Shown here: positions 1 to 64,000 of the stretch, one piece after another
How the letters are laid out: each line of letters opens with the position of its first letter
How positions within the stretch are numbered: position 1 is the first letter of the stretch
Source: a virus
Taxonomy: Duplodnaviria; Caudoviricetes
Length of the DNA: 64,000 nt
Virus record (IMG/VR): IMGVR_UViG_3300038673_000220
Location: 64,001 to 128,000 of that record
Reading direction: 5' to 3' (one strand)
Made by a program: the position numbers and the translations under genes
Notes under the pieces: model-generated
The model's input: the letters and a program-made list of their open reading frames with translations, nothing else
What the model was told of the DNA's origin: nothing
Databases searched by the model: none

Positions 1-72
1 ACTTCATTACTTATAAATTAGAAGATGAATCATTTCGAATGTTATCAAATAACGATATTAATTAAGTTATAA

Positions 73-456
73 ATGATAAAAGATGAGGTCCTTATCATGG
101 AAATACTTACAATATCTGGCAACAATGAAGTTGATATAAAAATAACTTCTGGAGAAAACGATATATCAAGCGATGACTCATTTGAAGAAACACTTCGTAC
201 TATTATCGAAACTCAGAAACCAACTATTAAATTTATCAACATATCTATAGATAAAAACGCTATGATGTGTTTTTGTTTATCGGAGGGTTTCGATACAAAA
301 AGTGTTCATGATTTTGAGGTATGTTTAATGATGGGAGATAGATTCTATAGAACGATTACCGACCTTAAGAAAAAGATCAAAGAGGATCGTAATATAGTTT
401 TGAGTGTTACTATCGACATTCCACATGGATTAAATCCAATTAGAAAATTAAATTGA
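73..456 (+). CDS. hypothetical protein (start may be the ATG at 97)
   Basis: 127-aa ORF; GAGG precedes the second ATG; co-directional with the next gene. Confidence 0.7.
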   Translation: MIKDEVLIMEILTISGNNEVDIKITSGENDISSDDSFEETLRTIIETQKPTIKFINISIDKNAMMCFCLSEGFDTKSVHDFEVCLMMGDRFYRTITDLKKKIKEDRNIVLSVTIDIPHGLNPIRKLN

Positions 457-468
457 GAGGATATCACA

Positions 469-963
469 ATGGCTATTGAAGAAATCACTAATATGACTTT
501 TCTTGATAAAATAAAGAGCTGCATCAAGAAATATAAATGCATGATAATGGCTGTTAACCATAATACATGTGACAAAGATGATATCAAGGATAACTATGAT
601 AAGATCAATGATGCTTTTGTTTACTCAATTGGTCGTAAAGAATTTGGTCATCCAGATATTTTGATATTATGTGGTTCAGATAAAGAGAATCCTATCTCAT
701 CTGATCAATTGAGTAAACGCTTTAATTACGCATTACAAGCATTAATAGTTTTAATGGAAGAATGGGATGATAACCCTGTTAAACCTGGGCACACCTTTGG
801 TGGTAAAGATACTATCATAATCAAATTCATTTCAAGAGAATATGAGGATTATGATGATTTTATCGAATGTTGTAAAGAGGATATTGCCATCCAAGCTGGT
901 AACTATTATGGTACCTACGATTATGAATTGATTGTAGGTGTTTTTGTACAAGATATAGAGTAG
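469..963 (+). CDS. DUF4262-like hypothetical protein
   Basis: GAGG RBS; FVYSIG..FGHPDILI resembles the DUF4262 F-x-Y-T-V-G...GHPEL motif. Confidence 0.6.
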   Translation: MAIEEITNMTFLDKIKSCIKKYKCMIMAVNHNTCDKDDIKDNYDKINDAFVYSIGRKEFGHPDILILCGSDKENPISSDQLSKRFNYALQALIVLMEEWDDNPVKPGHTFGGKDTIIIKFISREYEDYDDFIECCKEDIAIQAGNYYGTYDYELIVGVFVQDIE

Positions 964-1088
964 CTGTATAGTTATACAGCCACGTCTTCTATAGGTCGAA
1001 TCATCTGATTTATTTCAAGCGATGCGGTGATCTGAGAAGGTAAAAATGGAAACGAATGGAATCATTCATAATTTAGGAGAATCTTATC

Positions 1089-1892
1089 ATGGACGCAATG
1101 GAAATTTACAAATCTATCAATAGTGATTCGACTGATGAAGAGAAGCTTGAAGCCTGCAAAGCTATCTTGGAAGCTCCTGGTAATAGAGCTTGGACTATCC
1201 GTTTAGCTAAATATTACGGTTGGTGGGATAATAGTGTAGCTGAACCATGTAAAGCTATCTTGGAAGCTCCCGGTGATAAAGCTATGGCTATCAGTTGTGC
1301 TAAATCTGAAGGTTGGTGGAGGGATGAGGTAGCCGAGCCATGTAAAGCTATCTTGAAAGCTGGTGGTGATAGAGCTATTGCCATTTATTGTGCCAAACGA
1401 GATGATTGGTGGAGAGATGAGGTAGCTGAGCCATGCAAAGCTATATTGGAAGCTCCCGGTGATAAAGCTACGGCTATTTGTTGGGCTAAAATTAATGATT
1501 GGTGGAAAGATAGCGTAGCTGAACCATGTAAAGCTATCTTGGAAGCTCCTGGTAATAGAGCTTGGGCTATCTATAATGCTGTTGATGACGGTTGGTGGAA
1601 AGATAGTGTAGCTGAGCCATGCAAAGCTATATTGGAAGCTTCCGGTGATAAAGCGATATCTATCTGTCTTGCCAAATCTGATGGTTGGTGGGATAATAGT
1701 GTAGCTGAACCATGTCAAGCTATCATGGAAGCTTCTGGTGATAGAGCTGTGGCTATCAGTTGTGCTAAATCTGAAGGTTGGTGGAAGGATGAGGTAGCTG
1801 AGCCATGTCAAGCTATCATGGAATCTTCAGGTGATAGAGATATGGCTATTTATTACGCAGTTAGTATTGGGTGGTGGAAAGAATCAAGATAA
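1089..1892 (+). CDS. alpha-helical tandem-repeat protein (8 x 31 aa)
   Basis: AGGAG RBS; unit consensus VAEPCKAILEAPGD(K/R)AxAIxxAKxxGWWKD(S/E); terminator immediately downstream. Confidence 0.9.
   Translation: MDAMEIYKSINSDSTDEEKLEACKAILEAPGNRAWTIRLAKYYGWWDNSVAEPCKAILEAPGDKAMAISCAKSEGWWRDEVAEPCKAILKAGGDRAIAIYCAKRDDWWRDEVAEPCKAILEAPGDKATAICWAKINDWWKDSVAEPCKAILEAPGNRAWAIYNAVDDGWWKDSVAEPCKAILEASGDKAISICLAKSDGWWDNSVAEPCQAIMEASGDRAVAISCAKSEGWWKDEVAEPCQAIMESSGDRDMAIYYAVSIGWWKESR
1144..1880 (+). repeat. coding tandem repeat, 93-nt unit, 8 copies
   Basis: recurring gtagctga(a/g)ccatg(t/c)aaagctat...ggtgg at 93-nt spacing. Confidence 0.95.
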
Positions 1893-1897
1893 GATAT

Positions 1898-1940
1898 ATT
1901 GAGAAGCTTCCATTTACGGAAGCTTCTCAATTATTTTTTT
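1898..1940. terminator. intrinsic terminator between convergent genes
   Basis: 14-bp stem attgagaagcttcc/ggaagcttctcaat followed by a T-run. Confidence 0.9.
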
Positions 1941-3486
1941 ATTCTTCAGTTGTAAATAATTCTAGATAAGAATTGATGTCAAGAACAAGATAACTTACAT
2001 GATCATAAACAAAGTTCACCCAGTTAAGACCACCAGATTCTATTTTAGCGAATGTTAATATATTAGTTTCACCAGCTGCAACAGACAATGCTTGATTAAG
2101 TTTAACGCTCCATTCGCGAGTATTTGATGTCATTTCTGACCAACCGTTATCAGTTGTTGAGAAGTCTCGATACGTCGGATGAATAGTGAGTAAACTTGAA
2201 TAGAGGTTCGTATCAGCTGGAGCTACACCTACAAAATACTTTTCATAAGCAGCTGTCATGATTTCACGATAAGGATCTGTTGCTCTAGCGATAAGTTCCG
2301 TAACAGTATTTATTTTTTCAATAAGATCAGTGCCTTTGATGATCGATGGATAAATATCAGCATTTGTAAGTTTAGTGATATTATCATAAAAAGGAATGAG
2401 CAAGAAGGCTGAATGATAGAAGATATCAGGTAAGATGATTTCCCAAATAGCCCTTGAACCGACACCACTATTAAGAAGGTATTCGGCAATAGCGTTTCGA
2501 GCCTCAAGTGAATCAGGACAACGTCCACGATAAATCAAACTAAATACAGCCATGTAAGTATTACCGTTATAGATATAACGTGTTTCGAATAAGTACATAC
2601 CTGTCTGATCACGATTAGTAAGCTCTGGTTGGAGAAGAGAATCTGACCATTTCTTACTGAGTATAGCTGAGTTGATAGGATCTGTCAATCCTGAAGGGTT
2701 GAGTAATGTTTGTAAATCTAATGGTGGAACTATGTTGATAATAGTTGATTCAGGATATTCTGACTTAAAGAGTGACTTATTGAACCAGATCTTGAATTCA
2801 ACAACAACGCTATTGATGATGAATTTGAACGAGAAATACCCTGGAACGAGTCGGTGTATGTTGACACCACCATAAACCATAACGACTGATTTCGCAGAAG
2901 ATACTTTGATAGAGTTCGTTACGTATCCGAGGAAATTCGTTGGATCATTCACCAAGACACTATTGATATCTGATAATGAATCAGAAGCAATCGTACCGTA
3001 AGATAGGTACTCAATAACGTTAAAGACACGTTGTTGCTCTAATGATGAGATCGTTTCGAGCGCTGATTTTTCATCATCTGATAATTTAGCATAATCAAGA
3101 GTGAATTTTATTTCACGAGTATTTGATATACTCACATAACCTTCAGGGAGAGAATCGTTGATAAAATCAAGATTATCTAGATCTGGGTATTGTGCAAGAG
3201 TAACTGTTTCTGAAGGTTCAATTAAAAGATGAGCTAATCCTTTTTGATATACATTAGTTATTGTATCAAGGAATATGAGGGTGTCGTCAATTTCTGCAAT
3301 AGCTTCTTGACGAAAAAGGATAGGTAATCTTGATGCACGTAAATCACCTAACTCAGTAGGTTGTATAAAAAATTCGATCGTGTCTCGATCAAGATAACCG
3401 CACGGAATAGCTAGTTTCTCAAGATTCACAAACCTACTTGCGCTATCGATGAGAGATCTATCTGAGAGAAATCCCTGAATAGACAT
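1939..3486 (-). CDS. putative virion structural protein (phiKZ-like conserved)
   Basis: long ORF; GGAGG RBS before the ATG at 3486; divergent from the structural block. Confidence 0.6.
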   Translation of the reverse strand: MSIQGFLSDRSLIDSASRFVNLEKLAIPCGYLDRDTIEFFIQPTELGDLRASRLPILFRQEAIAEIDDTLIFLDTITNVYQKGLAHLLIEPSETVTLAQYPDLDNLDFINDSLPEGYVSISNTREIKFTLDYAKLSDDEKSALETISSLEQQRVFNVIEYLSYGTIASDSLSDINSVLVNDPTNFLGYVTNSIKVSSAKSVVMVYGGVNIHRLVPGYFSFKFIINSVVVEFKIWFNKSLFKSEYPESTIINIVPPLDLQTLLNPSGLTDPINSAILSKKWSDSLLQPELTNRDQTGMYLFETRYIYNGNTYMAVFSLIYRGRCPDSLEARNAIAEYLLNSGVGSRAIWEIILPDIFYHSAFLLIPFYDNITKLTNADIYPSIIKGTDLIEKINTVTELIARATDPYREIMTAAYEKYFVGVAPADTNLYSSLLTIHPTYRDFSTTDNGWSEMTSNTREWSVKLNQALSVAAGETNILTFAKIESGGLNWVNFVYDHVSYLVLDINSYLELFTTEE

Positions 3487-3648
3487 AAAAACCTCCAACA
3501 GAATTTATAATAAAAGTAATATAACCTAATGTCGATCTTAAAGTCATATAATTGTGAGAATGAGATACCTTTTTAATATAATGTTATTTCAAGTACCGAT
3601 TCTATGAAATTACGTGGGTATTTATCCTAATTAAGGAGGATCCAGCAT

Positions 3649-5289
3649 ATGCCTGTAATAGACTCCATGGCGACTGAAGTTACAAAGCAATGTATTGAAG
3701 TCATATCTGAACAAATAGTTAATCGTATTATTAATTATCTAGGATTCAGTAATCTGTTTTTGTTTAATGACAATCTTTTCATAAGTTCTGATGATTTACA
3801 ATCATCCAATTTTGACGACAGTTCGGATAATATCAGATCTCAGAATAATAGGTGTGATGTTAAAATCGTACCTGGTTATAGTCCGTTTGAAACTAAATTC
3901 GACATAGTAAGTGGGAGAGGTCTTGATTCAGCTATTCAGATGAAACGATGGAATATTGGAGAGTATCCAGTATTCAGTGATAAACGCTCAAGTGTTTATG
4001 TTGTTGAAGTTGGATTGCCTTCAATGATTGAACTCCAATTCGAGGTTAAACTGAAATCGATAGAATTATCAGATACCTTCCACAATGCTTTATTTTCAAG
4101 AGCTTTAACAAATGGTGGAATGACTGATTATAACGACATCCAATTTTCTTATGGTTTGTCAGATAAGCTTATCTTATTCTTATATAAGATATTCAAGATG
4201 CAAGATGATCTTCTAAATGAAATGACATTCAAAGATTATCTTACTATTGGAAGTAACAGCGCTATCACTCCGATGACTAATCGGTTCAAACCTGATCAGG
4301 ATATCGAGCTTGTTATACAGAGAACTAATTCTAAAGTGATTGGTCGTTTGGAATACAGTGGTGATAAACATGAAACTGAATATTACAATAAAGTATCGAA
4401 CAGGTATGTTATCAGTTTTTCGTATTTTATCCAGTATACAAAACCTGTTTTATTAAGAACTGCTTACCCTATCATGATTTACAATAAGATCATTGATAAG
4501 CAGTATATTGGAAAGAATATTCAGAATATGTCAGATGGGGAATCAAAACAATATTTTCAAGAAGTTGCTTTAAACAATTACTTTTTACGTCAAAACGATT
4601 CGAGTATCAAACTCGAGGATTCTTATCCTTTAGTGAGGTATCCGTTTTTTGATGACTGGCAACGATCTCCAGCTATGTATTCTAATATCAATACGAAATA
4701 TCAACTTTTATTCATTGGTTTATTGAGCGTTGATATTAACCCTGATGACAGCTCTCTTTCTTTATCAGTTGATTTAGAGAATGAAGTATTTCCAATGCTT
4801 AATCAAAAGGCTGTTGATGAAATCAAATACGTTATCAATAACTTTGAACTCGATGAAAATGCCTTTTCTACAAAAGATGATATTTACAGAAGATTGGGTA
4901 TATTTGATATAGCACTCTTTTGTAATGACTCATTAGTTGTTTATGATAAATTAAGTTTATCTTCAGAGTACCTTCTTTCAGTAACTGGAGATCTTGATCT
5001 ATCAAAACAGTATCGGTTAGTTATTTCTCAAATCAAAGATATCAGTATCTTAAATAGACAATATGTCTATTACATGTTGAGTCATCCTGATTATTATACT
5101 GATTTCTTAGCAGCTCATATGGATTTCTTAGTAACGAATGGATATGTTAAGATCATTACGGATCTTTTCACGAAACAAGTTACAGCGGTTCCAGAACTTC
5201 GGATGGTTCAAGATGATCCGTGGGTTCTTACTCCAAACAGAGCTATCACTATCAATAACTATATCGTTGAAGTTCGACGACAAAGATAA
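3649..5289 (+). CDS. putative virion structural protein (phiKZ gp98-like by synteny)
   Basis: 546-aa ORF; AAGGAGG RBS; TATG late-type motif upstream; first gene of a four-gene block resembling phiKZ gp98-101. Confidence 0.55.
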   Translation: MPVIDSMATEVTKQCIEVISEQIVNRIINYLGFSNLFLFNDNLFISSDDLQSSNFDDSSDNIRSQNNRCDVKIVPGYSPFETKFDIVSGRGLDSAIQMKRWNIGEYPVFSDKRSSVYVVEVGLPSMIELQFEVKLKSIELSDTFHNALFSRALTNGGMTDYNDIQFSYGLSDKLILFLYKIFKMQDDLLNEMTFKDYLTIGSNSAITPMTNRFKPDQDIELVIQRTNSKVIGRLEYSGDKHETEYYNKVSNRYVISFSYFIQYTKPVLLRTAYPIMIYNKIIDKQYIGKNIQNMSDGESKQYFQEVALNNYFLRQNDSSIKLEDSYPLVRYPFFDDWQRSPAMYSNINTKYQLLFIGLLSVDINPDDSSLSLSVDLENEVFPMLNQKAVDEIKYVINNFELDENAFSTKDDIYRRLGIFDIALFCNDSLVVYDKLSLSSEYLLSVTGDLDLSKQYRLVISQIKDISILNRQYVYYMLSHPDYYTDFLAAHMDFLVTNGYVKIITDLFTKQVTAVPELRMVQDDPWVLTPNRAITINNYIVEVRRQR

Positions 5290-5298
5290 GGAGATGTC

Positions 5299-6783
5299 AT
5301 GGGATTAGTTCTTCCATTACAAGTTGACGATGTTCCTGAGAAATCAGAGAGTGGTGATACCCTAATAACAACAAACGATATCGCAACAGCTGTTAAAGAT
5401 ACTTTTATCAATAGAACAGCTATCAACAAAGCGACGTATCCTGAGATTTATGGAACTCTTTTAAGTTACACAGAAGGTATTCCAACGAATGTCGAATACT
5501 TCAAGAAAAGAGAATCATACATCAATAGACAAACGATTGATACCAGTTTCTCTGGTGAACGAAGCTCGATCCTAACATCATTTGATCTTATTCACAACTT
5601 TGAAATACGTCTTAAAGATCAAATAGATATCAGTGTAGATCCTGAAGCAACCGAAGTATCGATCGTTGGATCAGCTATCATCTATCCTGGATTCAAACCG
5701 AATGTTGGTGATATCTTCTATTTGAAGCTTTCTGATAATAGGATCGGATGCTTCATTGTTAATACGACTCAACCTCTATCGATAGCGCATGGTTCGCATT
5801 ATCAAATAGAATTCCATTTTGATCAATTCCTTACATCTGATTATAATGATCGACTAAAAGCATCAGTAGCTGCTGAACTGTATTTCGATAAGCAGAAATA
5901 CTTTAGCGACGAAGCTGCTCTATTATCATCAGTTTCATATAATCAATATGAGAGTTTATCAAAGCATAAAAGAGCTCTTATATCGTTAATTGTGAATAAC
6001 TATTACTACGACAAAGAGAAAAGCTTGTTGGTTCCAAACAATATCTATGATGATTTCCTCATTGAGTATTTGACGAATAAAGTCAGTATTAATGATACAC
6101 CAAAAGATATTTGTCAGATACCGAATCCTTATGGATCAGCATTTTTTAATACGATTTGGTATGCTTTTCTTAATCAAGATATAACAGTTCTACTGTATAT
6201 TGGTTATACTTTAATAACCTATAGACAGTACGTCTTTGATACGAATACTTCAGATATTGACAAATTAGCTGTTCTTAAGCTGATGAATAAATACATAGAA
6301 TTAGATCCTGTACGAAATATACAGATCAAATTCGATCCTTTAGATACTGAATTTAAAACTGTAAGTTACATATTCTCTAAGAGGTTTTATTATTACGTAT
6401 TAAAGTCATTTGAAATGAATCAAAGTTTGTCTGAGTTTGAAAGCTACGAGGCTTTTCAAAATTTTATTTACGATATCGATGACGATTCACGTCTTTATGA
6501 TGATTTTTCAGACATCTTTTATTCATTTACTGCTGATGGATATTATTCTATGTCGTATTTTGACACGCTCAATAAAGCGACTGGTTCAAATAACGACATC
6601 CATCTCCCAGAGTTTGAATACATCATCTACGATTTCATAGTAAATAACAATATCGATATTGATTATCTTATCAATAAAGTTCTTGTGAAATTTCCATTCG
6701 TTAAAATGAATCCTCAAGATAAACTGTACTATTCAGCTTTCCTTATCCATCTTGTCGATTTAGCTATCCAACGTATACGTTAA
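5299..6783 (+). CDS. putative virion structural protein (phiKZ gp99-like)
   Basis: 494 aa; G-x-A-x-IYPG-x-x-PNVGD-x-F motif typical of this jumbo-phage family. Confidence 0.6.
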   Translation: MGLVLPLQVDDVPEKSESGDTLITTNDIATAVKDTFINRTAINKATYPEIYGTLLSYTEGIPTNVEYFKKRESYINRQTIDTSFSGERSSILTSFDLIHNFEIRLKDQIDISVDPEATEVSIVGSAIIYPGFKPNVGDIFYLKLSDNRIGCFIVNTTQPLSIAHGSHYQIEFHFDQFLTSDYNDRLKASVAAELYFDKQKYFSDEAALLSSVSYNQYESLSKHKRALISLIVNNYYYDKEKSLLVPNNIYDDFLIEYLTNKVSINDTPKDICQIPNPYGSAFFNTIWYAFLNQDITVLLYIGYTLITYRQYVFDTNTSDIDKLAVLKLMNKYIELDPVRNIQIKFDPLDTEFKTVSYIFSKRFYYYVLKSFEMNQSLSEFESYEAFQNFIYDIDDDSRLYDDFSDIFYSFTADGYYSMSYFDTLNKATGSNNDIHLPEFEYIIYDFIVNNNIDIDYLINKVLVKFPFVKMNPQDKLYYSAFLIHLVDLAIQRIR

Positions 6784-6792
6784 GGAGCAATC

Positions 6793-7677
6793 ATGATTCT
6801 TTGTTTACACCATGTTGACCACGATGGTCATACAGCAGCAGCTATTGTTAAAAAGAAATACCCCGATGTAGAGCTCTTTGAAATCAATTACGGGATCGAT
6901 GTACCTTGGGATTTGATCAATAAGAGTGATACAGTTATCATTGTCGACTTTAGTTTACCTATCGAAGATATGCAAAAGATCGACAAAGAGCGAGAATTCA
7001 TCTGGATAGATCATCACAAATCTATTATAGATGAAGCTGAAGAGGCTGGATTTAATCCGCAGGGTATTCGCTTCGTTGGGAAATCTGGATGCCGACTAGC
7101 TTGGGAGTATTTCTTTCCAGGAGAAACAATTCCAGTGATTGTTGATTACTTAGCACGTTGGGATGTTCATGATTTTTCTGATGTAGAAAACCCAGTTGAT
7201 TCAAAGGCTATCATCTTTGAATATGGTATGCGCATCTATGATACGCATCCGAATAATGGTGCATTGTGGAATCTTATTTTAAACGATGATCCTGATGCAA
7301 TAAATGCTATTTACAATGATGGTAAAAAGATATGGATGTATCAGCAGAATATTGATGCTGAATACTTGTTGATGTATGCATTCGATGCTGAATTTGAAGG
7401 ACTTAAAGCTCTCGTTGTAAATAACGATCGATTAGGATCTCTTGGGTTTTTAGAACTCTGGGATAATACAAAATACGACATCATGATGTCATTCACTATC
7501 AGTACTGGAGGAGCTAAATTCTCTATCTATACTGATAAAGACGAAGTTGATGTAATTGAGGTAGCAAAGAAATTCGGTGGGGGTGGTCATGAGCAAGCTG
7601 CTGGATTTACAATCGAAGATATAGGATTCTTCTTTGACAAGATTAATATCATAAATCCAAAAAAGGCTAATGAATAA
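6793..7677 (+). CDS. DHH/DHHA1 family phosphoesterase
   Basis: motifs HHVDHDG, IIVDFS, WIDHH and C-terminal GGGGH..AAGF. Confidence 0.92.
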   Translation: MILCLHHVDHDGHTAAAIVKKKYPDVELFEINYGIDVPWDLINKSDTVIIVDFSLPIEDMQKIDKEREFIWIDHHKSIIDEAEEAGFNPQGIRFVGKSGCRLAWEYFFPGETIPVIVDYLARWDVHDFSDVENPVDSKAIIFEYGMRIYDTHPNNGALWNLILNDDPDAINAIYNDGKKIWMYQQNIDAEYLLMYAFDAEFEGLKALVVNNDRLGSLGFLELWDNTKYDIMMSFTISTGGAKFSIYTDKDEVDVIEVAKKFGGGGHEQAAGFTIEDIGFFFDKINIINPKKANE

Positions 7678-8133
7678 ATGTATTCACATAACATACCAGC
7701 TCATATCGATGAATATGTTAATGTGATAACGTACCCTATCGAAGTGCCTGAATACGCTATGATGAAAGCTCGGGCTTACAAAGATGGTGATATCATTAAC
7801 ATATTTGAACCCGATAAGAACCTTGTTGTTCAATCAAGAGCTACTGTTGCTCAGATGATCGATTTTAACTTCCGAGTCATACCTTTTAAAATACTGTATG
7901 CTCATGATATTTTAGAGATTTATAAGTATCTTGAGACATACATCGATGAGCTACAACAATTTAATGAGATTGAAGAAGCTCAGCAATACTTAATTAAAGC
8001 GAAGGATTTCTTTGGTAAACTTGAAAGATCTGTAAATATATTAGCTCGTCATGGGAATGCTGAAGCTCGAGCTCAACATGAGCGTAAAGAAATTGTAAAT
8101 ATATTCAAAGTAGCTCTCGGAGGATCTTCATGA
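7678..8133 (+). CDS. hypothetical protein (phiKZ gp100-like by synteny)
   Basis: 151-aa ORF translationally coupled to both neighbours. Confidence 0.55.
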   Translation: MYSHNIPAHIDEYVNVITYPIEVPEYAMMKARAYKDGDIINIFEPDKNLVVQSRATVAQMIDFNFRVIPFKILYAHDILEIYKYLETYIDELQQFNEIEEAQQYLIKAKDFFGKLERSVNILARHGNAEARAQHERKEIVNIFKVALGGSS

Positions 8134-9470
8134 TCATACCATCTGATATACTCAAAGAAATGGTTGACGAAGTTGTCAGTATTGAAAGATCTAATGCTGT
8201 TATTATAACGTTTCATTTGAGGAATTATGATGATCCAGAATGGGTGATCGAAGATCTTTATTTAACTTCATTGATAAAGAATCAATCACCCCTCGTTAAT
8301 GTTATGGATGAAATAACTGTTTCAGCAGATGCTACTCCGAAACAGTTCCAGGAGATGATTGAAAGGCAAAATAATCTCTATGCTGACGTTATAATCGAAT
8401 ACGCTAATCGTCAAACGAACGAAGTTATTCTTGAAGAAAAACCTATCATTTTAAGATATAGGGTTTTCATTCATGATGTATCGAATCTGTTAAAACAGTA
8501 TGGTGTTTACAGTTTTGCTAAAAACGAAGATCTTACTGATAGAGAGATCGAAGTTAATCATTCAGTAAGGATCCCAATAACGATGCAGTTGATGACCGAA
8601 ATCGATTATGTTATCAATAAGTCATCATTTACTGGAACCATGCAAGATGTTAATGTAGAAGATAGTATCAAATACATATCTTCTATTATGAAGGTCCCGT
8701 ATATCAAAATGACTCCTCCAGATAATGCGATAACGTATCAGCATTTGATAATTCCACCCGAAAACAGTGATTTTAAAGTAGTCTTTGATTATGTGAATAA
8801 AAAGTATGGAACCTACGCTAATGGATTTAGAACCTATTTAACAAATGGAATCTTGTACGTTTATCCACCATTTGATATGAAGTGTCAGGATACCCCAAAA
8901 CTGAATATATTCAGAGTATCCGAAAACACCTATATGGGTTCAACAAATTATCATAAGGTTGAAGATAATCTCGATGTATCTATTGTAAGTAATACTGAGC
9001 TTGTTGCGAAAAACCTGTCAACTCTTGGTAGTGAGAATGAAGGTAATGTTAAAATGTTTGTTCGAGCTGATGGTGTGATCGACGGTCAGGTTTCTAAAAA
9101 TAAGAAACTTAAACTCGAGAATATATCAGCTGTTATGTCAAGTGTGAATGATAACTCTATTTCGAAGAATTCTGCTATCACTAAATACATAAAACAACCA
9201 ACCCTCAATGTGTTTGATCATGGATCAACATTCAGTGAAACTGATACTGAGCTTTTAACTATGGGTTGGACTAATGCACGATTGAATATGATCTATCCAA
9301 GTATGCCAGTAACATTTATCTTTGATGAAAAAGATCAAGTGAAACAAAAGACTGGTAGAATCGAATCGATCATATACAATTTCACAAAAGGTAATCGTCA
9401 TCTGTTTTTGTGTCAAGTAGCTTTGATAATTCGGGTTGATCCAAAACAGGAAGATTACAAAGTATCATAA
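8130..9470 (+). CDS. putative virion/baseplate hub-like protein (phiKZ gp101-like)
   Basis: 446 aa; ATGA overlap; YGxYxxG...YVYPPF and IYPSMPV motifs; synteny. Confidence 0.55.
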   Translation: MIIPSDILKEMVDEVVSIERSNAVIITFHLRNYDDPEWVIEDLYLTSLIKNQSPLVNVMDEITVSADATPKQFQEMIERQNNLYADVIIEYANRQTNEVILEEKPIILRYRVFIHDVSNLLKQYGVYSFAKNEDLTDREIEVNHSVRIPITMQLMTEIDYVINKSSFTGTMQDVNVEDSIKYISSIMKVPYIKMTPPDNAITYQHLIIPPENSDFKVVFDYVNKKYGTYANGFRTYLTNGILYVYPPFDMKCQDTPKLNIFRVSENTYMGSTNYHKVEDNLDVSIVSNTELVAKNLSTLGSENEGNVKMFVRADGVIDGQVSKNKKLKLENISAVMSSVNDNSISKNSAITKYIKQPTLNVFDHGSTFSETDTELLTMGWTNARLNMIYPSMPVTFIFDEKDQVKQKTGRIESIIYNFTKGNRHLFLCQVALIIRVDPKQEDYKVS

Positions 9471-9482
9471 GGAGGAAAACTT

Positions 9483-10343
9483 ATGAAACGGTCTTTAATA
9501 CCTGATTTAGAGGCATTGAACCTCGATTCATCTGATGAAAAGGAAGATGTCGTTCGGATGAATGTTCCACTGATGATCCGTATCTTTGAATACATCCGTG
9601 AAGATGTTAAAGAGGATGTTGAGATCCATGACATCGCAGAACGTCTCGTTAAATTCAGTAACGAATCCGACAAAGAGCTAACGATGGATGATTATGAAGC
9701 TATCGTTGGAACTACTACTAAAGAACCAATATCTGTAGCATCTGAAGAAGCGATGCTTGCTTCTGAAGTTCAAAAGGATGACGTATTCGTATGTACTGAT
9801 TCTGGTAAACACTTTATCAACGTTACTGGAAGTAATGAGTCTTTAGATGATTGGAAAGAGATCGTCGAAGAGGAAACTCATGATCTTGAAGAAATCGAGA
9901 TGGTGGTTGATTTCAAAAAGATCGTTGAAGTTGATAGTGATGAAGCACAATTTGCTCTTGAAGCTGCCAATGAGATGGTTATCAAACGAACTGATCTTGA
10001 TAAGTATTTTGTAAATACTTCAGGTAAGAACGAATCATCTTCTGATTGGGAAGAAGGTGTTTTATCAACAGAAGCTATCAATAATAAAACGCATAGTACG
10101 ATCGTTATCAATATGGAGAATATCGATCAAGCGAATGCGTTAACAACAGCTCTGAATAATTTCAGTAATAAAGCTGGGGTTGGGGGTGATGTTGAGATGT
10201 TCATCAGTACAAGTGATGGTGAACCAAAATCTTGTGGTACTATCGGTCATGATGTTAAGATAGGTAAGATCTATCACAACGTTCCTGATGAAAAAGGTGG
10301 TGATAAAAAAGAGGACAAGAAAGATAAGGATAAGAAAGACTAA
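9483..10343 (+). CDS. acidic putative internal head protein with S/A-x-E maturation sites
   Basis: AAGGAGG RBS; ASE, ALE and STE motifs match the phiKZ-type prohead protease consensus; internally duplicated motif. Confidence 0.55.
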   Translation: MKRSLIPDLEALNLDSSDEKEDVVRMNVPLMIRIFEYIREDVKEDVEIHDIAERLVKFSNESDKELTMDDYEAIVGTTTKEPISVASEEAMLASEVQKDDVFVCTDSGKHFINVTGSNESLDDWKEIVEEETHDLEEIEMVVDFKKIVEVDSDEAQFALEAANEMVIKRTDLDKYFVNTSGKNESSSDWEEGVLSTEAINNKTHSTIVINMENIDQANALTTALNNFSNKAGVGGDVEMFISTSDGEPKSCGTIGHDVKIGKIYHNVPDEKGGDKKEDKKDKDKKD

Positions 10344-10345
10344 AT

Positions 10346-10399
10346 AATGAACATCATCAGAACGCTACCTTAATTGGTAGCGTTCTGATGATGTTCATT
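10346..10399. terminator. bidirectional terminator (24-bp perfect inverted repeat)
   Basis: aatgaacatcatcagaacgctacc/ggtagcgttctgatgatgttcatt between convergent genes. Confidence 0.85.
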
Positions 10400-10414
10400 T
10401 AATCTTACATTCCT

Positions 10415-11587
10415 TTATATCAAACTGCAGATGATGTCAAATTTGCTTTTGATGTTTTCAACGACGAACGGTTGACTAGCATTTGACCAAAATCTCGTAT
10501 TAGCTAATCGCTTACTCACAACATCGAAAAGCTTTTTGAGTTCTTGACTCCTATTATTTTCCGGTTGTAAACCATATATTCCGATAAATGTAGCTAGTAT
10601 GAAATACTCTTTAACGAATTCTAACCATCGGTATTGAGCTCCACCATGGAATCCAATATAATGATTATCTATCGTTGTATTGATGAGATCCAATAGGCTA
10701 GTTTCTTTATCAACGTATAACGAAGTGATTACTTCATCTGGTTTCACTTTTCCATGAACGCACTTATCGATAAGATCTTCGATTTCTTGAATAACAGATC
10801 TTCTATCGTTTAAAACAAACGTTGACTTATCAGTTGTTGTGAATTTCTCTTCAGTATATGAAAGATCAGGATCTATCGATTTAAACACTACGATATCGTA
10901 GATAGATTTCAAAATCCAGGTCCTCAAGTTGTCTTCCAATAAAGGTATCAGGCATGTTTTAAAGATGAATGGATAGTTATTTGTATTGTCAACAAATTCT
11001 TCCGGAAAGAGTAAACGATACTTCGTGTAAAGCATCAGTAGCTTGACAACGTTGATACTAAAGATAACCTCATATGGAGGATTCTTTTGATACTTCAATT
11101 TACTCGTAATGATGTCAAGTTCGATATCGCGTGAATCATTTGAAAGCATCGTTAAAGGATGAAGTTTCATCCAATCGTTAAAATTATTACTTCCAAATGG
11201 AGTTGTTTCTACGATATCGATATCTTCAGAAATAATCAGATATTCAGCTGTTTTGTATTTCTGACTATAAATGAAATTCTTATACCTGATAGGGTATTGA
11301 CGTATGAAATCAGAATACGCTGGACTCTCATATTCATTAACGATCTTAGCAAATCTATCAAAGTCATTATGAAATTTCAATAGGTAAGGAATATCAGCTC
11401 GCGTTATAAGAGAATTCAAGAAATCAATACCCATTGATGGGATTGGATCATTTGTAAATCTTAAGGTTCTTTCTTCAAGTCGTCTTAAGCCTATCTCTAA
11501 ATTACTTAAATAATTCTTAAGATCAACTATTTGGATTTTGTAGCTATGAGGTATCCTTGAGATGAAGGTTCTGAGATCTGTAAACAT
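10415..11587 (-). CDS. conserved chimallivirus protein (phiKZ gp52-like by position)
   Basis: 390 aa; GAGG RBS; divergent from chimallin. Confidence 0.55.
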   Translation of the reverse strand: MFTDLRTFISRIPHSYKIQIVDLKNYLSNLEIGLRRLEERTLRFTNDPIPSMGIDFLNSLITRADIPYLLKFHNDFDRFAKIVNEYESPAYSDFIRQYPIRYKNFIYSQKYKTAEYLIISEDIDIVETTPFGSNNFNDWMKLHPLTMLSNDSRDIELDIITSKLKYQKNPPYEVIFSINVVKLLMLYTKYRLLFPEEFVDNTNNYPFIFKTCLIPLLEDNLRTWILKSIYDIVVFKSIDPDLSYTEEKFTTTDKSTFVLNDRRSVIQEIEDLIDKCVHGKVKPDEVITSLYVDKETSLLDLINTTIDNHYIGFHGGAQYRWLEFVKEYFILATFIGIYGLQPENNRSQELKKLFDVVSKRLANTRFWSNASQPFVVENIKSKFDIICSLI

Positions 11588-11664
11588 TTATATCCTCATA
11601 TATTAATTTTTTATTTGGATGAGTAATAGTGTGATCACAATATCGTAAAGGATTCATATTTCAG

Positions 11665-11682
11665 ATATATATCATTTGATTG
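11665..11682 (+). promoter_or_regulatory. early-type phage promoter ATATATATYAT-N6-R
   Basis: ATATATATCAT-TTGATT-G; the motif recurs 8 times upstream of shell/nvRNAP genes and small units. Confidence 0.7.
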
Positions 11683-11792
11683 AATAAACTGATATTTCAC
11701 ATGCTAATCTGGAGAATGCTCATTATGGACGCTGTAGAAATTTATTAGTTGAAAATTGAATGTACTTCAGAATAAATGAATCACAATTTCAA

Positions 11793-11810
11793 ATATATAT
11801 TATTTAAGTG
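11793..11810 (+). promoter_or_regulatory. early-type phage promoter for chimallin
   Basis: ATATATATTAT-TTAAGT-G. Confidence 0.75.
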
Positions 11811-11944
11811 AGGTTGTCATCATATGTAAAAAAATATACTGAGTGATAATAATATGAACTAAAGATGAGACAGTTAGATGTCTCAACCTACGAAGTGTTT
11901 TTGTGGACCTAGGACACCACTAACTTAAAAAGAGGAGCAACAAA

Positions 11945-13444
11945 ATGATCATTAACAATGAAGGACAGCAGGTAAACCAGCCGCAAACTGACGCAGCACC
12001 GAAAGCATTTTCTCTGAGAGATGTATTGCAGCGATGCAATTCTCAGAATGGTTGGTCTGGTGTCGGTCAAGATTACATCAATTCAATCCGTACTCAAATC
12101 GAGGATCCCGCAGCTACTATTAAGGGATCTATGCATCATATCAGCGATACAGCTGTAGCGTTTAATCATGAAGATAACGGTATCGTTCTTGTTCATGAAG
12201 GCGACATGATGAATTACCAGGAGCTTATCAATGAGGTTAAGCTCTACAACGCAAAACAGGCATATTACAGTGCTTTTCCGAAAAAGAAGCTGTTGAACAT
12301 CGTCACTGTTAATCGGTTCATGTTCAACCGACCGATTCAGATGGCCTCTTATATCAATAATCTGTTCTTGTCTCAGAGCGATATGATTAAGAGCTTCAAT
12401 TATCAATCTTTCGGATCTCAGAATAGTATTGATATCAACACTGATATCGGAGTTGTTCGTCGATTCTTCGAGATGCATTCGACGACTCCAGTATTCTGTG
12501 GAAACTTCGGATTCGTAGCATCTCTTGCGGATAAGAATTCCAACCGCAGTGCTGGTTATAATCAACCGACACCGATGTTTGGTGTTTCTGGTTATGTTGA
12601 GTTTATCAGGAATGATTCTGATGGAACATTCACTCCTATCGTTCATGTAACTGATATTCTTTCGGTTCTTCCTACCAATAAAATCTTGGCTCTTGCTTTA
12701 CCGCTCATCGGTGGAGTAATCATTTCTCGCAATATCTGGAAACAGCCATTCTCAGCGATTGCGAAAGATAACAATATCAATATTGGTAATCTCATCATCG
12801 ATGCCAATAGCGGTAAGCCTTATGAAGTGAAATCTGACGCTGATTTCCGTCAGATGTTCCGTCAGTATATCGGAGATCCGCTTCTTTGTATTGATATCAA
12901 ATCTGGCGGAGCTGATATTCCAGGCTTGAATCGTTTGATTCGTCAGTCTGAGCATATTGCTGTATTCAATGAGATCCTCGAGTTCTTCGGTGAGGCTCCT
13001 TTGAACGCTTGTCCGCCGATTGCTCAGAACATCTTCCGAGAAATCATCGGTGCTTCTGATATCGCCAAGAACAATATGGTAGAACCCATTGACAGTCGTG
13101 ATATCAATTACCTCTACACGGTTGCAAAAGCCAAATACAACCCTCGTCTGGATTATCTCTTGGCTCGTAATGAGTATGATCCGGTTCGACGATTCGAGGC
13201 TATCAAAGAGATTTATGGTGACATCACACCTACTCACATCTCTGCAACTACCATGTTCCACAACGACTTCCTTGGTCGTATCGTCAACAGACTGAATGAA
13301 ACGATCAAAATCGATATCCCGAATGTTGGTGATACGATGATGATCAATATGAATGAGTTTGCATCTAAGGCGTATAAACCGAATATGCCTATGTTTGGTC
13401 AAGGACAGAGCTCATTCAATATCGGTGGTTGGTCCTCTTTCTAA
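11945..13444 (+). CDS. chmA: chimallin, major phage nuclear shell protein
   Basis: directly upstream of the nvRNAP beta' N subunit (phiKZ gp54-gp55 order); motifs FTPIVHVTDI, LALAL, W..PF...NIGNL, IDIKSGG and DSRDINYL resemble ChmA; codon bias of a highly expressed gene; tandem early promoters. Confidence 0.8.
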   Translation: MIINNEGQQVNQPQTDAAPKAFSLRDVLQRCNSQNGWSGVGQDYINSIRTQIEDPAATIKGSMHHISDTAVAFNHEDNGIVLVHEGDMMNYQELINEVKLYNAKQAYYSAFPKKKLLNIVTVNRFMFNRPIQMASYINNLFLSQSDMIKSFNYQSFGSQNSIDINTDIGVVRRFFEMHSTTPVFCGNFGFVASLADKNSNRSAGYNQPTPMFGVSGYVEFIRNDSDGTFTPIVHVTDILSVLPTNKILALALPLIGGVIISRNIWKQPFSAIAKDNNINIGNLIIDANSGKPYEVKSDADFRQMFRQYIGDPLLCIDIKSGGADIPGLNRLIRQSEHIAVFNEILEFFGEAPLNACPPIAQNIFREIIGASDIAKNNMVEPIDSRDINYLYTVAKAKYNPRLDYLLARNEYDPVRRFEAIKEIYGDITPTHISATTMFHNDFLGRIVNRLNETIKIDIPNVGDTMMINMNEFASKAYKPNMPMFGQGQSSFNIGGWSSF

Positions 13445-13521
13445 TAGTAGGATTTTACCCTTTTTACCTACTATTGGGAGCTTCATGATAAAGCCGACAA
13501 AATAACTTTATCATGTCGAAA

Positions 13522-13569
13522 TAAATGGTCACTAAGTCGGAGTGACCATTTAAATAATCATAATTTTTT
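13522..13569 (+). terminator. terminator after chimallin
   Basis: 12-bp stem taaatggtcact/agtgaccattta with a T-run downstream. Confidence 0.65.
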
Positions 13570-13598
13570 CATAAGGAGGAGAATGATGCAAAACATAC

Positions 13599-13616
13599 AT
13601 ATATATTATTTAAAAG
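13599..13616 (+). promoter_or_regulatory. early-type promoter for the nvRNAP beta' gene
   Basis: ATATATATTAT-TTAAAA-G, followed by a 14-bp hairpin at 13623-13654. Confidence 0.7.
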
Positions 13617-13685
13617 AAATCACCTGTTGATCCTGATGCTTCAGGATCAACAGGATAAGATCATTCTTTAAAAGGGAAATAGAAA

Positions 13686-15729
13686 ATGCAGAAATGTTTT
13701 GTATTACCGAGTATCATTAACTTAGATGATCTCTTTAGTCGGACACCAAATACAACGGTGTTTAATGAGATCATGCTTGAATGTCAATCAAGCGAAGTTG
13801 TTGATATACTTTGTGATATTTCCAATGATAAAACTGATTCAGTAGCCTCATGTGAATGCGGTTGCCTTAAAGGAAATTATTACACTGGAACGAAATGTCG
13901 GGTATGTAATACTGTTTGCGAATCGAATCTCTTTGGTGAGATACGGAATGATTCGTGGTTAGCTATACCAAACTCTATCAAAGGAGTTTTGAATCCACAA
14001 GTTTTCAGAATCTTGGAAAGCTGGATGGGAAATACTACAGGTCATCAACCTATCATACGACAAATCCTCGATATGCAATTACCAGTAGAACCTATACCGA
14101 ATACGCCATTTTATTCTGGTATGGGATTTAATTGGTTTTATGATAATTTCAACGCTGTTATAACGTACTTTTTGACAAGCCATCCAACAGATACTGGTAG
14201 AAAAGCTGCTCCGAGTATAGAGCTCTTTCTGAAACAAGCTGGAGAAGCTATCTGGTGTCATTATTTACCAATATTAAGTAAGATCATCCAACCTATTACT
14301 CGTGTGAATAAAGATGTTCGTTATGCTGATACGGACATCAAGAATCTCATGAAGTCGATATTCACTTTAAGGAGCATCCTTTTAGCTGAAAAGACCATGA
14401 AGTTTTCTTATGATCACATCGATCGAAACTTCTTCAATGTGTATATTGAGTTCATCAATTACACGAAAAATATCTTGTATTCGAAGCTGCCAAGAAAACA
14501 GAGCATACTGAGGAAACATGTCTTTGGATCACGATCGCATTGTTCAGGACGAACTGTTGCGATCCCAATCGTTGAACCTCATGAGTCAGATAATATCCAT
14601 CTTCCTTGGCGATTAGGATTGATGATGTATCGTTATCACGTATTGGCAGTTTTGGTCAAGAAGTTTAGAATACCACCACTTAAAGCGTTTAATCGTGTTG
14701 TCAATGCTATCAACGTGTACGATTATGAGATCGATCGTATTATGCAGGAGTTGATCGCTGATTGTCCGTATAAAGGATTCCCTCTACTTGTGAATCGAAA
14801 TCCGTCATTGAAAATAGCGAGTATCCAATTATTATTCGCAACGAAGATCAAACCTGCATTAACTGAGAATCCGGTCAATTTACCAAATATTGAAGATATT
14901 AATGTCTCAGTGTTTGATCAGGATGATGAAGGATTCAGTAAGAGCTCATCGATCTTGGACATCAATGATGAAGATCAAATCGATCCAAAACTGAAGTATC
15001 TATTACGAAGCTATGTTGAAGATGATACAATAGCTGTTTCACCACTGATCGTTAAAGGTCCCAATCTTGACTTAACACATAAGGTCCGCTATGAAGTAAT
15101 TCATAGATGAAAATCTCTCTAATTGCTGGAACCTACTAAAGCTGTCTCACTACAACGTGACTCGAAAGGGTGAGCGTGAATGTTTGAAAACGAGACGGAT
15201 ATATGGGGAACCGTGGATTCTAAGAATCCCTTTAGCAGCCAAGATCCTAAAGTTATTGGGTATTGATTAATTGAATGAAGATACTCAGGTGGATTAGTTA
15301 ACCAATAAATAAGGATAAGGTCCAACGACTATGTGATTAATGGGTAATTCAATAACAATGTATCTATGGGTTATTGAGTCTACATACGCGCCATTAAGTA
15401 TACAGTACTTACCAAGTGGGTAGGGAAATGGGAGACTGCCTCAGGAGATGAGGTAGAAGAGATAGTCTGGACATCTAGGGAAAACCTAGAGCTGCAGGTA
15501 ATGCTGCGGGGATCAACTAACGACTGATCCTGAACATAACGTTGATGGGGACGAGATCAATATCATTCCGTTGTATGAGATGGATGAAGTCAAAGAGTTT
15601 GAGCGTCTTTATCCAGCTCACCGTTTCATTTCTGATAACGATCTCAAAATCGATGGTGGAGATGTTGTCATTTCTTCTCAACAGATTTGTATGCTGGCCT
15701 CATGGATGAATGATCCTGAATACAGCTAA
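13686..15729 (+). CDS. non-virion RNAP beta' N-terminal subunit (phiKZ gp55-like), spliced: join(13686..15072,15542..15729)
   Basis: Zn motif CECG...CRVC; LRKHVFGSR and NRNPSL; splicing restores the catalytic NLDFDGDE (GAC T|TT GAT GGG GAC); exon 2 is open to the TAA at 15727-15729. Confidence 0.92.
15073..15541 (+). mobile_element. group I intron (IA-like, no homing endonuclease), 469 nt
   Basis: 5' exon ends in U and can pair with IGS GGUC (U.G wobble); P element AATTGCTGGAA, R element GTCCAACGACTA, S element AAGAGATAGTCT; P3 TCTCTC/GGGAGA; terminal G; removal restores DFDGD. Confidence 0.93.
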
Positions 15730-15731
15730 AT

Positions 15732-15774
15732 ATCAAGTGGTAGGCATAACAACCTACCACTTGATTTATTTTTT
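15732..15774 (+). terminator. intrinsic terminator
   Basis: 13-bp stem atcaagtggtagg/cctaccacttgat plus T-run, right after the exon 2 stop. Confidence 0.9.
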
Positions 15775-15776
15775 AA

Positions 15777-15795
15777 ATATATATTATACTAGGAG
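15777..15795 (+). promoter_or_regulatory. early-type promoter
   Basis: ATATATATTAT-ACTAGG-A. Confidence 0.65.
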
Positions 15796-16337
15796 TTGTA
15801 GAAAAATAAAACACCTAGTTATTATATAAAGAAAAGAGCTTTCCATAATGAATCGTAGCGTTATCAATTGGGTACATTGCAAAACGGCGGGGCATTCTGG
15901 GAAGCTTGGATTTAATAGTTACGACACACGATTGATTTACTCTATTAAATCACGTTATCACCTACTCATTAAACGATTATTTGCCGAAATCGCATCGACC
16001 AATGAATGTCGATGTTCATAGTCCATTGCCAATTAAATTCCACTATTGGCGCATAAATCGACTGATTTCTTATTGTTGATCAGATTGTGTGGTAATGATT
16101 GAGCATCTTAGAAAGTCGTAATAACAGATGACTCTTTGAACGAATTTGTACTGGACAAGTGCTCTGACAAATTCAAATCGTTATGACACCGTATGTTGAA
16201 ACTTCGGAGACGGTATGAACCTTCGGGAAATATCAACATTTCATATCGATAACCCGGTTTGAAATCCAGATAGAGTCGGGATTTATTATCAATCAATTCT
16301 ACTGATCCTGAATAATCGGGATCAGTGGTAAATTTTT
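15795..16337 (+). ncRNA. candidate structured non-coding RNA of unknown family
   Basis: bounded by promoter and terminator; no RBS-supported ORF; about ten consecutive stems and two cUUCGg motifs. Confidence 0.55.
16301..16337 (+). terminator. intrinsic terminator
   Basis: actgatcctga/tcgggatcagt stem followed by aattttt. Confidence 0.75.
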
Positions 16338-16353
16338 ATCGAGGGTAAATTTC

Positions 16354-16865
16354 GTGTTTAAGATAATAATAAGTAAGAATACTGGATTAACATGTGTTGA
16401 GATAAATCAACCATCACAGGAGGTGTATGATAAAATCATAAAGATATGTCATTCATACGATGTATCTGACGAGAAAATAAGTATAATAAATCGTGGTGTC
16501 GCGAGTTTTTTCAAAGTAAAAAAGAAGGAGGGTATGATTGGATACTTATAGCGTTTTGGAGTGAGGATGTAGCAAAAGCTTTCTTAGATGTTGTATCAAG
16601 CGAGATAAGCGATTTAAGTATTGATGAAGATAATTCTAAGCTTTATTCATTGTCATATAATCAAGTTATGACTATATCGAAGGAATTGTCAAAGATATTC
16701 GGAATAGATGAATCGAGGATGGATTATGAACTTCTCAGATCCATAACTTGCGTAAATAAAGATAATGATTCATCTATCAAAATGATCCAAGAATCCAAAA
16801 ATTCCAAAACTTTCAATAAATGCTTATTCTGTAATAATAAATGTAATAAGAGTAAGTGTCCTTAA
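16354..16865 (+). CDS. hypothetical protein split by a -1 frameshift (about 170 aa if joined)
   Basis: the frame-0 ORF 16354-16551 overlaps a -1 frame that is open from 16470 to 16865; slippery T_TTT_TTC and A_AAA_AAG lie in the overlap. Confidence 0.55.
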
Positions 16866-16883
16866 AATCTAGGGTATAAAATT

Positions 16884-17663
16884 ATGCTACAATTCATTTG
16901 TAAAAAAGACGACGAGGTAGGACTTTATATTCAAGTTAATCACACGAATCATCTTGATAAGTTATTCGTAAGAAAATTCGCTTTGGATGGATTCTCAAAC
17001 ATCCTATCCGAAGAAGAGAATGCAAAATCAGTTGAACAAGTGAATAGCGTATTCTCTTTAATGAGCGAAGCTGAACAGGATTATATATTCAAGCTGTATG
17101 ATGAAATCAATATCACTCTTCTTCAAAATTATCGGCAGGATGAGATCAAAGATACATTGAATTCTATAGGGAATCGTATATTAAAAGATATCGAACGAAT
17201 GAAATTGGTCGATTACTGTAATCAACACCCTTTTAATAAATTCCCTATCCAAATCAACAGTATTAAGATAAACTTCGTTTCATTGATTCTTATCATAGGA
17301 ATATTTCTACCGGTTTTAATCATGGTGAAATCTTTCAATAAACGATATGTTAAGAATCAGACAATGAATTCGTTGGCAGTCAATCGTGTTCTGAAACCAA
17401 CCATTGATACATATTTCAGTAAAGAAAGGATGTTTATCAAAAACCTTATCATCGATGCGATCAAAAATGATTATCCTGAAGCTAAGGATATTATTATCAT
17501 CGATAAGAAATTCAAAAACATTTGCACTTTTAGTGAAATCATTCTGTGTAATATCATTTCAGATATATTCACTAAAGCACCTTGTAACAATGAAGTAGTA
17601 TTTGAAAGCATCAACCAATTCTTCATAGCTTATATTCGGAATTATATCCGAGAAAATAAGTAA
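16884..17663 (+). CDS. hypothetical protein
   Basis: 259-aa ORF. Confidence 0.7.
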   Translation: MLQFICKKDDEVGLYIQVNHTNHLDKLFVRKFALDGFSNILSEEENAKSVEQVNSVFSLMSEAEQDYIFKLYDEINITLLQNYRQDEIKDTLNSIGNRILKDIERMKLVDYCNQHPFNKFPIQINSIKINFVSLILIIGIFLPVLIMVKSFNKRYVKNQTMNSLAVNRVLKPTIDTYFSKERMFIKNLIIDAIKNDYPEAKDIIIIDKKFKNICTFSEIILCNIISDIFTKAPCNNEVVFESINQFFIAYIRNYIRENK

Positions 17664-17719
17664 ATACATAACCGAACAATGATTTAGATATTAATATCAA
17701 AAATCAAAGGAGATCTTTC

Positions 17720-18331
17720 ATGATGGGTTCAGTTATGCCAGCTATAACTCTAAATGCTTGTCCAGGTTTGTCAAGTTTTATAGGAACAGCTGGTACAGAC
17801 GCATTGTTAGCTGATATAAATCGAGATCTGAATAACAGTCAGTTCTTTGGATCTGTAGATGATATCATGTCTGTTGGGAGGCAGATGTTTATTGATAATA
17901 ACATTGTACCGATAAGGGCTATTGAAAATAGCGTTAAGAATCTTGTTGGTATGTTTGAGTATAACGATGTTTATCGAGAGATAACGTCTGAAGAAGATCT
18001 TCAAAGCATTCCTTCTTGTATGCATGATAGCATACTTCGATACAAACCTATCAAGAAGCTTTTTGATGAAGCTCGTATCTTTGGATTCGGATGGGACTAT
18101 GTTCCTGAAGAAGATTGTTATGGTCGGTTAATCAAAAATGGTTTTGTTGAAGATGTTGAAGCTATTATGGATGATAAAGGTGAATTCGAGTTGGAATACA
18201 CTTTCCAATCAGATGATCCAGATTTATCATTCGAAGAACTTGAATGCATCAAGGTGACTAGAGATTATCTTGATTACATCCTCAACGAGACAGACATCGA
18301 TCCAACCGATTACGGAAATAGAAGGTCATAA
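17720..18331 (+). CDS. conserved chimallivirus hypothetical protein (phiKZ gp61-like by synteny)
   Basis: GGAG RBS; acidic; C-terminal DPT motif. Confidence 0.6.
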   Translation: MMGSVMPAITLNACPGLSSFIGTAGTDALLADINRDLNNSQFFGSVDDIMSVGRQMFIDNNIVPIRAIENSVKNLVGMFEYNDVYREITSEEDLQSIPSCMHDSILRYKPIKKLFDEARIFGFGWDYVPEEDCYGRLIKNGFVEDVEAIMDDKGEFELEYTFQSDDPDLSFEELECIKVTRDYLDYILNETDIDPTDYGNRRS

Positions 18332-18339
18332 AAGATACT

Positions 18340-18381
18340 CCATGAGCTGTTATTATTAACAGCTCATGGGACAATATTTTT
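18340..18381 (+). terminator. intrinsic terminator
   Basis: ccatgagctgtta/taacagctcatgg stem, with a T-run 7 nt downstream. Confidence 0.75.
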
Positions 18382-18394
18382 TCGGGAGCAAGAA

Positions 18395-18796
18395 ATGAGT
18401 ACTCCAGTAATACCTACGTTAATGAGTGATATCTCCATGTTAAAACATCCTGTTGATATCATCAAATACGTATTACGTTGGTATATGTATGTTCCTAAGA
18501 ACATCAACGATTCATTAAATGAACAAGAGATATCGTTTCGATATACAGATGCTAAAGTCGGTCATGATCGAGGTATGTTGGCAAATGCTTCGAAAGGTGA
18601 TATCGAAAAAGTTCTAAAAAGGTATTTCCCAAATGGTACTATCGATGTAGCAGTTGCTACATCCGATTATGATACAGTAAGATATGACATAACGTTCGAT
18701 ATCGTTATTGTTAACGAAGGTAAATCTTATTCAATCAGTAGAAGTTTTCGTGTTGATTCTGATGGTTATCTTGTTTATAACTTTGATGGAGAATGA
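18395..18796 (+). CDS. small conserved protein, possibly T4 gp25-like baseplate wedge fold
   Basis: 133 aa; helix followed by RYFP..V.V...Y.I.F.I.I beta pattern. Confidence 0.45.
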   Translation: MSTPVIPTLMSDISMLKHPVDIIKYVLRWYMYVPKNINDSLNEQEISFRYTDAKVGHDRGMLANASKGDIEKVLKRYFPNGTIDVAVATSDYDTVRYDITFDIVIVNEGKSYSISRSFRVDSDGYLVYNFDGE

Positions 18797-20697
18797 TCAT
18801 GGACGATGTCCAGATAACTATAAAAAAGCTCATCGATGAACTTACTGAACATAAGCGTCGGTATTACGACCTTAATGAACCAATCATCTCAGATATTGAA
18901 TACGACGCATTGCATCAGCTCTTTGTCGATTATCAAAAGAAGTATCCAGAAATAGTTGAAGAGATAGGTTGGAAACCTTTTGGTAAAGTTGTTACTCACA
19001 AACACAAGATGCTTTCATTAGAGAGCACTCAAGATCTTTTAGTTGTATTAGGAACATTCATTCACCACAAATGGTTGATTTCATGTGAACCAAAGATCGA
19101 TGGATTGTCATTGGAATTGGTTTATAATGATAAGAACTTAGTATCAGCATCTACTCGTGGTGATGGGAATGAAGGTGAAGATGTTACAGCCAACATTCGA
19201 TTCGTTGAGAGTATTCCGAAGACGATTTCAAACGATGCTTGTATATATGGTGAAATTTATTTGAATAGAGCGGATTTCACTAATATAAACAAAGATCGAA
19301 TGGCTCGAGGAAAATCTCTTTATACGAATTTAAGGAATGCAGCTGCTGGTATTCTGAGATCTTCTGATACAACGAGATACCTCCATTTACTCCAGTTCTT
19401 TCCATACACTGTCAAAGATCATAATCTTGATAGTCAATCTTCAAGCTTTACATGGTTAAAGCTTAATGGTTTCAACACGTTGGATGATTATACTCTCTTA
19501 GCTAAGTATATTTCAGATATCGAAGATTATCATGACCATATGACTGAAATAAGAGAAAAGCTTCCATTTGAGATCGATGGTTTGGTTTTCAAAATAGATG
19601 ATTTCGATCTTCAAGAGAAGATAGGAATGGCATTTACCCATCCAAAATGGGCTATCGCTTTTAAGTTCAAACCAGACCGAGTTTATACTCGGTTGAACGA
19701 TGTTGTATTCCAAGTAGGTAAATCTGGTATCATTGCGCCAGTTGGATTACTTAATCCTGTTCGCATACGTGGAAGCTTAGTTGGAAGAGCTTCTTTGTCA
19801 AATGAATCAACGATAAAGAAAAAAGATATCAGGATAGGTGATATCGTAGCTCTTGAAATGGCTAACGATGTTATCCCTTATATTGCTGAACCATCTATGG
19901 ATGATCGAACTGGTAAAGAAGAAGTGATCGTCTTTCCAAAAGAATGTCCAGAATGCCATCATCCTGTAAGTAAGAATGGTGTTCATTACGTTTGTACGAA
20001 TTATCAATGTCCAGCTCAGGTTATTGGTAAATTGATCAACGCTGTTAAACGAGAAGGGTTCAATATCAAAGGTCTTGGTTATGAAACCATGAACAAGCTA
20101 ATAACGCATGGTTTAATCAAGAACATTGAAGATATTTTCAAATTGGATGATCCTGAGAAGATCTCCATAATGTCCCAATTAAACATTGGTGACAAAGTGA
20201 TTAAAAATCTAATTAACGAGATAAAACGTAAGGTGTGTATACCTATACGTAAGTTCATTTTCGCATTAGGAATACCCAACGTGAGTGTTGCGACATCAGC
20301 TAAATTGGCTGAGTATTTTCATGATGTTAAGCATCTTGTGAAAATGCAACCTTACAATTCAAAAGCCGTTTTATCTAATATCAACTCTGAGACGATTGAA
20401 GCGATCGAAGCTTTTCTGAGAAATTCAGAAAATATAGATATGATCAATCGTATGGTGTATTATATTCGAATAGAACCAGATGATACACCAACATATTCAA
20501 TGAATGTTGCTATTACTGGAAAATTCAACAGACCTAGAAATGAAATAAAGGATCAGTTGAATTCAAAGAATATCAATGTTACGAGTAAGGTGAACAAATC
20601 AACAAGCTATCTTTTATGTGGTGAAAATCCAAGTGAATCTAAGATAACTACTGCAAAAAACCTCAACATTCCGATCGTTGGAATCGACTTCTTTTAG
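18793..20697 (+). CDS. ligA: NAD-dependent DNA ligase
   Basis: YY...P.ISD.EYD, MLSL, adenylation motif EPKIDG, TRGDG..GEDVT, RNAAAG, EIDGLVFK, WAIAFKF, Zn finger CPEC..C....CP, C-terminal BRCT. Confidence 0.97.
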   Translation: MIMDDVQITIKKLIDELTEHKRRYYDLNEPIISDIEYDALHQLFVDYQKKYPEIVEEIGWKPFGKVVTHKHKMLSLESTQDLLVVLGTFIHHKWLISCEPKIDGLSLELVYNDKNLVSASTRGDGNEGEDVTANIRFVESIPKTISNDACIYGEIYLNRADFTNINKDRMARGKSLYTNLRNAAAGILRSSDTTRYLHLLQFFPYTVKDHNLDSQSSSFTWLKLNGFNTLDDYTLLAKYISDIEDYHDHMTEIREKLPFEIDGLVFKIDDFDLQEKIGMAFTHPKWAIAFKFKPDRVYTRLNDVVFQVGKSGIIAPVGLLNPVRIRGSLVGRASLSNESTIKKKDIRIGDIVALEMANDVIPYIAEPSMDDRTGKEEVIVFPKECPECHHPVSKNGVHYVCTNYQCPAQVIGKLINAVKREGFNIKGLGYETMNKLITHGLIKNIEDIFKLDDPEKISIMSQLNIGDKVIKNLINEIKRKVCIPIRKFIFALGIPNVSVATSAKLAEYFHDVKHLVKMQPYNSKAVLSNINSETIEAIEAFLRNSENIDMINRMVYYIRIEPDDTPTYSMNVAITGKFNRPRNEIKDQLNSKNINVTSKVNKSTSYLLCGENPSESKITTAKNLNIPIVGIDFF

Positions 20698-20708
20698 AGG
20701 GAAAGAAA

Positions 20709-20933
20709 ATGTTGAATGATTATGGAAAAAAACTCTTAAAGTTGGGTACTCCAAAAGATTCATTAGAACATGTTGACCCTACTTTAAAGATAACAGAAGG
20801 TATCCCAAATCAATATGACAAAGATACTGGTGGAAACGCTGGGGACTCATTTGAGTTCCCACTATCCGATAAAGAACAGGATCAAATCAATCGTTTACTT
20901 GACCCTATATTCCAATTGAAGGTGGGATCATGA
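20709..20933 (+). CDS. hypothetical protein
   Basis: GAGGG RBS; ATGA overlap with the next ORF. Confidence 0.6.
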   Translation: MLNDYGKKLLKLGTPKDSLEHVDPTLKITEGIPNQYDKDTGGNAGDSFEFPLSDKEQDQINRLLDPIFQLKVGS

Positions 20934-21187
20934 AACACGACCTCATACCTGACATTGTAAATACTGAACGTATCCGGATTGATGAAATCGAACGCGAAGA
21001 ACTTGTATTTGGTGAAGATGATATTATTCGAATAGATGATAGTAAACGAGAAGAACTTACATTCGATAAAAGCGATATCATCGATCTTCACAATTTACAA
21101 AAAAGAAAACGAACCTATAAAAAAGATCCAAATAAGAAGAATAAGAAAAAGATAACTCAATCTTCCAGGAAAAAGAATAGGAGATGA
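20930..21187 (+). CDS. small protein with a duplicated acidic motif and a very basic C-terminal tail
   Basis: IRIDxxxREELxF occurs twice; K/R-rich tail. Confidence 0.65.
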   Translation: MKHDLIPDIVNTERIRIDEIEREELVFGEDDIIRIDDSKREELTFDKSDIIDLHNLQKRKRTYKKDPNKKNKKKITQSSRKKNRR

Positions 21188-21188
21188 A

Positions 21189-21752
21189 ATGGACGCCTTT
21201 AACGAAAAAGAGATGCGTGATATCGATCAATTGCATTCTGAGTTGATGAAAATCGAAGATACTCAGAATAATGTCGATATATCCGAATTCAATTACTATT
21301 CACCGTTATTCAGAAAAGCTGATAACCTTTCTAAAGAAAAGATCAGAGAGCTTTCTGACCAATTCTTTCGAAGATTCAACGTCTATAAACCCATTGTTGT
21401 TTTTCAAGAAGGTGAAGAGATTTTTCGAGTACCCCAACTCTTTATTGAAATCAACGATGTTTCTAAAGAACATACGAATCTCGTTGACAACTTCAGAACG
21501 CATGGAGTATCTGATGTCCCGAAGTATGCTCAGGAAGCAACCTATGGTTTATTAGCAGCTATCCTAAAATCCCAAGAAGATGTGAGTGAAAAAGGCTTCA
21601 AATCGTATGGTGAATACATCAATCATCTTTCAAATGAGTATCGTAGAGATGTTGAGGCTTTCACTCAGGTGAAGGATAACGTACCTGTAGAAAAACAAAG
21701 ATCTCACAAAGATATTGATATTAATGACATTGACGGACTTGTCTGGAAATGA
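21189..21752 (+). CDS. conserved hypothetical protein (phiKZ gp64-like by synteny)
   Basis: AGGAG RBS; FRVPQL motif; directly upstream of the SbcD-like gene. Confidence 0.6.
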   Translation: MDAFNEKEMRDIDQLHSELMKIEDTQNNVDISEFNYYSPLFRKADNLSKEKIRELSDQFFRRFNVYKPIVVFQEGEEIFRVPQLFIEINDVSKEHTNLVDNFRTHGVSDVPKYAQEATYGLLAAILKSQEDVSEKGFKSYGEYINHLSNEYRRDVEAFTQVKDNVPVEKQRSHKDIDINDIDGLVWK

Positions 21753-22855
21753 AATTCATATGTGCATCCGATCTCCACTTTGGGCACCGAAAGGTGCCCA
21801 GTATCGATACGGCAAATAATCTCAGATCATTCCTTTTTCCTCAACTTAATGACACAGTCGATGTTCTATTTTTAAATGGTGACATCTTTGATGCAATGGT
21901 TTCTATCAACAGTATCGATTCAATTATTATCCTTGAACTCTTTACTGATCTTTTATTCCTCTGCGATAAACACAATATCAAGATAAGAATCCTTAGAGGA
22001 ACTTATTCTCATGATCATAAACAGCTTGAGTTTATATCGAAACTCAAATTGAAGCTCAATCTTTCAGTTGATTACAAAATGTATGACACACTTAGCGTTG
22101 AATACATCAAAGAATTCGATAAGAATATCTTGTATTTACCAGATAATCTTCCATTTGGTACTAAGTATGATATGTTCGATCATATCAGTAAGCTTTTTCA
22201 AGTTATCAATATTGATAAAGTTGATTTCATCATGATGCATGGTGAGCTGACGCATATGATTTTCGGACATGTGAGCAAGAACTCATTTGATGTGAGTGAG
22301 TTGAATAGATTCTGTAAAGGTTGGATATTTTCAGGACATATTCACAAACCGCTTAAGTATAAGAATTCTATTTCGATAGGAAGTTTTAATCGGTTAGCTC
22401 ATAATGAAGAAGAATCTAAAGGATTTTGGTTATTTGATCAAAAACCTATATTCATAAAGAACGAAGAAGCTACGATCTTCAAGACGATCAACCTTTCACA
22501 TATAGATGATATCCAGAAGATCATATTAAAATATCAAGAAGAAGTTGATATCCTTGATAAAGATAAAAAATCTTTTATTCGAGTATTGATAAAAGATTCA
22601 CACCTGAAACAAACTCTTAACAAATTCAGCTTGGAATATTATCCTCATGTGGTTTTAACTTTCAAGAATAACATTACAAAAACCACTGAAGAGGATGACT
22701 TTCTTAATAAGAAGTTATTTCATGATAAACACGAATACTTGGAAGCTCCTTCCTTAGAGAATATAGCGTCCATTGTTTTTAACGATCTCCAATCTAAAGG
22801 TCTATTTATTGATATCGAAGAAATTAAACAAATTATCAATGTAGACATATTCTGA
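21749..22855 (+). CDS. SbcD/Mre11-like metallophosphoesterase nuclease
   Basis: SDLHFG, GDIFD, GTYSHD, MMHG, SGHIH and GSFNRL motifs. Confidence 0.92.
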   Translation: MKFICASDLHFGHRKVPSIDTANNLRSFLFPQLNDTVDVLFLNGDIFDAMVSINSIDSIIILELFTDLLFLCDKHNIKIRILRGTYSHDHKQLEFISKLKLKLNLSVDYKMYDTLSVEYIKEFDKNILYLPDNLPFGTKYDMFDHISKLFQVINIDKVDFIMMHGELTHMIFGHVSKNSFDVSELNRFCKGWIFSGHIHKPLKYKNSISIGSFNRLAHNEEESKGFWLFDQKPIFIKNEEATIFKTINLSHIDDIQKIILKYQEEVDILDKDKKSFIRVLIKDSHLKQTLNKFSLEYYPHVVLTFKNNITKTTEEDDFLNKKLFHDKHEYLEAPSLENIASIVFNDLQSKGLFIDIEEIKQIINVDIF

Positions 22856-22863
22856 GGTTTATT

Positions 22864-23700
22864 ATGATTGTCGAAAAAAGAACATATCACCCACTCGTTA
22901 GTGATCTTGAAGAAAAAGTAAGTTATGGTACTTTAGGTATATTGGAAACGTTAGTGCATCATTTTAACGATCAACCTCATCTTAATCGAAAGATCCTTCT
23001 CGTTAATGGTGATACAATTATACGTAATTGTTATCATAAAGATTTACCAGTTAATACGATATACGATAAGATCTCTTTCGATTTTGAAAAGCTCATTTAC
23101 TATTACAGACAATATGTAAATGAAGGAATCGTTATCATCTATTTTCATCCAGGTATATATGGGTTTATACCACAACATCTGCAAAAGAAATTAACACCGT
23201 TACGTGAGAATTTAACAACATTATCCAATGGTGTAATAAGTCTCAACAGTGTTGAATTCAACAAGGTTAGAACCCTCAGTGATGAAAGTGTCAAAGTAGT
23301 AGCTTTGGCTGTAAAAGGTAAGTTTAGTTATAAAAGCTTACTGGAACAGTTTCGATCGTTATTCTTATCGAATAAGATATGGATGATCAGTCATTGTCCG
23401 ATCGATTATTTCTTATTCCAATCATTTGATATTGAACTTATCAATAGCCATACAGGTATCATAATCACTAAAAAAGATCTCGGTAAAAAAGTATTTGGTG
23501 AATCAAATGTACCTTTCAACAAAACATCATTGATGCTCTTTGGTGATAAAGAGTTTATACGACCTTTATGTCGTAATAAACCAAAGGCTTTATTAGAACT
23601 TAAGAGTAATAATATTCATCTTCGTACTGAGAGAGAATTGGCTCAACTTGCTGTGACGAAACTCAAGATAGATAGGAAATCTCTTTTGTGGGATTTCTGA
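22864..23700 (+). CDS. conserved core protein, possibly flap/PIN nuclease-like (phiKZ gp66-like)
   Basis: VNGDTIIRN, SHCPID, SHTG and FGD motifs; synteny. Confidence 0.55.
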   Translation: MIVEKRTYHPLVSDLEEKVSYGTLGILETLVHHFNDQPHLNRKILLVNGDTIIRNCYHKDLPVNTIYDKISFDFEKLIYYYRQYVNEGIVIIYFHPGIYGFIPQHLQKKLTPLRENLTTLSNGVISLNSVEFNKVRTLSDESVKVVALAVKGKFSYKSLLEQFRSLFLSNKIWMISHCPIDYFLFQSFDIELINSHTGIIITKKDLGKKVFGESNVPFNKTSLMLFGDKEFIRPLCRNKPKALLELKSNNIHLRTERELAQLAVTKLKIDRKSLLWDF

Positions 23701-23766
23701 TATTTTTTTACAAGAAAGTCCTATCATATAGGATAAAAATCAACTCTTAAGGAGATTAAAAAGGCT

Positions 23767-24348
23767 ATGGACGATAACGGCAATATTAATAAAGCGATTC
23801 GGTTTTCAACGGATGATTTCAAATACACCGCTGATTTGAGTCTGTATGGAGGTCGAGCAAGTTTTTCTATTTTTGATAATGGGTCAAAAAGTGCTCCAGT
23901 AATTAAAATGCTCTTCAATCAGACATCTGGTGCGCAGATCGTTTTCATCATGAATAAAGTATTGAATGAAAAAGATCTCAGATCACCTATCGAGCAATCC
24001 CATTATCCATACAACCGTGATACTAAAGAAAGCTCATTCAAGAGTTCTTTAGCTATCGGTAGAGATAATGAAGGAGTCATTTTCTTCGATTTCACAAGCG
24101 ATACGCACAAAGATCCTATTCGGTTTTATCCGATAACTGATAAGAGTGTCCGTATCAACGGTATGGAGCTTCCAAAAGTTACATTAACTGAGATGAGCGT
24201 TCGAGCAATCATCAATGTTTTTAACGTGTTACTTAAAGCCAGCTTGTATACAAAAGATCTTCCATTTTCACCGAACGATGGGGGTGGTTCCACTGGAGGT
24301 GGTTTCGTAGATCCGAAATCGTCTGTTGGTGACGACGTCCCGTTTTAA
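23767..24348 (+). CDS. ChmC-like nucleic-acid-binding protein (phiKZ gp67 position)
   Basis: immediately upstream of the gp68-like gene; beta-rich ~170-aa core, Gly linker, C-terminal DDVPF. Confidence 0.55.
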   Translation: MDDNGNINKAIRFSTDDFKYTADLSLYGGRASFSIFDNGSKSAPVIKMLFNQTSGAQIVFIMNKVLNEKDLRSPIEQSHYPYNRDTKESSFKSSLAIGRDNEGVIFFDFTSDTHKDPIRFYPITDKSVRINGMELPKVTLTEMSVRAIINVFNVLLKASLYTKDLPFSPNDGGGSTGGGFVDPKSSVGDDVPF

Positions 24349-24414
24349 TAAACTGCTAAGGAGCTTTGGAATGAAATTAGTCTTAGCTATGCAGTCGGAC
24401 AAATAAACAACTTT

Positions 24415-24448
24415 TCGAGTACTACCGCATAAGGTAGTACTCGATTTT
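24415..24448 (+). terminator. intrinsic terminator
   Basis: tcgagtactacc/ggtagtactcga plus tttt. Confidence 0.85.
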
Positions 24449-24451
24449 CAT

Positions 24452-24469
24452 ATATATATCATAATAAAG
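24452..24469 (+). promoter_or_regulatory. early-type promoter
   Basis: ATATATATCAT-AATAAA-G. Confidence 0.7.
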
Positions 24470-24505
24470 AAGCTTGTATAATTAATATAAAAAGAGGAGT
24501 TGATA

Positions 24506-26116
24506 ATGTCTGTTTCGTACGATTTTCTTAAAAGATATATAGACCCAGATACTGGACAGGTTAATTTCATTGAGATCGATTATGACCCTGAAAAGATTCG
24601 AATTGAAAAGCGTTTGTTCAACATCAGGACTTATGATGTTTTAAGGAAGAACAAATGGGGTAATGTTGATCCAGTTAATCGATTCATCCGTGAGACATTG
24701 GATGAATCTGAATATGACCAACTTGTCCAGCTCTTCGTTAAATGTAAAAGAGAATTGGTTGGAGCTGAAACTGGAGAGAGTATTGTCGACGCAGTTGTTA
24801 AGATCGACAATTATATCTATAAAACCTTTAAGAAATTAGGTATTTCTGCAAGGGTTTTCGATTTCGTTTGTCGGGATCAGTCTATATCTCTTCCTGATTT
24901 TACTAACATAGGTACACGAGATCAGGATACTCCAGAGAAAACTTTCTATGAGGATGATTACCATCTGATCAATACGATCGTTATCATAGCAAAGATGCTT
25001 TGTCCTCTATTTGGTGACATCATCAACCGAATCAAATTAGCAAATGATTCGTATAAAAGTATGAAAGAGATCGTAGCATTTGGTATCATTAATAATATCC
25101 TTCGTGAAGATTTTGAAGTTATTACGAAGAAGCTCATGAATTATATCGGAAAGATGATCGATAGATTCTTATCTGATGATCCGATGATAACTTTCAATGG
25201 TATCACGGCAACAAGCCTGACGAATTACATGTTCGCTAAGATCATCGTTAAGAATTTTACGAATCTTAATTTGTATGAGCCTGATGGAAACGTTATTCGA
25301 TCAGTTTGTGTGACATTAAAGCGGTCTATTGAAAATGAAACAAAAGGTGCTACAAAGCTCATGTATCGTGAGCGTTTTGTACCTGAGACAAGCGATGATG
25401 ATCAGAATACATCGCTTATGGAAAACTCTATCAATACGGTGAATGAACCAGTAGAAACACCCGTAATAGTTCATGAGGCGATTGAGTATTTCATTAGTGA
25501 TTTTCTTGAAAAGAATTCTGTTGATAAAGAGTTCTTTGAAGAACTTGTTCGGTATTATAAAGTAACGATCCTTCAACCAACACCTGTGAATGAGTTGATC
25601 GTTGCTTTGTTTGTGGCTGATCCAATAGGTTCTGCGTATTGTGTAAAATACATGGATATGGATATGATGATTCGTATCATTGTCATCATCCAGATCTACG
25701 CAATGAATATGGGGTTCAAATCGATCATCCCTATCTTGTCACTGATACCAACGAATACTACAAAAACGGAAATAAACGATGCTGATAATCGCATCATTCT
25801 GAATAACGGTCGTGGTAATAATCCGAATATGATTAATTACTTCATTCATTTGAATGAGTGTGTTGGTCATATTAAGGATTGGAACGGTTTCAATTTTACT
25901 GAATATATGAAGATAATCATGATGTATGTCATTGAGAATATTCATATATACAACGTTGCTCCAGGTTTACTAAATATATCTGATACTGGAACAACATACA
26001 AAGGAGACGACGACACACTCAAATACGATGAAAACATCATAGCCGAATTACATAGCTTTATGTACCATCTTCTTAAATTATCCAACGAGGATCGGAGCTT
26101 TGTTAATCAATATTAG
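24506..26116 (+). CDS. non-virion RNAP promoter-specificity subunit (phiKZ gp68-like)
   Basis: about 536 aa; T(F/Y)...DY..L....I..K...P.FG motif; DDQNTSLME; synteny; GAGGAG RBS before the ATG at 24506. Confidence 0.7.
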   Translation: MSVSYDFLKRYIDPDTGQVNFIEIDYDPEKIRIEKRLFNIRTYDVLRKNKWGNVDPVNRFIRETLDESEYDQLVQLFVKCKRELVGAETGESIVDAVVKIDNYIYKTFKKLGISARVFDFVCRDQSISLPDFTNIGTRDQDTPEKTFYEDDYHLINTIVIIAKMLCPLFGDIINRIKLANDSYKSMKEIVAFGIINNILREDFEVITKKLMNYIGKMIDRFLSDDPMITFNGITATSLTNYMFAKIIVKNFTNLNLYEPDGNVIRSVCVTLKRSIENETKGATKLMYRERFVPETSDDDQNTSLMENSINTVNEPVETPVIVHEAIEYFISDFLEKNSVDKEFFEELVRYYKVTILQPTPVNELIVALFVADPIGSAYCVKYMDMDMMIRIIVIIQIYAMNMGFKSIIPILSLIPTNTTKTEINDADNRIILNNGRGNNPNMINYFIHLNECVGHIKDWNGFNFTEYMKIIMMYVIENIHIYNVAPGLLNISDTGTTYKGDDDTLKYDENIIAELHSFMYHLLKLSNEDRSFVNQY

Positions 26117-27206
26117 CTCAGGATTAACGATAAGAGAAGCTGCTTCCATGGGAGAGGTTGATATACCTATCAGCCTTTCCATAGAAGCTGTAAATACTAA
26201 ATCAATCATTCGGAATGGTAGGTATAAAAAAGATCAAAGTACAAGATTCGATTTCATTAAAGAAAACGGTTCTATGGTATTAAATGGAATCTATTTCTAT
26301 ATTGAAATGATCTCTGTTGGAGTAGGTGTAAACCATTATCTTATCATTTTAAGACTGTGGGGTAAATCAACAACGTGTAAAGAATTTCTTGTAACTAAGA
26401 ACATCGAAATATTCAGAAAATCCATACTGAATATGAATATTTTATCATCAACGATAATAGCAAAAATATGTACAACGATCGGTGATGAGAATATGGATGA
26501 TGATCTTGATATGGCTGATTATCAGGCTTTAGGATTCGTTACTGAAAAACTTCCCATTATACCGAATCTAACGCAAAAGGAATACAACCAACTCAATTAC
26601 CTATCTCTATTAACTCAACCAAGATGTACTGATGTCACAAAGATCCTTCTTAACACACTCTATTTTGAAGGATTAACTTCTGTAGATTTGATCAATTTAA
26701 CAACTGGTATTGAACAACCGAACTTCATAAAGAGATGTTATCAGTACCAGCATCAAGCTGATTTTGATATCGATGCGAGTAATATCTTTATGAGGATCAT
26801 TGATATCGGTGTTTTGGATAGTATGATCATCTTAAAGAGGATACCTTATGATTCTTTTAATATCAACATCAATCTCAGAGAATATGATATAACGATCAAC
26901 ACTGTCAACACGTCAGCTGGACCGCTTTTTCCATTTGATTTCAATATGATCTATAACGAAATCGTAGGCATTCTTAATGAATTCGTTATGACTTTCTTGT
27001 ATTGTGAATCGTGTGCGAACGTATTAACGAATCAGGAGTCAGTTGTATATATTGACGATGATACCAAAATCGTCATCGACTCATTAAATATTATTAGAAC
27101 CAATGATGAAATAGTAACAATAACTTTCTATTCAGGAGATTATATTTATTCGAGAAGCTACGATCTGATCATGTTGGCTATGCTGTCCCCTGTCTTAGGG
27201 GAATAA
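26100..27206 (+). CDS. putative nuclear import factor PicA/Imp1 (phiKZ gp69 position)
   Basis: 368 aa directly downstream of the gp68-like gene; called mainly by synteny. Confidence 0.45.
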   Translation: MLINISSGLTIREAASMGEVDIPISLSIEAVNTKSIIRNGRYKKDQSTRFDFIKENGSMVLNGIYFYIEMISVGVGVNHYLIILRLWGKSTTCKEFLVTKNIEIFRKSILNMNILSSTIIAKICTTIGDENMDDDLDMADYQALGFVTEKLPIIPNLTQKEYNQLNYLSLLTQPRCTDVTKILLNTLYFEGLTSVDLINLTTGIEQPNFIKRCYQYQHQADFDIDASNIFMRIIDIGVLDSMIILKRIPYDSFNININLREYDITINTVNTSAGPLFPFDFNMIYNEIVGILNEFVMTFLYCESCANVLTNQESVVYIDDDTKIVIDSLNIIRTNDEIVTITFYSGDYIYSRSYDLIMLAMLSPVLGE

Positions 27207-27213
27207 TCTTTAA

Positions 27214-27231
27214 ATATATATCATATACTGA
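27214..27231 (+). promoter_or_regulatory. early-type promoter
   Basis: ATATATATCAT-ATACTG-A. Confidence 0.65.
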
Positions 27232-27262
27232 AACCTAAAGATCTTTTTAATTGGAGGAGATC

Positions 27263-28801
27263 ATGTTACAAAATATCTATGATGAGCAAGATAATAATCA
27301 AACTGCAAGTAATAATATCATTCAAAGTATTAGTGGTAATTTCAATGTTGGAAACAGTGTATTGATTCTGCTTTCTCCACGAAATGTTTGTGATCATTAT
27401 AAACGTCCTTACGTATACAATTTCGATAACAACCTTATTGAAAATGTAGCAGAGAATATCGTTTCACATCCATCGATGCAACATAGTGTTAAAAATATCA
27501 TCAATGGCGTTCCTTCTATCAATCACGCTATTTTACCATCTTCGTATGGATTCAATATAGCGACTTCCGCTTATTCACACAGTTGGGGATTCGTTTTCAT
27601 CATCGATGATAACATGGGTCCAGGTGTTATCAACAACAACATATCGAATCGCCGTATCTTTATCGGTGTGTGTGGTCAAGAGCCTATATCGCAAATGGGA
27701 TTAGCTTCAGCTACCCCAGAAAAGTATCTGAACCCTAATTGTCAATTGATCATAACCAAACAGATGCTTATCAGGAAATACGCAACGTTTGGTTCACGAG
27801 ATTACCGTAATGCTACAAGAACTACAATCAACGATAACCTCGTTCATTATGATCAAACGCTTTGGGGTGATGGTAATGGTGACTCGACATTTTACACATT
27901 GAATCCTGGATCTATTCATAATCAAGTTAATTTTGAAGAAGATCAAATGTCAGCTATACATGATCTTGGATCGAGTATAAATGTCATGGGTTCATCTAAG
28001 ATAAAGAGTTCGTTGGAATCACCAAAGAAGCAGATGCAAGATATCTTAAATGCGATCCAATCTGGATCTCAGAATCTTTCATTCCTTTCAACTCAAGGTG
28101 ATTTTGCAGAAGAAGCTATAACTCCAATAGGTCATGGATTGGATGACACATCGACGATGTTTCAGTCATATGTTCATAGCGCCTTTAATGAGAAGAACAT
28201 CAATGATAATTCCATCAACGATGCGAATATGATTGATCCTAGAGCATTCGTTAACATATCTATGTTGATGAGTAATTATTCTCCACGTGTTTTTCCAATT
28301 AACATTCCACAGAATGACAAATTCGACATCATTCCTCAGCATTACAAGAGTTTAAATAACATCTTCTCTTCGTTGGTTTGTTCTGTGGTACCTGCATATA
28401 TGAGTAGTAGCAATATATCAGAAATAGCTTTTATGTATAATTCGTATCATGATGCTATTTCAGTTAATCATATTGCATCACCGACTACCGCCGATAATGA
28501 AACGCTTAAGCTTGCATGGCAAACTTTCGAATACCTTATCAGGAATGATCTTTTTCCGATATTGAGGCATAATGGTGGTGAATTTGATCTTCAAGTACTT
28601 TCAGTATTGAATGCAAATACTGATGTTATTTTGAATTTCCTGGATAATGAAATACTACCAGTTGGATCCATTTATCGTGAGAATACCCAACTTGGCGGTA
28701 TAACCTCATCGTTGATCGGTAATACGAACAATGTTGATACAAACTCTGTTCGGTTGAATGATCTTATCAGGCAAGTAAGTGGAAATGCCAAAATCTATTA
28801 A
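27263..28801 (+). CDS. conserved chimallivirus protein of unknown function
   Basis: GGAGGAG RBS before the ATG at 27263; about 512 aa. Confidence 0.7.
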   Translation: MLQNIYDEQDNNQTASNNIIQSISGNFNVGNSVLILLSPRNVCDHYKRPYVYNFDNNLIENVAENIVSHPSMQHSVKNIINGVPSINHAILPSSYGFNIATSAYSHSWGFVFIIDDNMGPGVINNNISNRRIFIGVCGQEPISQMGLASATPEKYLNPNCQLIITKQMLIRKYATFGSRDYRNATRTTINDNLVHYDQTLWGDGNGDSTFYTLNPGSIHNQVNFEEDQMSAIHDLGSSINVMGSSKIKSSLESPKKQMQDILNAIQSGSQNLSFLSTQGDFAEEAITPIGHGLDDTSTMFQSYVHSAFNEKNINDNSINDANMIDPRAFVNISMLMSNYSPRVFPINIPQNDKFDIIPQHYKSLNNIFSSLVCSVVPAYMSSSNISEIAFMYNSYHDAISVNHIASPTTADNETLKLAWQTFEYLIRNDLFPILRHNGGEFDLQVLSVLNANTDVILNFLDNEILPVGSIYRENTQLGGITSSLIGNTNNVDTNSVRLNDLIRQVSGNAKIY

Positions 28802-28815
28802 AAAGGTGAAAAATC

Positions 28816-29898
28816 ATGAGTGAGATAAAGGTAGAACAATTTGTTCGATTTCTTGTTGGTCTTGGTGGAGTATATGATGTTGATGAGAATGGTTATATCA
28901 TCAATAAAGATCGAGACGAAGATAAACCGGTTCTTCTGAAGGTTGATAATCGTTATCGAAATATCATGGTGATGAAGGATGTCATTAAAGATCCTGAAGT
29001 CGTTGTTATCAATCCTCTGAATGAAAATATAACTGAGTCGAACGATGCTCGATGGTTATATATGGGGTTGACAGCTGGATTGGGTCATCGTATACTCCAC
29101 ATCATCAATCATCTGCATTTTATCATCTCTTCTGAGAAATCTGATGAAGAGCTATCGTTCTCAACTGAAGAACTGAAATTTGCAGCTCGTCATAAAGACT
29201 TCAATAAGAAGACTTTGGATGCGATCAACATCATCAGTAAGAAGCTTGAAACATTCACATATGTCTGGTATAATCGTAAACAGAAGGAAGCTCACTTGGG
29301 AAGCTCTGTTTATGATCCAGATACAATAGCTGAATTTCCACAATTCACACCGAAAGTTTGGAAGACTATCGGAAAACTCTTCGGTGAACTTTTCAATGTG
29401 AATGAGGATCTTGAGAAAGGTAAAGAAGAGCTTTATGAAAAATATACAGTTCGATCCGACCTTATCAATGTTCCAAAACTTGAATCCATTTTGAATGTTT
29501 ATTATAAGGTTTATTCTCACCTCAATAAATATCTCGAAATGTGTAATATCGATGATGCTGACTTTGTTATCGACTTGACTGAATTCGGTCATCACATCGA
29601 ACATCTCCAAGATTATTACAATAAGGCCAAATGGTTTACTGGACCGATCGGTTCAACTAAGACCGAAACTCCCCAAACGAGTATACCAACATCTGTTCCT
29701 CAGAGGAATGCTCCATTGAGAGGACATGAAGAATCATCTATTCCAGATAATCCGTTTAGACGGAATATGGATTTTGATAGATTCAGTAATCAGCCAAGTA
29801 GATTCGGTAATCAACCTCAGTTCGGTGGTCAGCAACAATTCGGTGGTCAACCACAATTCAGCGGTCAACCACAATTCGGTGGAAACGTTTACTATTAA
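28816..29898 (+). CDS. conserved protein (phiKZ gp70-like) with a Q/FG-repeat tail
   Basis: INPLNENITES motif; C-terminal (QPQFGG)n. Confidence 0.65.
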   Translation: MSEIKVEQFVRFLVGLGGVYDVDENGYIINKDRDEDKPVLLKVDNRYRNIMVMKDVIKDPEVVVINPLNENITESNDARWLYMGLTAGLGHRILHIINHLHFIISSEKSDEELSFSTEELKFAARHKDFNKKTLDAINIISKKLETFTYVWYNRKQKEAHLGSSVYDPDTIAEFPQFTPKVWKTIGKLFGELFNVNEDLEKGKEELYEKYTVRSDLINVPKLESILNVYYKVYSHLNKYLEMCNIDDADFVIDLTEFGHHIEHLQDYYNKAKWFTGPIGSTKTETPQTSIPTSVPQRNAPLRGHEESSIPDNPFRRNMDFDRFSNQPSRFGNQPQFGGQQQFGGQPQFSGQPQFGGNVYY

Positions 29899-29907
29899 TT
29901 AAAAGAT

Positions 29908-29950
29908 ACGCCGAAAGAGCTTTTACACTCTTTCGGCGTATTTATTTTTT
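29908..29950 (+). terminator. intrinsic terminator
   Basis: tacgccgaaagag/ctctttcggcgta plus T-run. Confidence 0.9.
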
Positions 29951-29960
29951 AGGAGCAATC

Positions 29961-30761
29961 ATGGCTAATTTTGATTTATTTGTTGGAATATCTGTTGAGA
30001 ATAAACAACTTGAATCACGACAATTACGCGTATTCCTTCGAGAATTATTACCTCATGCTGGAGGTGATTTAAAAGACAATGCTCAAGAAGAAACGTATAA
30101 CGTGAAGGACGATCAAGGTAACCAAGTATCTGGGAGTGTTAAGACCTCAAATCATGTTGTCGCTGATTATTTTGGTTTAGAAACAAACAGAGCTTTTCCA
30201 CCTGATATCGTTAAAGGAGAACAAGTTCTTGTCTTCAAATACGAAGGTGAGGATAAATACTACTGGGTATCATTTGGTCGAGATGACAATCTCAGAAGAG
30301 GTGAGCTTCTACGATGGCAAGCTTCGGATGATATGTCAGAGATCAAAGATTTAAACGAATCGAATACATACTTTATGGAACTCGATACGAAGGTTGCGAA
30401 ACGAGCTCGTATTCACACCTCTAAATCTGATGGTGAAGCTTTTGTTTATGATATCACTATCGATTCAAAGAATAACACTTTAGTCATTACTGATGACATC
30501 AATAATACAATAGTTATCAAGTCTGATGAAGAACGTGTAACTATCAACAATTCACGAGGAAGTGTTGTTAACCTAAACAAATCTGATATAGAGATATTTG
30601 CTCCAAGGAATATTCTGATAAGAGCTGGGAATACCCTAACGCTGTGGAATCCATGTTGTATTGGGAGTGGTGGGTTTGCTGGTGGTGAGGGGCATATGAC
30701 ACGAGTAGGAGCTACTCGAGGTATGTCTGGTGATATAGCTTTCGGTGAACGAGGTAAATGA
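29961..30761 (+). CDS. putative baseplate spike/tail-tip protein (OB-fold plus beta-helix)
   Basis: NRAFPPDIVKGEQVLV...DKYYW...DDNLRR motif of phiKZ-like tail-tip proteins; beta-rich C-terminus. Confidence 0.6.
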   Translation: MANFDLFVGISVENKQLESRQLRVFLRELLPHAGGDLKDNAQEETYNVKDDQGNQVSGSVKTSNHVVADYFGLETNRAFPPDIVKGEQVLVFKYEGEDKYYWVSFGRDDNLRRGELLRWQASDDMSEIKDLNESNTYFMELDTKVAKRARIHTSKSDGEAFVYDITIDSKNNTLVITDDINNTIVIKSDEERVTINNSRGSVVNLNKSDIEIFAPRNILIRAGNTLTLWNPCCIGSGGFAGGEGHMTRVGATRGMSGDIAFGERGK

Positions 30762-30762
30762 A

Positions 30763-31659
30763 ATGTCTGAAGGATTTCCTGATGTACCTGAATTAGTTGG
30801 ACAATGTCCAGCTCGTCGTAAATGTTTTTTAGATTTCACTTACTATCTCGAATGTGATGATTGGTGTGAACGACATAATCTTCTAAGAACTGAGAGAAAG
30901 TATGGTGAACCTTATCAATATTCCATCAGGATGGGGATAGGAGCTGGTAATGCTATCCGTATTTATGATGATGATGAAAATAGGATCGATCTCGAAAGTG
31001 AAGAGAAACGGATCGCTACCTCAAATAGTTTAGGTACCCTATTCGAAGTCATCGGTTCAGATATCAACAGTAAAGCTCCCAATGATATTACAGAACTAGC
31101 TTTTCATGAGATAAACTATAGCGCACCTGATATCAAGACCACTGCTAATAGGACATTGTTGGTAGGTATCACACCATGTGAAAATGAAGATGATCAAGCT
31201 GATCTTCTTTGTACTGATATAACTAAATATGAAGTTATTCACGATCCAAATACCCAATGTCGCATTTACATGGATGGTGATCGGATCACTTTAACATCAA
31301 CAGCTATTCGTCTCAAAGATGAGTACGTTCAAAATAGCTATGAACCTATTTGCGGTGGTGGAAGTTATGTTGAAGACGATGAAGAAACATCATTTATCAA
31401 CATCCGTAAAGAATACATCGAAATCAATGCAAAATGTACTATTGCATTAAATGCTGGTCAAGTTATGATCAACGGTACTCCATCGGATCCAGCTGCAACC
31501 AATGCGGCATTATCAGCTAATGCCGATGCTGCATCGGCAGCTGCTGGTGCTGCTGCATCGGCGGGAGCTATGGCTGCTTCTAATGCGACTGAGATAGCTG
31601 CGCTTAAAGATACCATAGCTGCACTAGAAGCACGAATAACTGCACTTGAGGAAGTCTAA
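30763..31659 (+). CDS. spike-paralog-like beta-helical protein with an Ala-rich coiled-coil C-terminus
   Basis: GAGGT RBS; segment similar to the upstream gene's beta-helix; ends IAALKDTIAALEARITALEE. Confidence 0.55.
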   Translation: MSEGFPDVPELVGQCPARRKCFLDFTYYLECDDWCERHNLLRTERKYGEPYQYSIRMGIGAGNAIRIYDDDENRIDLESEEKRIATSNSLGTLFEVIGSDINSKAPNDITELAFHEINYSAPDIKTTANRTLLVGITPCENEDDQADLLCTDITKYEVIHDPNTQCRIYMDGDRITLTSTAIRLKDEYVQNSYEPICGGGSYVEDDEETSFINIRKEYIEINAKCTIALNAGQVMINGTPSDPAATNAALSANADAASAAAGAAASAGAMAASNATEIAALKDTIAALEARITALEEV

Positions 31660-32120
31660 TGTTTTTCAATAAAAAACAAAAGGATTTAGATATCGAACTA
31701 TCGGCTAAAGAATTTCTTGAGCTTAATAATAGACTTGATGACATGATCAGAGAATGGATCACCGTCGAATCAATTGGAGGTTTACAAAAGAATTCAAAGC
31801 TTGCTGAATTGTTCATATTCAATATGAAACTCATCTATAGTTCTGATGTATATAACAAAGAACTCAGAGATTTCATGAATTCTAAGGTTGATGGTTCTGG
31901 AGATACTGATCTTCTGTTTAGTCGTATCCAAGATCTCTATGTAAATATCTGTTTATGCTTTCCGAGTTACTTCATTCAATCTATTCGCGAAAAGCATTTT
32001 GATATTTTAAAAGATCTTGGATACGATCCAGATCAGGATATCTATGATCAAACACCATACGCTTGGTTAATGGTACGTATCCAAGATATCATGCGATTTA
32101 GAAATGTCACGTCAAAGTAG
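31659..32120 (+). CDS. hypothetical protein
   Basis: TAATG coupling with the upstream gene. Confidence 0.7.
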   Translation: MFFNKKQKDLDIELSAKEFLELNNRLDDMIREWITVESIGGLQKNSKLAELFIFNMKLIYSSDVYNKELRDFMNSKVDGSGDTDLLFSRIQDLYVNICLCFPSYFIQSIREKHFDILKDLGYDPDQDIYDQTPYAWLMVRIQDIMRFRNVTSK

Positions 32121-32439
32121 TTGACGTTCTATAAAGACGATAAAGACTGAATATCGTACTTTGATCAGGGATAAGGATACTCGATTTGATAGTAAAATCA
32201 TCATACGAGTTAAGATAGTTTATCATTTTAGCTATCCATACGATATTTATATCACAATTGTTATCTCTGAGAAAGTGGTCAAATTTGTAGAGATATCGAT
32301 CACGATCAGCATCGGATACAACTACTTCAAATGCACTACTTTTAATCATTTCAACATGGTCATTAACGAATATGACCCAATCTTTATCAGTGTTGTTGAG
32401 CTTTGTTATTTTCGTTGTAATATCCTTTTGAATGGACAT
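32107..32439 (-). CDS. small conserved protein, possibly LysM/T4 gp53-like baseplate component
   Basis: GAGGTG RBS; WIAKMIN...ILIPD pattern. Confidence 0.5.
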   Translation of the reverse strand: MSIQKDITTKITKLNNTDKDWVIFVNDHVEMIKSSAFEVVVSDADRDRYLYKFDHFLRDNNCDINIVWIAKMINYLNSYDDFTIKSSILIPDQSTIFSLYRLYRTSTTLT

Positions 32440-32462
32440 GAATCACCTCTAAGTATTTTGAA

Positions 32463-32481
32463 ATATATATTATATCAATAG
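32463..32481 (+). promoter_or_regulatory. early-type promoter for the nvRNAP beta/beta' operon
   Basis: ATATATATTAT-ATCAAT-A. Confidence 0.65.
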
Positions 32482-32512
32482 GTAGTCACTATTGTCTCTA
32501 TATTAATGTTAC

Positions 32513-34600
32513 ATGATTGAGGAGAATGAAATAATGTCAATCACATCGAACATGAGAATACCTGCTGAATATATTGGACTAACAGGTTTACTTTGTCCTG
32601 GAATCGCAGTTTGTTCATCATCTCGACAAGAGTTGTTTGCTAAGAATATTGGTCAACCACGTGTTCCTGATGCCGGTGGTGATTTTCCAGACATGTTTGC
32701 CGGATTTGAAACAATCTTCGGCGACTACTGTTTCAATAGTGCTCGTCGTGAAAACAAGATCAAAGTTATTCAAGTTATTGATAAATACCCTTCATCGATA
32801 GCTAATATTAAACCTGGAAATAACCCATTAAAAACTGTGATATTTCGAGATCTTGTGACTGGCGAAATCAATTATTTTGATATTAGAAAATACAGCAGCT
32901 ATTCAAACGATTTTGGTTATCGTAATGTCATGAAAACGAATATCCAAGCGGATGACGTTATCCCACCTGATATGGAAATTTATTCTTCTCCTATCAAGAA
33001 AGGTGACGAATATTGTTTGGGTGTTAATGCTAATGTATGTTTTGCTACTTTTCTAGAAACGACTGAAGATTGTTTTATGATATCTGAAAGCCTAGCTAAG
33101 AAAGTAGCCCCTCTCTCTATTGAGGATCGGTCGATATCTTCAAGTATGAGAAAATACCCTCTGAATCTCTATGGTACTGATGACCAATTCAAGATCGTTC
33201 CTGACCTTGGCGAATTCGTTCGAGATGATGGCGTATTGTGTGCATTTCGTCCAGTTCGTCGATTCAGTTCTATGTCAGATCTACAACCTCATAAACTCAA
33301 AGAGATCAATCACATCTTTGATAAAAAGATCTACGCACATCCTGGAGCACAGGTTGTTGACATCGAGGTGTATATCGATAATAAGAACGATCTCCCTCAG
33401 AATGTGTACGATCAAGTAAAGGTTTACTACGAAGCTCGTATCTCGTATTGGAAACAAGTTGTTGAAGTTTATGAGAAAGTGAAGCATCTTCCTATAAGCT
33501 TCAAATTCAATACTTTAGTTACAAAAGCTATGGGACGGTTGTTAGCTGCTAAACAACCTGTTCCAAGTATGGGAAAACGACAAAAGGTTACTTTAGTTGA
33601 GAATTTCAACCCGGTTGTTTTTCGAATCGATATCACCCTTATGCACAAAGTTGTTATAAACAATGGACATAAGTTTGCTGGTAGAGATGGTGCTAAAGGT
33701 GTCGTTCGCGTTAAACCAGATAATGAGATGCCTATAGATCAACAAGGATTTCGAGCTGACATCTGTATCGATCCAGTATCAGTACTTAAACGAACAAACA
33801 TCATTCAGCTTTATGAGCAATACATCAACAGATTGCTAAAATGGCAAGCTATGAATCTCGATAAACTTGGCTCTATCGAGAATCAGTTTAACAGGATCAT
33901 CGAAGTCCTAAACGATATCAATCCTGAATACGCTAAAGTCGTTATTCAGAGCTGTAATAATCCTGATAAGATAACCAGATACGTTGAGGATTGTAAAGCT
34001 GATACGATCAAAATATGCATACCTCCAGGTATGGATAATCTAACTAAGGACATGATCCTCAAATTGGAGGAGAAATATCAGACACCGATAAGTCCAGTTG
34101 ATTTCGTTATCGATACTCCAAATGGTAAGAAAACAATCAGGACTAAAGAACCAATATGCATAGGAGCAAAATACGTTTATCTGTTAGCAAAGTACCCGAA
34201 ACCATTAGCTCCAGGTTTTGGTTTTGTGAATAAATGTCATATGCCTGTAGGATCGAGTGATAAGCATTCTACCCCTATTGGAACAAAACCAATACGATTC
34301 GGAGAAAGCGAATCTCGTATCTTTGCAGCTACTCTCGATATCAAATCAGTACTCAGATGGAAATGTTTATATAGTGGATCAAGACTTGGACCAAAATGCA
34401 CGATCAGTGCGTTGATGAATACTGATAAACCTTCTCAATTAAAGAGGATACCAATAACAACTGAAGAACTTTACAACGATTGTCCATCTATTCGAATAGC
34501 ACATCATATGTTTGAAACGTGTGGTGTCGATTTGCAAAACAGTTTGATTTCTGTAGAGGATGGTGAGAGCGTCTTTGAACAATTCAAAGGTCTGTTATAA
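32513..34600 (+). CDS. non-virion RNAP beta C-terminal subunit (phiKZ gp71-73-like), uninterrupted
   Basis: SSSRQ, TEDCFMIS, GHKFAGRDGAKGV, ADICIDP and PIRFGESE motifs. Confidence 0.93.
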   Translation: MIEENEIMSITSNMRIPAEYIGLTGLLCPGIAVCSSSRQELFAKNIGQPRVPDAGGDFPDMFAGFETIFGDYCFNSARRENKIKVIQVIDKYPSSIANIKPGNNPLKTVIFRDLVTGEINYFDIRKYSSYSNDFGYRNVMKTNIQADDVIPPDMEIYSSPIKKGDEYCLGVNANVCFATFLETTEDCFMISESLAKKVAPLSIEDRSISSSMRKYPLNLYGTDDQFKIVPDLGEFVRDDGVLCAFRPVRRFSSMSDLQPHKLKEINHIFDKKIYAHPGAQVVDIEVYIDNKNDLPQNVYDQVKVYYEARISYWKQVVEVYEKVKHLPISFKFNTLVTKAMGRLLAAKQPVPSMGKRQKVTLVENFNPVVFRIDITLMHKVVINNGHKFAGRDGAKGVVRVKPDNEMPIDQQGFRADICIDPVSVLKRTNIIQLYEQYINRLLKWQAMNLDKLGSIENQFNRIIEVLNDINPEYAKVVIQSCNNPDKITRYVEDCKADTIKICIPPGMDNLTKDMILKLEEKYQTPISPVDFVIDTPNGKKTIRTKEPICIGAKYVYLLAKYPKPLAPGFGFVNKCHMPVGSSDKHSTPIGTKPIRFGESESRIFAATLDIKSVLRWKCLYSGSRLGPKCTISALMNTDKPSQLKRIPITTEELYNDCPSIRIAHHMFETCGVDLQNSLISVEDGESVFEQFKGLL

Positions 34601-34643
34601 AAGGTGGGGTTAAAAGCCCCATCTTCTTAAAAAGGAGAAATGT

Positions 34644-36581
34644 GTGGACACTCTAGATCTTAAAAATGTTGATATGATTGCTGTGATCGACGACCTGATC
34701 TATTATAAAGGTAAGATCCTTGTCATATTCGACAACGGTGAAAAAGTAGAACTTCCTGTTCGTAAGCTGATATTCCATCTGATGTTTTGGGCTATCGGGA
34801 GGAAATGGAATATCACAATAACTCCAGCATTTATAGTTGATACAAGTTTTATTTATGATTCAACGATAAGTGAAATCGGGTCAAGGCTTTTTGATGCTAT
34901 TCAAGCTGTTACAGAAGGATCTTGTTATAATTTTGTTTATGACATGAATGACGCTGTCAATTATTTGAATAAATTCATTACTATCAATTGTCAGGAATAT
35001 CATCAAACGATGACTATTGTCGATTTAGCCAGGATTGCTTATATACCTGGTATAAAAGCAATAACCGACGATAGAGTTTGCGATATCAAAGTTTCTATTC
35101 AACAAGCGAATGAGTATATCAAAAAGAATTTCAGTTTACTATTTGATGAGCTTAAGAAACCCTATCCTGGAAATAAACTCCACAACTTCGTTAATCTAAG
35201 ATTCGTTAAAGCAACTGCATTGGCGCATATCTTTTATCAAATCGGATTTCGTACAGACATTGATGATAATACAATCAGGTATCCAATCCAAGGAAATTAT
35301 TTGGATGGATTAAGAAACACTGTTGAGTATTGTCTTGAATCTCTATCGGCTAAGAAAGCTATGTTTTATAATAGAGATTCTTTACCAACGGCTGAATATT
35401 TTGCTCGAAAGCAGCATATCTTATCAAGTTGTATACAACACCTGTATAAAGGAGATTGTGGATCAACAGTTACTCTTCCGTTTTACATCACTGAAAATCT
35501 TGCAAACGTTGTTCTTTATAAGAACATCGTTGAAGGAAAGAATATCATCACTCTAACTCCAAATAATATCAAACATTATATTGGTAAGATCGTCCAATGT
35601 AGAACACCAATCGGATGTAAATACACTGATGGTGTTTGTGAAGCTTGTGCTGGAAAACTCATATCAAACATCTCGCCAAATACTCACATCGGTATGTTTG
35701 CAGCCATTCGAGTTGCTTCAGTTATCACTCAGGTTATCTTAAGTTCTAAGCATGTTCAAGAAACATCTATTGTTGAGTATGCTATTCCTGAAGATCTTAA
35801 GGTATACATGATGAAGCACCAAGGTGGTATTTATGTCAAACCAAAGATCAGAGAAAAATTCAAAAAGATCACAATGATCTTTAAGATGAATGATACTATG
35901 CAATTAAGAGAATTAGGTTCTCTTAATATAGCACGGTTGAGTACAATCAACGAATCATCTTTCGGTAAATGTAAGGAAGTTGTTTTAATGCGTGGTAATA
36001 ATCTTATCACTGAAGAAGTTGGATTAGGATCAAATGATCAATACCCTTTATATTCTCGAGAGCTAATCAGATATATTGCAGCTCATCAGGATCTTATCAC
36101 GATCAAAGATGATATGTTTATGATCTCTTTACGAGAATTCGACTTTAAAGATCCTATCTTTAAATTGGTCGTCATGAATAACTCGATGGTTAAATTCGTT
36201 AACAACGCAAAGAAGCTGGTTGAAAGTGAAATCAAAAAATACACTTCAGCAACCGAGCTTGTGAACAGTTTCTCGAATCTTGTTTATGGCCAAGTAAAGG
36301 TTAACCTAGCGTATTTAGAAATCGTTGTTCGAGCAGCGTTGATCACTGATAAAAACGATTATAGAATACCTGTGATTGAAGATATCGATGACGTTATGTT
36401 TACAACGAATCCGTCAGCGAATATGCTAAGGTCTGTTGGTATATTGTGCGCTTTTCAGCAATTACCAGCTTCGTTACGCAATCCAGCTCTTTACCTCATT
36501 CCAAGGACATTCACACCGTTTGATGAATTCCTCAATTTAAAGCCAAGGACAGCGGGATTTCTTTCTGTCAATAAGGCATAA
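34644..36581 (+). CDS. non-virion RNAP beta' C-terminal subunit (phiKZ gp74-like)
   Basis: bridge-helix AEYFARK, GDCGS, C...GVCEACAG and trigger-loop-like TQVILSSKH; GTG start with AAGGAG RBS. Confidence 0.92.
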   Translation: MDTLDLKNVDMIAVIDDLIYYKGKILVIFDNGEKVELPVRKLIFHLMFWAIGRKWNITITPAFIVDTSFIYDSTISEIGSRLFDAIQAVTEGSCYNFVYDMNDAVNYLNKFITINCQEYHQTMTIVDLARIAYIPGIKAITDDRVCDIKVSIQQANEYIKKNFSLLFDELKKPYPGNKLHNFVNLRFVKATALAHIFYQIGFRTDIDDNTIRYPIQGNYLDGLRNTVEYCLESLSAKKAMFYNRDSLPTAEYFARKQHILSSCIQHLYKGDCGSTVTLPFYITENLANVVLYKNIVEGKNIITLTPNNIKHYIGKIVQCRTPIGCKYTDGVCEACAGKLISNISPNTHIGMFAAIRVASVITQVILSSKHVQETSIVEYAIPEDLKVYMMKHQGGIYVKPKIREKFKKITMIFKMNDTMQLRELGSLNIARLSTINESSFGKCKEVVLMRGNNLITEEVGLGSNDQYPLYSRELIRYIAAHQDLITIKDDMFMISLREFDFKDPIFKLVVMNNSMVKFVNNAKKLVESEIKKYTSATELVNSFSNLVYGQVKVNLAYLEIVVRAALITDKNDYRIPVIEDIDDVMFTTNPSANMLRSVGILCAFQQLPASLRNPALYLIPRTFTPFDEFLNLKPRTAGFLSVNKA

Positions 36582-36583
36582 TA

Positions 36584-36618
36584 AGAGGGGGTACGTATCA
36601 TTATACGTACCCCCTTTC
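36584..36618 (+). terminator. hairpin, probable terminator
   Basis: gggggtacgtat/atacgtaccccc plus ttt. Confidence 0.7.
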
Positions 36619-36633
36619 TAAGAAGAGACATCA

Positions 36634-38574
36634 ATGAATTCTGTTACTATAGAGCAAGGATCAACAGCTATCTATTTATACTGTTTAGCGTCTGGTCGTC
36701 TTGCCGAAAACCCATCTGTTTCTATCTTTAGATTCCTCCAACAACATCTCACCGAATACGAATTCGATCCAAGAACAAAAACAAGTCATGCTAAGTATTT
36801 CTATTATCGATACGATAAAGAAAATGGTATCCTTTATTTACCTGTTAACATCATCCATCAACTTGAACAATACTTTAAACTCAACCTTATTGAATACAAG
36901 ATCATAAAACTTCCACCAATCAATGGTAAGATAATAGCTATTAATAAAGTTTCAAAATTTATCGATAGAGATTATCAGGTTGATTCAATCCAGTTCTTGG
37001 CACAACCAGGTATGCGAGCTCTCGAATTGCAAACAGGTTGTATATGTGGTCAATCGAAGATTTTTTTCTCAGATGGAAATAAAACTCGAGAACTTTTGTT
37101 AGAAGAAGCGTATAACATAACAACTGAACGAAAAAGAAATAAGTACGCCGGATGGTTCAAATTCATACCATGTAAAGTTCAGTCGTTTGATGGGAGAAAT
37201 ATCTTTTATCATGATATCGAAGATATTGTGTATAGTGGTGTAAAATTCGTCATACGTGTTACATTTGATAATAATACCTACATCGACACAACGTTCGATC
37301 ACCTACTTATGACTGAATTAGGTTGGATCGATGCTGAATTAACGTATGCTCAGATGGTTGTTGGAACAAATCCAAGAAATCCTATCATGACCTTTTACAA
37401 ACAGGTTAAAGATATTCGAGCTATTGGATTACGACCAACTTACGACATCATCTGTAAAGATCCTCACAGAAACTTCGTTGCCAATGGTACAGTTGTTCAT
37501 AATTCAGGTAAGACTTACATAGCTATTCGAGCATTAACTGAATTGAATAAGCGTGGTATCATTATAGTTCCAGCCTCGTTAATGACGCAGTGGATTGATT
37601 CTTTATCTTCGATGTGTGATGCAAAGATTGGTGTCATTCGTGGAAGTAATTCGATTTACAATATTATTAATAAAAATTTTGATGTCGATGTTGATATCTT
37701 TGTAGCCTCGATCAGTACGATCAAAGAATATGCTATGGGATCATCTTCATTCGATGTCTTACCACCGATGCCAGTATTCATTAACGAACTTCAAATAGGG
37801 GTTAAGATCATAGATGAATGCCATCTGAATTTCAATGCAAATACAATAACAGATATAATGTGTGGTAATATTGAACATAATATCTATTTGTCAGCAACTT
37901 ATATTCGGAGTAGTCATTCGAGTAATATGATCTTTAAGAAGATCTTTCCAGATGAAATAAAATACGACGGTGGTGTTGATTATAGTCGTTATGTCAATAT
38001 CACTGAAGTTGGATATTCTTTTGGTGACATCGATGATCGACACGTCTGCTCCAAACGTGGGTATTCTCAATTCAAATATGAGAAATACTTGATGAAGAGG
38101 CCTCAGAAGATAGGAGCTTTTCTGGACAAAGTACTGAAAAGATCTGTTGATGAGCATTATGTCACAGTAAAAGAACCAGGTGAAAAACTCTTAATCATTG
38201 TTGGTTTGAATAGCTTTGCAAATGTACTTGTTGATTGGTTCCAATCTGAATATCCTAATTTTAATACTATTGGATATTTTTACGAAACTGACGATGAAGT
38301 GTTGAATCACGCTGATGTTATAATAAGTACAACTGGTTCATGTGGTACTGGTAAAGATATCGGTGGTCTAAGATCAATGATCCTTTTCATATCATTTAAT
38401 GCTGAATCAACAACACTACAAACCATTGGACGTCTTCGTAAAATGAAGAACACTCCAGAATTTGTCTATTTAGTTAATAGAGGTATCAGATCGCATCAGC
38501 GTCATGCGTATCAACGACGTAAGATCTATAAAACCATAGGTAAATCTTTTAACTATTTAGACTACATAGGATAA
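36634..38574 (+). CDS. SF2 DExH helicase (phiKZ gp75-like) with an intein
   Basis: spliced Walker A LQTG|SGKT; DECH, LSAT, GTGKDI and QTIGRLR motifs. Confidence 0.93.
   Translation: MNSVTIEQGSTAIYLYCLASGRLAENPSVSIFRFLQQHLTEYEFDPRTKTSHAKYFYYRYDKENGILYLPVNIIHQLEQYFKLNLIEYKIIKLPPINGKIIAINKVSKFIDRDYQVDSIQFLAQPGMRALELQTGCICGQSKIFFSDGNKTRELLLEEAYNITTERKRNKYAGWFKFIPCKVQSFDGRNIFYHDIEDIVYSGVKFVIRVTFDNNTYIDTTFDHLLMTELGWIDAELTYAQMVVGTNPRNPIMTFYKQVKDIRAIGLRPTYDIICKDPHRNFVANGTVVHNSGKTYIAIRALTELNKRGIIIVPASLMTQWIDSLSSMCDAKIGVIRGSNSIYNIINKNFDVDVDIFVASISTIKEYAMGSSSFDVLPPMPVFINELQIGVKIIDECHLNFNANTITDIMCGNIEHNIYLSATYIRSSHSSNMIFKKIFPDEIKYDGGVDYSRYVNITEVGYSFGDIDDRHVCSKRGYSQFKYEKYLMKRPQKIGAFLDKVLKRSVDEHYVTVKEPGEKLLIIVGLNSFANVLVDWFQSEYPNFNTIGYFYETDDEVLNHADVIISTTGSCGTGKDIGGLRSMILFISFNAESTTLQTIGRLRKMKNTPEFVYLVNRGIRSHQRHAYQRRKIYKTIGKSFNYLDYIG
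37039..37503 (+). mobile_element. mini-intein (155 aa, no endonuclease)
   Basis: starts with C (CICGQS); block B TFDHLLMT; ends TYDI...NFVANGTVVHN followed by Ser; inserted in the P-loop. Confidence 0.95.
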
Positions 38575-38578
38575 AATC

Positions 38579-39106
38579 ATGGACGACTTTGATGAAAGCT
38601 ATTGGATGATAGAAACGATCCGTGGAAGCGATAAAGAAAAACGAGTTATTCGTTATTCTCTTATCCAAAAGGATATTGATAAAAACGCTTACAATAGTGA
38701 ACTTTATGTACCTATTGTTTTAGCTCCATTGAATAAGCTTTGTGTCTTTGTTATAAGTGCCTTTTACAAAGATACGAAGCTCTGTTTATGTTTACACGAT
38801 CTCCGTGTCGTCAATGATGAAATCGTAAGCAGTTTTAATTTTCTTCTGAGAGGAAATGATTATCAGATAAAACGGTTTAAGAATGAGATGAATCGGTCAT
38901 GTGATGATAGACGATGTATTGGATTAAGTTTCCTCTTTAGGAAATTATTCAATTGCGGATTCCACACGATCTATGCTGAAAAAATCCTTAGGCCAAAAAC
39001 CAACTCTTCATTAAAAGCCGCTGTTAAGATCGTACAAGCTGTTAATGAATCACCGGATGAATACAGTAAGTTGATTTCATCCATAGGAGAAAAAGATGGA
39101 GATTGA
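38579..39106 (+). CDS. hypothetical protein
   Basis: 175-aa ORF with AGGA RBS. Confidence 0.7.
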   Translation: MDDFDESYWMIETIRGSDKEKRVIRYSLIQKDIDKNAYNSELYVPIVLAPLNKLCVFVISAFYKDTKLCLCLHDLRVVNDEIVSSFNFLLRGNDYQIKRFKNEMNRSCDDRRCIGLSFLFRKLFNCGFHTIYAEKILRPKTNSSLKAAVKIVQAVNESPDEYSKLISSIGEKDGD

Positions 39107-39269
39107 CATCGATGAAAGGATACGCTTTATTAATTGTTCAATAGAAGATCCTCGAGGTATTATTTGTATTGACTTTAAATCAACTAAGCGTTATATTGAA
39201 TGGGATAGTGTCCATAAGACAGTTTATGAAGCTATCCATGAAGCAAACAAATTACTCAATGAGCTGTAA
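39096..39269 (+). CDS. small hypothetical protein (57 aa, not in ORF track)
   Basis: AGGAG RBS; MEIDIDERIRF...LLNEL*. Confidence 0.6.
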   Translation: MEIDIDERIRFINCSIEDPRGIICIDFKSTKRYIEWDSVHKTVYEAIHEANKLLNEL

Positions 39270-39374
39270 AATATATGATCCTCATCCCTACGCGTTTGTA
39301 GGGATGAGGTCAAAACCATATTATGAAAAATACGACCAATTATTTGAATTAAAGATGAAAAGGAGGCTAATTCT

Positions 39375-39740
39375 TTGCAGACCGAAGAGCTTTTAGTCAA
39401 AGTGATCTTTAATAATCAACTGGCATTTTGTGGTATCTTCGGAGCTCTAGGTGGTGTAGTTCATGTCTTAGATATTAGAACAAAGTTGACTGTTTTCACG
39501 TTAGTTAGTAAGATAATCGTATCCTCATTAGCTGGGATTTTATTATTTTTTGCAACGTATGATATCAGTCAATTTTCTCCATCTCTTCGAATAACTGCTG
39601 CGATTGTTACTGGATTTTATGGATCATCGCTGTTTCGTTATTTGTCACGATTTTATCTAAAGCAAATCTTAAATGCAGAAGGCGAAAAAGTAGTCAGTGA
39701 ACTTGAAAAAAATGATACGGAGAATCCGACCGATGAATAA
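39375..39740 (+). CDS. holin-like membrane protein
   Basis: AGGAGG RBS with TTG start; three hydrophobic segments with GALGG, SSLAG and GFYG; charged C-terminus. Confidence 0.65.
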   Translation: MQTEELLVKVIFNNQLAFCGIFGALGGVVHVLDIRTKLTVFTLVSKIIVSSLAGILLFFATYDISQFSPSLRITAAIVTGFYGSSLFRYLSRFYLKQILNAEGEKVVSELEKNDTENPTDE

Positions 39741-40512
39741 AGATAACTCGTTGTATCAAAAGACTGTTATTTTTTTATTAAAGCATTCGAATATTATAGC
39801 TGTAATAATGATGGTAACAGCCTTGTTTGTGTGTTTCTCAGAAAATATTTGGTACTTCGTTTTATGTTTAGTCATGTCGTCGATTTATTTAACTGTATTA
39901 ACAGCTCAATATATTCAATCTGATAGTGAGTCTGATTACGGATGTTCGTTACAATACGGTTGTCAGATAGCCTCCTTTAATAGTAGGATATCTATTTTAT
40001 CCAATGTGACGATTGCTTTCTTTGGTATAGTTTTTTCTATTTTAACATCGTATTATTTAATAATACCACCATCTGACAACATTGATGACAAGTATTTTGA
40101 TTTAAACAATAACTCATTTATCATAGGTTGTTTTAAGTTGATGTTCATTTACATCATATCTGATAAAATCCATTCTCTTCAACTTCTTTTATCCATATTG
40201 ATTCGTTCATCACAAACTGTACGAACATTAAATATCGATAATAATGATGAAAAATGTCGTTATCCTATCATATTCGTAGATGATAAGAAAATATCTTCAT
40301 TAAGATATTACGTTACAGGTTATAAAAATAAAGTAGCTGTCTTTTTTGATCCACCTCTATCTGTTAACAATACTTCAGACATAAAGTACACCTTTATACC
40401 TGAGGATGAAAATCATATCATCAATGATCAACCGCCATACAATTTAGAAGATATATCTAATTGTCCAACCCGATGCAAATCGTCTTGCAACATCAATATA
40501 AACAATCAATAA
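39733..40512 (+). CDS. multi-pass membrane protein, possibly lysis-associated
   Basis: four hydrophobic segments; overlaps the holin-like gene. Confidence 0.55.
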   Translation: MNKDNSLYQKTVIFLLKHSNIIAVIMMVTALFVCFSENIWYFVLCLVMSSIYLTVLTAQYIQSDSESDYGCSLQYGCQIASFNSRISILSNVTIAFFGIVFSILTSYYLIIPPSDNIDDKYFDLNNNSFIIGCFKLMFIYIISDKIHSLQLLLSILIRSSQTVRTLNIDNNDEKCRYPIIFVDDKKISSLRYYVTGYKNKVAVFFDPPLSVNNTSDIKYTFIPEDENHIINDQPPYNLEDISNCPTRCKSSCNININNQ

Positions 40513-40555
40513 TGGTGCATCTATCATGATACATTTTTTAAAAGGAGGAGTTTAA

Positions 40556-42247
40556 ATGTCCGAAACTATCCTCTTTACGACGGATCGTCCAGACTTCTAT
40601 TTGTTAGAGCAGATCTATGATAGTGTTACTAATCCTTCAGGAACTATCATTCCGAGACCTGGTTCTCTAGTTCTAGATCCAGTTAATCAAGGTGTTCTCA
40701 AAAGAGTTCTCTCAGTTAACGAATCAACTCACAATTCAATATTGGGGCCTGTCGTCACACAGCTCATTCAAGCTCCTATTGAAGATCAAGATGAAGGTGA
40801 TACGAATATCACATCGATCATAGATTATGGAAATAGTTTATTTTACCTTTTCTATGACACAGCTGAAACTCCTACGAAGTTGAATATCGATAAAAAGGTT
40901 ATCATCTTAGGAGATGATGCAGCTTTTTATGAATTAACCCGATACGACACAACGATCAATCAATACGTACCGATATCGTTGTATTACGATACGGCTGGTA
41001 ATTACAATGGTACTAAGGTTCCTTTGGCTGTTATAGCTACTGGTATCAACAACGCTAAGGTCCCAACTAACTGTCATACAAGTTATGCTATTGAAGAAGG
41101 TGTTATTTATCATCTTAATATTTATGACTACGCTGGAACTCAATGTGGGTCAGTTAAGTTGATGGGTAAAAAAGCTTTGATCAATAACGTTTTGGATGAT
41201 AATCTTATCATCACAGACTTTATCGTCGAAGCTACTCAACAGGAAGACAATGGTGATTTCTACCTATTTCCAGATCAAGATCCGTTGTCATTAGTTTTAA
41301 CACCAAGATTGGTTTACAACAATGGGACGACTAAAGCAGTTGCTATTGATGACGATATTTGTCATCTTTATGGGTTTGAAGGATTTACAGCAGCTTACCC
41401 TGGACAAGAAGTTGAAATCCTGGTTAAGTACTTTCTTGCTCCATCACAACAAGCTATCACTGATGCACTGATATCAACAGCGAATTCGAGAAGTTTGGTT
41501 AAGGTCAAAACGGTTAAGGTCAAAGATCCTGGAACAAATGAATACAATGTAAAGATCCTTACTGTTCCGATCTATATTCAATCGACGAATCGTTGGGTTT
41601 TAACCTTCTTCTTGTATTCTTTAGGAGAAAACGTTGTTCGGAATATCACACCGAATGTTACAGTATCTCCAGTTTTTGATGGTTTGTTGATGGGTGTTGA
41701 TCAACCTCTATTATTGACATTACGGATACGTGATATTTTTCTTGATGCTGAATCTGATTTCATTTATCAACAACCAGTTGTTATTCGAATAGCTCCATAT
41801 TCGTATTATGAACGATATATCATTCGTGATAGCGTTGGTGATACATATGGTATTTATGGTGTAGAATCACCTATCCTATCACGTCCTGTTTTGTATTTCG
41901 ACGAAAGTGTTAATTTTTATTTTATACCGACCTCGAAATTCAGTACAAAAGAACTCTTTTTAGAAGCATTCTATTATAAATCAAGACCACTTTATGATAG
42001 TGGATCGTTATCAGAACCTGTTCAACCAACGCATTTCACGATACGCAATGTCACAAACGGTATGCTGTTATTAAGTGAACCTATATCAGTTAACGATTTT
42101 GGTACAGGTTTCAGTATCATTAACGTTGATACATTGAATGCTCTGGTTGGGAATAATTGCATCGTAGAATTTTTACGATATGAACAAAGTCAATACAACA
42201 TTCTATTTGGTGTTCCTGTAGATGTTTATACTGGAACCTATGCTTAA
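40556..42247 (+). CDS. virion structural/baseplate protein
   Basis: 563 aa; AAGGAGG RBS; precedes the fibre genes; PTHF motif seen in phiKZ-like baseplate proteins. Confidence 0.6.
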   Translation: MSETILFTTDRPDFYLLEQIYDSVTNPSGTIIPRPGSLVLDPVNQGVLKRVLSVNESTHNSILGPVVTQLIQAPIEDQDEGDTNITSIIDYGNSLFYLFYDTAETPTKLNIDKKVIILGDDAAFYELTRYDTTINQYVPISLYYDTAGNYNGTKVPLAVIATGINNAKVPTNCHTSYAIEEGVIYHLNIYDYAGTQCGSVKLMGKKALINNVLDDNLIITDFIVEATQQEDNGDFYLFPDQDPLSLVLTPRLVYNNGTTKAVAIDDDICHLYGFEGFTAAYPGQEVEILVKYFLAPSQQAITDALISTANSRSLVKVKTVKVKDPGTNEYNVKILTVPIYIQSTNRWVLTFFLYSLGENVVRNITPNVTVSPVFDGLLMGVDQPLLLTLRIRDIFLDAESDFIYQQPVVIRIAPYSYYERYIIRDSVGDTYGIYGVESPILSRPVLYFDESVNFYFIPTSKFSTKELFLEAFYYKSRPLYDSGSLSEPVQPTHFTIRNVTNGMLLLSEPISVNDFGTGFSIINVDTLNALVGNNCIVEFLRYEQSQYNILFGVPVDVYTGTYA

Positions 42248-42267
42248 TATAAGGAGATTAAAAGAAA

Positions 42268-42432
42268 ATGGAAGGATCGACATTTAAGAAGTTAGAAAAA
42301 CTTAACAACTATGCGGTCGTTACTGCAGTTGTTACGAATGCGATAACTGCGATGGGACGTTTCAAAAGCATTCCTCGTTCAACAATTATCAGTGATGTTT
42401 ATTCGAAGATCAAACAACGAGCTTCTAAATAA
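42268..42432 (+). CDS. small basic hypothetical protein (54 aa, not in ORF track)
   Basis: AAGGAG RBS; MEGSTFKK...RASK*. Confidence 0.6.
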   Translation: MEGSTFKKLEKLNNYAVVTAVVTNAITAMGRFKSIPRSTIISDVYSKIKQRASK

Positions 42433-42457
42433 AGAAGAATAGGAGAAACAAAATACC

Positions 42458-44566
42458 ATGAGTGCTACATTCGACTTAGCTGAAGCTATTGTCCAATTTA
42501 CTTCATGTACTGAAACGAATTGGGATAATTTTAATTTACCTATTCCTCAAAATGTAGTTATCGTTACTGCTGATACGAAGAAGTTTAAACGTGGGGATGG
42601 TATTCATCTGTATGTTGACTTACCTGATGGACCAACGATTGCAGGTATCGCTGAAGGTGAAGGGTCACTGATCAACGTATTAGTTCAGTTGAACGCTTTT
42701 GACGAAGATGATATCATCATCATCGATAATGAAATGTATTCTGCGAGTGGTACGAAACTGACTGATTTAATCAATCGTATCAATGCTATTGAAAACAAAG
42801 ATGCTATCCAAGATGCGAATCTTTTATCCATCGCACAACAATTCAATATGTTGGATACAACTGTTGATAACACTGATGACGGTAAACTTGGTATAATTCT
42901 GAATGGTAAAATAGCTCCAGGTCCATATCCTGAAGATATTGTCGTACCGACAGAACCAGTTCCAATCCATATCGTAGATTTTAATATTTATGAAGATGAA
43001 AAACTATCTTCAGTAGCTACTGAGTTGTTTGGAGGTTTGTCGTATTACGTATTCATCAATCCAAGTCATGATGAAGCTGATATTGACAATCTCACCTATG
43101 GAGTGACCACAACTTCAAATGATATTACTGCAACTCAGATCGAACGTGGGTTGTTTAAAATCGATGTTGGACAAGTCACTTTTGATCATTCTGCAACATT
43201 TACAGCAACTTTATCTTACAATACTGACACTGTTAGTATTGATAAAAGCATTGATGTCAGTCGAAGTCAGGGTGTATTCATCGCTCTTTATGGTGGAACT
43301 AGTGTAGACACTTTTAACACTGTAGCTATTGATTCTTCCAATAATATCTATGCTGCCGGATATACATCATCTGAAGGATCTGGTGGTAATGATACACTTA
43401 TCGTTAAGTTTGATAGTTCTTTGAATAAGCTTGCTGGTAAAGTTTACGGAGGAAGCGGTATTGATCAATTTTTGAGTATGACTATCGATTCTTCTGACAG
43501 TGTTTATGTTGTTGGATATACAATGTCTGAAGGAGTTGCTGGCGATGCTCTTATCGTCAAGTTTGATAGTGATTTGACCATTTTGGTTCGTAAGCGTTAT
43601 GGTGGAAGTTATATTGAGCAATTCCTTGACATAACGATTGATTCCTCGGATAACATTTATGTTGTTGGATATACCAATTCTGAAGGTGTTGGTTCAACTA
43701 CTTATTCGAGTTCACTTATTATCAAGTTTGATACGAATTTAGATATAATAGCTCGTAAGACATACAGTGGAGCTAGTACTGATGTCTTTCGAGGTGTAGC
43801 TGTTGATTCCTTAGGTAATATTTATGCAGTAGGAAATACTTCATCGGAAGGTACTGGTGGTGATGCCTTTATCATCAAGTTTGACAGCTCTCTGAATAAG
43901 CTTGCTGGTAAACGTTATGGTGGAACTACAGGTGATGTTTTTTATAAAATCACTATTGATTCATCAAATAATATCTATGTCGTTGGCAATACCAAATCTG
44001 AAGGTGTTGGTTCAACTACTTATTTGAGTTCACTTATTATCAAGTTTGACAGCTCTCTGAATAAGCTTGCTGGTAAGAGTTATAGTGGATCAGGTAATGA
44101 TTTCTTTTACAATATAACAACTGATTCTTCTGATAATGTTTACGTTGTAGGTCGAACTTATTCTGAAGGAACAAATATTGGTATCAACGGTTTCTTCATT
44201 AAATTCGATAGTTCATTAAATAAACTCGCTGGTAGAGTTCTTGATGGTACTGATGGTGATGAGTTTTATGATATCACTACCGATTCTTATGATAACATTT
44301 ATACAGTAGGTTATACTACATCTGAAGGATTAGGATCAGGTGACGCTTTCATCATGAGAACTGGTACAGATATACAATCTGGAACTTTTACAAGTTCAAC
44401 TCTTTCCAATTTATCTTTCATTGATAGTAATCTTACATTAGCTGATAGTGCTTTAACTTTAGCTGATAGTGGGTTAACGGTGGGTTCAAGTATACTTACG
44501 TTGAATACAAGTAATCTTACATCAGCTGATAGTAACTTAACACTTGAAAAAGCTACTTTCATTTAA
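42458..44566 (+). CDS. tail fibre/receptor-binding protein with SBBP-like beta-propeller (paralog 1)
   Basis: N-terminal W...P......DT.KFK.GDG fibre-anchor motif; seven repeats of YGG..D.F..(V/I).IDSS.N(I/V)Y(V/A)VG.T.SEG; C-terminal LTLADS heptads. Confidence 0.8.
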   Translation: MSATFDLAEAIVQFTSCTETNWDNFNLPIPQNVVIVTADTKKFKRGDGIHLYVDLPDGPTIAGIAEGEGSLINVLVQLNAFDEDDIIIIDNEMYSASGTKLTDLINRINAIENKDAIQDANLLSIAQQFNMLDTTVDNTDDGKLGIILNGKIAPGPYPEDIVVPTEPVPIHIVDFNIYEDEKLSSVATELFGGLSYYVFINPSHDEADIDNLTYGVTTTSNDITATQIERGLFKIDVGQVTFDHSATFTATLSYNTDTVSIDKSIDVSRSQGVFIALYGGTSVDTFNTVAIDSSNNIYAAGYTSSEGSGGNDTLIVKFDSSLNKLAGKVYGGSGIDQFLSMTIDSSDSVYVVGYTMSEGVAGDALIVKFDSDLTILVRKRYGGSYIEQFLDITIDSSDNIYVVGYTNSEGVGSTTYSSSLIIKFDTNLDIIARKTYSGASTDVFRGVAVDSLGNIYAVGNTSSEGTGGDAFIIKFDSSLNKLAGKRYGGTTGDVFYKITIDSSNNIYVVGNTKSEGVGSTTYLSSLIIKFDSSLNKLAGKSYSGSGNDFFYNITTDSSDNVYVVGRTYSEGTNIGINGFFIKFDSSLNKLAGRVLDGTDGDEFYDITTDSYDNIYTVGYTTSEGLGSGDAFIMRTGTDIQSGTFTSSTLSNLSFIDSNLTLADSALTLADSGLTVGSSILTLNTSNLTSADSNLTLEKATFI

Positions 44567-44603
44567 TCAAAACAAATCACATATATCCGGAGAATAATCA
44601 ACA

Positions 44604-46688
44604 ATGAGCACAAATTTCGATTTAGCTGAAGCTACTATCAACTTCACTGCAGGAACTGAATCAACTTGGAATGCTTTCGTTCTTCCAATCCCTGAGAATG
44701 TTGTTGTTTATACAGTTGACACTAAGAAGTTCAAGAAAGGTGATGGTAATCATCGCTACAGTGAGCTTCCAGAAGGGCCAAGTATTGAAGGTATCGCTTC
44801 TGGCGAATCCAATGTCGTTAACGTTCTTGAATTACTTGAGATCGGTGATGATGGTTCGATCATCGTTATTGAGAATGAGACGTACGTCGCAAGTGATACT
44901 AAACTGAATGATCTCATCGATCGTTTGACAGCCATTGCTAATACAAATACTGTTCAGACAGCTAATATGGATGCAATCACGAATCAGTTCACTCTAATCA
45001 ATCAGAACGTTACTGGAGCTGATGATGGTAAACTGGCCATCGTAACAAGTCATCAGATGAAACCTGGTGTGTTAGGAGAATCTTTAGTTGTAGCTGCACC
45101 TGTCAATCCAGTAAATATCAAAAGTATCGGTTTTTACAGTGATCAGAAATGTACAATACCAATCACAGATATCGACTATAATTCGGTATGTTACTGTAAG
45201 GTTAATGCCCAACACGATGTAGCTGATGTTGATGATTTAAGTTACACTTTAACTGAAACGAATGATCTTATTACATCAACACATATCGATCGTGGCTTAT
45301 TCGAGGTCACTGTTGGTCAAATCAATGTTGGCGGACCTGTAACGTTTACAGCGACTGTAACTTACAATACTGATAGTACTAGTGTTACTAAAGATCTTAC
45401 TATCAACCAATACGTCGGAATCATCGTAGCTACTTATGGAGGAGCAAATAGTGATAAATTCTCAGCTATCGCGGCTGACTCCTCCGGTAATCTTTATGCT
45501 GTAGGTGATACCAAGTCTGAAGGATCTGGTAATAATGATGCTCTGATTGTCAAATTCAACAGCTCCTTAAGTATTCTTGCTCGTAAGATCTACGGTGGAT
45601 CTAACCATGACTTTTTTAGTGCCGTAGCTATTGATTCTTCTGGCAATATCTTTGTTGCAGGATATACCGAAGGAACTGCTCAGGATTGTATCGTTATCAA
45701 GTTCGACAGCTCATTGAATAAGCTTGCTGGTAAACGTTATGGTGGAGCTAGTACAGAATATTTTTATGGTATTAATGTCGATTCTTCTGGGAATGTGTAT
45801 GCTGTAGGGTTTACTAGTTCTGAAGGATCTGGTAATAATGATGCTCTTATTATTAAATTCGATAGCTCGTTGAATAAACTTGCTGGTAAACGGTATGGTG
45901 GAACTGGTGGTGATTATTTCAATGGAGTTACTATAGACACTTCTGGGAATGTGTATGCTGTAGGATATACAGCTTCTGAAGGATCTGGTAGTCATGACGC
46001 ATTGATTATCAAGTTCGACAGCTCATTGAATAAGCTTGCTGGTAAACGATATGGTGGAACTGCAAGTGATGTTTTTTATAAAATCACTATTGATTCATCA
46101 AATAATATCTATGTCGTTGGCAATACCTCATCCGAAGGATCTGGTAATTATGACGCATTGATTATCAAATTCGATAGTAATCTGAACAAGCTTGCTGGTA
46201 AACGATATGGTGGAAGTGGTATTGATTATTTTTATGATGTTGTTATAGATGGTTCTGGGAATATCTATGCTGTTGGGAGCACTACATCCGAGAGTGTAGG
46301 TGATGAGGCTCTAATCGTCAAGTTTGATAATAATCTAAATATTTTATATCGCAAACGATGTGGTGGATCATCTACTGATATTTTTGTAGGTGTTGCGATT
46401 AACACATTTGGTAATGCTTATGCTGTGGGATTTACCGGTTCTGAAGGTATCGGTGGGGGTAGTGATTGTATCATTGCTAAATTTATACCTAATGTACCAT
46501 CCGGATCTTCAACAGGAACTATCCTTACAGCTATTAATATTTCTGATAGTAATTTAACTTTAGCTAACAGTGCTCTTACATTAGCTGACAGTGCTCTTAC
46601 ATTAGCTGACAGTGCTCTTACATTAGCTAACAGTACTTTGGCTTTAGCTAACAGTACTCTCACTCTTGAGAAAGATACTTTCTATTAA
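44604..46688 (+). CDS. tail fibre/receptor-binding protein with SBBP-like beta-propeller (paralog 2)
   Basis: same architecture as 42458-44566. Confidence 0.8.
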   Translation: MSTNFDLAEATINFTAGTESTWNAFVLPIPENVVVYTVDTKKFKKGDGNHRYSELPEGPSIEGIASGESNVVNVLELLEIGDDGSIIVIENETYVASDTKLNDLIDRLTAIANTNTVQTANMDAITNQFTLINQNVTGADDGKLAIVTSHQMKPGVLGESLVVAAPVNPVNIKSIGFYSDQKCTIPITDIDYNSVCYCKVNAQHDVADVDDLSYTLTETNDLITSTHIDRGLFEVTVGQINVGGPVTFTATVTYNTDSTSVTKDLTINQYVGIIVATYGGANSDKFSAIAADSSGNLYAVGDTKSEGSGNNDALIVKFNSSLSILARKIYGGSNHDFFSAVAIDSSGNIFVAGYTEGTAQDCIVIKFDSSLNKLAGKRYGGASTEYFYGINVDSSGNVYAVGFTSSEGSGNNDALIIKFDSSLNKLAGKRYGGTGGDYFNGVTIDTSGNVYAVGYTASEGSGSHDALIIKFDSSLNKLAGKRYGGTASDVFYKITIDSSNNIYVVGNTSSEGSGNYDALIIKFDSNLNKLAGKRYGGSGIDYFYDVVIDGSGNIYAVGSTTSESVGDEALIVKFDNNLNILYRKRCGGSSTDIFVGVAINTFGNAYAVGFTGSEGIGGGSDCIIAKFIPNVPSGSSTGTILTAINISDSNLTLANSALTLADSALTLADSALTLANSTLALANSTLTLEKDTFY
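46545..46665 (+). repeat. 21-nt coding tandem repeat (D/N-S-A-L-T-L-A)
   Basis: acagtgctcttacattagct(g/a) repeated. Confidence 0.9.
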
Positions 46689-46696
46689 TGAATAAT

Positions 46697-46748
46697 CATC
46701 AACAGCTCAGGATTGACCTGAGCTGTTGATGCACTTTTATTATTTTTT
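46697..46748 (+). terminator. intrinsic terminator
   Basis: catcaacagctcagg/cctgagctgttgatg plus T-rich tract. Confidence 0.9.
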
Positions 46749-46750
46749 AT

Positions 46751-46768
46751 TTATATATAATATATATG
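46751..46768 (+). promoter_or_regulatory. early-type promoter (variant)
   Basis: TTATATATAAT-ATATAT-G upstream of a monocistronic small gene. Confidence 0.55.
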
Positions 46769-46818
46769 AAGAGCTATTAATAATAAGATTAAACTTATCT
46801 GATAAAGGAGAATAAACT

Positions 46819-47043
46819 ATGGACGTATTAAATGTTGCTGTAAGGAATTATGAGGCTCTTGGTCGTTCTTTAAAAGATTGTCCATTGAAAGAAGCTGACG
46901 ATATCATCGATTCAATGGAACAAGAGATTCTTGTATTCAGGCATCTCCATCCAGAAGTTGCGGCAACGATGCAATATCACCGAGATGTTGTTGAAACACG
47001 TAAACGTCTTAAACAAACAGTCGCTAATCCAGCATCGGTTTGA
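46819..47043 (+). CDS. small monocistronic hypothetical protein, probably early
   Basis: AAGGAG RBS; has its own promoter and terminator. Confidence 0.75.
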   Translation: MDVLNVAVRNYEALGRSLKDCPLKEADDIIDSMEQEILVFRHLHPEVAATMQYHRDVVETRKRLKQTVANPASV

Positions 47044-47055
47044 AATTGATATTTA

Positions 47056-47100
47056 AGATCAGCTATGCTCCAATAAGGAGCATAGCTGATCTTTTATTTT
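47056..47100. terminator. bidirectional terminator
   Basis: aagatcagctatgctcc/ggagcatagctgatctt between convergent genes. Confidence 0.9.
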
Positions 47101-48810
47101 TTAATCAACAAAGTCATCTACGAGATCTTGTCTTGATAAATTATGAATAGCTAGATTCAGTATATCGCTGTCAGTACTCATTTTCAGTTTCATGTTACTC
47201 CCTATGACGGATGAAATGTCATTTAGACTATTCCGAACATCGTCGTTTCCTTCTTTTGTCCACAATGTTGATAATGATACTGTATCACCATCATGATCAG
47301 CACTTAAACCAGGTAACCTGCTCTGATGAAGGATCAAGCTTTCGAAATAGGGTTTACCTATAACAGGATAATGAGGAGTATTTATTTTTAATCCAGAGTC
47401 GAATACTAATTCTTTTTGTTCACTTGGATTTGTTGTCGTTATATGAATAACTCCAGGATAAATACTACCATCTTCTAATACTGGGTATCTTGTTATAAAA
47501 CCATTCTTATCTTTAGCTATATTCAAAGCTGCGATATAAAGGAACTCAACCCAAGTCATTGGCTTAATCAGTGATTGGTCAAACTTCAATTTAAAAGATT
47601 CGACAACTCTCTGTAAATCAGTTTTCGTTTTACCGATAAACACTTGATCCTGGATATTATAGGTTAAGATGAGATAATACTCTTTACCATTCTTATCAGT
47701 GATACTGATAGCACTTTCCCTAAATCCTATATATTTAAATTGATTGATGATCTTATTTACACCTTCTGATGTAGTGTACTTGCTGATCTCGATAGGCTTC
47801 AGGGATGTGTATTCCATCTCTAAGGTTTTACTATTCGTAACAGCAACGCTTTCAGTTGATCCATGACGAAAGATCTCACCGTAAAGTTTGTTTTTAACGT
47901 AATGGATAAAGAATGGTTGAAAGCACTTGATCAGATTCAACATCGGGACCATAGTTTCATTAGATTTGATAACTGTAGGATCCTCAACTGAATCACTATC
48001 GTTCGTTGCAGCACTGATAACATTACGAGTTGAATAAGCTATCTTACGTGCTCCATAATGCTTTTGAATAAAACCACCTTTCTCAGATATAACATTCATG
48101 ATATAATCAAAGACAGCTGAAACCTTAAGCTGTATCTGGTATCGTATACCGTCAAATATAGAGTCATCTGACATATGAAATGACGATAGGCTTGAAGTTA
48201 AATTGATAACTGCCATATATAACTTATTGATATCCTCATTGGATAATCTTGAGGATTTCATATCAAGATCACGTAATCCTGCTGGTATACATATAAGATG
48301 CGTTGTCATCAGTTTATCTTTATTTTTACTAATCAATTTCGCTTTATTGATAGCTCGTAATGATTCAGTTTCGATATCACCCAATTTAGAAAGATGCTTT
48401 ACAAAGAATTGAAATCCAGTACCGCTATTTGGATCATCTTTCTTAGCTAATATAAAATTATTAATACTCTCATCAAATACACCGTATTGTTTACCACTCA
48501 GTATATTCATATAAAGAGTCTTTGGTTTTATATTAAATGCGAATATGACTGGGTGGATAATACTTGTATTCAATGGAATAACTGCTTCAGTAACGAATCG
48601 ATCCATATTCGTTATGCTACCGAAAATCTCTTCAGAAAATAATCCATTAGGATGGAATTGATTAGAATTTACAGCAAATATATTAGGAGATTTAACGCTT
48701 TTCAAATTGGCTTTATCAGAATACGAATGACCGTCAAGTAATTCGAATTTGATAGGAGCCTTATTCAATAGAGCTTTAATCTCTTCAGGGATCAATGACT
48801 GATCGAGCAT
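47101..48810 (-). CDS. virion RNAP beta' catalytic subunit (phiKZ gp180-like)
   Basis: FHPNGLFSEEIFG, PAGLRD, KGGFIQ...ARK...TRNVI, TRYP and the catalytic GLSADHDGD; GGAGG RBS before the ATG at 48810. Confidence 0.92.
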   Translation of the reverse strand: MLDQSLIPEEIKALLNKAPIKFELLDGHSYSDKANLKSVKSPNIFAVNSNQFHPNGLFSEEIFGSITNMDRFVTEAVIPLNTSIIHPVIFAFNIKPKTLYMNILSGKQYGVFDESINNFILAKKDDPNSGTGFQFFVKHLSKLGDIETESLRAINKAKLISKNKDKLMTTHLICIPAGLRDLDMKSSRLSNEDINKLYMAVINLTSSLSSFHMSDDSIFDGIRYQIQLKVSAVFDYIMNVISEKGGFIQKHYGARKIAYSTRNVISAATNDSDSVEDPTVIKSNETMVPMLNLIKCFQPFFIHYVKNKLYGEIFRHGSTESVAVTNSKTLEMEYTSLKPIEISKYTTSEGVNKIINQFKYIGFRESAISITDKNGKEYYLILTYNIQDQVFIGKTKTDLQRVVESFKLKFDQSLIKPMTWVEFLYIAALNIAKDKNGFITRYPVLEDGSIYPGVIHITTTNPSEQKELVFDSGLKINTPHYPVIGKPYFESLILHQSRLPGLSADHDGDTVSLSTLWTKEGNDDVRNSLNDISSVIGSNMKLKMSTDSDILNLAIHNLSRQDLVDDFVD

Positions 48811-48918
48811 TTGGATTTCCTCCAATTAGATTTATTTATCACCCTTCAAAAACAATACTATGATCGTTAAGCAAATCATTATTATAATGAATAATAATCA
48901 CTTATAAGGTGACTTAAT

Positions 48919-49668
48919 ATGATGGACAAGGACGAATATGAGAAAGGAGAAAAACTCATACTTAATGATTCATTCGCTATCTCAAATATTTATGTCGATA
49001 TCGGTTTTTTGAAGTATCTTGATTTGGGAAGATTCTTATCAAAAGGAGTAGGAATAAAATCCATATATGATAAGGTAGCTTCGTTTGTGTACAGTGATGA
49101 TTTTGTAAAGCGGTCTACAAATGAGCTTAAGTACTTACTCCCAGATCTCAATATAGATACTAATACGAAAATATCTGATGACGCTCTTTTAAGGATAAGT
49201 CCTTCATTTGATAAGGTTGAAGAATTTATCCTATATTATATTGAATTAGCCAATACTGCCAAAACTCATTATGGAATAAACAATCCTACAAAACTCTTTT
49301 TGGATGTGAGTTGTTTACCAAAACTCTCTAATGAAATGAAAGATATCTTGGTTAAAGAATACTCAGCTGTATTCGGGATTGATGTTGCTCTTATAACAGA
49401 TTTTAAAGGAACCACTATCAACCGATGTGATTATGACGCTTTCTTTGTGAGTGATCTTTTTTATTTTAACGATGTCGTTATCAATTTTCTTAACAGTGGT
49501 GAACTGATGGGAAAATACCTTTTCTGTCAAAAACTACTTATCATATCTAAAATGAATAAAAAGGATCCATCTCTTTTTGAAAGCGTTTTTCATAATATCG
49601 AAATAGCTATGACTACGGCTATCAAGTTTAAATTCATACAACCTTTTCCTTGTTTTAAAGGAGATTAA
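48919..49668 (+). CDS. hypothetical protein
   Basis: 249-aa ORF; AAGGTG RBS. Confidence 0.7.
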   Translation: MMDKDEYEKGEKLILNDSFAISNIYVDIGFLKYLDLGRFLSKGVGIKSIYDKVASFVYSDDFVKRSTNELKYLLPDLNIDTNTKISDDALLRISPSFDKVEEFILYYIELANTAKTHYGINNPTKLFLDVSCLPKLSNEMKDILVKEYSAVFGIDVALITDFKGTTINRCDYDAFFVSDLFYFNDVVINFLNSGELMGKYLFCQKLLIISKMNKKDPSLFESVFHNIEIAMTTAIKFKFIQPFPCFKGD

Positions 49669-49671
49669 TAT

Positions 49672-52600
49672 ATGGCGACTCAAGACAATGAAGGATTCGA
49701 TCTGCCGAATCTTGAATCGAAACTCAATGAGCCAGAACCGATCATAAATCCTGATCCCTCTGACCAAATATCAAATGAAGATAAACCTGTTTATGTTAAG
49801 AAGAGTAAGAAAAGAGATACATTCAAGAAATTAGAAGCTTCTAAACTCACTATCGATCAAATCAGTAATGAAGTAAAGAAAGCTTTTGATATTAAAATAA
49901 CCAATACAGATCCATCAGACATTTCAGCTCTTTTAGATAACAACAAACGAAGAGCTCTTTATCAAGCTGATATATCTCAAACAGTTACGAGTGAACGTAA
50001 CTTATACAAGCTCTGGATACCTAAGGTAAAGAATATTTTACCGTTAGATCTGTATGGAACTAAATCGATCAGTGATGCGGCTATTGACGGTCCAACACGA
50101 TTGATTATTAAAACGCTTGAAAGACAGAGGAAATTATCTGTTGATCAGTTTGTTCGAAATCAAGCTCGTGATATCATCAATGAGCGTTTCCAATTAAATG
50201 CTCATAAAGATAATTTATCCTTTTTGAGTCATGTAGTTGCTAATACTAAGAAGACATCATCTTTTCTTGATACGTTTGTTAAGAAATACATGATGACGAG
50301 TATTGAATTGAAATTTAAGCATATCTTTGTTTCTCAAGATATCTTAAAGCATACTAAATTGATGATTGAAACATTATCATCTAAATTAGACTCTGTTAAA
50401 CATAATACAGCATTATCAGATGTAGCTAAGATTTCAGCATTTGCTGAATTTAAACGAACGCTTCGTATTAAAGCAAATACGATGTTAGCTGATGCAGCTT
50501 TAGCTCAAATCAAAGGTCCTGTAACGAAACTCATTAACGATATCGTTACTCGAACGAAAGATGCTGCTGTTGATAAATATCAACGTTATACTGGAAATTC
50601 ACCTATCGAATTTTCAGGTGATGTTGATGAAAAGTTATCTGACAAGACCAAACGATTAGCTCGAAAAGTTAAAGGTGACATTGGTTATACTGATAGGTCC
50701 TTTCTATCACCCAATATGTCAAAAATAACAGATATTGAAAATCAAACATTAGTATCGAAATCTTTATCTTCAGTCCTTGATATCATTAAAGATAATAAAG
50801 AGGCTAAAGGTATTCGAACTCTCGGTGATAAAACTAATAAAAAGGCTACATTTGATGAATTAACTCGAAGAAGTGTTATCGATATCATTCCAAGTCTTTT
50901 AGCTAAGATCCACCAACAAGTAACGAAATCTTCAAATATACTCCTCTTTAATACAAAACGAGATCTTTACAATTACAATACAGATGATCTTGACGCTGAA
51001 ATCAATGCAAATGAAATACGCTTTGATAAGACTGCAGAGAAATTTGTTAATGATAAAGATCTCGGTGATAAGCTTATTGAAGATACTTTTGGTGATAGAG
51101 CTGAACGTGGTCAGATAATTCAACCTATTGTTAATAAATTCTACAAAGGATTTGTTGAACATGGTGGAGATAAGGCTGCATTCGAAAGAGCTCTTCCAAG
51201 TATCGTAACCTTCATTACTAATATATCTAAACACGCTAAAATCGTTAAGCTTGATCACATCAAGAAATACTTGAATGGTGCTGACCTTACAGCATTTGAG
51301 AAGGCTTATCTTGACTCTATATTTGTTGATATACCCCAAGATCTTAGAAAAGATGTAGCAGCTATTCTGACTCAATCTTTTTTTAAGGATATCGATAAGA
51401 ACGAAATCGACACAGCTATATCGGATGATATAGGAAAACAACTTCGCGATATCATCAAACTTCGTCAATCTGAAATAGAGAAACTCACTGAGTTTGGACG
51501 TCAAGGTGATCTCAGGAATTCTGATATCGTTGATAAAGAAACTGGTCAACTTAAGCATGACATTATTCGTAAGAAGTATGCTAACGTTGATATCGAAGGT
51601 ATTAGATCGAATCTCTCTACGGAGGAAGCTACTGAACAATCTTCTCTTAAAGAAGAGATGGCTCAAAAAGTAAATGACATTAAGAATCGTACGAGTAGAA
51701 CTATCAGGCGAGTTCGGAAACGTTTTCGTGGCGATGAAGGATTAGAACCACCACCAATTCCAACAAGAGATCAGATTCAGATATCTGGTCCAGGTGTTTA
51801 TACTCAAGGTTCTAAAGAAGAATTTCATATTCCACTTGATAAGATTTCGGATAAGATAAGAGTTGGTATCATTAATCTCATTGGAAAATCTCGGATCAAA
51901 CGAACTAAGGGTACTGATGAAATCATCGACCTTGATGAGAAAGATGGTGTCTATCAACAAAGAGAACGTATAAATCTTAAGGATAAGCTCAAAGAGACTA
52001 AAGATAAATTACCTATAGATACGATTAAGCAAACTATTCAAGATACTTTATCTGATATAGGTGAAAAAACTAAAACACAATATGATGACATAAAGGGATC
52101 TGATATTGATGGTAAGATCAGACGAATCGTAAGGCAGATCCTTAATAATAAAGGTAAAGCTAAAACTGATGAATATGAGAGTCGGGTTGAATTTAAAGGT
52201 GAACCTTGGAGACCTAGGAGTCAATCTCAACGTTATGAGAAACCTACTGAAGAGTCTAAAGATGATAAGGTTTTAGATTTCTTAAAAGATCAATTCGAAA
52301 CGAATAACATCATTCAGGAATCGCAACTCCAAGCTTTAAATGCCATCATTGGAAAACTTGATATTCTTGGATCAGGAAGCTCTGAAGAAAAAGAGAAACG
52401 AGCTAAATCTTTTCGTAGTTTATTTAATCCTATCAACTTCGGTAAGAAAGCTGTAGGTGTTGGATTAAAAGCTGGAGGTTTGTATCTCAAAGGTGTTGGT
52501 AAATTTTACAAAGGGTTATTCAACCTATCAGGTAAAGCTCTTAAAACGAGTGCTGGATTAGCCAGAGGTGGATTCGGTTTAGGGAAAGGAGCTTTAGGTA

Positions 52601-55600
52601 TCCTTGGAAATATCATTCCAGGTATAGCTAACTTTTATGGAGGTGTTTATAAGAACATCTTTAAAGGTATGTTTGCTACTGGAAAAGGTGTATTCAACCT
52701 CGGTAAAAAGCTTTTTCGATCAAGTAATAAATACGCTGACGTTTATCGAAAGGATGAAGTTGAATTAGGTAAACCTCTTTTAAAAGGTATCGACATTAAG
52801 AATGGAAAGTACGCTTATCTTAATGGTGGTATTTTAAAGGACAGCTTGTCTATAACTGAACCTATCATTGATACTGAAACAAACCAAGTCATTATATCTG
52901 AAGAGGATCTTGAACATGGTTTGGTTGATTATAAAAATAAACCTTTAAAGAGTAAAAACCTTTTAGGTAAGATCTTTAAAGGTATTGGAACGGTCGCTAA
53001 AGTTGGTGTCAAAGGTTATGGGATGGTACTGAAAGGATATTATTCCATGATGAAAACGATGCTTTCTGGAATATTCTCATTCATTCCAGGAATTGGAAAA
53101 TTCTTCGGTAAGAAAAAGAAAGATGATCCTGGAGTTTTAGATACAGTTAATGTTAAAGAACTAATAACTAATCATCTTGTTAAGATAACTGAACTTTTAC
53201 AACCGATATCAGCTCACTACGGTTTCATCCGCGAAGGAAGTTACGATGATTATAAACGTGATCGAGAAGCTGAAAAAGGATCTAAGAGGAAACGAATTCG
53301 TGATATTGTTAAAGAGAAAGGTCAAAGTCGAGTTGATTCTGTAAAAGAAGCTGCTAAGAAAGGTGGTGGTCTTTTAGGATTAGTTGGAGCAGCTTTAGGA
53401 TTCGGCGGTGATGGCGATGGTGAAGGTGGTTCAAGTGCTTTAGGTACAGCTACAACTTTAGGAGCTGGAGGTTATGCTCTTAAGAAAACTAAAGATGTTA
53501 TTGGTGGTATCTTTGGAAAGAAAGCTGCTACTGAAGGTGCTGAAGCTGCTGCCAAAACAACTGCAAAAGCTGCTGTTAAGAAAGGCTTACTTAGAAAAGC
53601 ATTAGGTAAGGTTGGTGGTTCTAAAGGAGCGATCTTAGCCGCTTTAGCCACATCGCTTGGAGCGAATTTCCTTGGTGGAGATGATGAAGCTCCGAAAACA
53701 AAAATGGGGATGGCTGGAGATGTAGCAACTGATATCGCAACATTTACAGCTGCTGATAAAGCTAAAGATCTATTACTCCCTAAAGTACTCAAGAAAGGTG
53801 GTGAAACTGGCGCACAGCAGTTAGCTAAACAAGGTATCTTAAGATCTGGATTAACAGCTCTCGGTAGATTCGGTTTTATGCAAGCTGCTAGAACTGCTGT
53901 TGTTAGTGGGGCAACAGCTATTGCTGGAGCTGTATCAGCACCAGCTGTTTTAGCTGGGTTAGCTATTGCTGGTTTAACTACTGGTGGTTACGTTGCTTGG
54001 AACTGGAGTAAGAATAAGGATAGAAGAAAATCTATCACAAAGATACGTAATAGTGTTTATAAAGTACCTGAAGATAAATTGAATGTTGTAATTGATCTGG
54101 AAAACGATTTATCTAAGGCTATGAATGATAATAAGAAATCTGATTTAGTTTCATCTAAACTTAAAGAGTATATCGAAGATTTTGGATTAGATCCTGATGA
54201 TAAACGACAATTCATTTTCTTCAAACATTGGTACTCAACGATATTCTTCCCAGTTTTTAAAGCAAGTTATGATATCATTGAACAATCTTTTAAAATCAAA
54301 TTCATTGATCAAGAAAAGCTTTCCGATGATCAGTTGAATGAGTATAAGCAATCTATTGAAAATAACGGTATTTTCCAATCGCTTAAAGAAAACCAATTCG
54401 AATTATCTTCTAAAGGATTTCGTCTATGGGAAAAAGAAGAATTCTTTAAAGACGGCGAATACGTTGATAGTAATAAGAAGCATCAAGAACTTGAAGATCA
54501 TCTTAAGAAAACAACTGATCTTATTAAGGATAATAGCGCTATCTCAAAAGTAAGTTTTGAAGATATGCAAAAGAAGAATGAAGCTAAAATTAATGATGCT
54601 TGGGATGGTTACGGTATGGTAGGTGTTATGCCTGAATTTAACTTACCAACTGAATCTCCAAGTAAAGTTATTAATGAGATAAGTGATACAGAACGATCCA
54701 CTGAGGAATATGCTGATTTATCGAAAGATAAAAGCTCTGGATTGGTTTTTAAATCGAATGGTAAAGTCAATCGTCGTAAAACTTGGAAGAATGTTGAAAA
54801 GCGTATCATTGAGCAGATGGTTAAACTCGGTTGGTCTAAAGCTCAAGCTATCGGTATTGCTGCTAATATCCACGCTGAAAGTAGTGGTGATATGACAGCT
54901 GTTGGTGATAGTGGTGCAACTTATGGGTTAGCCCAATGGCATCCTCCTCGTCAACGATTATTCAAAGCTAAGTTCAAGAAAGATATTCGACAAGCTACTT
55001 TTGATGAGCAATTAGCCTTTATCGATTATGAGTTACGTAATGGTAATGCATTAGAAAGAAAAGCTGGTCGGTTGTTAAAGAAAGCTGGATCTCCAAGTGA
55101 GGCAGCTTCCGCATTCACTTATTGGTACGAACGACCTAGAGATAAAGAAGAGCAAGCTCAGATACGATCAGCTTTTGCTGCATCTATTGCTCGTAATTAT
55201 AAAGAGCTTAATGAGGAAGATATCCGTTCAGATGAGGATATGACTCCAGAGCAGATTGAAGCTTTTGAGAAATCTAAATACGAAAGCGATACTGAAACTG
55301 TAAATGTAAATGGAATACCTGTTAAAATACCAAGTGGTGGTGGAAGTACTTTAAGAGCAACTGGATCTGGTGCAAGCTCACCATGGGATAATTTTGGTGA
55401 ACCATCTATCATACCTTCTGATAATATACCACAAACTCCAAGTAGATCTAGTGTCACTTCTCCAAACAATATTGGAAAAAGCACTAAAGGATCTAAAGAA
55501 TCCGATAAACTGACAGATCTTACTCCATCTGAAGGTATAAGTGCTACAGCTGGATTAGGTGAATCTGTTGCGAAATACGAATCTGGTAAAAAAGGCGTTA

Positions 55601-57039
55601 TGACCATCAGTAGTGGAAAAGGTGATCCTGGTGGCGTAAGTTATGGTAAATACCAATTATCAAGTAATGCTGGTACATTAAGTAAATACCTGAAGATGTC
55701 TGGATACTCTGATCAATTCAAAGGTCTATCTCCTGGGTCAGCTGCATTTAATGCTAAATGGAAAGAACTTGGTTCTAAGGATCCTAAATTCGCCGAATCT
55801 CAAAATCAATTCATTCATAAAACTCATTATGAACCAGCTTTTAAGAAAGCTCAAGAGTTAGGTTTTGATACGACAAATCGTGGTATCCAAGAAGCTATTT
55901 GGAGTGGTTCTATCCAACATGGTGGTATTAAAGAAATCTTACGAAGAACAGCTGCAGTACCTGGATTCGATAAAATGACTCCAGAACAACAAATAGCTGC
56001 ATTCTATCAACAACGTAGCGACTACGCTTCTTATTATATGCGTAAAAATGGAGCTTCTGAAGAACAAATCAAGAATGCTTCATATGGGCGTTATAAGAAA
56101 GAGATAAAAGATGTTATTGCACTATCTCAAGCTCAAAAGGATGATGTGACGAAACAAGAACCATCAATCCCGAGTCCTGTTGTTAATCAACCACAAATAG
56201 AAAATGATGCAATGAAAGATATCCAAGAAAAGGATATCAAAGCTGGATTACCTAAAACTGGAATCCCTGAGGTTGTTAAGAAAGCTACAGAGGAAACTAT
56301 CAGTAAAACTTCTGAACAACCTAAACCAGAGATACCTCAAGTTGTTAAAGAAGCTCCCAAACCTATCAATGTTACTCCATCTAAAACTGAAGGAGTTACT
56401 CAACCAGTTGTTAGTCAACCTCTACCTCCTAAAGTTATTTCAGCTGAAGCTGCTCCAAAAACAGTTACTGAACCGGCTAAATCTGAAAATCAAGTTAAAT
56501 CTGAAGCTGCTATAAAAGCTGCCTATACGAATTTCATGAGTGAGACTCCTGAAGAACGTAGAAGACGTGATGAGTTATTTAATCAGTATCGTAAGAATAT
56601 GTCTTCTTTAGATGCTGCTCGTTTATCGAGAGAAAATGCTCACAAAGAATTTGGAAAACCTGTACAACCAGCAGCTATTCCGAATCAAATAAATCCAGGT
56701 ACACCACAAACTCAACCGAATAGTGAAATAACTGTTAATGATCCTGAAGGTAAGAATCAGACGACATTACTTCAACAACAAAATGAACTCTTATCACAGA
56801 TAGCTTCACTGTTAGGTGGAAGTGGTAAGAAAGAATCTAAAGAAAAACCTGTTGAATCTGGCGTAACAGATAATAGTGCTGTTGTTACCAAACTTGATGA
56901 GGTCATAAGTGCTATTCAAGCTAATGCTTCAAAGGCTGTTGGAGAAACAATTCCTCAGCAGACTGGTACATCCTTAACGAGGAATGTTGAAGTTCCTTCA
57001 AATAAAGGATTAAGTGTTGGTCGACAATCTATTCAATGA
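49672..57039 (+). CDS. giant tail-associated lysin/tape-measure-like protein (phiKZ gp181-like)
   Basis: 2455 aa; SIELKFK, FDELTRRSVIDIIP and DVY motifs; tail-lysozyme domain GIAANIHAES..YGLAQW; second hydrolase YESG...GDPGGVSYGKYQL; adjacent to vRNAP genes. Confidence 0.85.
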   Translation: MATQDNEGFDLPNLESKLNEPEPIINPDPSDQISNEDKPVYVKKSKKRDTFKKLEASKLTIDQISNEVKKAFDIKITNTDPSDISALLDNNKRRALYQADISQTVTSERNLYKLWIPKVKNILPLDLYGTKSISDAAIDGPTRLIIKTLERQRKLSVDQFVRNQARDIINERFQLNAHKDNLSFLSHVVANTKKTSSFLDTFVKKYMMTSIELKFKHIFVSQDILKHTKLMIETLSSKLDSVKHNTALSDVAKISAFAEFKRTLRIKANTMLADAALAQIKGPVTKLINDIVTRTKDAAVDKYQRYTGNSPIEFSGDVDEKLSDKTKRLARKVKGDIGYTDRSFLSPNMSKITDIENQTLVSKSLSSVLDIIKDNKEAKGIRTLGDKTNKKATFDELTRRSVIDIIPSLLAKIHQQVTKSSNILLFNTKRDLYNYNTDDLDAEINANEIRFDKTAEKFVNDKDLGDKLIEDTFGDRAERGQIIQPIVNKFYKGFVEHGGDKAAFERALPSIVTFITNISKHAKIVKLDHIKKYLNGADLTAFEKAYLDSIFVDIPQDLRKDVAAILTQSFFKDIDKNEIDTAISDDIGKQLRDIIKLRQSEIEKLTEFGRQGDLRNSDIVDKETGQLKHDIIRKKYANVDIEGIRSNLSTEEATEQSSLKEEMAQKVNDIKNRTSRTIRRVRKRFRGDEGLEPPPIPTRDQIQISGPGVYTQGSKEEFHIPLDKISDKIRVGIINLIGKSRIKRTKGTDEIIDLDEKDGVYQQRERINLKDKLKETKDKLPIDTIKQTIQDTLSDIGEKTKTQYDDIKGSDIDGKIRRIVRQILNNKGKAKTDEYESRVEFKGEPWRPRSQSQRYEKPTEESKDDKVLDFLKDQFETNNIIQESQLQALNAIIGKLDILGSGSSEEKEKRAKSFRSLFNPINFGKKAVGVGLKAGGLYLKGVGKFYKGLFNLSGKALKTSAGLARGGFGLGKGALGILGNIIPGIANFYGGVYKNIFKGMFATGKGVFNLGKKLFRSSNKYADVYRKDEVELGKPLLKGIDIKNGKYAYLNGGILKDSLSITEPIIDTETNQVIISEEDLEHGLVDYKNKPLKSKNLLGKIFKGIGTVAKVGVKGYGMVLKGYYSMMKTMLSGIFSFIPGIGKFFGKKKKDDPGVLDTVNVKELITNHLVKITELLQPISAHYGFIREGSYDDYKRDREAEKGSKRKRIRDIVKEKGQSRVDSVKEAAKKGGGLLGLVGAALGFGGDGDGEGGSSALGTATTLGAGGYALKKTKDVIGGIFGKKAATEGAEAAAKTTAKAAVKKGLLRKALGKVGGSKGAILAALATSLGANFLGGDDEAPKTKMGMAGDVATDIATFTAADKAKDLLLPKVLKKGGETGAQQLAKQGILRSGLTALGRFGFMQAARTAVVSGATAIAGAVSAPAVLAGLAIAGLTTGGYVAWNWSKNKDRRKSITKIRNSVYKVPEDKLNVVIDLENDLSKAMNDNKKSDLVSSKLKEYIEDFGLDPDDKRQFIFFKHWYSTIFFPVFKASYDIIEQSFKIKFIDQEKLSDDQLNEYKQSIENNGIFQSLKENQFELSSKGFRLWEKEEFFKDGEYVDSNKKHQELEDHLKKTTDLIKDNSAISKVSFEDMQKKNEAKINDAWDGYGMVGVMPEFNLPTESPSKVINEISDTERSTEEYADLSKDKSSGLVFKSNGKVNRRKTWKNVEKRIIEQMVKLGWSKAQAIGIAANIHAESSGDMTAVGDSGATYGLAQWHPPRQRLFKAKFKKDIRQATFDEQLAFIDYELRNGNALERKAGRLLKKAGSPSEAASAFTYWYERPRDKEEQAQIRSAFAASIARNYKELNEEDIRSDEDMTPEQIEAFEKSKYESDTETVNVNGIPVKIPSGGGSTLRATGSGASSPWDNFGEPSIIPSDNIPQTPSRSSVTSPNNIGKSTKGSKESDKLTDLTPSEGISATAGLGESVAKYESGKKGVMTISSGKGDPGGVSYGKYQLSSNAGTLSKYLKMSGYSDQFKGLSPGSAAFNAKWKELGSKDPKFAESQNQFIHKTHYEPAFKKAQELGFDTTNRGIQEAIWSGSIQHGGIKEILRRTAAVPGFDKMTPEQQIAAFYQQRSDYASYYMRKNGASEEQIKNASYGRYKKEIKDVIALSQAQKDDVTKQEPSIPSPVVNQPQIENDAMKDIQEKDIKAGLPKTGIPEVVKKATEETISKTSEQPKPEIPQVVKEAPKPINVTPSKTEGVTQPVVSQPLPPKVISAEAAPKTVTEPAKSENQVKSEAAIKAAYTNFMSETPEERRRRDELFNQYRKNMSSLDAARLSRENAHKEFGKPVQPAAIPNQINPGTPQTQPNSEITVNDPEGKNQTTLLQQQNELLSQIASLLGGSGKKESKEKPVESGVTDNSAVVTKLDEVISAIQANASKAVGETIPQQTGTSLTRNVEVPSNKGLSVGRQSIQ

Positions 57040-57042
57040 AAA

Positions 57043-57077
57043 AGAGAGATACGGTACTCTAAAGTACCGTATCTCTT
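57043..57077 (+). terminator. hairpin, probable terminator
   Basis: agagatacggtact/agtaccgtatctct. Confidence 0.75.
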
Positions 57078-57148
57078 AATCCATATTTATCAATCTGAGC
57101 AATATTATGATCTTAACAGGTATTTTTCCTTTTATATAGGGAGTTTTT

Positions 57149-58921
57149 ATGGCTGACGAAAAAGAATACGTTGAAGCAAAAGAGAATAGATTCATCTCAA
57201 GGGTTTCAATGGGTGATTCGTTTGAAACAAACGAAGCTATCATACGACATACATTAGATGATACATTAACAAAAGCTGCAGCTGCTGAAATCATTGCAGC
57301 ATTGCCAAGTTACTCAGTTAAAGCTAAGAAACGTGATACTCAAGTCGGTGGTAATGAGGCAATCAACTGTTACTACCAATTCAATGAGAGTGATGATATC
57401 GTTCATACTATTAATAAAGTTGGTATGACTGATGATGCTGGTATGGGTCGTGTTTATAATGAAACATTTGATCAACAGCAACAAATCCTCTATATGACTT
57501 TCGGTGTTCCTGATTTTACAAATGCGGCTAATTTTGTAAGCACCTTATATGACCAAAACTTAGCTACATTGATGAATACAGGTGACGCTAGTGTTTTAAA
57601 TAAGGTTGGTCAATTCATAGGATACGCTATCGGAACAGCATTGACGATACCCATAACCGGACCAATCAAGATCGTATCGAAGATCTTAGCTGAGCCGTCT
57701 CCATCTAAGTATTACGACATCTTACCAACGATGCCTTTGTATTATAAAACAGTTAATGTCATATTAGCTCATCTAGCATCAAATATGAATCTCATCCCTG
57801 GAGAAGATGGTGGAAGTACTGAAGGTGTTCCAAACATTCTCAAGACTCATGGATTAGATATACTAACGATACTGTCTCGTAAATATTTTTATGATCAGAT
57901 AGCTGAATCATCTGCTCCAACTACTGATGAACTAATGAAAACGCTTTCTGGTGATAAAGATTATGAGAAAAATATTTGGGAAAAAGGTAAGGATGGTATT
58001 TCGGCAGCTGTTACAGAAGCTTTATTGCATGTGGGTTTCCGGGTTGAGAAATCGTCAGATAGTTCTGAATCAGCTTCAAATGCTACAAAAGAACCTGAGA
58101 TACTAAGTAAGTTAAATGCTGAAGTTTCTGCTGGTAGAGAACGTACATTTAATCTCGGTGCAATTCGTGAAACTGGAGCTGGCCAAGTGCTTGATAGTCT
58201 TTATCAATCATTGATGGGATTTGCTCAAGGTATGGCTGAATCTATAAATGTTCATGGTGGAGCTGAGATACTAAAAGGTTCGGGTTTCGTCGATATGCCT
58301 GAAATTTATGCATCAAGTTCTTTCAGTAAGAGTTATTCATTTAACTTCCAGTTGAGAACTCCTTACGGTGATCCATATTCGATTTTTTATTCATTGTATA
58401 TCCCATTAGCTATGCTCTTAGCAGCAGCCTTTCCAAGATCCGTTGGTCAAAATACCTATACTTCACCATTCCTTGTACGAGCTTACTGTCAAGGTATGTT
58501 CGCTATTCCGATGGGTATCATTGATAGTATCCATATCCAACGCGGTGCTGCTGAATACGGTTGGAATGACGATATGCTCCCAACTCAGATCGATGTTTCC
58601 TTTACGATCAAAGATCTTTCGCCTATTATGCATATTGCTATCGCTGATGGTGGTGTCAAAGATTGGATGGGTATCCTCGGTGAGAATTCATCTTTTCAGG
58701 AATACATGTTAACATTAGGTGGAGCTAATGTTGCTCAGCGTATCCTTAAACTTCAACAGATCAAGAATCGTACGAAAGCGTTGTTGAAGATTTTATCAAA
58801 TAACAAGCTCAACCCGATGATGATGGGATTTTCAATAATGAATACGAAGGTTGGACGAATGATAACGAAACTTAATCCTGTGAGTCGTGTTCCAGGTGCA
58901 GTTACTAATCCTGAAGGTTGA
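57149..58921 (+). CDS. tail/baseplate protein (phiKZ gp182-like)
   Basis: GGNEAIN...QF...DI, GMGRVY.E, LRTPYG and YTSPF motifs; follows the gp181-like gene. Confidence 0.75.
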   Translation: MADEKEYVEAKENRFISRVSMGDSFETNEAIIRHTLDDTLTKAAAAEIIAALPSYSVKAKKRDTQVGGNEAINCYYQFNESDDIVHTINKVGMTDDAGMGRVYNETFDQQQQILYMTFGVPDFTNAANFVSTLYDQNLATLMNTGDASVLNKVGQFIGYAIGTALTIPITGPIKIVSKILAEPSPSKYYDILPTMPLYYKTVNVILAHLASNMNLIPGEDGGSTEGVPNILKTHGLDILTILSRKYFYDQIAESSAPTTDELMKTLSGDKDYEKNIWEKGKDGISAAVTEALLHVGFRVEKSSDSSESASNATKEPEILSKLNAEVSAGRERTFNLGAIRETGAGQVLDSLYQSLMGFAQGMAESINVHGGAEILKGSGFVDMPEIYASSSFSKSYSFNFQLRTPYGDPYSIFYSLYIPLAMLLAAAFPRSVGQNTYTSPFLVRAYCQGMFAIPMGIIDSIHIQRGAAEYGWNDDMLPTQIDVSFTIKDLSPIMHIAIADGGVKDWMGILGENSSFQEYMLTLGGANVAQRILKLQQIKNRTKALLKILSNNKLNPMMMGFSIMNTKVGRMITKLNPVSRVPGAVTNPEG

Positions 58922-58932
58922 TTGGAGAAGCC

Positions 58933-61900
58933 ATGAATGAAATAAGCTTAGAGTATCTTATTAGTGATTTTTCGATCTTTGAAAAAGCTAACATGATACG
59001 TAGGGTATCTGATATACACAATAAAGAAGTTAATGCTCAGGATCTTGTATTACCTAAGAATCCAATGCTTCACATCTTGGATAATTTTGACCACAGTCAT
59101 CAAAGTACAGATGATTTTGATATCAACAAATATCCGTTTTTAAATAACCGGACAAACATCAAATACTTGCATAACTTTATCCAGTTTGATGATATCGATA
59201 AATCCTTTTTGGACAAATTCGGACATCGTCTATATCGTTCTAAACTTGTTGAAAACGTAAGAGCTTTCAGTTTATCTCATCGGAAAGAACTGATCCCACT
59301 AATAAAACTTGACACTGTTGTCAGTAATAAGAACTGTGTCTTGGTTGAAAACTATAATCCAATTTACAGGATCATTGCGACAAATCAACGTCCTATCAAT
59401 CAATATTACAGGTATCAAGCTATTTTTTCAACAGTGCTTCAGAATACGTTGAAATACGATCGACAGCATTTCTTGGTTATACCTGTTGATGACGATTTGA
59501 ATATCAAACGATCTAACATCGTAGCTTTAGCTCAAGCTGAAGAAATGTCACCTCAGCGACTTGTTAACACGAGCCATTTCTATTTCTTCATGTTAGACTT
59601 AGCTATTCTTTTATTGAATAATGAGTCAAAGCTTACGACTTTCAGCACATTAGCTTTAAGAGATATCAGTAGGCTTAATATCATTTTGATAAAGAATGGT
59701 AAATGTATCATATTCAATATCGGCAAACTAGCCTCATTGATAACAAGTAATACCTATGTTTTTGATTTCATCAAGACAATAATGAGATTTTCTTCAACTA
59801 GCCAAGAGATCGTAATTGATGATACAGACGAATCAGAAATCGATGAAACTCCAGTTGTTCAATCAATCATACCTCAATTGAAAAAGAGTTTCGATGTAGG
59901 GAAACCGTCGATCATCAAAACACTTATAGAGAAAGAGGTTGTTACTGAAACTGAAATAGATAGTTTTGAAGAAGAGCCTGTCCAAAAGGAAGCTCGATCT
60001 AAAAATTATCTTTTACCTAAAACATTGGACACGAAGATTATCTCTTCGATTCCTTTTTCAGATAAGCAAAAAACTCGTATAGAAACATTAGCTGATAAAT
60101 ACAAGTCCATCAAAGTAAAAACTGAATCAGGTGAGCGAACTATTGAAGAAATACTCAATGAGAGCGTTGATATAAACATTCAATCAGAACAGTTGAATGT
60201 TTCTCATAATGGTGAAGTTTCTGAAGATATGCTCGCTTCATCAACTATAGTCTTTGATAACAAATACCGTAATCAACTTCTTCATAAAGATATCTTGAAT
60301 AACGTTGTCTGTTTTCAGGAGAACGGTTTATTCTTAACGAAGTATGATGAGAAAAATGAATACAATGAATTCACTCGAGTCAAGCATGTTAAAGTTGGAT
60401 TTACAGATATCAGAGGAAAGCAACATACGATAAGCTTCAAATTACCGATGCCTGATGATGAAGGTTATTTCCTTGTTAATGGTGTTCGGTTGAGTATGTC
60501 GAAGCAATTAGTGAATGTTCCTATATGTAAGATATCTCCAACTCGAGTTTCTCTTATCTCCAACTACAACAAGACGCTCGTTGATAAAGTACAATCTGTA
60601 CGATATTCAATAGATGCTTTTTTAGCTAAGAAAGCTGATAAACTTGGAATAACACTTGTTCCAAAACTTAATACCTATGTTGGTATCAACCTTCCATACG
60701 AATATAAGCTTTTCGGTAAATCATATGCGAAGATCCTAACTGATACATACACCTTTTATTTTGAGTACGAGAACCGATTCAAATTCTTCAATAACGAAGC
60801 TCTTAAAGAAGCTGAAAATGAATACGGAGTGGTTGTCGGAAAACTCAATGAGGGTAATAATCAGTATGTGTTTATGAATAAGCTGGGTATACTATCAGGG
60901 GTCGACTTAAACAGCTTTAATCAACTAAAAATTCCTAAGCACATCGTGGATTGTTTTGGCGATTTTCAAGTTCCACCAGAATGGTGCGATCTTAAGATCT
61001 TGGATAAAAACATACCGATCGGATTCATCCTGAGTTATAGATACGGACTCTCAAAAGTATTAACGAATCTGAAGATCCAACACACCTTCATATCAAAAGC
61101 TTCTGGTGAAAAACCTCAACCTTCTAATACGGATATCGTTATGCAGTTTGCTGATGGATGGTTAGTCATCAATCGGTATCCATTGATTCATAGTTACATC
61201 ATTTCTGGATTATCATCATTTTCAACACTTTCGAATTATCAATTCATCGATCTTGATGGTAAAGATGCTTATTATGGTTTGATATCCGAAAAAGGTATGA
61301 GTATGAACTACCTTAAAGGTATCGATAACTATTTTAGTTTCTTTATTGATCCTATTACGAAAGATGTTCTTCAAGAGATGGGTGAACCAACCAACACGAG
61401 AGATCTTTTGATCAGATCTGTTGAACTCCTGATCAATGAGAATGATAAAGCTCCAAGTTCCATAACGAACTTCAGATTACGATCGTCCGAAAAGATCCCA
61501 TCGATGATCTATAATGAAATAGCTCGTCAATATGCTAACTATGTGAATAGTGAATTTAAGGATGTAAGTTTCAGTATCAATACTGAAGCTATCTTTCAGA
61601 GATTGATTCAAGATGAAACTATGAATCTTCGAGAGGATATCAATCCTATTCATTCTATCAAAGAAAATAGTCGAGTAACTCACGCTGGATTTGGTGGTCG
61701 ATCTTCACAAGCTTTCGTATCACGAGATCGAAAATACGCTCAAGATGCTATCGGTATCATATCAGAAGCTACAACGGATAGTGGAAGCGTTGGTATGGTA
61801 GCATCACTGTCTGGTAATCCAAGTATCAAAAACGTTCGAGGTATGTTCGATACAAACTCTGACTTGAATACAACTAATATATTAAGCGATGTTGGATTGT

Positions 61901-63412
61901 TGATGCCAAGCTCTTTGCACGATGATCAAAATAAGGTCCTACTAATCAGTAATGATTAGATAGTATTCTCTCTAACTGCTGGAACCTACTTAGAGCTGTC
62001 TCACTACAACGTGATCTGAAAAGATGAGCGTGAATGTCTGAAAACGAGACGGATTGGGGAACCGTGGATTCTAAGAATCCATTTAGCAGCGAAGATCCTA
62101 AGGCTATATAGCTATGGATAACGTTCAACGACTAACCTCTTATCAAGGTGTAGAGTTCGAGTGAACTCGAAATGGGAGACTACCTCGAATGAGGTAGAAG
62201 ATATAGTCTACTCTTTAGGGAAAACCTAAAGCTGCATTCAAATGCGGGTATCGATTAACGACCGATACTGAATATAAAAGGCCAAAAAGAGCGAATTTTA
62301 CCAACATCCAACTATCCCATCATGTACCAACTAAGAATCTCAAACCTTCTCGATTAAGAACTGGATATGAGATGGTTATTCCTTACAAAACGACTGATTT
62401 CTTCATAGCTAAAGCTAAACAGAATGGTGAGGTTGTTGGTATTGATGAAAAGCTCAAACTCATCAAAGTTCAATACAAAGATGGATCAACTGATGTATTT
62501 GAATATGGTGAAATACCTGGAGAATCTTCAGGTTCATTAGTTAATCATCATATTTCAGTTCATCCTAATGTCAAGATCGGAGCTAAGTTTAAGAAAGGTA
62601 ACATCATTACGTATCATGAAGATTTCTTTCAATTAGATCCGATAACGAATCAAATCTCTTGGTGTCATGGTATTCCAACAACCATGGCTGTTATGTCTAA
62701 GGACATTACTCTCGAAGATAGTAGTATGATATCAGCCGATCTTGCTAAAAAGCTTGATCTTGAAGTTATCAATTCTCGTGTCATTCAAGTCACGACAGAC
62801 ATGATCGTTGAAGATTTTTCTGATGTTGGAACCACTGTTAAATTCAACGACCCTTTAATCAAACTGAAATATGAAGATACTGCTGAAATCATCGGTGATG
62901 TTGATGAGCTCTTTTTAGATCTTCGTCAAGTTGAGTATCGAAGTAAGAATGAAGGTGAAGTTGTTGGTATTCAGATTTACTATGTAGCTGATAGCTTAAA
63001 TCAATCCTTAACGAAATTCGCTAATAAGATAACCTTTAATAAAAGAGCGAAGGCTCGATTAACAAAGGGTACACTTAAAGAAGAGCAATTCACTCCAGTG
63101 AATATCGTTCCAGAAGGAACTCGTGTCAAAGGTGTTCAATTATCAGCATCTGATGTACTGATCATTTTCCATATCAAATCTAATATAGGTTGTGGTATCG
63201 GCGACAAGATCGTTACAGGAAATATGCTGAAATCAGTTGTTGGTAAGATCGAACATAATCCAATGACTACTGAAGATGGTGAACCTATCGATATTGTTTT
63301 TGGTAGTATTAGTATCAATGACCGTATCGTTTTGAGTGTTTACATCAATGGTATCAGTGATCGTATTATTCAAAAAGCTGAAGAAGACATTGTTAATATG
63401 TACTTCGGATAA
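58933..63412 (+). CDS. virion RNAP beta subunit (phiKZ gp178-like), spliced: join(58933..61926,62282..63412)
   Basis: PICKISPTRVSLISNYNK, GFGGRS and SEATTDSG motifs; splicing restores HDD|PKRANFTNIQLSH (compare bacterial HDDANRALM); exon 2 has RLRTGYE, TLEDSS and GDK....LKSV. Confidence 0.92.
61927..62281 (+). mobile_element. group I intron (IA-like, no homing endonuclease), 355 nt
   Basis: exon GAU pairs with IGS GUC (U.G wobble); AACTGCTGGAA, GTTCAACGACTA and AAGATATAGTCT core elements; terminal G; in-frame exon junction. Confidence 0.93.
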
Positions 63413-63416
63413 AGAA

Positions 63417-63456
63417 AAAGATCTCATCGGAGCTTCAATGCTCCGATGAGATCTTT
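63417..63456. terminator. bidirectional terminator
   Basis: aaagatctcatcggagc/gctccgatgagatcttt between convergent genes. Confidence 0.88.
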
Positions 63457-63477
63457 AAGTTCATAATCAAAAATCGA

Positions 63478-64000
63478 TTATTTGTAAGCAATTTTGTAAG
63501 CTTTAACTAACTGCAAAAAGTTGATGATAAGTTCACGCACTGGCGTAATAGATCTATAAATCAAATACTGATAAACTCTAAAGATCATACGAGCTTGTCT
63601 AAGAGCATATCGTTTAGCAGAACGACTCTCAGTATTAGCTTCACTAAGGAATTCTCCTTGACTGCTAATAACCCTGATAAACTTTGAACTATGATCCATC
63701 ATGATTTTATTCGAGTTGTAAATCAATGAATACATAGCAACGATTTTCAACAGTTTGTTTCCAACTTCGGTGAGATCTCCGGATTTCCATCCGAGTTTTC
63801 CAACTTCACCACGTTGGGTTACGAGGAATCGTTTGTCAGACTTAATTTTTGAAAGTTCACCATCTGTATCAAAAATCATCTTCATACCAAGAAATCCTTG
63901 AACGTCAGATGAAATCAGTTTTTCAAAATCAGATTTAGCTTTCTTTGTTAAAGCTTTCAGTTGATCAGGTGTTACATCTTTATCAGAAACAAGCGCTTCA
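63478..64000 (-). CDS. hypothetical protein, 5' end beyond the window
   Basis: the frame stays open upstream of the listed ATG to the window edge (EALVSDKDVTPDQLK...). Confidence 0.7.
   Translation of the reverse strand, partial: EALVSDKDVTPDQLKALTKKAKSDFEKLISSDVQGFLGMKMIFDTDGELSKIKSDKRFLVTQRGEVGKLGWKSGDLTEVGNKLLKIVAMYSLIYNSNKIMMDHSSKFIRVISSQGEFLSEANTESRSAKRYALRQARMIFRVYQYLIYRSITPVRELIINFLQLVKAYKIAYK

What the first reader, a model, noticed from the sequence alone, without database searches (positions are those of the whole stretch)
1089..1892. Natural alphaRep-like solenoid: 8 x 31-aa repeats with one hypervariable face
Seen: the scaffold (VAEPC.AI.EA.G..A..I..A....WW) is nearly invariant, while unit positions 17, 20-21 and 24-25 vary freely (W/RL/YY, M/SC/SE, I/YC/RD, T/CW/IN, W/YN/DD, I/CL/SD, V/SC/SE, M/YY/SI). 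The i, i+3/4, i+7/8 spacing places them on one face of a helix. Known: this layout is shared by HEAT-like alphaRep binders (also 31-aa units) and code-bearing repeats such as PPR/PUF. Inference: a modular, diversifiable binding protein, for example an anti-defence or host-takeover binder or a sequence-reading nucleic-acid binder. I do not recognise the WW-containing unit as a named family.
Basis: partly seen in the sequence, partly recalled or inferred. Interest (0 to 1): 0.78.

Follow-up and report, generated by a model that had tools for sequence, protein, structure and literature searches.

The report
New helical-repeat protein family in jumbo phages
An uncultured giant phage encodes a protein made of eight near-identical 31-residue helical repeats that differ mainly along one helix face. 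It belongs to an undescribed, fast-turning-over phage gene family that probably acts as a set of protein binders, though no target or function has been shown.

Summary
Window 1089-1892 (+) is a real 267-aa gene: an 18-aa cap plus 8 exact 31-aa units. Diversity peaks at unit positions 17, 20, 21, 24 and 25.

AlphaFold2 with a 56-sequence alignment (pLDDT 86; about 98 over residues 1-170) gives a two-helix alpha-solenoid. Positions 17-24 lie on helix B, opposite its conserved face.

No Pfam, NCBIfam, PHROG or PDB family matches. Fold searches return only generic HEAT/ARM solenoids (Z 7 or less).

The family has the core C..I..APG[DN]RA.AIY.AK..GWW and periods of 31, 29 or 28 aa. It is rare (64 representatives in 1.84 billion proteins) and was found only in metagenomic, mostly phiKZ-like, phage contigs.

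It behaves as a birth-and-death multigene family:
- The host record holds 3 copies plus a 5' relic.
- A relative holds at least 10, including six tandem genes at the spot where this phage keeps only the relic.
- The gene has no positional ortholog.

The proteins are acidic (pI 4.6), which argues against nucleic-acid reading. Positive selection is not demonstrated, and the concave-face placement could not be tested.

Best reading: a protein-binding module of an accessory, host-interaction type family.

The scan has noted analogous repeat-gene families in other jumbo phages, but not this family.

The parts
1075..1079 (+). Shine-Dalgarno-like AGGAG, 9 nt before the ATG
   Evidence: Read directly from the sequence. 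The same GGAGAAT...ATGGACGC cassette recurs at the relic near 11711 and in paralogs of a related phage.
1089..1892 (+). Gene for the 267-aa all-repeat protein (stop codon included)
   Evidence: ORF. Homologs at E 1e-81 to 1e-19. Synonymous variation occurs at invariant residues.
1089..1142 (+). N-terminal cap, 18 aa (MDAMEIYKSINSDSTDEE), conserved in paralogs as MKDAMELY.SI...STD.EK
   Evidence: Alignment of family members. The AF2 model has helix 3-9 and the start of helix 16-28 here.
1143..1886 (+). Eight exact 93-nt (31-aa) units, starting at 1143, 1236, 1329, 1422, 1515, 1608, 1701 and 1794. Each unit is helix A (positions 4-10), an APGD turn, helix B (positions 15-24) and a 10-residue GWW loop.
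   Evidence: Unit register and entropies, codon table, secondary structure of the AF2 model.
1899..1941 (.). 13-bp perfect hairpin (1899-1911 / 1918-1930, loop ATTTAC) followed by a T-run. It is a likely bidirectional terminator between this gene and the convergent virion gene (1939-3498, minus strand).
   Evidence: Sequence. RNA fold -22.6 kcal/mol, z = -9.06, 0 of 200 shuffles fold as well.

Best explanation
This is a real gene for an acidic alpha-solenoid protein: an N-cap plus eight 31-residue helix-turn-helix-loop units. It belongs to an undescribed repeat family found only in phage-like metagenomic contigs. The family core is C-x2-I-x2-A-P-G-[DN]-R-A-x-A-I-Y-x-A-K-x2-G-W-W.

In my reading, the invariant small and hydrophobic residues (C5, I8, A11, G13, A16, I19, A22) and the W27-W28 pair build a rigid stack. 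The outward stripe of helix B (positions 17, 20, 21, 24, and 25 just after the helix) differs in every unit. The eight stripes would then add up to one long, aromatic- and hydrophobic-rich recognition surface that binds another protein.

Paralogs carry different stripes, unit numbers and fused domains, so they would bind different partners. The family is gained, lost and duplicated quickly and sits in variable islands, which is the behaviour expected of accessory host-interaction (takeover or counter-defence) genes.

Shown here: the gene, the repeat anatomy, the family, its turnover, and the predicted helical solenoid. Inferred: surface exposure of the stripe, protein binding, and any role against the host.
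For: - Repeat anatomy and variable columns.
- AF2 with MSA: pLDDT 86, pTM 0.81, about 98 for residues 1-170, two helices per unit.
- Entropy on helix B points to one side. The variable positions span about 100 degrees opposite A16/I19/A22.
- The same positions (21, 24, 17) are the most variable among 78 units of a distant clade, where the scaffold has pN = 0 despite pS of 0.5-1.1.
- The stripe is 62-67% hydrophobic and 21-30% aromatic, like binder paratopes.
- Relatives fuse the array to unrelated N- or C-terminal domains, a Zn-ribbon or a membrane anchor.
- Multigene family: 3 copies in the 149-kb record; at least 10 in a related phage, including six tandem genes with conserved 30-nt spacers and one decaying unit; many tandem copies in the Ga0172381 contigs.
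- The syntenic site in this phage keeps only an RBS plus a 7-codon relic.
- There is no positional ortholog. The slot holds other small genes in relatives.
Against: - There is no experimental or partner evidence of any kind.
- Residues at 17 and 21 are mostly hydrophobic. They could be half-buried between neighbouring B helices, or could mediate self-association.
- Per-site pN/pS is only about 1-2, so the variable sites may simply be unconstrained.
- Units 2 and 7 share an identical stripe.
- The gene follows the giant fibre gene and small genes on the same strand with no early-promoter-like motif, so it could be a late or virion-related gene.
- AF2 confidence drops at residues 175-204, where the alignment is thin.
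Confidence: 0.5

Rival explanations
1. Virion-associated or assembly role. The protein could be a late product made with the giant fibre gene upstream: a fibre or virion assembly helper, a decoration protein, or cargo packed into the capsid and injected.
For: It has the same orientation as the roughly 2,680-aa fibre gene and the small genes before it. It ends at a terminator shared with a virion structural gene (phrog_3293), and other virion genes follow. No early-promoter-like motif lies upstream. The scan's notes on other jumbo phages propose capsid-loaded repeat families (untested here).
Against: Relatives keep the fibre and virion genes but carry unrelated small genes in this slot, so a dedicated assembly factor is unlikely. 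In the relative, most family copies lie elsewhere, in an array whose first gene has an AT-rich promoter-like upstream region next to RNA polymerase and shell-candidate genes. There is no PHROG structural match.
Confidence: 0.15
2. Self-assembling scaffold. The hydrophobic helix-B stripe would mediate homo- or hetero-oligomerisation of family members (filaments or lattices), not recognition of foreign targets.
For: Positions 17 and 21 are mostly W, L, M, I, C or Y. A stripe that hydrophobic over eight repeats would normally be covered. Many paralogs are co-encoded.
Against: Self-association surfaces are usually conserved, but here they are the least conserved columns. Fusion to diverse domains fits an adaptor better.
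Confidence: 0.12
3. Decoy or mimic. The acidic solenoid would imitate DNA or another polyanion to block restriction or other DNA-binding defence proteins, as Ocr, ArdA or pentapeptide-repeat mimics do.
For: pI 4.6 and net charge -15. The family average is -1 to -1.7 per unit, and helix A carries a constant E3/K6/E10 stripe.
Against: The charge density is modest compared with known mimics (my knowledge of Ocr/ArdA, not tested here). The variable stripe is hydrophobic, not acidic. No similarity to any mimic appeared in the PDB sequence or fold searches.
Confidence: 0.08
4. Code-bearing nucleic-acid reader (PUF/PPR/TALE-like). The invariant Trp pair would stack on bases, and the variable residues would read one base per unit.
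For: Each unit has an invariant aromatic pair plus 2-3 variable residues at fixed positions, which formally resembles the PUF/PPR logic.
Against: The protein and nearly all relatives are acidic (pI 4.4-5.3). The variable residues are mainly hydrophobic, not the polar or basic edge-readers expected. There is no Pfam PUF/PPR signal. In Ala-rich helices the Trp pair is more likely core packing (inference).
Confidence: 0.05

Closest known systems
alphaRep / natural HEAT_PBS-type repeats (PF03130; Guellouz et al. 2013, PMC3754942)
   Same: Both have a 31-residue unit of two antiparallel helices stacked into a solenoid, with an N-cap. Variability is concentrated on one face of the second helix in an i, i+3/4, i+7/8 pattern: alphaRep 18, 19, 22, 23, 26 versus 17, 20, 21, 24, 25 here. 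The variable surface is rich in aromatic and hydrophobic residues.
   Different: None of 56 family members matches the Pfam HEAT_PBS model at E up to 1. The helices are shorter (7 and 10 residues) and are joined by a 10-residue loop with an invariant G-W-W and an invariant Cys, neither of which alphaRep has. The structural match to an alphaRep chain is only Z 4.9-5.0. A concave location is unverified. These are natural phage genes, not designed ones.
Ankyrin repeats and the ankyrin multigene families of poxviruses and giant viruses
   Same: The unit is helix (7) - 4-residue Gly turn - helix (10) - long loop, with a Pro at the start of helix A and Gly residues at the turn and after helix B, close to ANK proportions. 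The genes form tandem, rapidly turning-over paralog families in a large DNA virus.
   Different: The period is 31 aa, not 33, and there are no TPLH or GH motifs. No Ank-clan Pfam hit was found. The weak phmmer hits to ANK proteins align in a register that contradicts the predicted helices. No ANK structure appears among the listed fold matches. Variability lies on helix B, not on helix 1 or the hairpin tips used by ANK and DARPins (my knowledge).
Generic HEAT/ARM alpha-solenoids (PP2A A subunit, symplekin, INTS4, importins)
   Same: These are the best fold matches, and they are two-layer helical solenoids used as protein-binding scaffolds.
   Different: Z is only 5-7 with rmsd 6-9 A, which is within the range that unrelated helical repeats reach. 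The unit here is much shorter than the classical 37-47-aa HEAT repeat.
Repeat-protein multigene families noted by this scan in other uncultured jumbo phages (DUF285/LRR, 27-aa mini-ankyrin, pentapeptide and helical-repeat arrays)
   Same: The genomic behaviour is the same: many small paralogous repeat-protein genes, often tandem, with variable faces and unknown targets (AI notes, not tested here).
   Different: The repeat families and folds differ, and no sequence look-alike of this family was found in other windows of the scan.

Membership tests
HEAT_PBS / alphaRep-type repeats (PF03130) | Significant match to the family profile | tested here: not met
   The query has no HEAT-type hit at E up to 10, and none of the 56 family members has one at E up to 1. 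A profile of the family finds no alphaRep or HEAT chain in the PDB.
HEAT_PBS / alphaRep-type repeats (PF03130) | Unit of about 31 residues made of two antiparallel helices | tested here: met
   Exact 31-aa period. Helices at unit positions 4-10 and 15-24 in the AF2 model.
HEAT_PBS / alphaRep-type repeats (PF03130) | Variable residues on the concave face formed by the second helices | not testable with these tools
   The variable positions are on the second helix and on one side of it. Curvature and solvent exposure need model coordinates, which are not provided.
HEAT_PBS / alphaRep-type repeats (PF03130) | Close structural superposition on solved members | tested here: inconclusive
   alphaRep fusion 7p0h_A: Z 4.9-5.0, rmsd 6.8-7.2 A over 162-166 residues. 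YibA 1oyz_A: Z 5.1, rmsd 6.5 A over 181 residues.
Ankyrin repeat (Pfam Ank clan) | Profile match, 33-residue unit, TPLH and GH motifs | tested here: not met
   No Ank-clan hit in 56 members. The period is 31 aa and the motifs are absent. phmmer alignments to ANK proteins need 2-residue gaps per unit and place helix B on the ANK hairpin.
Ankyrin repeat (Pfam Ank clan) | L-shaped helix-turn-helix plus beta-hairpin fold | tested here: inconclusive
   No ANK chain appears among the 50 rows listed by either VIA search. Giant-virus ANK models show up only at Foldseek E 0.3-1.3, TM 0.2.
PUF / PPR code-bearing RNA-binding repeats | 36- or 35-residue unit, profile match, basic RNA-binding surface | tested here: not met
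   31-aa unit, no Pfam match, pI 4.6 and net charge -15. PUF chains appear only at Foldseek E 0.4-0.5, TM about 0.2.
DUF4116 repeats (PF13475), present in neighbouring genes of related phages | Profile match | tested here: not met
   No DUF4116 hit for any family member. The DUF4116-annotated neighbours have visibly different units.
Viral accessory multigene repeat families (functional analogy: poxvirus ANK, ASFV MGF) | Several paralogs per genome, tandem arrays, gain and loss between close relatives | tested here: met
   The 149-kb record holds 3 copies plus 1 relic. A relative holds at least 10, six of them in tandem, with a decaying unit. The syntenic site is empty here. There is no positional ortholog.
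Viral accessory multigene repeat families (functional analogy: poxvirus ANK, ASFV MGF) | Demonstrated role in host range or immune evasion | not testable with these tools
   The phage is uncultured, the host is unknown, and there are no expression or interaction data.

The most novel reading that the evidence does not exclude
A clade of uncultured phiKZ-like jumbo phages may keep a natural repertoire of alphaRep-like binders. This would be a birth-and-death family of small solenoids whose helix-B stripes are re-assorted by unit duplication and recombination, each paralog neutralising or hijacking a different host (for example defence) protein. That would be a phage counterpart of poxvirus and giant-virus ankyrin families, and a new compact (31-aa, Trp-clamped) scaffold for binder engineering.
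Probability: 0.35. Interest if true: 0.75.

Novelty: new variant of a known kind. Interest (0 to 1): 0.55.

Why it matters
If the binder reading holds, these genes mark where a poorly known lineage of giant phages touches its host. Each paralog would be a ready-made probe for a host or defence protein.

The family would also add to the evidence that jumbo phages, like large eukaryotic viruses, expand repeat-protein gene families as adaptable interaction tools.

The unit itself is an unusually regular natural scaffold with an invariant Cys and Trp-Trp. It has no entry in Pfam, NCBIfam, PHROGs or the PDB, so it is worth a family definition and a structure.

If it instead proves to be a virion or self-assembling protein, it is an ordinary lineage-specific repeat protein.

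Tried and rejected
- **Cultured phages:** megablast and tblastn of the gene, of P0004 and of the neighbouring 499-aa gene against 50,697 phage records found nothing.
- **IMG/VR:** a peptide-pattern scan and a degenerate motif scan found nothing outside the window's own record. The alignment was too diverse for the search for related loci.
- **Profile libraries:** Pfam, PHROGs and NCBIfam gave only sub-threshold, biased hits such as Cornifin. The precomputed 'PF28138 EA1' tag on P0001 is marked faint and is not in the local Pfam.
- **PDB by sequence or profile:** nothing.
- **Fold searches:** Foldseek against PDB and BFVD gave best E 0.05 and TM below 0.3. VIA gave Z of 7 or less.
- **ESM Atlas:** best score 0.83, uninformative.
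- **Single-sequence AF2:** pLDDT 56 with spurious strands; discarded.
- **Long ANK, HEAT and NB-ARC proteins in the tail of the representative search:** rejected as periodicity-driven.
- **Neighbouring 499-aa gene as chimallin:** could not be confirmed with PHROG, Pfam, PDB sequence or a 3-sequence profile.
- **DGR-type diversification:** no reverse transcriptase in the 149-kb record, which is only about 54% complete.
- **Population microdiversity:** two other assemblies are 100% identical, and one breaks inside the repeats.
- **The genome search on metagenome loci:** not possible.
- **Antisense ORF 1203-1811:** judged a by-product of the repeats.

Full report
**1. The object**

Window 1089-1892 (+) is an open frame of 267 codons. 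Tandem Repeats Finder reports a 93-nt period, 7.5 copies, 77% matches and a score of 689, plus a weaker 279-nt super-period. After an 18-residue N-terminal segment there are eight units of exactly 31 residues and one final Arg. The WW pairs are spaced 31 residues apart seven times.

They are at most 1.5 bits elsewhere and 0 at nine positions.

The invariant residues still carry synonymous codon differences. This shows purifying selection on the scaffold and not merely very recent copying.

Several features mark a real gene:
- An AGGAG site lies 9 nt upstream of the ATG.
- A perfect 13-bp hairpin plus T-run follows the stop (-22.6 kcal/mol, z = -9). It is shared with the convergent virion gene.
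- Homologs exist elsewhere.

The higher G+C of the gene (about 44% against about 32% around it) is consistent with its Ala/Gly/Pro/Trp-rich composition. The 202-codon antisense frame is a by-product of the repeats.

**2. Where it lives**

The window is bases 64,001-128,000 of a 149-kb viral record estimated to be 54% complete. The window encodes several pieces of multisubunit RNA polymerase beta-type subunits, an NAD-dependent ligase, and virion proteins of PHROG families typical of phiKZ-like jumbo phages. No cultured phage matches at the DNA or protein level.

**3. Fold**

A single-sequence AlphaFold2 run was poor (pLDDT 56). With a 56-sequence family alignment (A1) the model reaches mean pLDDT 86 and pTM 0.81. 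pLDDT is about 98 for residues 1-170, where the alignment is deep, and dips at 175-204, where it is thin.

Each unit is helix A (positions 4-10), an A-P-G-D turn, helix B (positions 15-24) and a 10-residue loop carrying G-W-W.

On helix B the conserved residues A16, A18, I19, A22 and K23 fall on one arc. Positions 17, 20, 21 and 24 fall in the opposite arc of about 100 degrees, and position 25 follows the helix end. This fits a single outward stripe. I could not obtain coordinates, so burial and the concave/convex question remain untested.

Fold searches give nothing specific:
- Foldseek against PDB and BFVD: E of at least 0.05, TM below 0.3.
- VIA-align: best Z of 7.0 (symplekin HEAT, a Phytophthora effector), then INTS4, AP-3 and importins. 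In the second look at Foldseek's own top chains, PP2A-A is best at Z 6.8.
- YibA gives Z 5.1 and an alphaRep fusion Z 4.9-5.0.

These values are within what unrelated helical repeats reach. The class is therefore a two-layer HEAT/ARM-like alpha-solenoid, with no assignable family.

**4. Family**

Pfam, PHROGs, NCBIfam, PDB sequences and a family profile against the PDB give no meaningful hit for the query or for any of 56 members. An exhaustive phmmer search of 1.84 billion cluster representatives finds only 64 proteins at E up to 1e-3 and 34 at E up to 1e-10. The long ANK, HEAT and NB-ARC proteins in the tail align in registers inconsistent with the predicted helices, and I reject them as periodicity artefacts.

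True members share C..I..APG[DN]RA.AIY.AK..GWW and usually have 2-6 units. The query's eight units are matched only by L024 and by the L048 fusion product.

A degenerate DNA motif scan found arrays in about 25 metagenome contigs and one MAG contig. Sub-families have periods of 31, 29 and 28 residues.

The array is fused in different relatives to unrelated C-terminal domains, an N-terminal domain, a Zn-ribbon or a membrane anchor. This is the behaviour of an adaptor module.

**5. Multigene, birth-and-death behaviour**

The 149-kb record has two more copies outside the window. One is a 187-aa, 5-unit paralog. The other is a copy cut by the contig start, with a 115-aa C-terminal domain.

A related phage is known from ENA contigs of 57-245 kb. 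Its virion protein is 66% identical to the one here. It has at least ten copies at three loci:
- two in L004;
- two in L060;
- six tandem genes in L059, separated by conserved spacers of about 30 nt, with one gene ending in a unit broken by stops.

L059 is syntenic with window 10,415-13,444. The 390-aa gene is 59% identical and the 496/499-aa gene 45% identical. At that site this phage retains only an RBS and a 7-codon remnant (ATG GAC GCT GTA GAA ATT TAT TAG, 11725-11748). The remnant matches the 5' end of the gene studied here.

In contigs of sample Ga0172381, tandem copies flank a homolog of the same 499-aa gene and an RNA-polymerase beta' piece. One ORF there is a fusion of two copies.

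The gene at 1089 has no positional ortholog. In three relatives the slot between the giant fibre gene and the phrog_3293 virion gene holds other small genes: Zn-ribbon paralogs, a basic-tailed 72-75-aa protein, and a DUF4116 protein.

**6. Is the face 'hypervariable'?**

Pairwise per-codon counts were compared with the overall synonymous distance.

| Unit position | pN/pS, eight window units | pN/pS, 78 units of a distant clade |
|---|---|---|
| 17 | 1.68 | 0.69 |
| 20 | 1.25 | 0.31 (mostly Tyr in this clade) |
| 21 | 1.68 | 0.96 |
| 24 | 2.00 | 1.02 |
| 25 | 1.34 | 0.52 |

In the window units, positions 12, 23, 29 and 31 also exceed 1. In the distant clade, 17, 21 and 24 are again the most variable columns (2.5-3.1 bits), and C5, G13, I19, W27 and W28 have pN = 0.

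The position-specific pattern is therefore a robust family property. The ratios fit unconstrained sites about as well as diversifying selection, and saturation and recombination limit the test.

Units 2 and 7 are 92% identical in DNA and share the stripe SC..SE, so unit duplication and shuffling contribute to the pattern. No reverse transcriptase (a DGR hallmark) is present in the record. Two other assemblies of the phage are 100% identical, so there are no microdiversity data.

**7. Mechanism**

The protein is acidic (pI 4.6, net charge -15), and relatives have pI 4.4-5.3. The stripe at 17/21/24 is 62-67% hydrophobic and 21-30% aromatic.

This disfavours a PUF/PPR-like nucleic-acid reader. 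It favours a protein-protein interface, as in alphaRep, where positions 18, 19, 22, 23 and 26 of the second helix make the binding surface (PMC3754942).

My best reading (confidence about 0.5) is a protein-binding solenoid belonging to an accessory host-interaction family. The rivals are:
- a late or virion-associated role, suggested by its position after the fibre gene and the lack of the ATATATATYATTTRA promoter-like motif, which is exact only at 11665, 11793 and 13599;
- self-assembly through the hydrophobic stripe;
- an acidic decoy;
- a nucleic-acid code reader.

**8. Comparison and novelty**

The protein works like alphaRep/HEAT-like and ankyrin-type binder scaffolds, and like viral repeat multigene families. 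It fails the sequence membership tests for HEAT_PBS, ANK, PUF/PPR and DUF4116, and the structural tests are inconclusive.

It is best called a new sequence family within the known kind 'alpha-solenoid repeat binders / viral repeat multigene families'. The scan has recorded analogous, unrelated repeat-gene families in other jumbo phages, but no look-alike of this family on other DNA.

Noticed in passing
window 11711-11748 (promoter-like motif at 11665-11679): An RBS plus a 7-codon remnant (MDAVEIY*) matches the start of the repeat gene. It sits exactly where a related phage (L059 2194-5759) carries six tandem paralogs, between the homologs of the 390-aa and 499-aa genes. It is therefore a deletion scar of a gene array.
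   Followed up: yes
window 11665, 11793, 13599: ATATATATYATTTRA occurs without mismatch only at these three places, upstream of the 499-aa gene and of the RNA-polymerase beta-type gene at 13686. It is a candidate phage promoter motif. With up to 2 mismatches allowed, the window holds 11 matches against 5.3 expected by chance.
   Followed up: partly
window 11945-13444: A 499-aa gene is conserved (45-49% identity) in two other phage lineages and is always near copies of the repeat family.
   Followed up: partly
window 1-1088 and loci L062-L064 (5550-7400): The slot between the giant fibre gene and the phrog_3293 virion gene is a variable island. Different relatives hold paired Zn-ribbon paralogs, a 72-75-aa protein with a KKRKRKR-type tail, or a DUF4116 protein there.
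   Followed up: partly
L048 293-1270 (minus strand): A 325-aa ORF is a head-to-tail fusion of two family genes (3 units, then a second cap and 5 units). This shows how arrays can lengthen.
   Followed up: no
L059 3962-4552: The fourth gene of the six-gene array ends in a unit interrupted by stop codons, that is, a decaying repeat. This is evidence of ongoing gene erosion.
   Followed up: no
L017 1423-2487; L024 997-2394; L026; L047: Sub-families with 29- and 28-residue units (shorter helix A) have their own N-terminal domain (Y.W..F..WM...P.I.VP..GC). L017 also has a C-terminal membrane anchor. The L017 contig, binned in a Gammaproteobacteria MAG, also carries thymidylate synthase and a phrog_850 RNA-binding protein, so it is probably phage DNA.
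   Followed up: partly
window 1203-1811 (minus strand): A 202-codon antisense open frame lies across the repeats. It has no independent support and is judged an artefact of the periodic sequence.
   Followed up: no
L004 10346-13074; L063 5601-5987: Related phages also carry several DUF4116-type repeat proteins, so more than one repeat family is expanded in this phage clade.
   Followed up: no

Follow-up and report, generated by a model that had tools for sequence, protein, structure and literature searches.

Two ORF-less sister group I introns at non-homologous sites in phage RNA polymerase genes

Two RNA polymerase (RNAP) genes of the uncultured giant phage analysed here, one for the non-virion beta' and one for the virion beta, are each split by a short intron, and the two introns resemble each other. 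This raises the question of how one kind of ribozyme came to sit at different sites in two polymerases. A sequence-only reading of the 64,000-nucleotide stretch under study (the window) had answered that one ribozyme moved within this genome by reverse splicing and that both polymerases may now share a splicing checkpoint. We assessed this using the gene structures, the folds and phylogeny of the introns, and searches for their relatives. The introns are called A (non-virion beta') and B (virion beta) below.

The gene that holds intron A is phiKZ gp55-like and encodes the N-part of the non-virion RNAP beta'. Its exon 1 (13686..15072, + strand) matched phrog_2987 (E 6e-67) and, by tblastn, phiKZ gp55, and PF00623 is present in its homologues. 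Exon 1 ends ...AAU CUU GAC U and is followed by intron A (15073..15541, + strand), an ORF-less group I intron of 469 nt with its terminal G at 15541. RF00028 scored 48.4 bits on this intron (E 5e-11), just below the gathering score of 50 and in an alignment with large insertions. The boundaries read ...CUUGACU↓UAAC ... AUAACG↓UUGAUGGG (arrows mark splice sites) and place the intron inside the DFDGD motif (PNLD↓FDGDEIN). Excision gives PNLDFDGDEIN, as found in intron-less homologues such as P0004, and compared to these the exon sequence is unaltered, so that the intron is inserted with single-nucleotide precision. Exon 2 (15542..15729, + strand; phrog_2987 positions 420-476) runs for 62 codons to the stop codon, with a terminator-like hairpin directly 3' of it. 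The IGS of intron A, GGUC (15083-15086), lies in the block AUAAGGUCC (15079..15087, + strand) and pairs with the GACU of the exon stretch CUUGACUUUGAUGGG, with a U.G wobble on the first G. RNAfold predicted a P1 helix of GACUU with AAGGUC, and GACU↓U with AAGGUC makes a short pairing of 5 bp.

Intron B lies in a phiKZ gp178-like gene for the virion RNAP beta. Exon 1 (58918..61926, + strand; phrog_3148, E 2e-153) matched PHIKZ178 and PhiPA3 gp211 by tblastn and ends with ...CAC GAU GAU at profile position 1050. The intron that follows (61927..62281, + strand) is also ORF-less and of group I, 355 nt long with its terminal G at 62281, and its RF00028 score of 61.5 bits is above the gathering score of 50. 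Its boundaries are ...GAUGAU↓CAAA ... AAAAGG↓CCAAAAAG, and exon 2 (62282..63412, + strand) begins with the codons CCA AAA AGA (PKRANF...) and covers phrog_3148 positions 1051-1420 (E 1e-82), so the flanking exons adjoin at positions 1050/1051 of the PHROG profile. The interruption falls after HDD (HDD↓PKRANF) and excision gives LHDDPKRANF, which again agrees with intron-less homologues. The same block AUAAGGUCC is found at 61931..61939 (+ strand), and its GGUC (61935-61938) pairs with GAU↓C, where the second G takes up the U.G wobble; RNAfold predicted a P1 helix of GAUC with GGUC that is short at 4 bp. The splice sites (after GACU and after GAU) and the shared IGS region were thus confirmed as first read. 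An ORF at 57149-58921 was considered as the catalytic beta' part and was ruled out as it is without a D.DGD motif.

Both introns are group I introns. Whole-intron comparison was carried out with nhmmer profiles. In the fold across 14 family members 89% of cells were paired and 65 of the 87 pairs covary, with P3 and P7 paired in 100% of the 14; none of 500 shuffles reached the observed pairing, and slid controls gave about 40%. Two covarying hairpins, P7.1 and P7.2, lie between GACUA (the 5' strand of P7) and GGGAGA (the 3' strand of P3) and are present in intron B and its relatives and enlarged in intron A. Such a P7.1/P7.2 pair between P7 and P3' marks subgroup IA in the Michel and Westhof classification, and by this feature both introns are of the IA kind. 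Intron A holds an extra hairpin, GGAUUC-UAA-GAAUCC (15215..15229, + strand), between J5/4 and P4' in the alignments; this P4' hairpin is confined to A, B and a few environmental introns, where it is 100% paired and covarying. Specific to A by alignment are an extension of the P6 stem (15258..15305, + strand), missing in B and folding as one long stem (z = -3.5), and the enlarged P7.1/P7.2 region (15332..15425, + strand; also by folding), where B has about 45 nt.

No ORF in A or B exceeds 69 aa when counted from stop to stop, and thus neither intron carries the homing endonuclease that a mobile group I intron is expected to have. The earlier reading had suggested looking for further copies and for free-standing endonucleases; in 149 kb of the phage genome there was no third intron copy and no HNH, HNH_3 or GIY-YIG domain, and two ORFs about 29 kb upstream of the window had no Pfam endonuclease domain at E <= 0.01. 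The contigs of two runs labelled as cDNA gave matches to conserved intron cores of other organisms and to nothing else. To judge by their sequences, A and B are probably functional, endonuclease-free, self-splicing introns that are each excised from the pre-mRNA. Splicing would start by guanosine attack after the U of the U.G pair in P1 and would be completed by exon ligation after the terminal G, rebuilding a catalytic motif in each gene: DFDGD for the non-virion beta', HDD-PKR for the virion beta.

The likeness of the two introns turned out to be stronger than the near identity over about 130 nt of core that had been claimed. From P3 to P6a A and B are identical at 129 of 142 positions (90.8%), and from P3' to the terminal G at 90 of 110 (81.8%). 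Identity is 55% over the P1 loop, IGS and P2. From P6b to P7.2 the expanded elements of A prevent an alignment. In the helices that align well we counted ten double compensatory and three single changes with no broken pairs, and P2, next to the guide block, has three compensated changes. The three sets of compensatory changes quoted earlier are real and lie in P5b, P9 and P9.2. The relatives that rank next are 82-83% identical over the 5' half and 74-78% over the 3' part, demonstrating that the A-B likeness exceeds family-level resemblance.

Phylogeny gave the same result. In a tree of 21 family introns A and B are sisters (support 99/96), as in an earlier tree (98% UFBoot), even though their sites in beta' and beta are non-homologous as first described. 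Introns of the same site do not cluster in the 21-member tree, and the AU test rejected a grouping by site, both for the beta-site introns and for the DFDGD-site introns taken as one clade each (p = 0.0004 in either case), showing that intron phylogeny is decoupled from insertion site. A closer kinship of each intron to same-site introns of other phages than to its twin had been named as part of the evidence that would count against the proposal; among the distant same-site introns compared here, no such closer kinship was seen. Look-alikes within one genome recur in the family, with nearest neighbours in the same genome in phiKZ, PhiPA3 and three further family members (L061, L105 and L077). 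A mosaic origin, with a converted 5' half and with 3' parts native to DFDGD-site introns in A and to beta-site introns in B, was also considered and was rejected because the 5' and 3' segments each place A with B.

Searches for a closer donor were negative. Megablast of both genes against GenBank phages found no close relative, and the nearest known phages are less than 40% identical by protein. Single-protein scans of IMG/VR found no close relative either, and an IMG/VR search with a clade-specific pattern (guide plus P3/P4) gave no match. Scans with a conserved P5 pattern (one of a metagenome, one of IMG/VR) recovered family members, none nearer to A or B than these are to each other, and the same was true of 58 gp55-like IMG/VR loci. 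One relative, from wastewater (runs X3/X4) and about 87% identical, carries both introns. Its intron A, here A', has 869 nt in place of 15259-15419 (159 nt here), about 0.7 kb extra that possibly holds an endonuclease gene. Relatives whose proteins are 50-70% identical have truncated gp55-like proteins that end in PNLD+L..., which makes it probable that they too have an intron in or close to the site of A. Sampling near this phage is thin, and a grouping of A with the introns of these 50-70% identical relatives would demand another explanation of the sisterhood.

Because A and B are sisters at non-homologous sites and one IGS fits both, the best reading is a site switch: the two introns are probably paralogues, one ribozyme lineage having moved to a heterologous site. 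This much of the earlier proposal stood. The move would have taken place in an ancestor and not within this genome as had been proposed, since the wastewater relative with both introns implies that the pair predates the split from it. The nearest other tree rows to A and B are four beta-site introns, and the GGUCC guide is common to A, B and the beta-site introns L021 and HPP-Temi. Over the 5' half, A and B are equally close to L021 and to the DFDGD-site intron L026. A move from the beta-site type to the beta' DFDGD motif is only weakly favoured, because the backbone of the intron tree is poorly supported. On the best reading, A and B belong to an intron family that colonises nucleus-forming (phiKZ-like) jumbo phages, settling in their essential genes.

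How the switch came about is less clear. One route, though doubtful, is at the DNA level. Here an ancestral copy bearing an endonuclease would have cut or nicked the DFDGD region ectopically, illegitimate or microhomology repair would have copied the intron in, and the endonuclease would later have been lost, as in a homing cycle, so that two ORF-less copies were left. I-HmuI-like HNH genes do occur in many family members (phiKZ gp56/72/179, PhiPA3 gp210/133, Serratia 2050HW_00101), some relatives have the A site filled and others do not, and the catalytic motifs interrupted by A and B are highly conserved, as is typical of endonuclease targets (PMC12908238). The extra 0.7 kb in A' fits such a history as well, but an endonuclease gene within it is inferred and would lie in P6-P7.2, whereas known members carry theirs in the P1/P2 region. 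This route also has to explain a precise insertion, which is rare through illegitimate repair, and target sites whose DNA is alike in nothing more than GA(C)U.

A route at the RNA level is rather unlikely. In this case a free intron of the beta-site type would have reverse-spliced into the gp55-like transcript after GACU, directed there by its unchanged GGUC, followed by reverse transcription and recombination. One GGUC pairs with both GACU↓ and GAU↓C, in two registers, but a match of 4 nt is non-specific, GACT being found at 122 places on the + strand of the window, and is required of any surviving intron whichever route it took. The 9-nt guide block is identical in A and B while the neighbouring P2 changed; by our own estimate, however, identity at 9 of 9 positions is expected about one quarter of the time at approximately 15% divergence. 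The site of A is 1 nt off the GAU↓UUC site of L026 and phiKZ gp180, as a guide that requires a U would produce on a GAC Asp codon, but GUCC-type guides and GAU↓ targets occur family-wide. Insertion exact to the nucleotide into an unchanged exon and the absence of HNH, HNH_3 and GIY-YIG from the 149 kb agree with this route; the same 149 kb (about 54% of the genome) contained no RVT_1 match, the 869 nt that stand for 159 nt in A' possibly include an endonuclease gene, and the pathway is without direct experimental evidence in any system (PMC3984707). The claim of reverse splicing rather than homing was consequently not upheld. A more specific form, in which a beta-site ribozyme was transposed by guide-directed reverse splicing after GACU into the catalytic DFDGD codons of the other polymerase's beta' mRNA, with the help of long-lived untranslated pre-mRNA in the phage nucleus, is unlikely. 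If true, reverse-splicing mobility would for the first time be seen in protein-coding genes and in a phage, and the conserved (G)GUCC guide and the preference for GAU Asp codons would reflect site choice at the RNA level across chimalliviruses.

It is also improbable that there was no switch in this lineage, with the likeness arising from separate homing from co-infecting phages with near-identical introns or from gene conversion of two unrelated resident introns. Both sites, or sites 1-7 nt away, are occupied in other phages, and P7.1/P7.2 of B resembles that of PhiPA3 (80%) while that of A does not. The similarity of A and B is indeed patchy, falling from 91% to unalignable and rising to 82%, but 91% against 82% is not a mosaic signal because the 3' part evolves faster than the 5' half across the whole family, and both segments put A with B. 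A' differs from A at 3 of 118 positions, and the B-type copy at 9 plus 3 gaps, arguing against ongoing homogenisation, and searches of IMG/VR, JGI metagenomes and GenBank phages gave no nearer donor-like intron. Finally, a regulatory checkpoint that co-gates both polymerases and was selected through uncoupling of transcription and translation by the phage nucleus, as initially suggested, is highly improbable: the sole points in its favour are that the two polymerases depend on ribozymes of one family and that splicing in such phages must proceed without coupled translation (PMC12908238), but the introns are dispensable because relatives commonly have either gene in an intron-less form, the patchy presence, conserved-site targeting and endonuclease-bearing relatives form the pattern of a selfish element, and phiKZ and PhiPA3 already have multi-intron RNAP genes as a rule.

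Group I introns in RNAP genes of jumbo phages are established, and A and B themselves are ordinary members, with three introns of this kind in phiKZ and four in PhiPA3. The published intron of PhiPA3 gp209/gp210/gp211 (Birkholz et al. 2024, PMC11620839) interrupts the same gene as B at the identical point after two conserved Asp, and further same-site relatives are found in 201phi2-1 gp273/274, HPP-Temi and Serratia 2050HW. The PhiPA3 intron, of the same ribozyme family, is 70% identical to B over 78% of B (80% in P7.1/P7.2) and has an HNH endonuclease in its 5' region, which B lacks; that of HPP-Temi is also ORF-less. The extra P4' hairpin of B is absent from the Pseudomonas-phage introns. 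Intron A compares with phiKZ gp55/gp56/gp56.1 in the non-virion RNAP beta' and gp180/gp179 in the virion RNAP beta', whose introns belong to the same ribozyme family (3' parts 76-78% identical to that of A), lie in the same beta' motif N-A/L-D-F-D-G-D with an exon 2 of 61-62 codons, and likewise form a look-alike pair within one genome that spans two different polymerases (support 90%). They differ from A in carrying endonuclease genes and in position: the gp55 intron is 7 nt upstream (N↓A) with the guide GUUGGG, and the gp180 and L026 introns are 1 nt upstream (GAU↓UUC) with the guide GUCC, compared to GACU↓UU and GGUC in A.

In rDNA, related group I introns at heterologous sites are circumstantial evidence of spread by reverse splicing (Bhattacharya et al. 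2005, PMC1299323; reviewed in PMC3984707), and direct evidence for the ectopic-transposition step is absent (PMC3984707). A and B are like those introns in being sisters at non-homologous sites with a guide that fits both, and unlike them in that their hosts are phage protein-coding genes, the guide match is 4 nt and a sister phage may have an endonuclease-bearing form. A and B add a case in which two ribozymes, both ORF-less and cleanly paired as sisters, sit at non-homologous sites of different polymerases, which together with the recurrent look-alikes and the decoupling of phylogeny from site provides circumstantial evidence for ectopic group I transposition in protein-coding genes. As two short ORF-less ribozymes, the pair is also suited to an in vitro reverse-splicing test.

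The window spans bases 64001-128000 of a 149-kb IMG/VR viral contig estimated to be 54% complete, with a GC content of 35%. Its RNA polymerase genes had less than 40% protein identity to any GenBank phage and their best matches were in Pseudomonas, Klebsiella and Stenotrophomonas jumbo phages of the phiKZ-like (chimallivirus) type. The gene containing intron A (15073-15541, + strand) matched phrog_2987, with exon 1 covering profile positions 5-409 and exon 2 positions 420-476. As this gene matched phiKZ gp55 by tblastn and its homologues carry PF00623, it was identified as encoding the N-part of non-virion RNAP beta'. The second exon has 62 codons, ends at 15729 just before a terminator-like hairpin and has the same layout as phiKZ gp56.1. 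The gene containing intron B (61927-62281, + strand) matched phrog_3148, with exons adjoining at profile positions 1050/1051, and by sequence is a gp178-like virion RNAP beta. Downstream of the intron A gene, 15730-16884 (1.15 kb) is without an ORF of at least 80 aa and its + strand contains three hairpins resembling terminators (15732-15765, 16299-16328 and 16491-16504; 0.5 expected). This region had no Rfam match, is about 86-92% identical in a relative phage from wastewater with indels of 1-2 nt, and may harbor non-coding RNAs or small genes.

Intron B matched the Rfam group I model at 61903-62231 with 61.5 bits, exceeding the gathering score of 50, and intron A matched at 15064-15491 with 48.4 bits (E 5e-11). 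Neither contains an ORF longer than 69 aa. Removal of intron A joins AAU CUU GAC U to UU GAU GGG GAC GAG and restores PNLD-F-DGDEIN, which we take to be the Mg-binding NADFDGD motif of multisubunit RNAPs. Homologues of the gp55-like protein without the intron (e.g. P0004) read KGPNLDFDGDEINIIP free of gaps, demonstrating that the insertion of intron A is exact. Removal of intron B joins CAC GAU GAU to CCA AAA AGA (HDD/PKRANF).

The two introns had been proposed to be near twins from the sequence alone, and detailed comparison bore this out. Identity was 55% across the P1 loop, guide and P2, 90.8% (129/142) across P3-P6a and 81.8% (90/110) from P3' to the terminal G, while P6b-P7.2 could not be aligned; within this region intron A has a P6 stem lengthened by 46 nt (folding z = -3.5) and enlarged P7.1/P7.2. 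The AUAAGGUCC block is the same in A (15079-15087) and B (61931-61939). Using a hand-built structure and counting pairs in P2, P3, P4, P5, P5a, P5b, an extra hairpin, P6, P6a, P8, P9, P9.1 and P9.2, we found 10 double compensatory changes, 3 single changes and no broken pairs. The same structure applied to 14 family members had 89.3% of cells paired and both-side changes in 65 of 87 pairs; none of 500 shuffles was as good and slid controls gave 37-45%. The compensatory changes and the conservation of structure indicate that both introns are under selection to fold. For P1, RNAfold unaided predicted GACUU/AAGGUC in A and GAUC/GGUC in B, with one guide, shared between the introns as the earlier reading noted, pairing in two registers. 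The extra hairpin (GGAUUC-UAA-GAAUCC; 15215-15229 and 62066-62080) lies between J5/4 and the P4 3' strand. Outside A and B it was seen only in environmental introns (L021, L011, L025, L041 and L043b) and was missing in all Pseudomonas and Serratia phage members.

Introns A and B were sisters in a 21-intron alignment, with UFBoot support of 98% for the whole and 97% for the 3' part, and support in a second tree build was 99/96. In the 5' part, A and B grouped with L021 and L011. AU tests rejected an all-beta-site clade (p = 0.0004) and an all-DFDGD-site clade (p = 0.0004), and the intron phylogeny is not clustered by insertion site. Two further pairs crossed sites: the virion-beta intron of 201phi2-1 (gp273/274) with the phiKZ gp71/73 non-virion-beta intron (gp72 region), a cross-genome pair with 100% support, and the phiKZ gp56 and gp180 introns (90%). 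Nearest-neighbour counts across 54 introns showed recurrent within-genome neighbours in phiKZ, PhiPA3 and loci L061, L105 and L077. Together these data indicate that site switching and within-genome spread are habits of the family, and the A/B pair is a clear case of a switch between two different subunits.

The wastewater relative, present in two DNA runs, differs at 194 of 1444 nt in exon 1 (about 87% identity), and its gp55-like exon-1 protein (P0001) is 97% identical. One of its contigs spans the intron A 5' splice site, with an extra AT behind 15076, and its loose ends include a B-type 5' end and virion-beta exon 2, indicating that both introns are present. Over 15116-15233, one unitig had 3 differences from A in 118 nt and the other had 9 plus 3 gaps, the level seen between A and B. 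The duplication is therefore older than the split from this relative, and the two unitigs gave no sign of continuing homogenization between copies. The relative's intron A has 869 nt where this genome has 159 (15259-15419, P6b to P7.2; run X3 contig), and a reasonable guess is that this is an endonuclease gene in a position unusual for the family. Among more distant relatives, gp55-like proteins were either full-length (515-546 aa) and intron-less or truncated at PNLD with read-through (such as LTSF or LHLN), showing that occupancy at or near the A site is patchy. In a relative 49% identical to P0004 the empty site reads AAT TTA GAT TAT GAT GGG GAT.

The sequence-only reading had one ribozyme moving to a new site by IGS-guided reverse splicing. 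The switch itself is supported at the sequence level, as sisters occupy non-homologous sites, but the points in favor of the proposed route carry limited weight. Reverse splicing may account for the move since the guide is the same in A and B, although this guide type is common to the whole family and matches over 4 nt, with GACT occurring 122 times on the window + strand. The exact insertion of A and its 1-nt site shift, which fits a U-requiring guide on a GAC codon, also favor this route. HNH, HNH_3 and GIY-YIG matches were absent from the 149-kb contig (about 54% of the genome), but so was any reverse transcriptase, and the relative's insert may encode an endonuclease. The group I reverse-splicing pathway is without direct experimental support in any system (PMC3984707). 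A switch from the beta to the beta' site is weakly favored: the nearest other tree rows to A and B were beta-site introns, and A and B share the GGUCC guide with beta-site introns, while L026, a DFDGD-site intron, was equally close in the 5' half, counter to this direction. A splicing checkpoint shared by both RNAPs, also suggested earlier, is not supported by these data, and intron-less versions of both genes are common.

Nearly all family members splice behind a GAU Asp codon with a (G)GUCC-type guide, and the guide covaries with an AAU exon (phiKZ gp56 GUUGGG, L039 GGUU). In many distant IMG/VR gp55-like genes, family introns occur near the DFDGD motif, in tandem arrays of one to three. Three lie within about 1.1-1.3 kb in distant chimallivirus contigs L096 (6016-7130), L097 (4653-5689) and L066 (4819-6149), where the gp55-like 3' end is an extreme intron hotspot. 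Several tandem pairs were mutual nearest relatives (L105 83%, L077 76%, L061 73%). The L021 phage has three family introns within 5 kb, as two more (L108 1071-1356 and 3627-3970) lie upstream of the beta-site one at a distance of 1.6-4.5 kb. In virion RNAP beta exon 2 of another relative, about 300 nt (L038 6735-7042, also in L011 and L008) fall outside query coverage, and their sequence has the character of an AT-rich coding insertion and not of an intron. Pfam searches with two ORFs in the split DNA polymerase (L107 2131-3359; G000:C1 ~34630-35860) gave no endonuclease match at E <= 0.01, and the first of the two L107 ORFs had weak P-loop/kinase-like matches only.

For ectopic movement of group I introns in protein-coding genes of phages, the evidence from this pair is circumstantial, and A and B belong to an intron kind that is already known. 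RF00028 matches above threshold numbered three in phiKZ (gp55/56/56.1, gp71/72/73 and gp180/179) and four in PhiPA3 (gp209-211, gp065, the gp131/133/134 helicase and gp084/085), and in both phages both polymerases can carry family introns. The gp55-like DFDGD region is entered in three registers: intron A at GACU/UU, L026 1 nt upstream (GAU/UUC, guide GUCC) and the phiKZ gp55 intron 7 nt upstream (N/A, guide GUUGGG). The virion beta' of phiKZ, gp180, has a related intron at GAU/UUC of its own FDGD. The exact site of intron B, behind the two Asp codons, also has an intron in PhiPA3, 201phi2-1, HPP-Temi (ORF-less, like B), Serratia 2050HW and several environmental contigs, and is that of the published PhiPA3 gp210 intron (PMC11620839).

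Follow-up and report, generated by a model that had tools for sequence, protein, structure and literature searches.

Why does a phage genome that is about 93% covered by open reading frames (ORFs) carry some 550 nt without a frame between its gp55-like RNA polymerase subunit and the operon behind it? The locus lies in a 64,000-nt stretch of DNA (hereafter the window), part of a 149-kb uncultured phage record; the phage has also been assembled as a 183-kb JGI contig. The largest stretch without a long ORF, 15111-16883, comprises a group I intron, exon 2 of the gp55-like gene, the candidate RNA and a frameshifted gene. An earlier note on this DNA had placed the element in the chimallin-RNA polymerase region, and this context was confirmed: the product of 11945-13444 has a chimallin-like fold (top 8 Foldseek hits, with a low-confidence model), and the next gene, 13686-15729, encodes the gp55-like subunit. 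The 5′ leader of the chimallin gene (11880-11944) contains short hairpins and is near-identical to that of L001, unlike the adjoining intergenic DNA. The gp55-like gene is split at 15073-15541 by the intron (RF00028, E 1.4e-10, Rfam scan), whose junction agrees with the intronless relative L002. This intron is ORF-less and is inserted at the DFDGD catalytic motif of the subunit; the copy in L073 has a LAGLIDADG ORF, those of L009 and L120 an HNH-like ORF, and L123 and L242 are, like L002, intronless.

In our best reading, to which we give a probability of roughly one half, the element is an early structured RNA specific to this lineage that acts in trans as a fold for protein binding. That it is a real structured non-coding element, either a trans RNA or a cis leader, is highly probable. 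The data show the lack of a conserved coding frame, selection on the sequence and on its nested stems, and a promoter motif. The locus contains the following features, with the sequence changes observed in its homologue, L073:

15732-15773, plus strand: intrinsic-terminator-like hairpin with U-tract, closing the gp55 transcript; stem kept in L073.
15775-15787, plus strand: early-type phage promoter motif, (AA)ATATATATTAT; a recurrent motif with parallels in phiR1-37 and 201phi2-1.
15790-16337, plus strand: candidate structured non-coding RNA of ~550 nt, recognized by its stems and by conservation in L073.
15836-15907, plus strand: P1, 10-bp stem with a near-invariant 52-nt interior; one A-U pair becomes G-U, and the interior is almost unchanged.
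15909-15951, plus strand: P2, 10-bp stem with a near-invariant 23-nt loop; stem invariant.
15953-16097, plus strand: P3, multibranch domain with hairpins at 15992-16015, 16027-16051 and 16062-16083.
16104-16130, plus strand: P4, short stem with 4/5 pairs kept; the loop word GUCGUAA is present in both phages.
16142-16174, plus strand: P5, invariant 8-bp stem; loop with CUGGA and GUGCUC.
16177-16250, plus strand: P6, domain with a 9-bp closing stem and an inner stem, 16194-16197/16209-16212, capped by a UNCG loop.
16253-16280, plus strand: P7, 8-bp stem with the invariant loop GAAAUCCAGAUA; C16254-G16279 becomes U-A, and a G-U pair becomes G-C.
16299-16337, plus strand: 3′ hairpin of 13 bp (stem 16299-16328) with an offset U-run; stem invariant.
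16354-16865, plus strand: downstream orphan gene, the first of the operon behind the RNA; 169 aa in L073.

With the downstream 259-aa protein as query, two close relatives were retrieved, and one contig, L073, spans the slot. It holds the sole homologue found, in the same position and aligning end to end at 86% identity. Identity falls from 96.5% over 15790-15960 (6 changes in the 171 nt of the 5′ domain) to 75% in the middle and rises again to 86% over the 3′ part; third codon positions of the flanking genes are 59-70% identical. The adjacent group I ribozyme served as a benchmark: its 3′ core carries 2 substitutions in 135 aligned bases, and the unpaired 5′ bases of the RNA are conserved about as much as this working ribozyme core. 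Recent DNA exchange between both phages could have inflated the identity of the 5′ domain. The invariant unpaired bases in P1, P2, P4, P5 and P7, as far as sequence can indicate, point to tertiary contacts or a binding surface. As had been described, the element is non-coding: no ORF within it has a ribosome-binding site (RBS), none longer than ~30 codons is common to both phages, and the 57-codon ORF at 15848 displays no codon-position pattern and no third-position excess relative to L073.

All ten stems named in the earlier note were found where it had placed them, and as they had been drawn without L073, their 73 pairs provided a prospective test. Between the window and L073, changes affect 10 of 146 paired sites and 55 of 299 unpaired sites (Fisher P 0.0009). 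Only 3 of the 73 pairs are broken in L073, where random placement of the same substitutions would break 13.6 (P about 5e-5; expectation range 12-14), a deficit that also yields P 5e-5 with the invariant 5′ domain omitted. Double compensatory changes occur at two pairs of these stems, 15997-16010 and 16254-16279, against 0.8-0.9 expected, which is not significant alone (P ~0.2). The compensation sought in a homologue amounts to four pairs when 16179-16248 and 16196-16210 are included, both identified post hoc after correction of the P6 register. Base pairs preserved through sequence change, the hallmark of a structured non-coding RNA, are thus present in the comparison of two sequences.

The most variable part of the RNA is the loops of P3; among the pairs of this domain, G15997-C16010 becomes A-U and U-G in the closing stem becomes U-A. 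The post hoc changes in P6 turn C16179-G16248 into U-A and U16196-A16210 into C-G. Two registers drawn earlier for the UUCG region, atgttga/tcaacat and accgt/acggt, did not survive, both being broken in L073; a third, 16194-16197/16209-16212, is kept with compensation. A UUCG to UCCG change retains the UNCG loop, and the second UUCG hairpin is not conserved. Loop-loop pairings are possible in both phages for 15863-15870/15929-15936, between the P2 and P4 loops, between the P5 and P7 loops, and for 16014-16020/16214-16220; over these two sequences, the number of such complementarities (pseudoknots, kissing loops) is not above that in shuffles of the unpaired bases. Among these hypothetical tertiary contacts, the P7 loop is a candidate kissing partner of the P5 loop.

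The case for the element rests on conservation and not on folding energy. The near-continuous pairing reported earlier holds in that the stems are present, but it does not rise above background: the core scores z -1.63 in the window (-2.96 in L073) against a mean of -2.7 for 460-nt, mostly coding windows of the same phage and -4.3 for a ligase window. Although the whole unit with its flanking hairpins reaches -3.35, the z-score was dropped as evidence because coding windows score as low. Coding mRNA of the whole genome (G000) and of L002 and L120 folds better than dinucleotide shuffles and synonymous-codon shuffles (150-nt windows, z about -0.9 to -1.6), an excess somewhat above that of control loci.

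The early promoter motif assigned to position 15777, ATATATATTAT (consensus ATATATATYAT), is recurrent: the window has 8 copies where 0.76 would be expected. Of 17 copies across the genome, 13 have a start codon with an RBS-like word no more than ~90 nt downstream, and the leaders behind the motif elsewhere are mostly 35-90 nt long. A similar sequence is annotated as a promoter in phiR1-37, and in 201phi2-1 about 10 bp separate the early motif from the transcription start downstream of it (PMC11512511); the candidate RNA would start at ~15790-15797. At the other end, the hairpin noted near 16301 is present as a 13-bp stem (16299-16328) followed by UAAAUUUUU, and judged by its sequence it could serve as a leaky terminator, as a processing site or as a hairpin for protein binding. 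The core of its stem, ATCCTGA...TC(A/G)GGAT, is common to a hairpin in the gp55 leader; in five lineages this hairpin is found 45-60 nt ahead of the gp55 start, and in four of the five a promoter precedes it. This leader hairpin (window 13623-13654, L001:5946, L002:5930, L072:5946, L120:9918) combines the core ATCCTGA...TCAGGAT with a variable loop, and is a possible autoregulatory or processing site; a 12-nt piece recurs at the 3′ end of the intron (~15523).

The view of the element as a self-contained unit holds only in part: it is flanked by an early-type promoter and a 3′ hairpin, but the promoter is shared with the operon, the U-run of the hairpin is offset and its stem core occurs in the gp55 leader, so that a discrete, self-contained transcript is not clearly established. 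The operon, 16354-24348, comprises the orphan gene, a ligase, an SbcD-like gene and others. In L002, L009, L120 and L123 the same promoter follows gp55 and, with no such element in between, directly precedes the homologous operon, and L242 has no gap at all beside gp55. These arrangements indicate that the operon promoter was already in place when the RNA and the orphan 169-aa gene were inserted downstream of it. A role in read-through or as a leader is possible because the promoter is shared with the operon, the next early motif after the copy at 15777 lies only at 24452, and the hairpin core is also found in the gp55 leader.

The strongest rival, which we regard as a reasonable though lesser possibility, is that the element is a cis-acting structured 5′ leader of this operon, tuning hairpin read-through or the stability or translation of the mRNA. 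Its main support is the shared promoter together with the hairpin core recurring in the gp55 5′ leader of five lineages. The distance from the 3′ hairpin to the first start codon, 25 nt, would also suit a leader, and 5′-UTR-derived small RNAs are common in 201phi2-1 (PMC11512511). An alternative pairing of 16061-16069 with 16318-16326 is kept in both phages; with 9 bp it falls short of the 13-bp hairpin in strength and could have arisen by chance. The count that leaves the operon without another promoter before 24452 is one of the early motif. Relatives run the same operon without the element, its most conserved part lies 350-500 nt away from the hairpin, and no riboswitch family matches it, all of which argue against a leader.

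The orphan gene at the head of the operon is intact in L073, whereas the copy in the window has lost one base from a run of T near 16506, which breaks its frame. The break could be a recent pseudogene, an assembly error or a case for slippage rescue. The lost base directly precedes an A AAA AAG slippery word; a programmed -1 frameshift at this word was set aside because L073 reads through without one. Neither Pfam nor PADLOC gave a match for the 169-aa protein, at the end of which lies a cysteine-rich motif.

Known RNA families were compared with the element. The Rfam scan that had been proposed, run at two window sizes, detected the nearby group I intron but returned nothing in 15770-16350. 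Models of RNase P RNA, group I and II introns, small self-cleaving ribozymes and riboswitches gave no match in this interval, and those of ROOL, GOLLD and OLE none at E up to 10. A stretch resembling domain V (16186-16215) was rejected: it has no AGC/CGC triad, and L073 has not retained it. ARAGORN identified no tRNA or tmRNA in the window, and a tRNA-like domain was also negative in Rfam. At the element there are no tandem repeats of the type III antitoxin kind, direct repeats or iterons, and no antisense match in the phage genome exceeds 13 nt or chance. A literature search returned nothing on large structured RNAs in nucleus-forming phages.

The candidate RNA resembles ROOL (RF03087) and GOLLD (RF02032) in that these are phage-encoded, frame-less, multi-stem RNAs of 500+ nt with no assigned function (10.1101/2024.12.08.627333), and its invariant loops could form kissing contacts. 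Whereas ROOL and GOLLD often lie near tRNA islands, the candidate has no such island and heads an operon behind an early promoter of the phage RNA polymerase. ROOL and GOLLD have multiple covarying pseudoknots or kissing loops and form RNA-only homo-oligomeric cages; the candidate, known from two phages only, has possible contacts of this kind, in a number not above that in shuffles. Given its size and lack of a frame it is similar to both, but their models do not match it and we do not place it among them. The small RNAs of phiKZ and 201phi2-1 (sRNA005/sRNAgp182; PMC11512511, PMC8244752) and misc_4 of phiR1-37 (PMC4848604) are likewise non-coding units of phiKZ-related jumbo phages, several of them derived from 5′ UTRs by early termination, but they are under 250-300 nt and lie at other loci. 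Type III toxin-antitoxin systems (ToxIN, CptIN, TenpIN) share the order of promoter, RNA, terminator hairpin and ~170-aa ORF; they differ in that the candidate lacks tandem repeats and the 169-aa protein matches none of ToxN, CptN and TenpN in Pfam or PADLOC.

The RNA has no further copy in its own phage genome. Among GenBank phages, blastn returned promoter matches only, with no DNA similarity to cultured phages beyond them. Collecting syntenic regions downstream of gp55, as had been suggested, yielded L073 as one homologue and none among 50 IMG/VR gp55-bearing relatives (<=45% gp55 identity), which were searched with two covariance models and by DNA; one 34-nt match in these records (E 0.005) looks like chance. 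Pattern searches of IMG/VR, checked by nhmmer and a hairpin filter, gave none or chance matches, and exact patterns in GTDB gave none; a single pattern match in a JGI metagenome is due to chance, lying inside a DNA polymerase gene. All these searches have little power for diverged copies, and in the nearest relatives they cover loci rather than whole genomes. Descent of the RNA by decay of two small ORFs that occupy its slot in L002 was rejected for want of tblastn similarity. The shell- or RNA polymerase-associated role put forward in the note is speculative. A core role in the phage is unlikely, because in relatives such as L242 and L123 gp55 is flanked by no such gap, and the 50 relatives gave no match.

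This patchy distribution, together with the co-occurrence of RNA and orphan gene in the window and L073 and a region rich in introns and homing endonucleases, would fit a selfish or vestigial insert, an RNA-based mobile element or what is left of one, which came in with the orphan gene and persists for its folding alone. We find this unlikely, as group I, group II and small-ribozyme models do not match, the element is single-copy and free of direct repeats, and its unpaired 5′ bases are conserved about like the ribozyme core. Very unlikely is a site acting at the DNA level (a replication origin, shell tether or protein-loading site) whose inverted repeats mimic RNA stems: a near-invariant 170-bp block does adjoin the AT-rich promoter in the core region, but the G-U wobble changes are strand-specific, the UUCG to UCCG change preserves a UNCG loop, the plus strand folds better than the minus strand and iterons are absent. 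A small-protein gene, of 57 codons or of the first 14 only, is scarcely credible: these 14 codons are identical in both phages, but with 0 synonymous changes where ~5 are expected, the frame is stopped in L073 by TGA at codon 15 and disrupted further on by an indel, it has no RBS, its ATG falls inside P1 and its product has no match in a 15-billion protein collection.

For the RNA acting in trans, we infer transcription, a 3′ end, tertiary contacts, the trans action itself and a partner. The virion RNA polymerase would produce an RNA of ~500-550 nt early in infection, from a promoter that ancestrally served the downstream operon. Most transcripts would stop or be trimmed at the 3′ hairpin, giving a stable RNA, and read-through past the hairpin would supply the operon. 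The near-invariant P1-P2 domain and the invariant P4, P5 and P7 loops would form tertiary or intermolecular contacts and a protein-binding surface. As has been proposed for ROOL, GOLLD and OLE, the folded particle could then act on a protein of the host or the phage, either as its decoy or as its scaffold.

On the basis of two sequences, the RNA is a candidate for a new family of large structured phage RNAs. The published transcript maps of phiKZ and 201phi2-1 contain only small RNAs of <250 nt (PMC11512511, PMC8244752). If the reading is true, a 550-nt early RNA with ribozyme-grade conservation adds an RNA component to early nucleus-forming infection. It would also offer a new fold for structural work and could be transcribed in vitro without the phage, its value being limited by an occurrence in two uncultured phages only.

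Other lineages carry non-coding gaps nearby. In a quick gp55 tree the nearest lineages are L072 and L120, followed by L242, L008 and L002. L072, L120 and L002 have strongly folding gaps of 510-770 nt between chimallin and gp55 (z -5 to -8), where the window has only 240 nt. L002:5228-5870, L120:9302-9860 and L072:5492-5930 are mutually dissimilar, strongly folding non-coding stretches of 450-650 nt directly behind chimallin, with no Rfam match; that of L002 contains a pair of loop-loop modules in tandem, which show reciprocal changes, and two words resembling an anti-Shine-Dalgarno sequence. The P7 loop is also present in the L002 gap, where the same 12-nt loop, AAATCCAGATAG, belongs to a 9-bp hairpin and is preceded by CUGGA, a word complementary to it. 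Sharing of this 12-mer has P ~0.001 in shuffles, a post hoc value, and the covariance models reach only E 0.3-2.5 on the L002 element; we treat the shared loop as a sequence lead and claim no homology. It is a long shot that the RNA and these gaps belong to a single undescribed class of early RNAs, diverging fast among nucleus-forming phages and having a kissing P5-P7 loop-loop module in common, whose members would assemble into particles acting at the vesicle-to-nucleus stage by protecting the genome or by binding RNA polymerase, shell or defence proteins. Outside the window, G000:C1:19698-20353 is a second ORF-free gap, of 656 nt, with three 12-15-bp hairpins; this gap is unrelated to the candidate RNA. 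In L012, a relative at 45% identity, two ORF-free gaps follow gp55 (9481-9964 and 11219-11962), each with the same promoter-like word.
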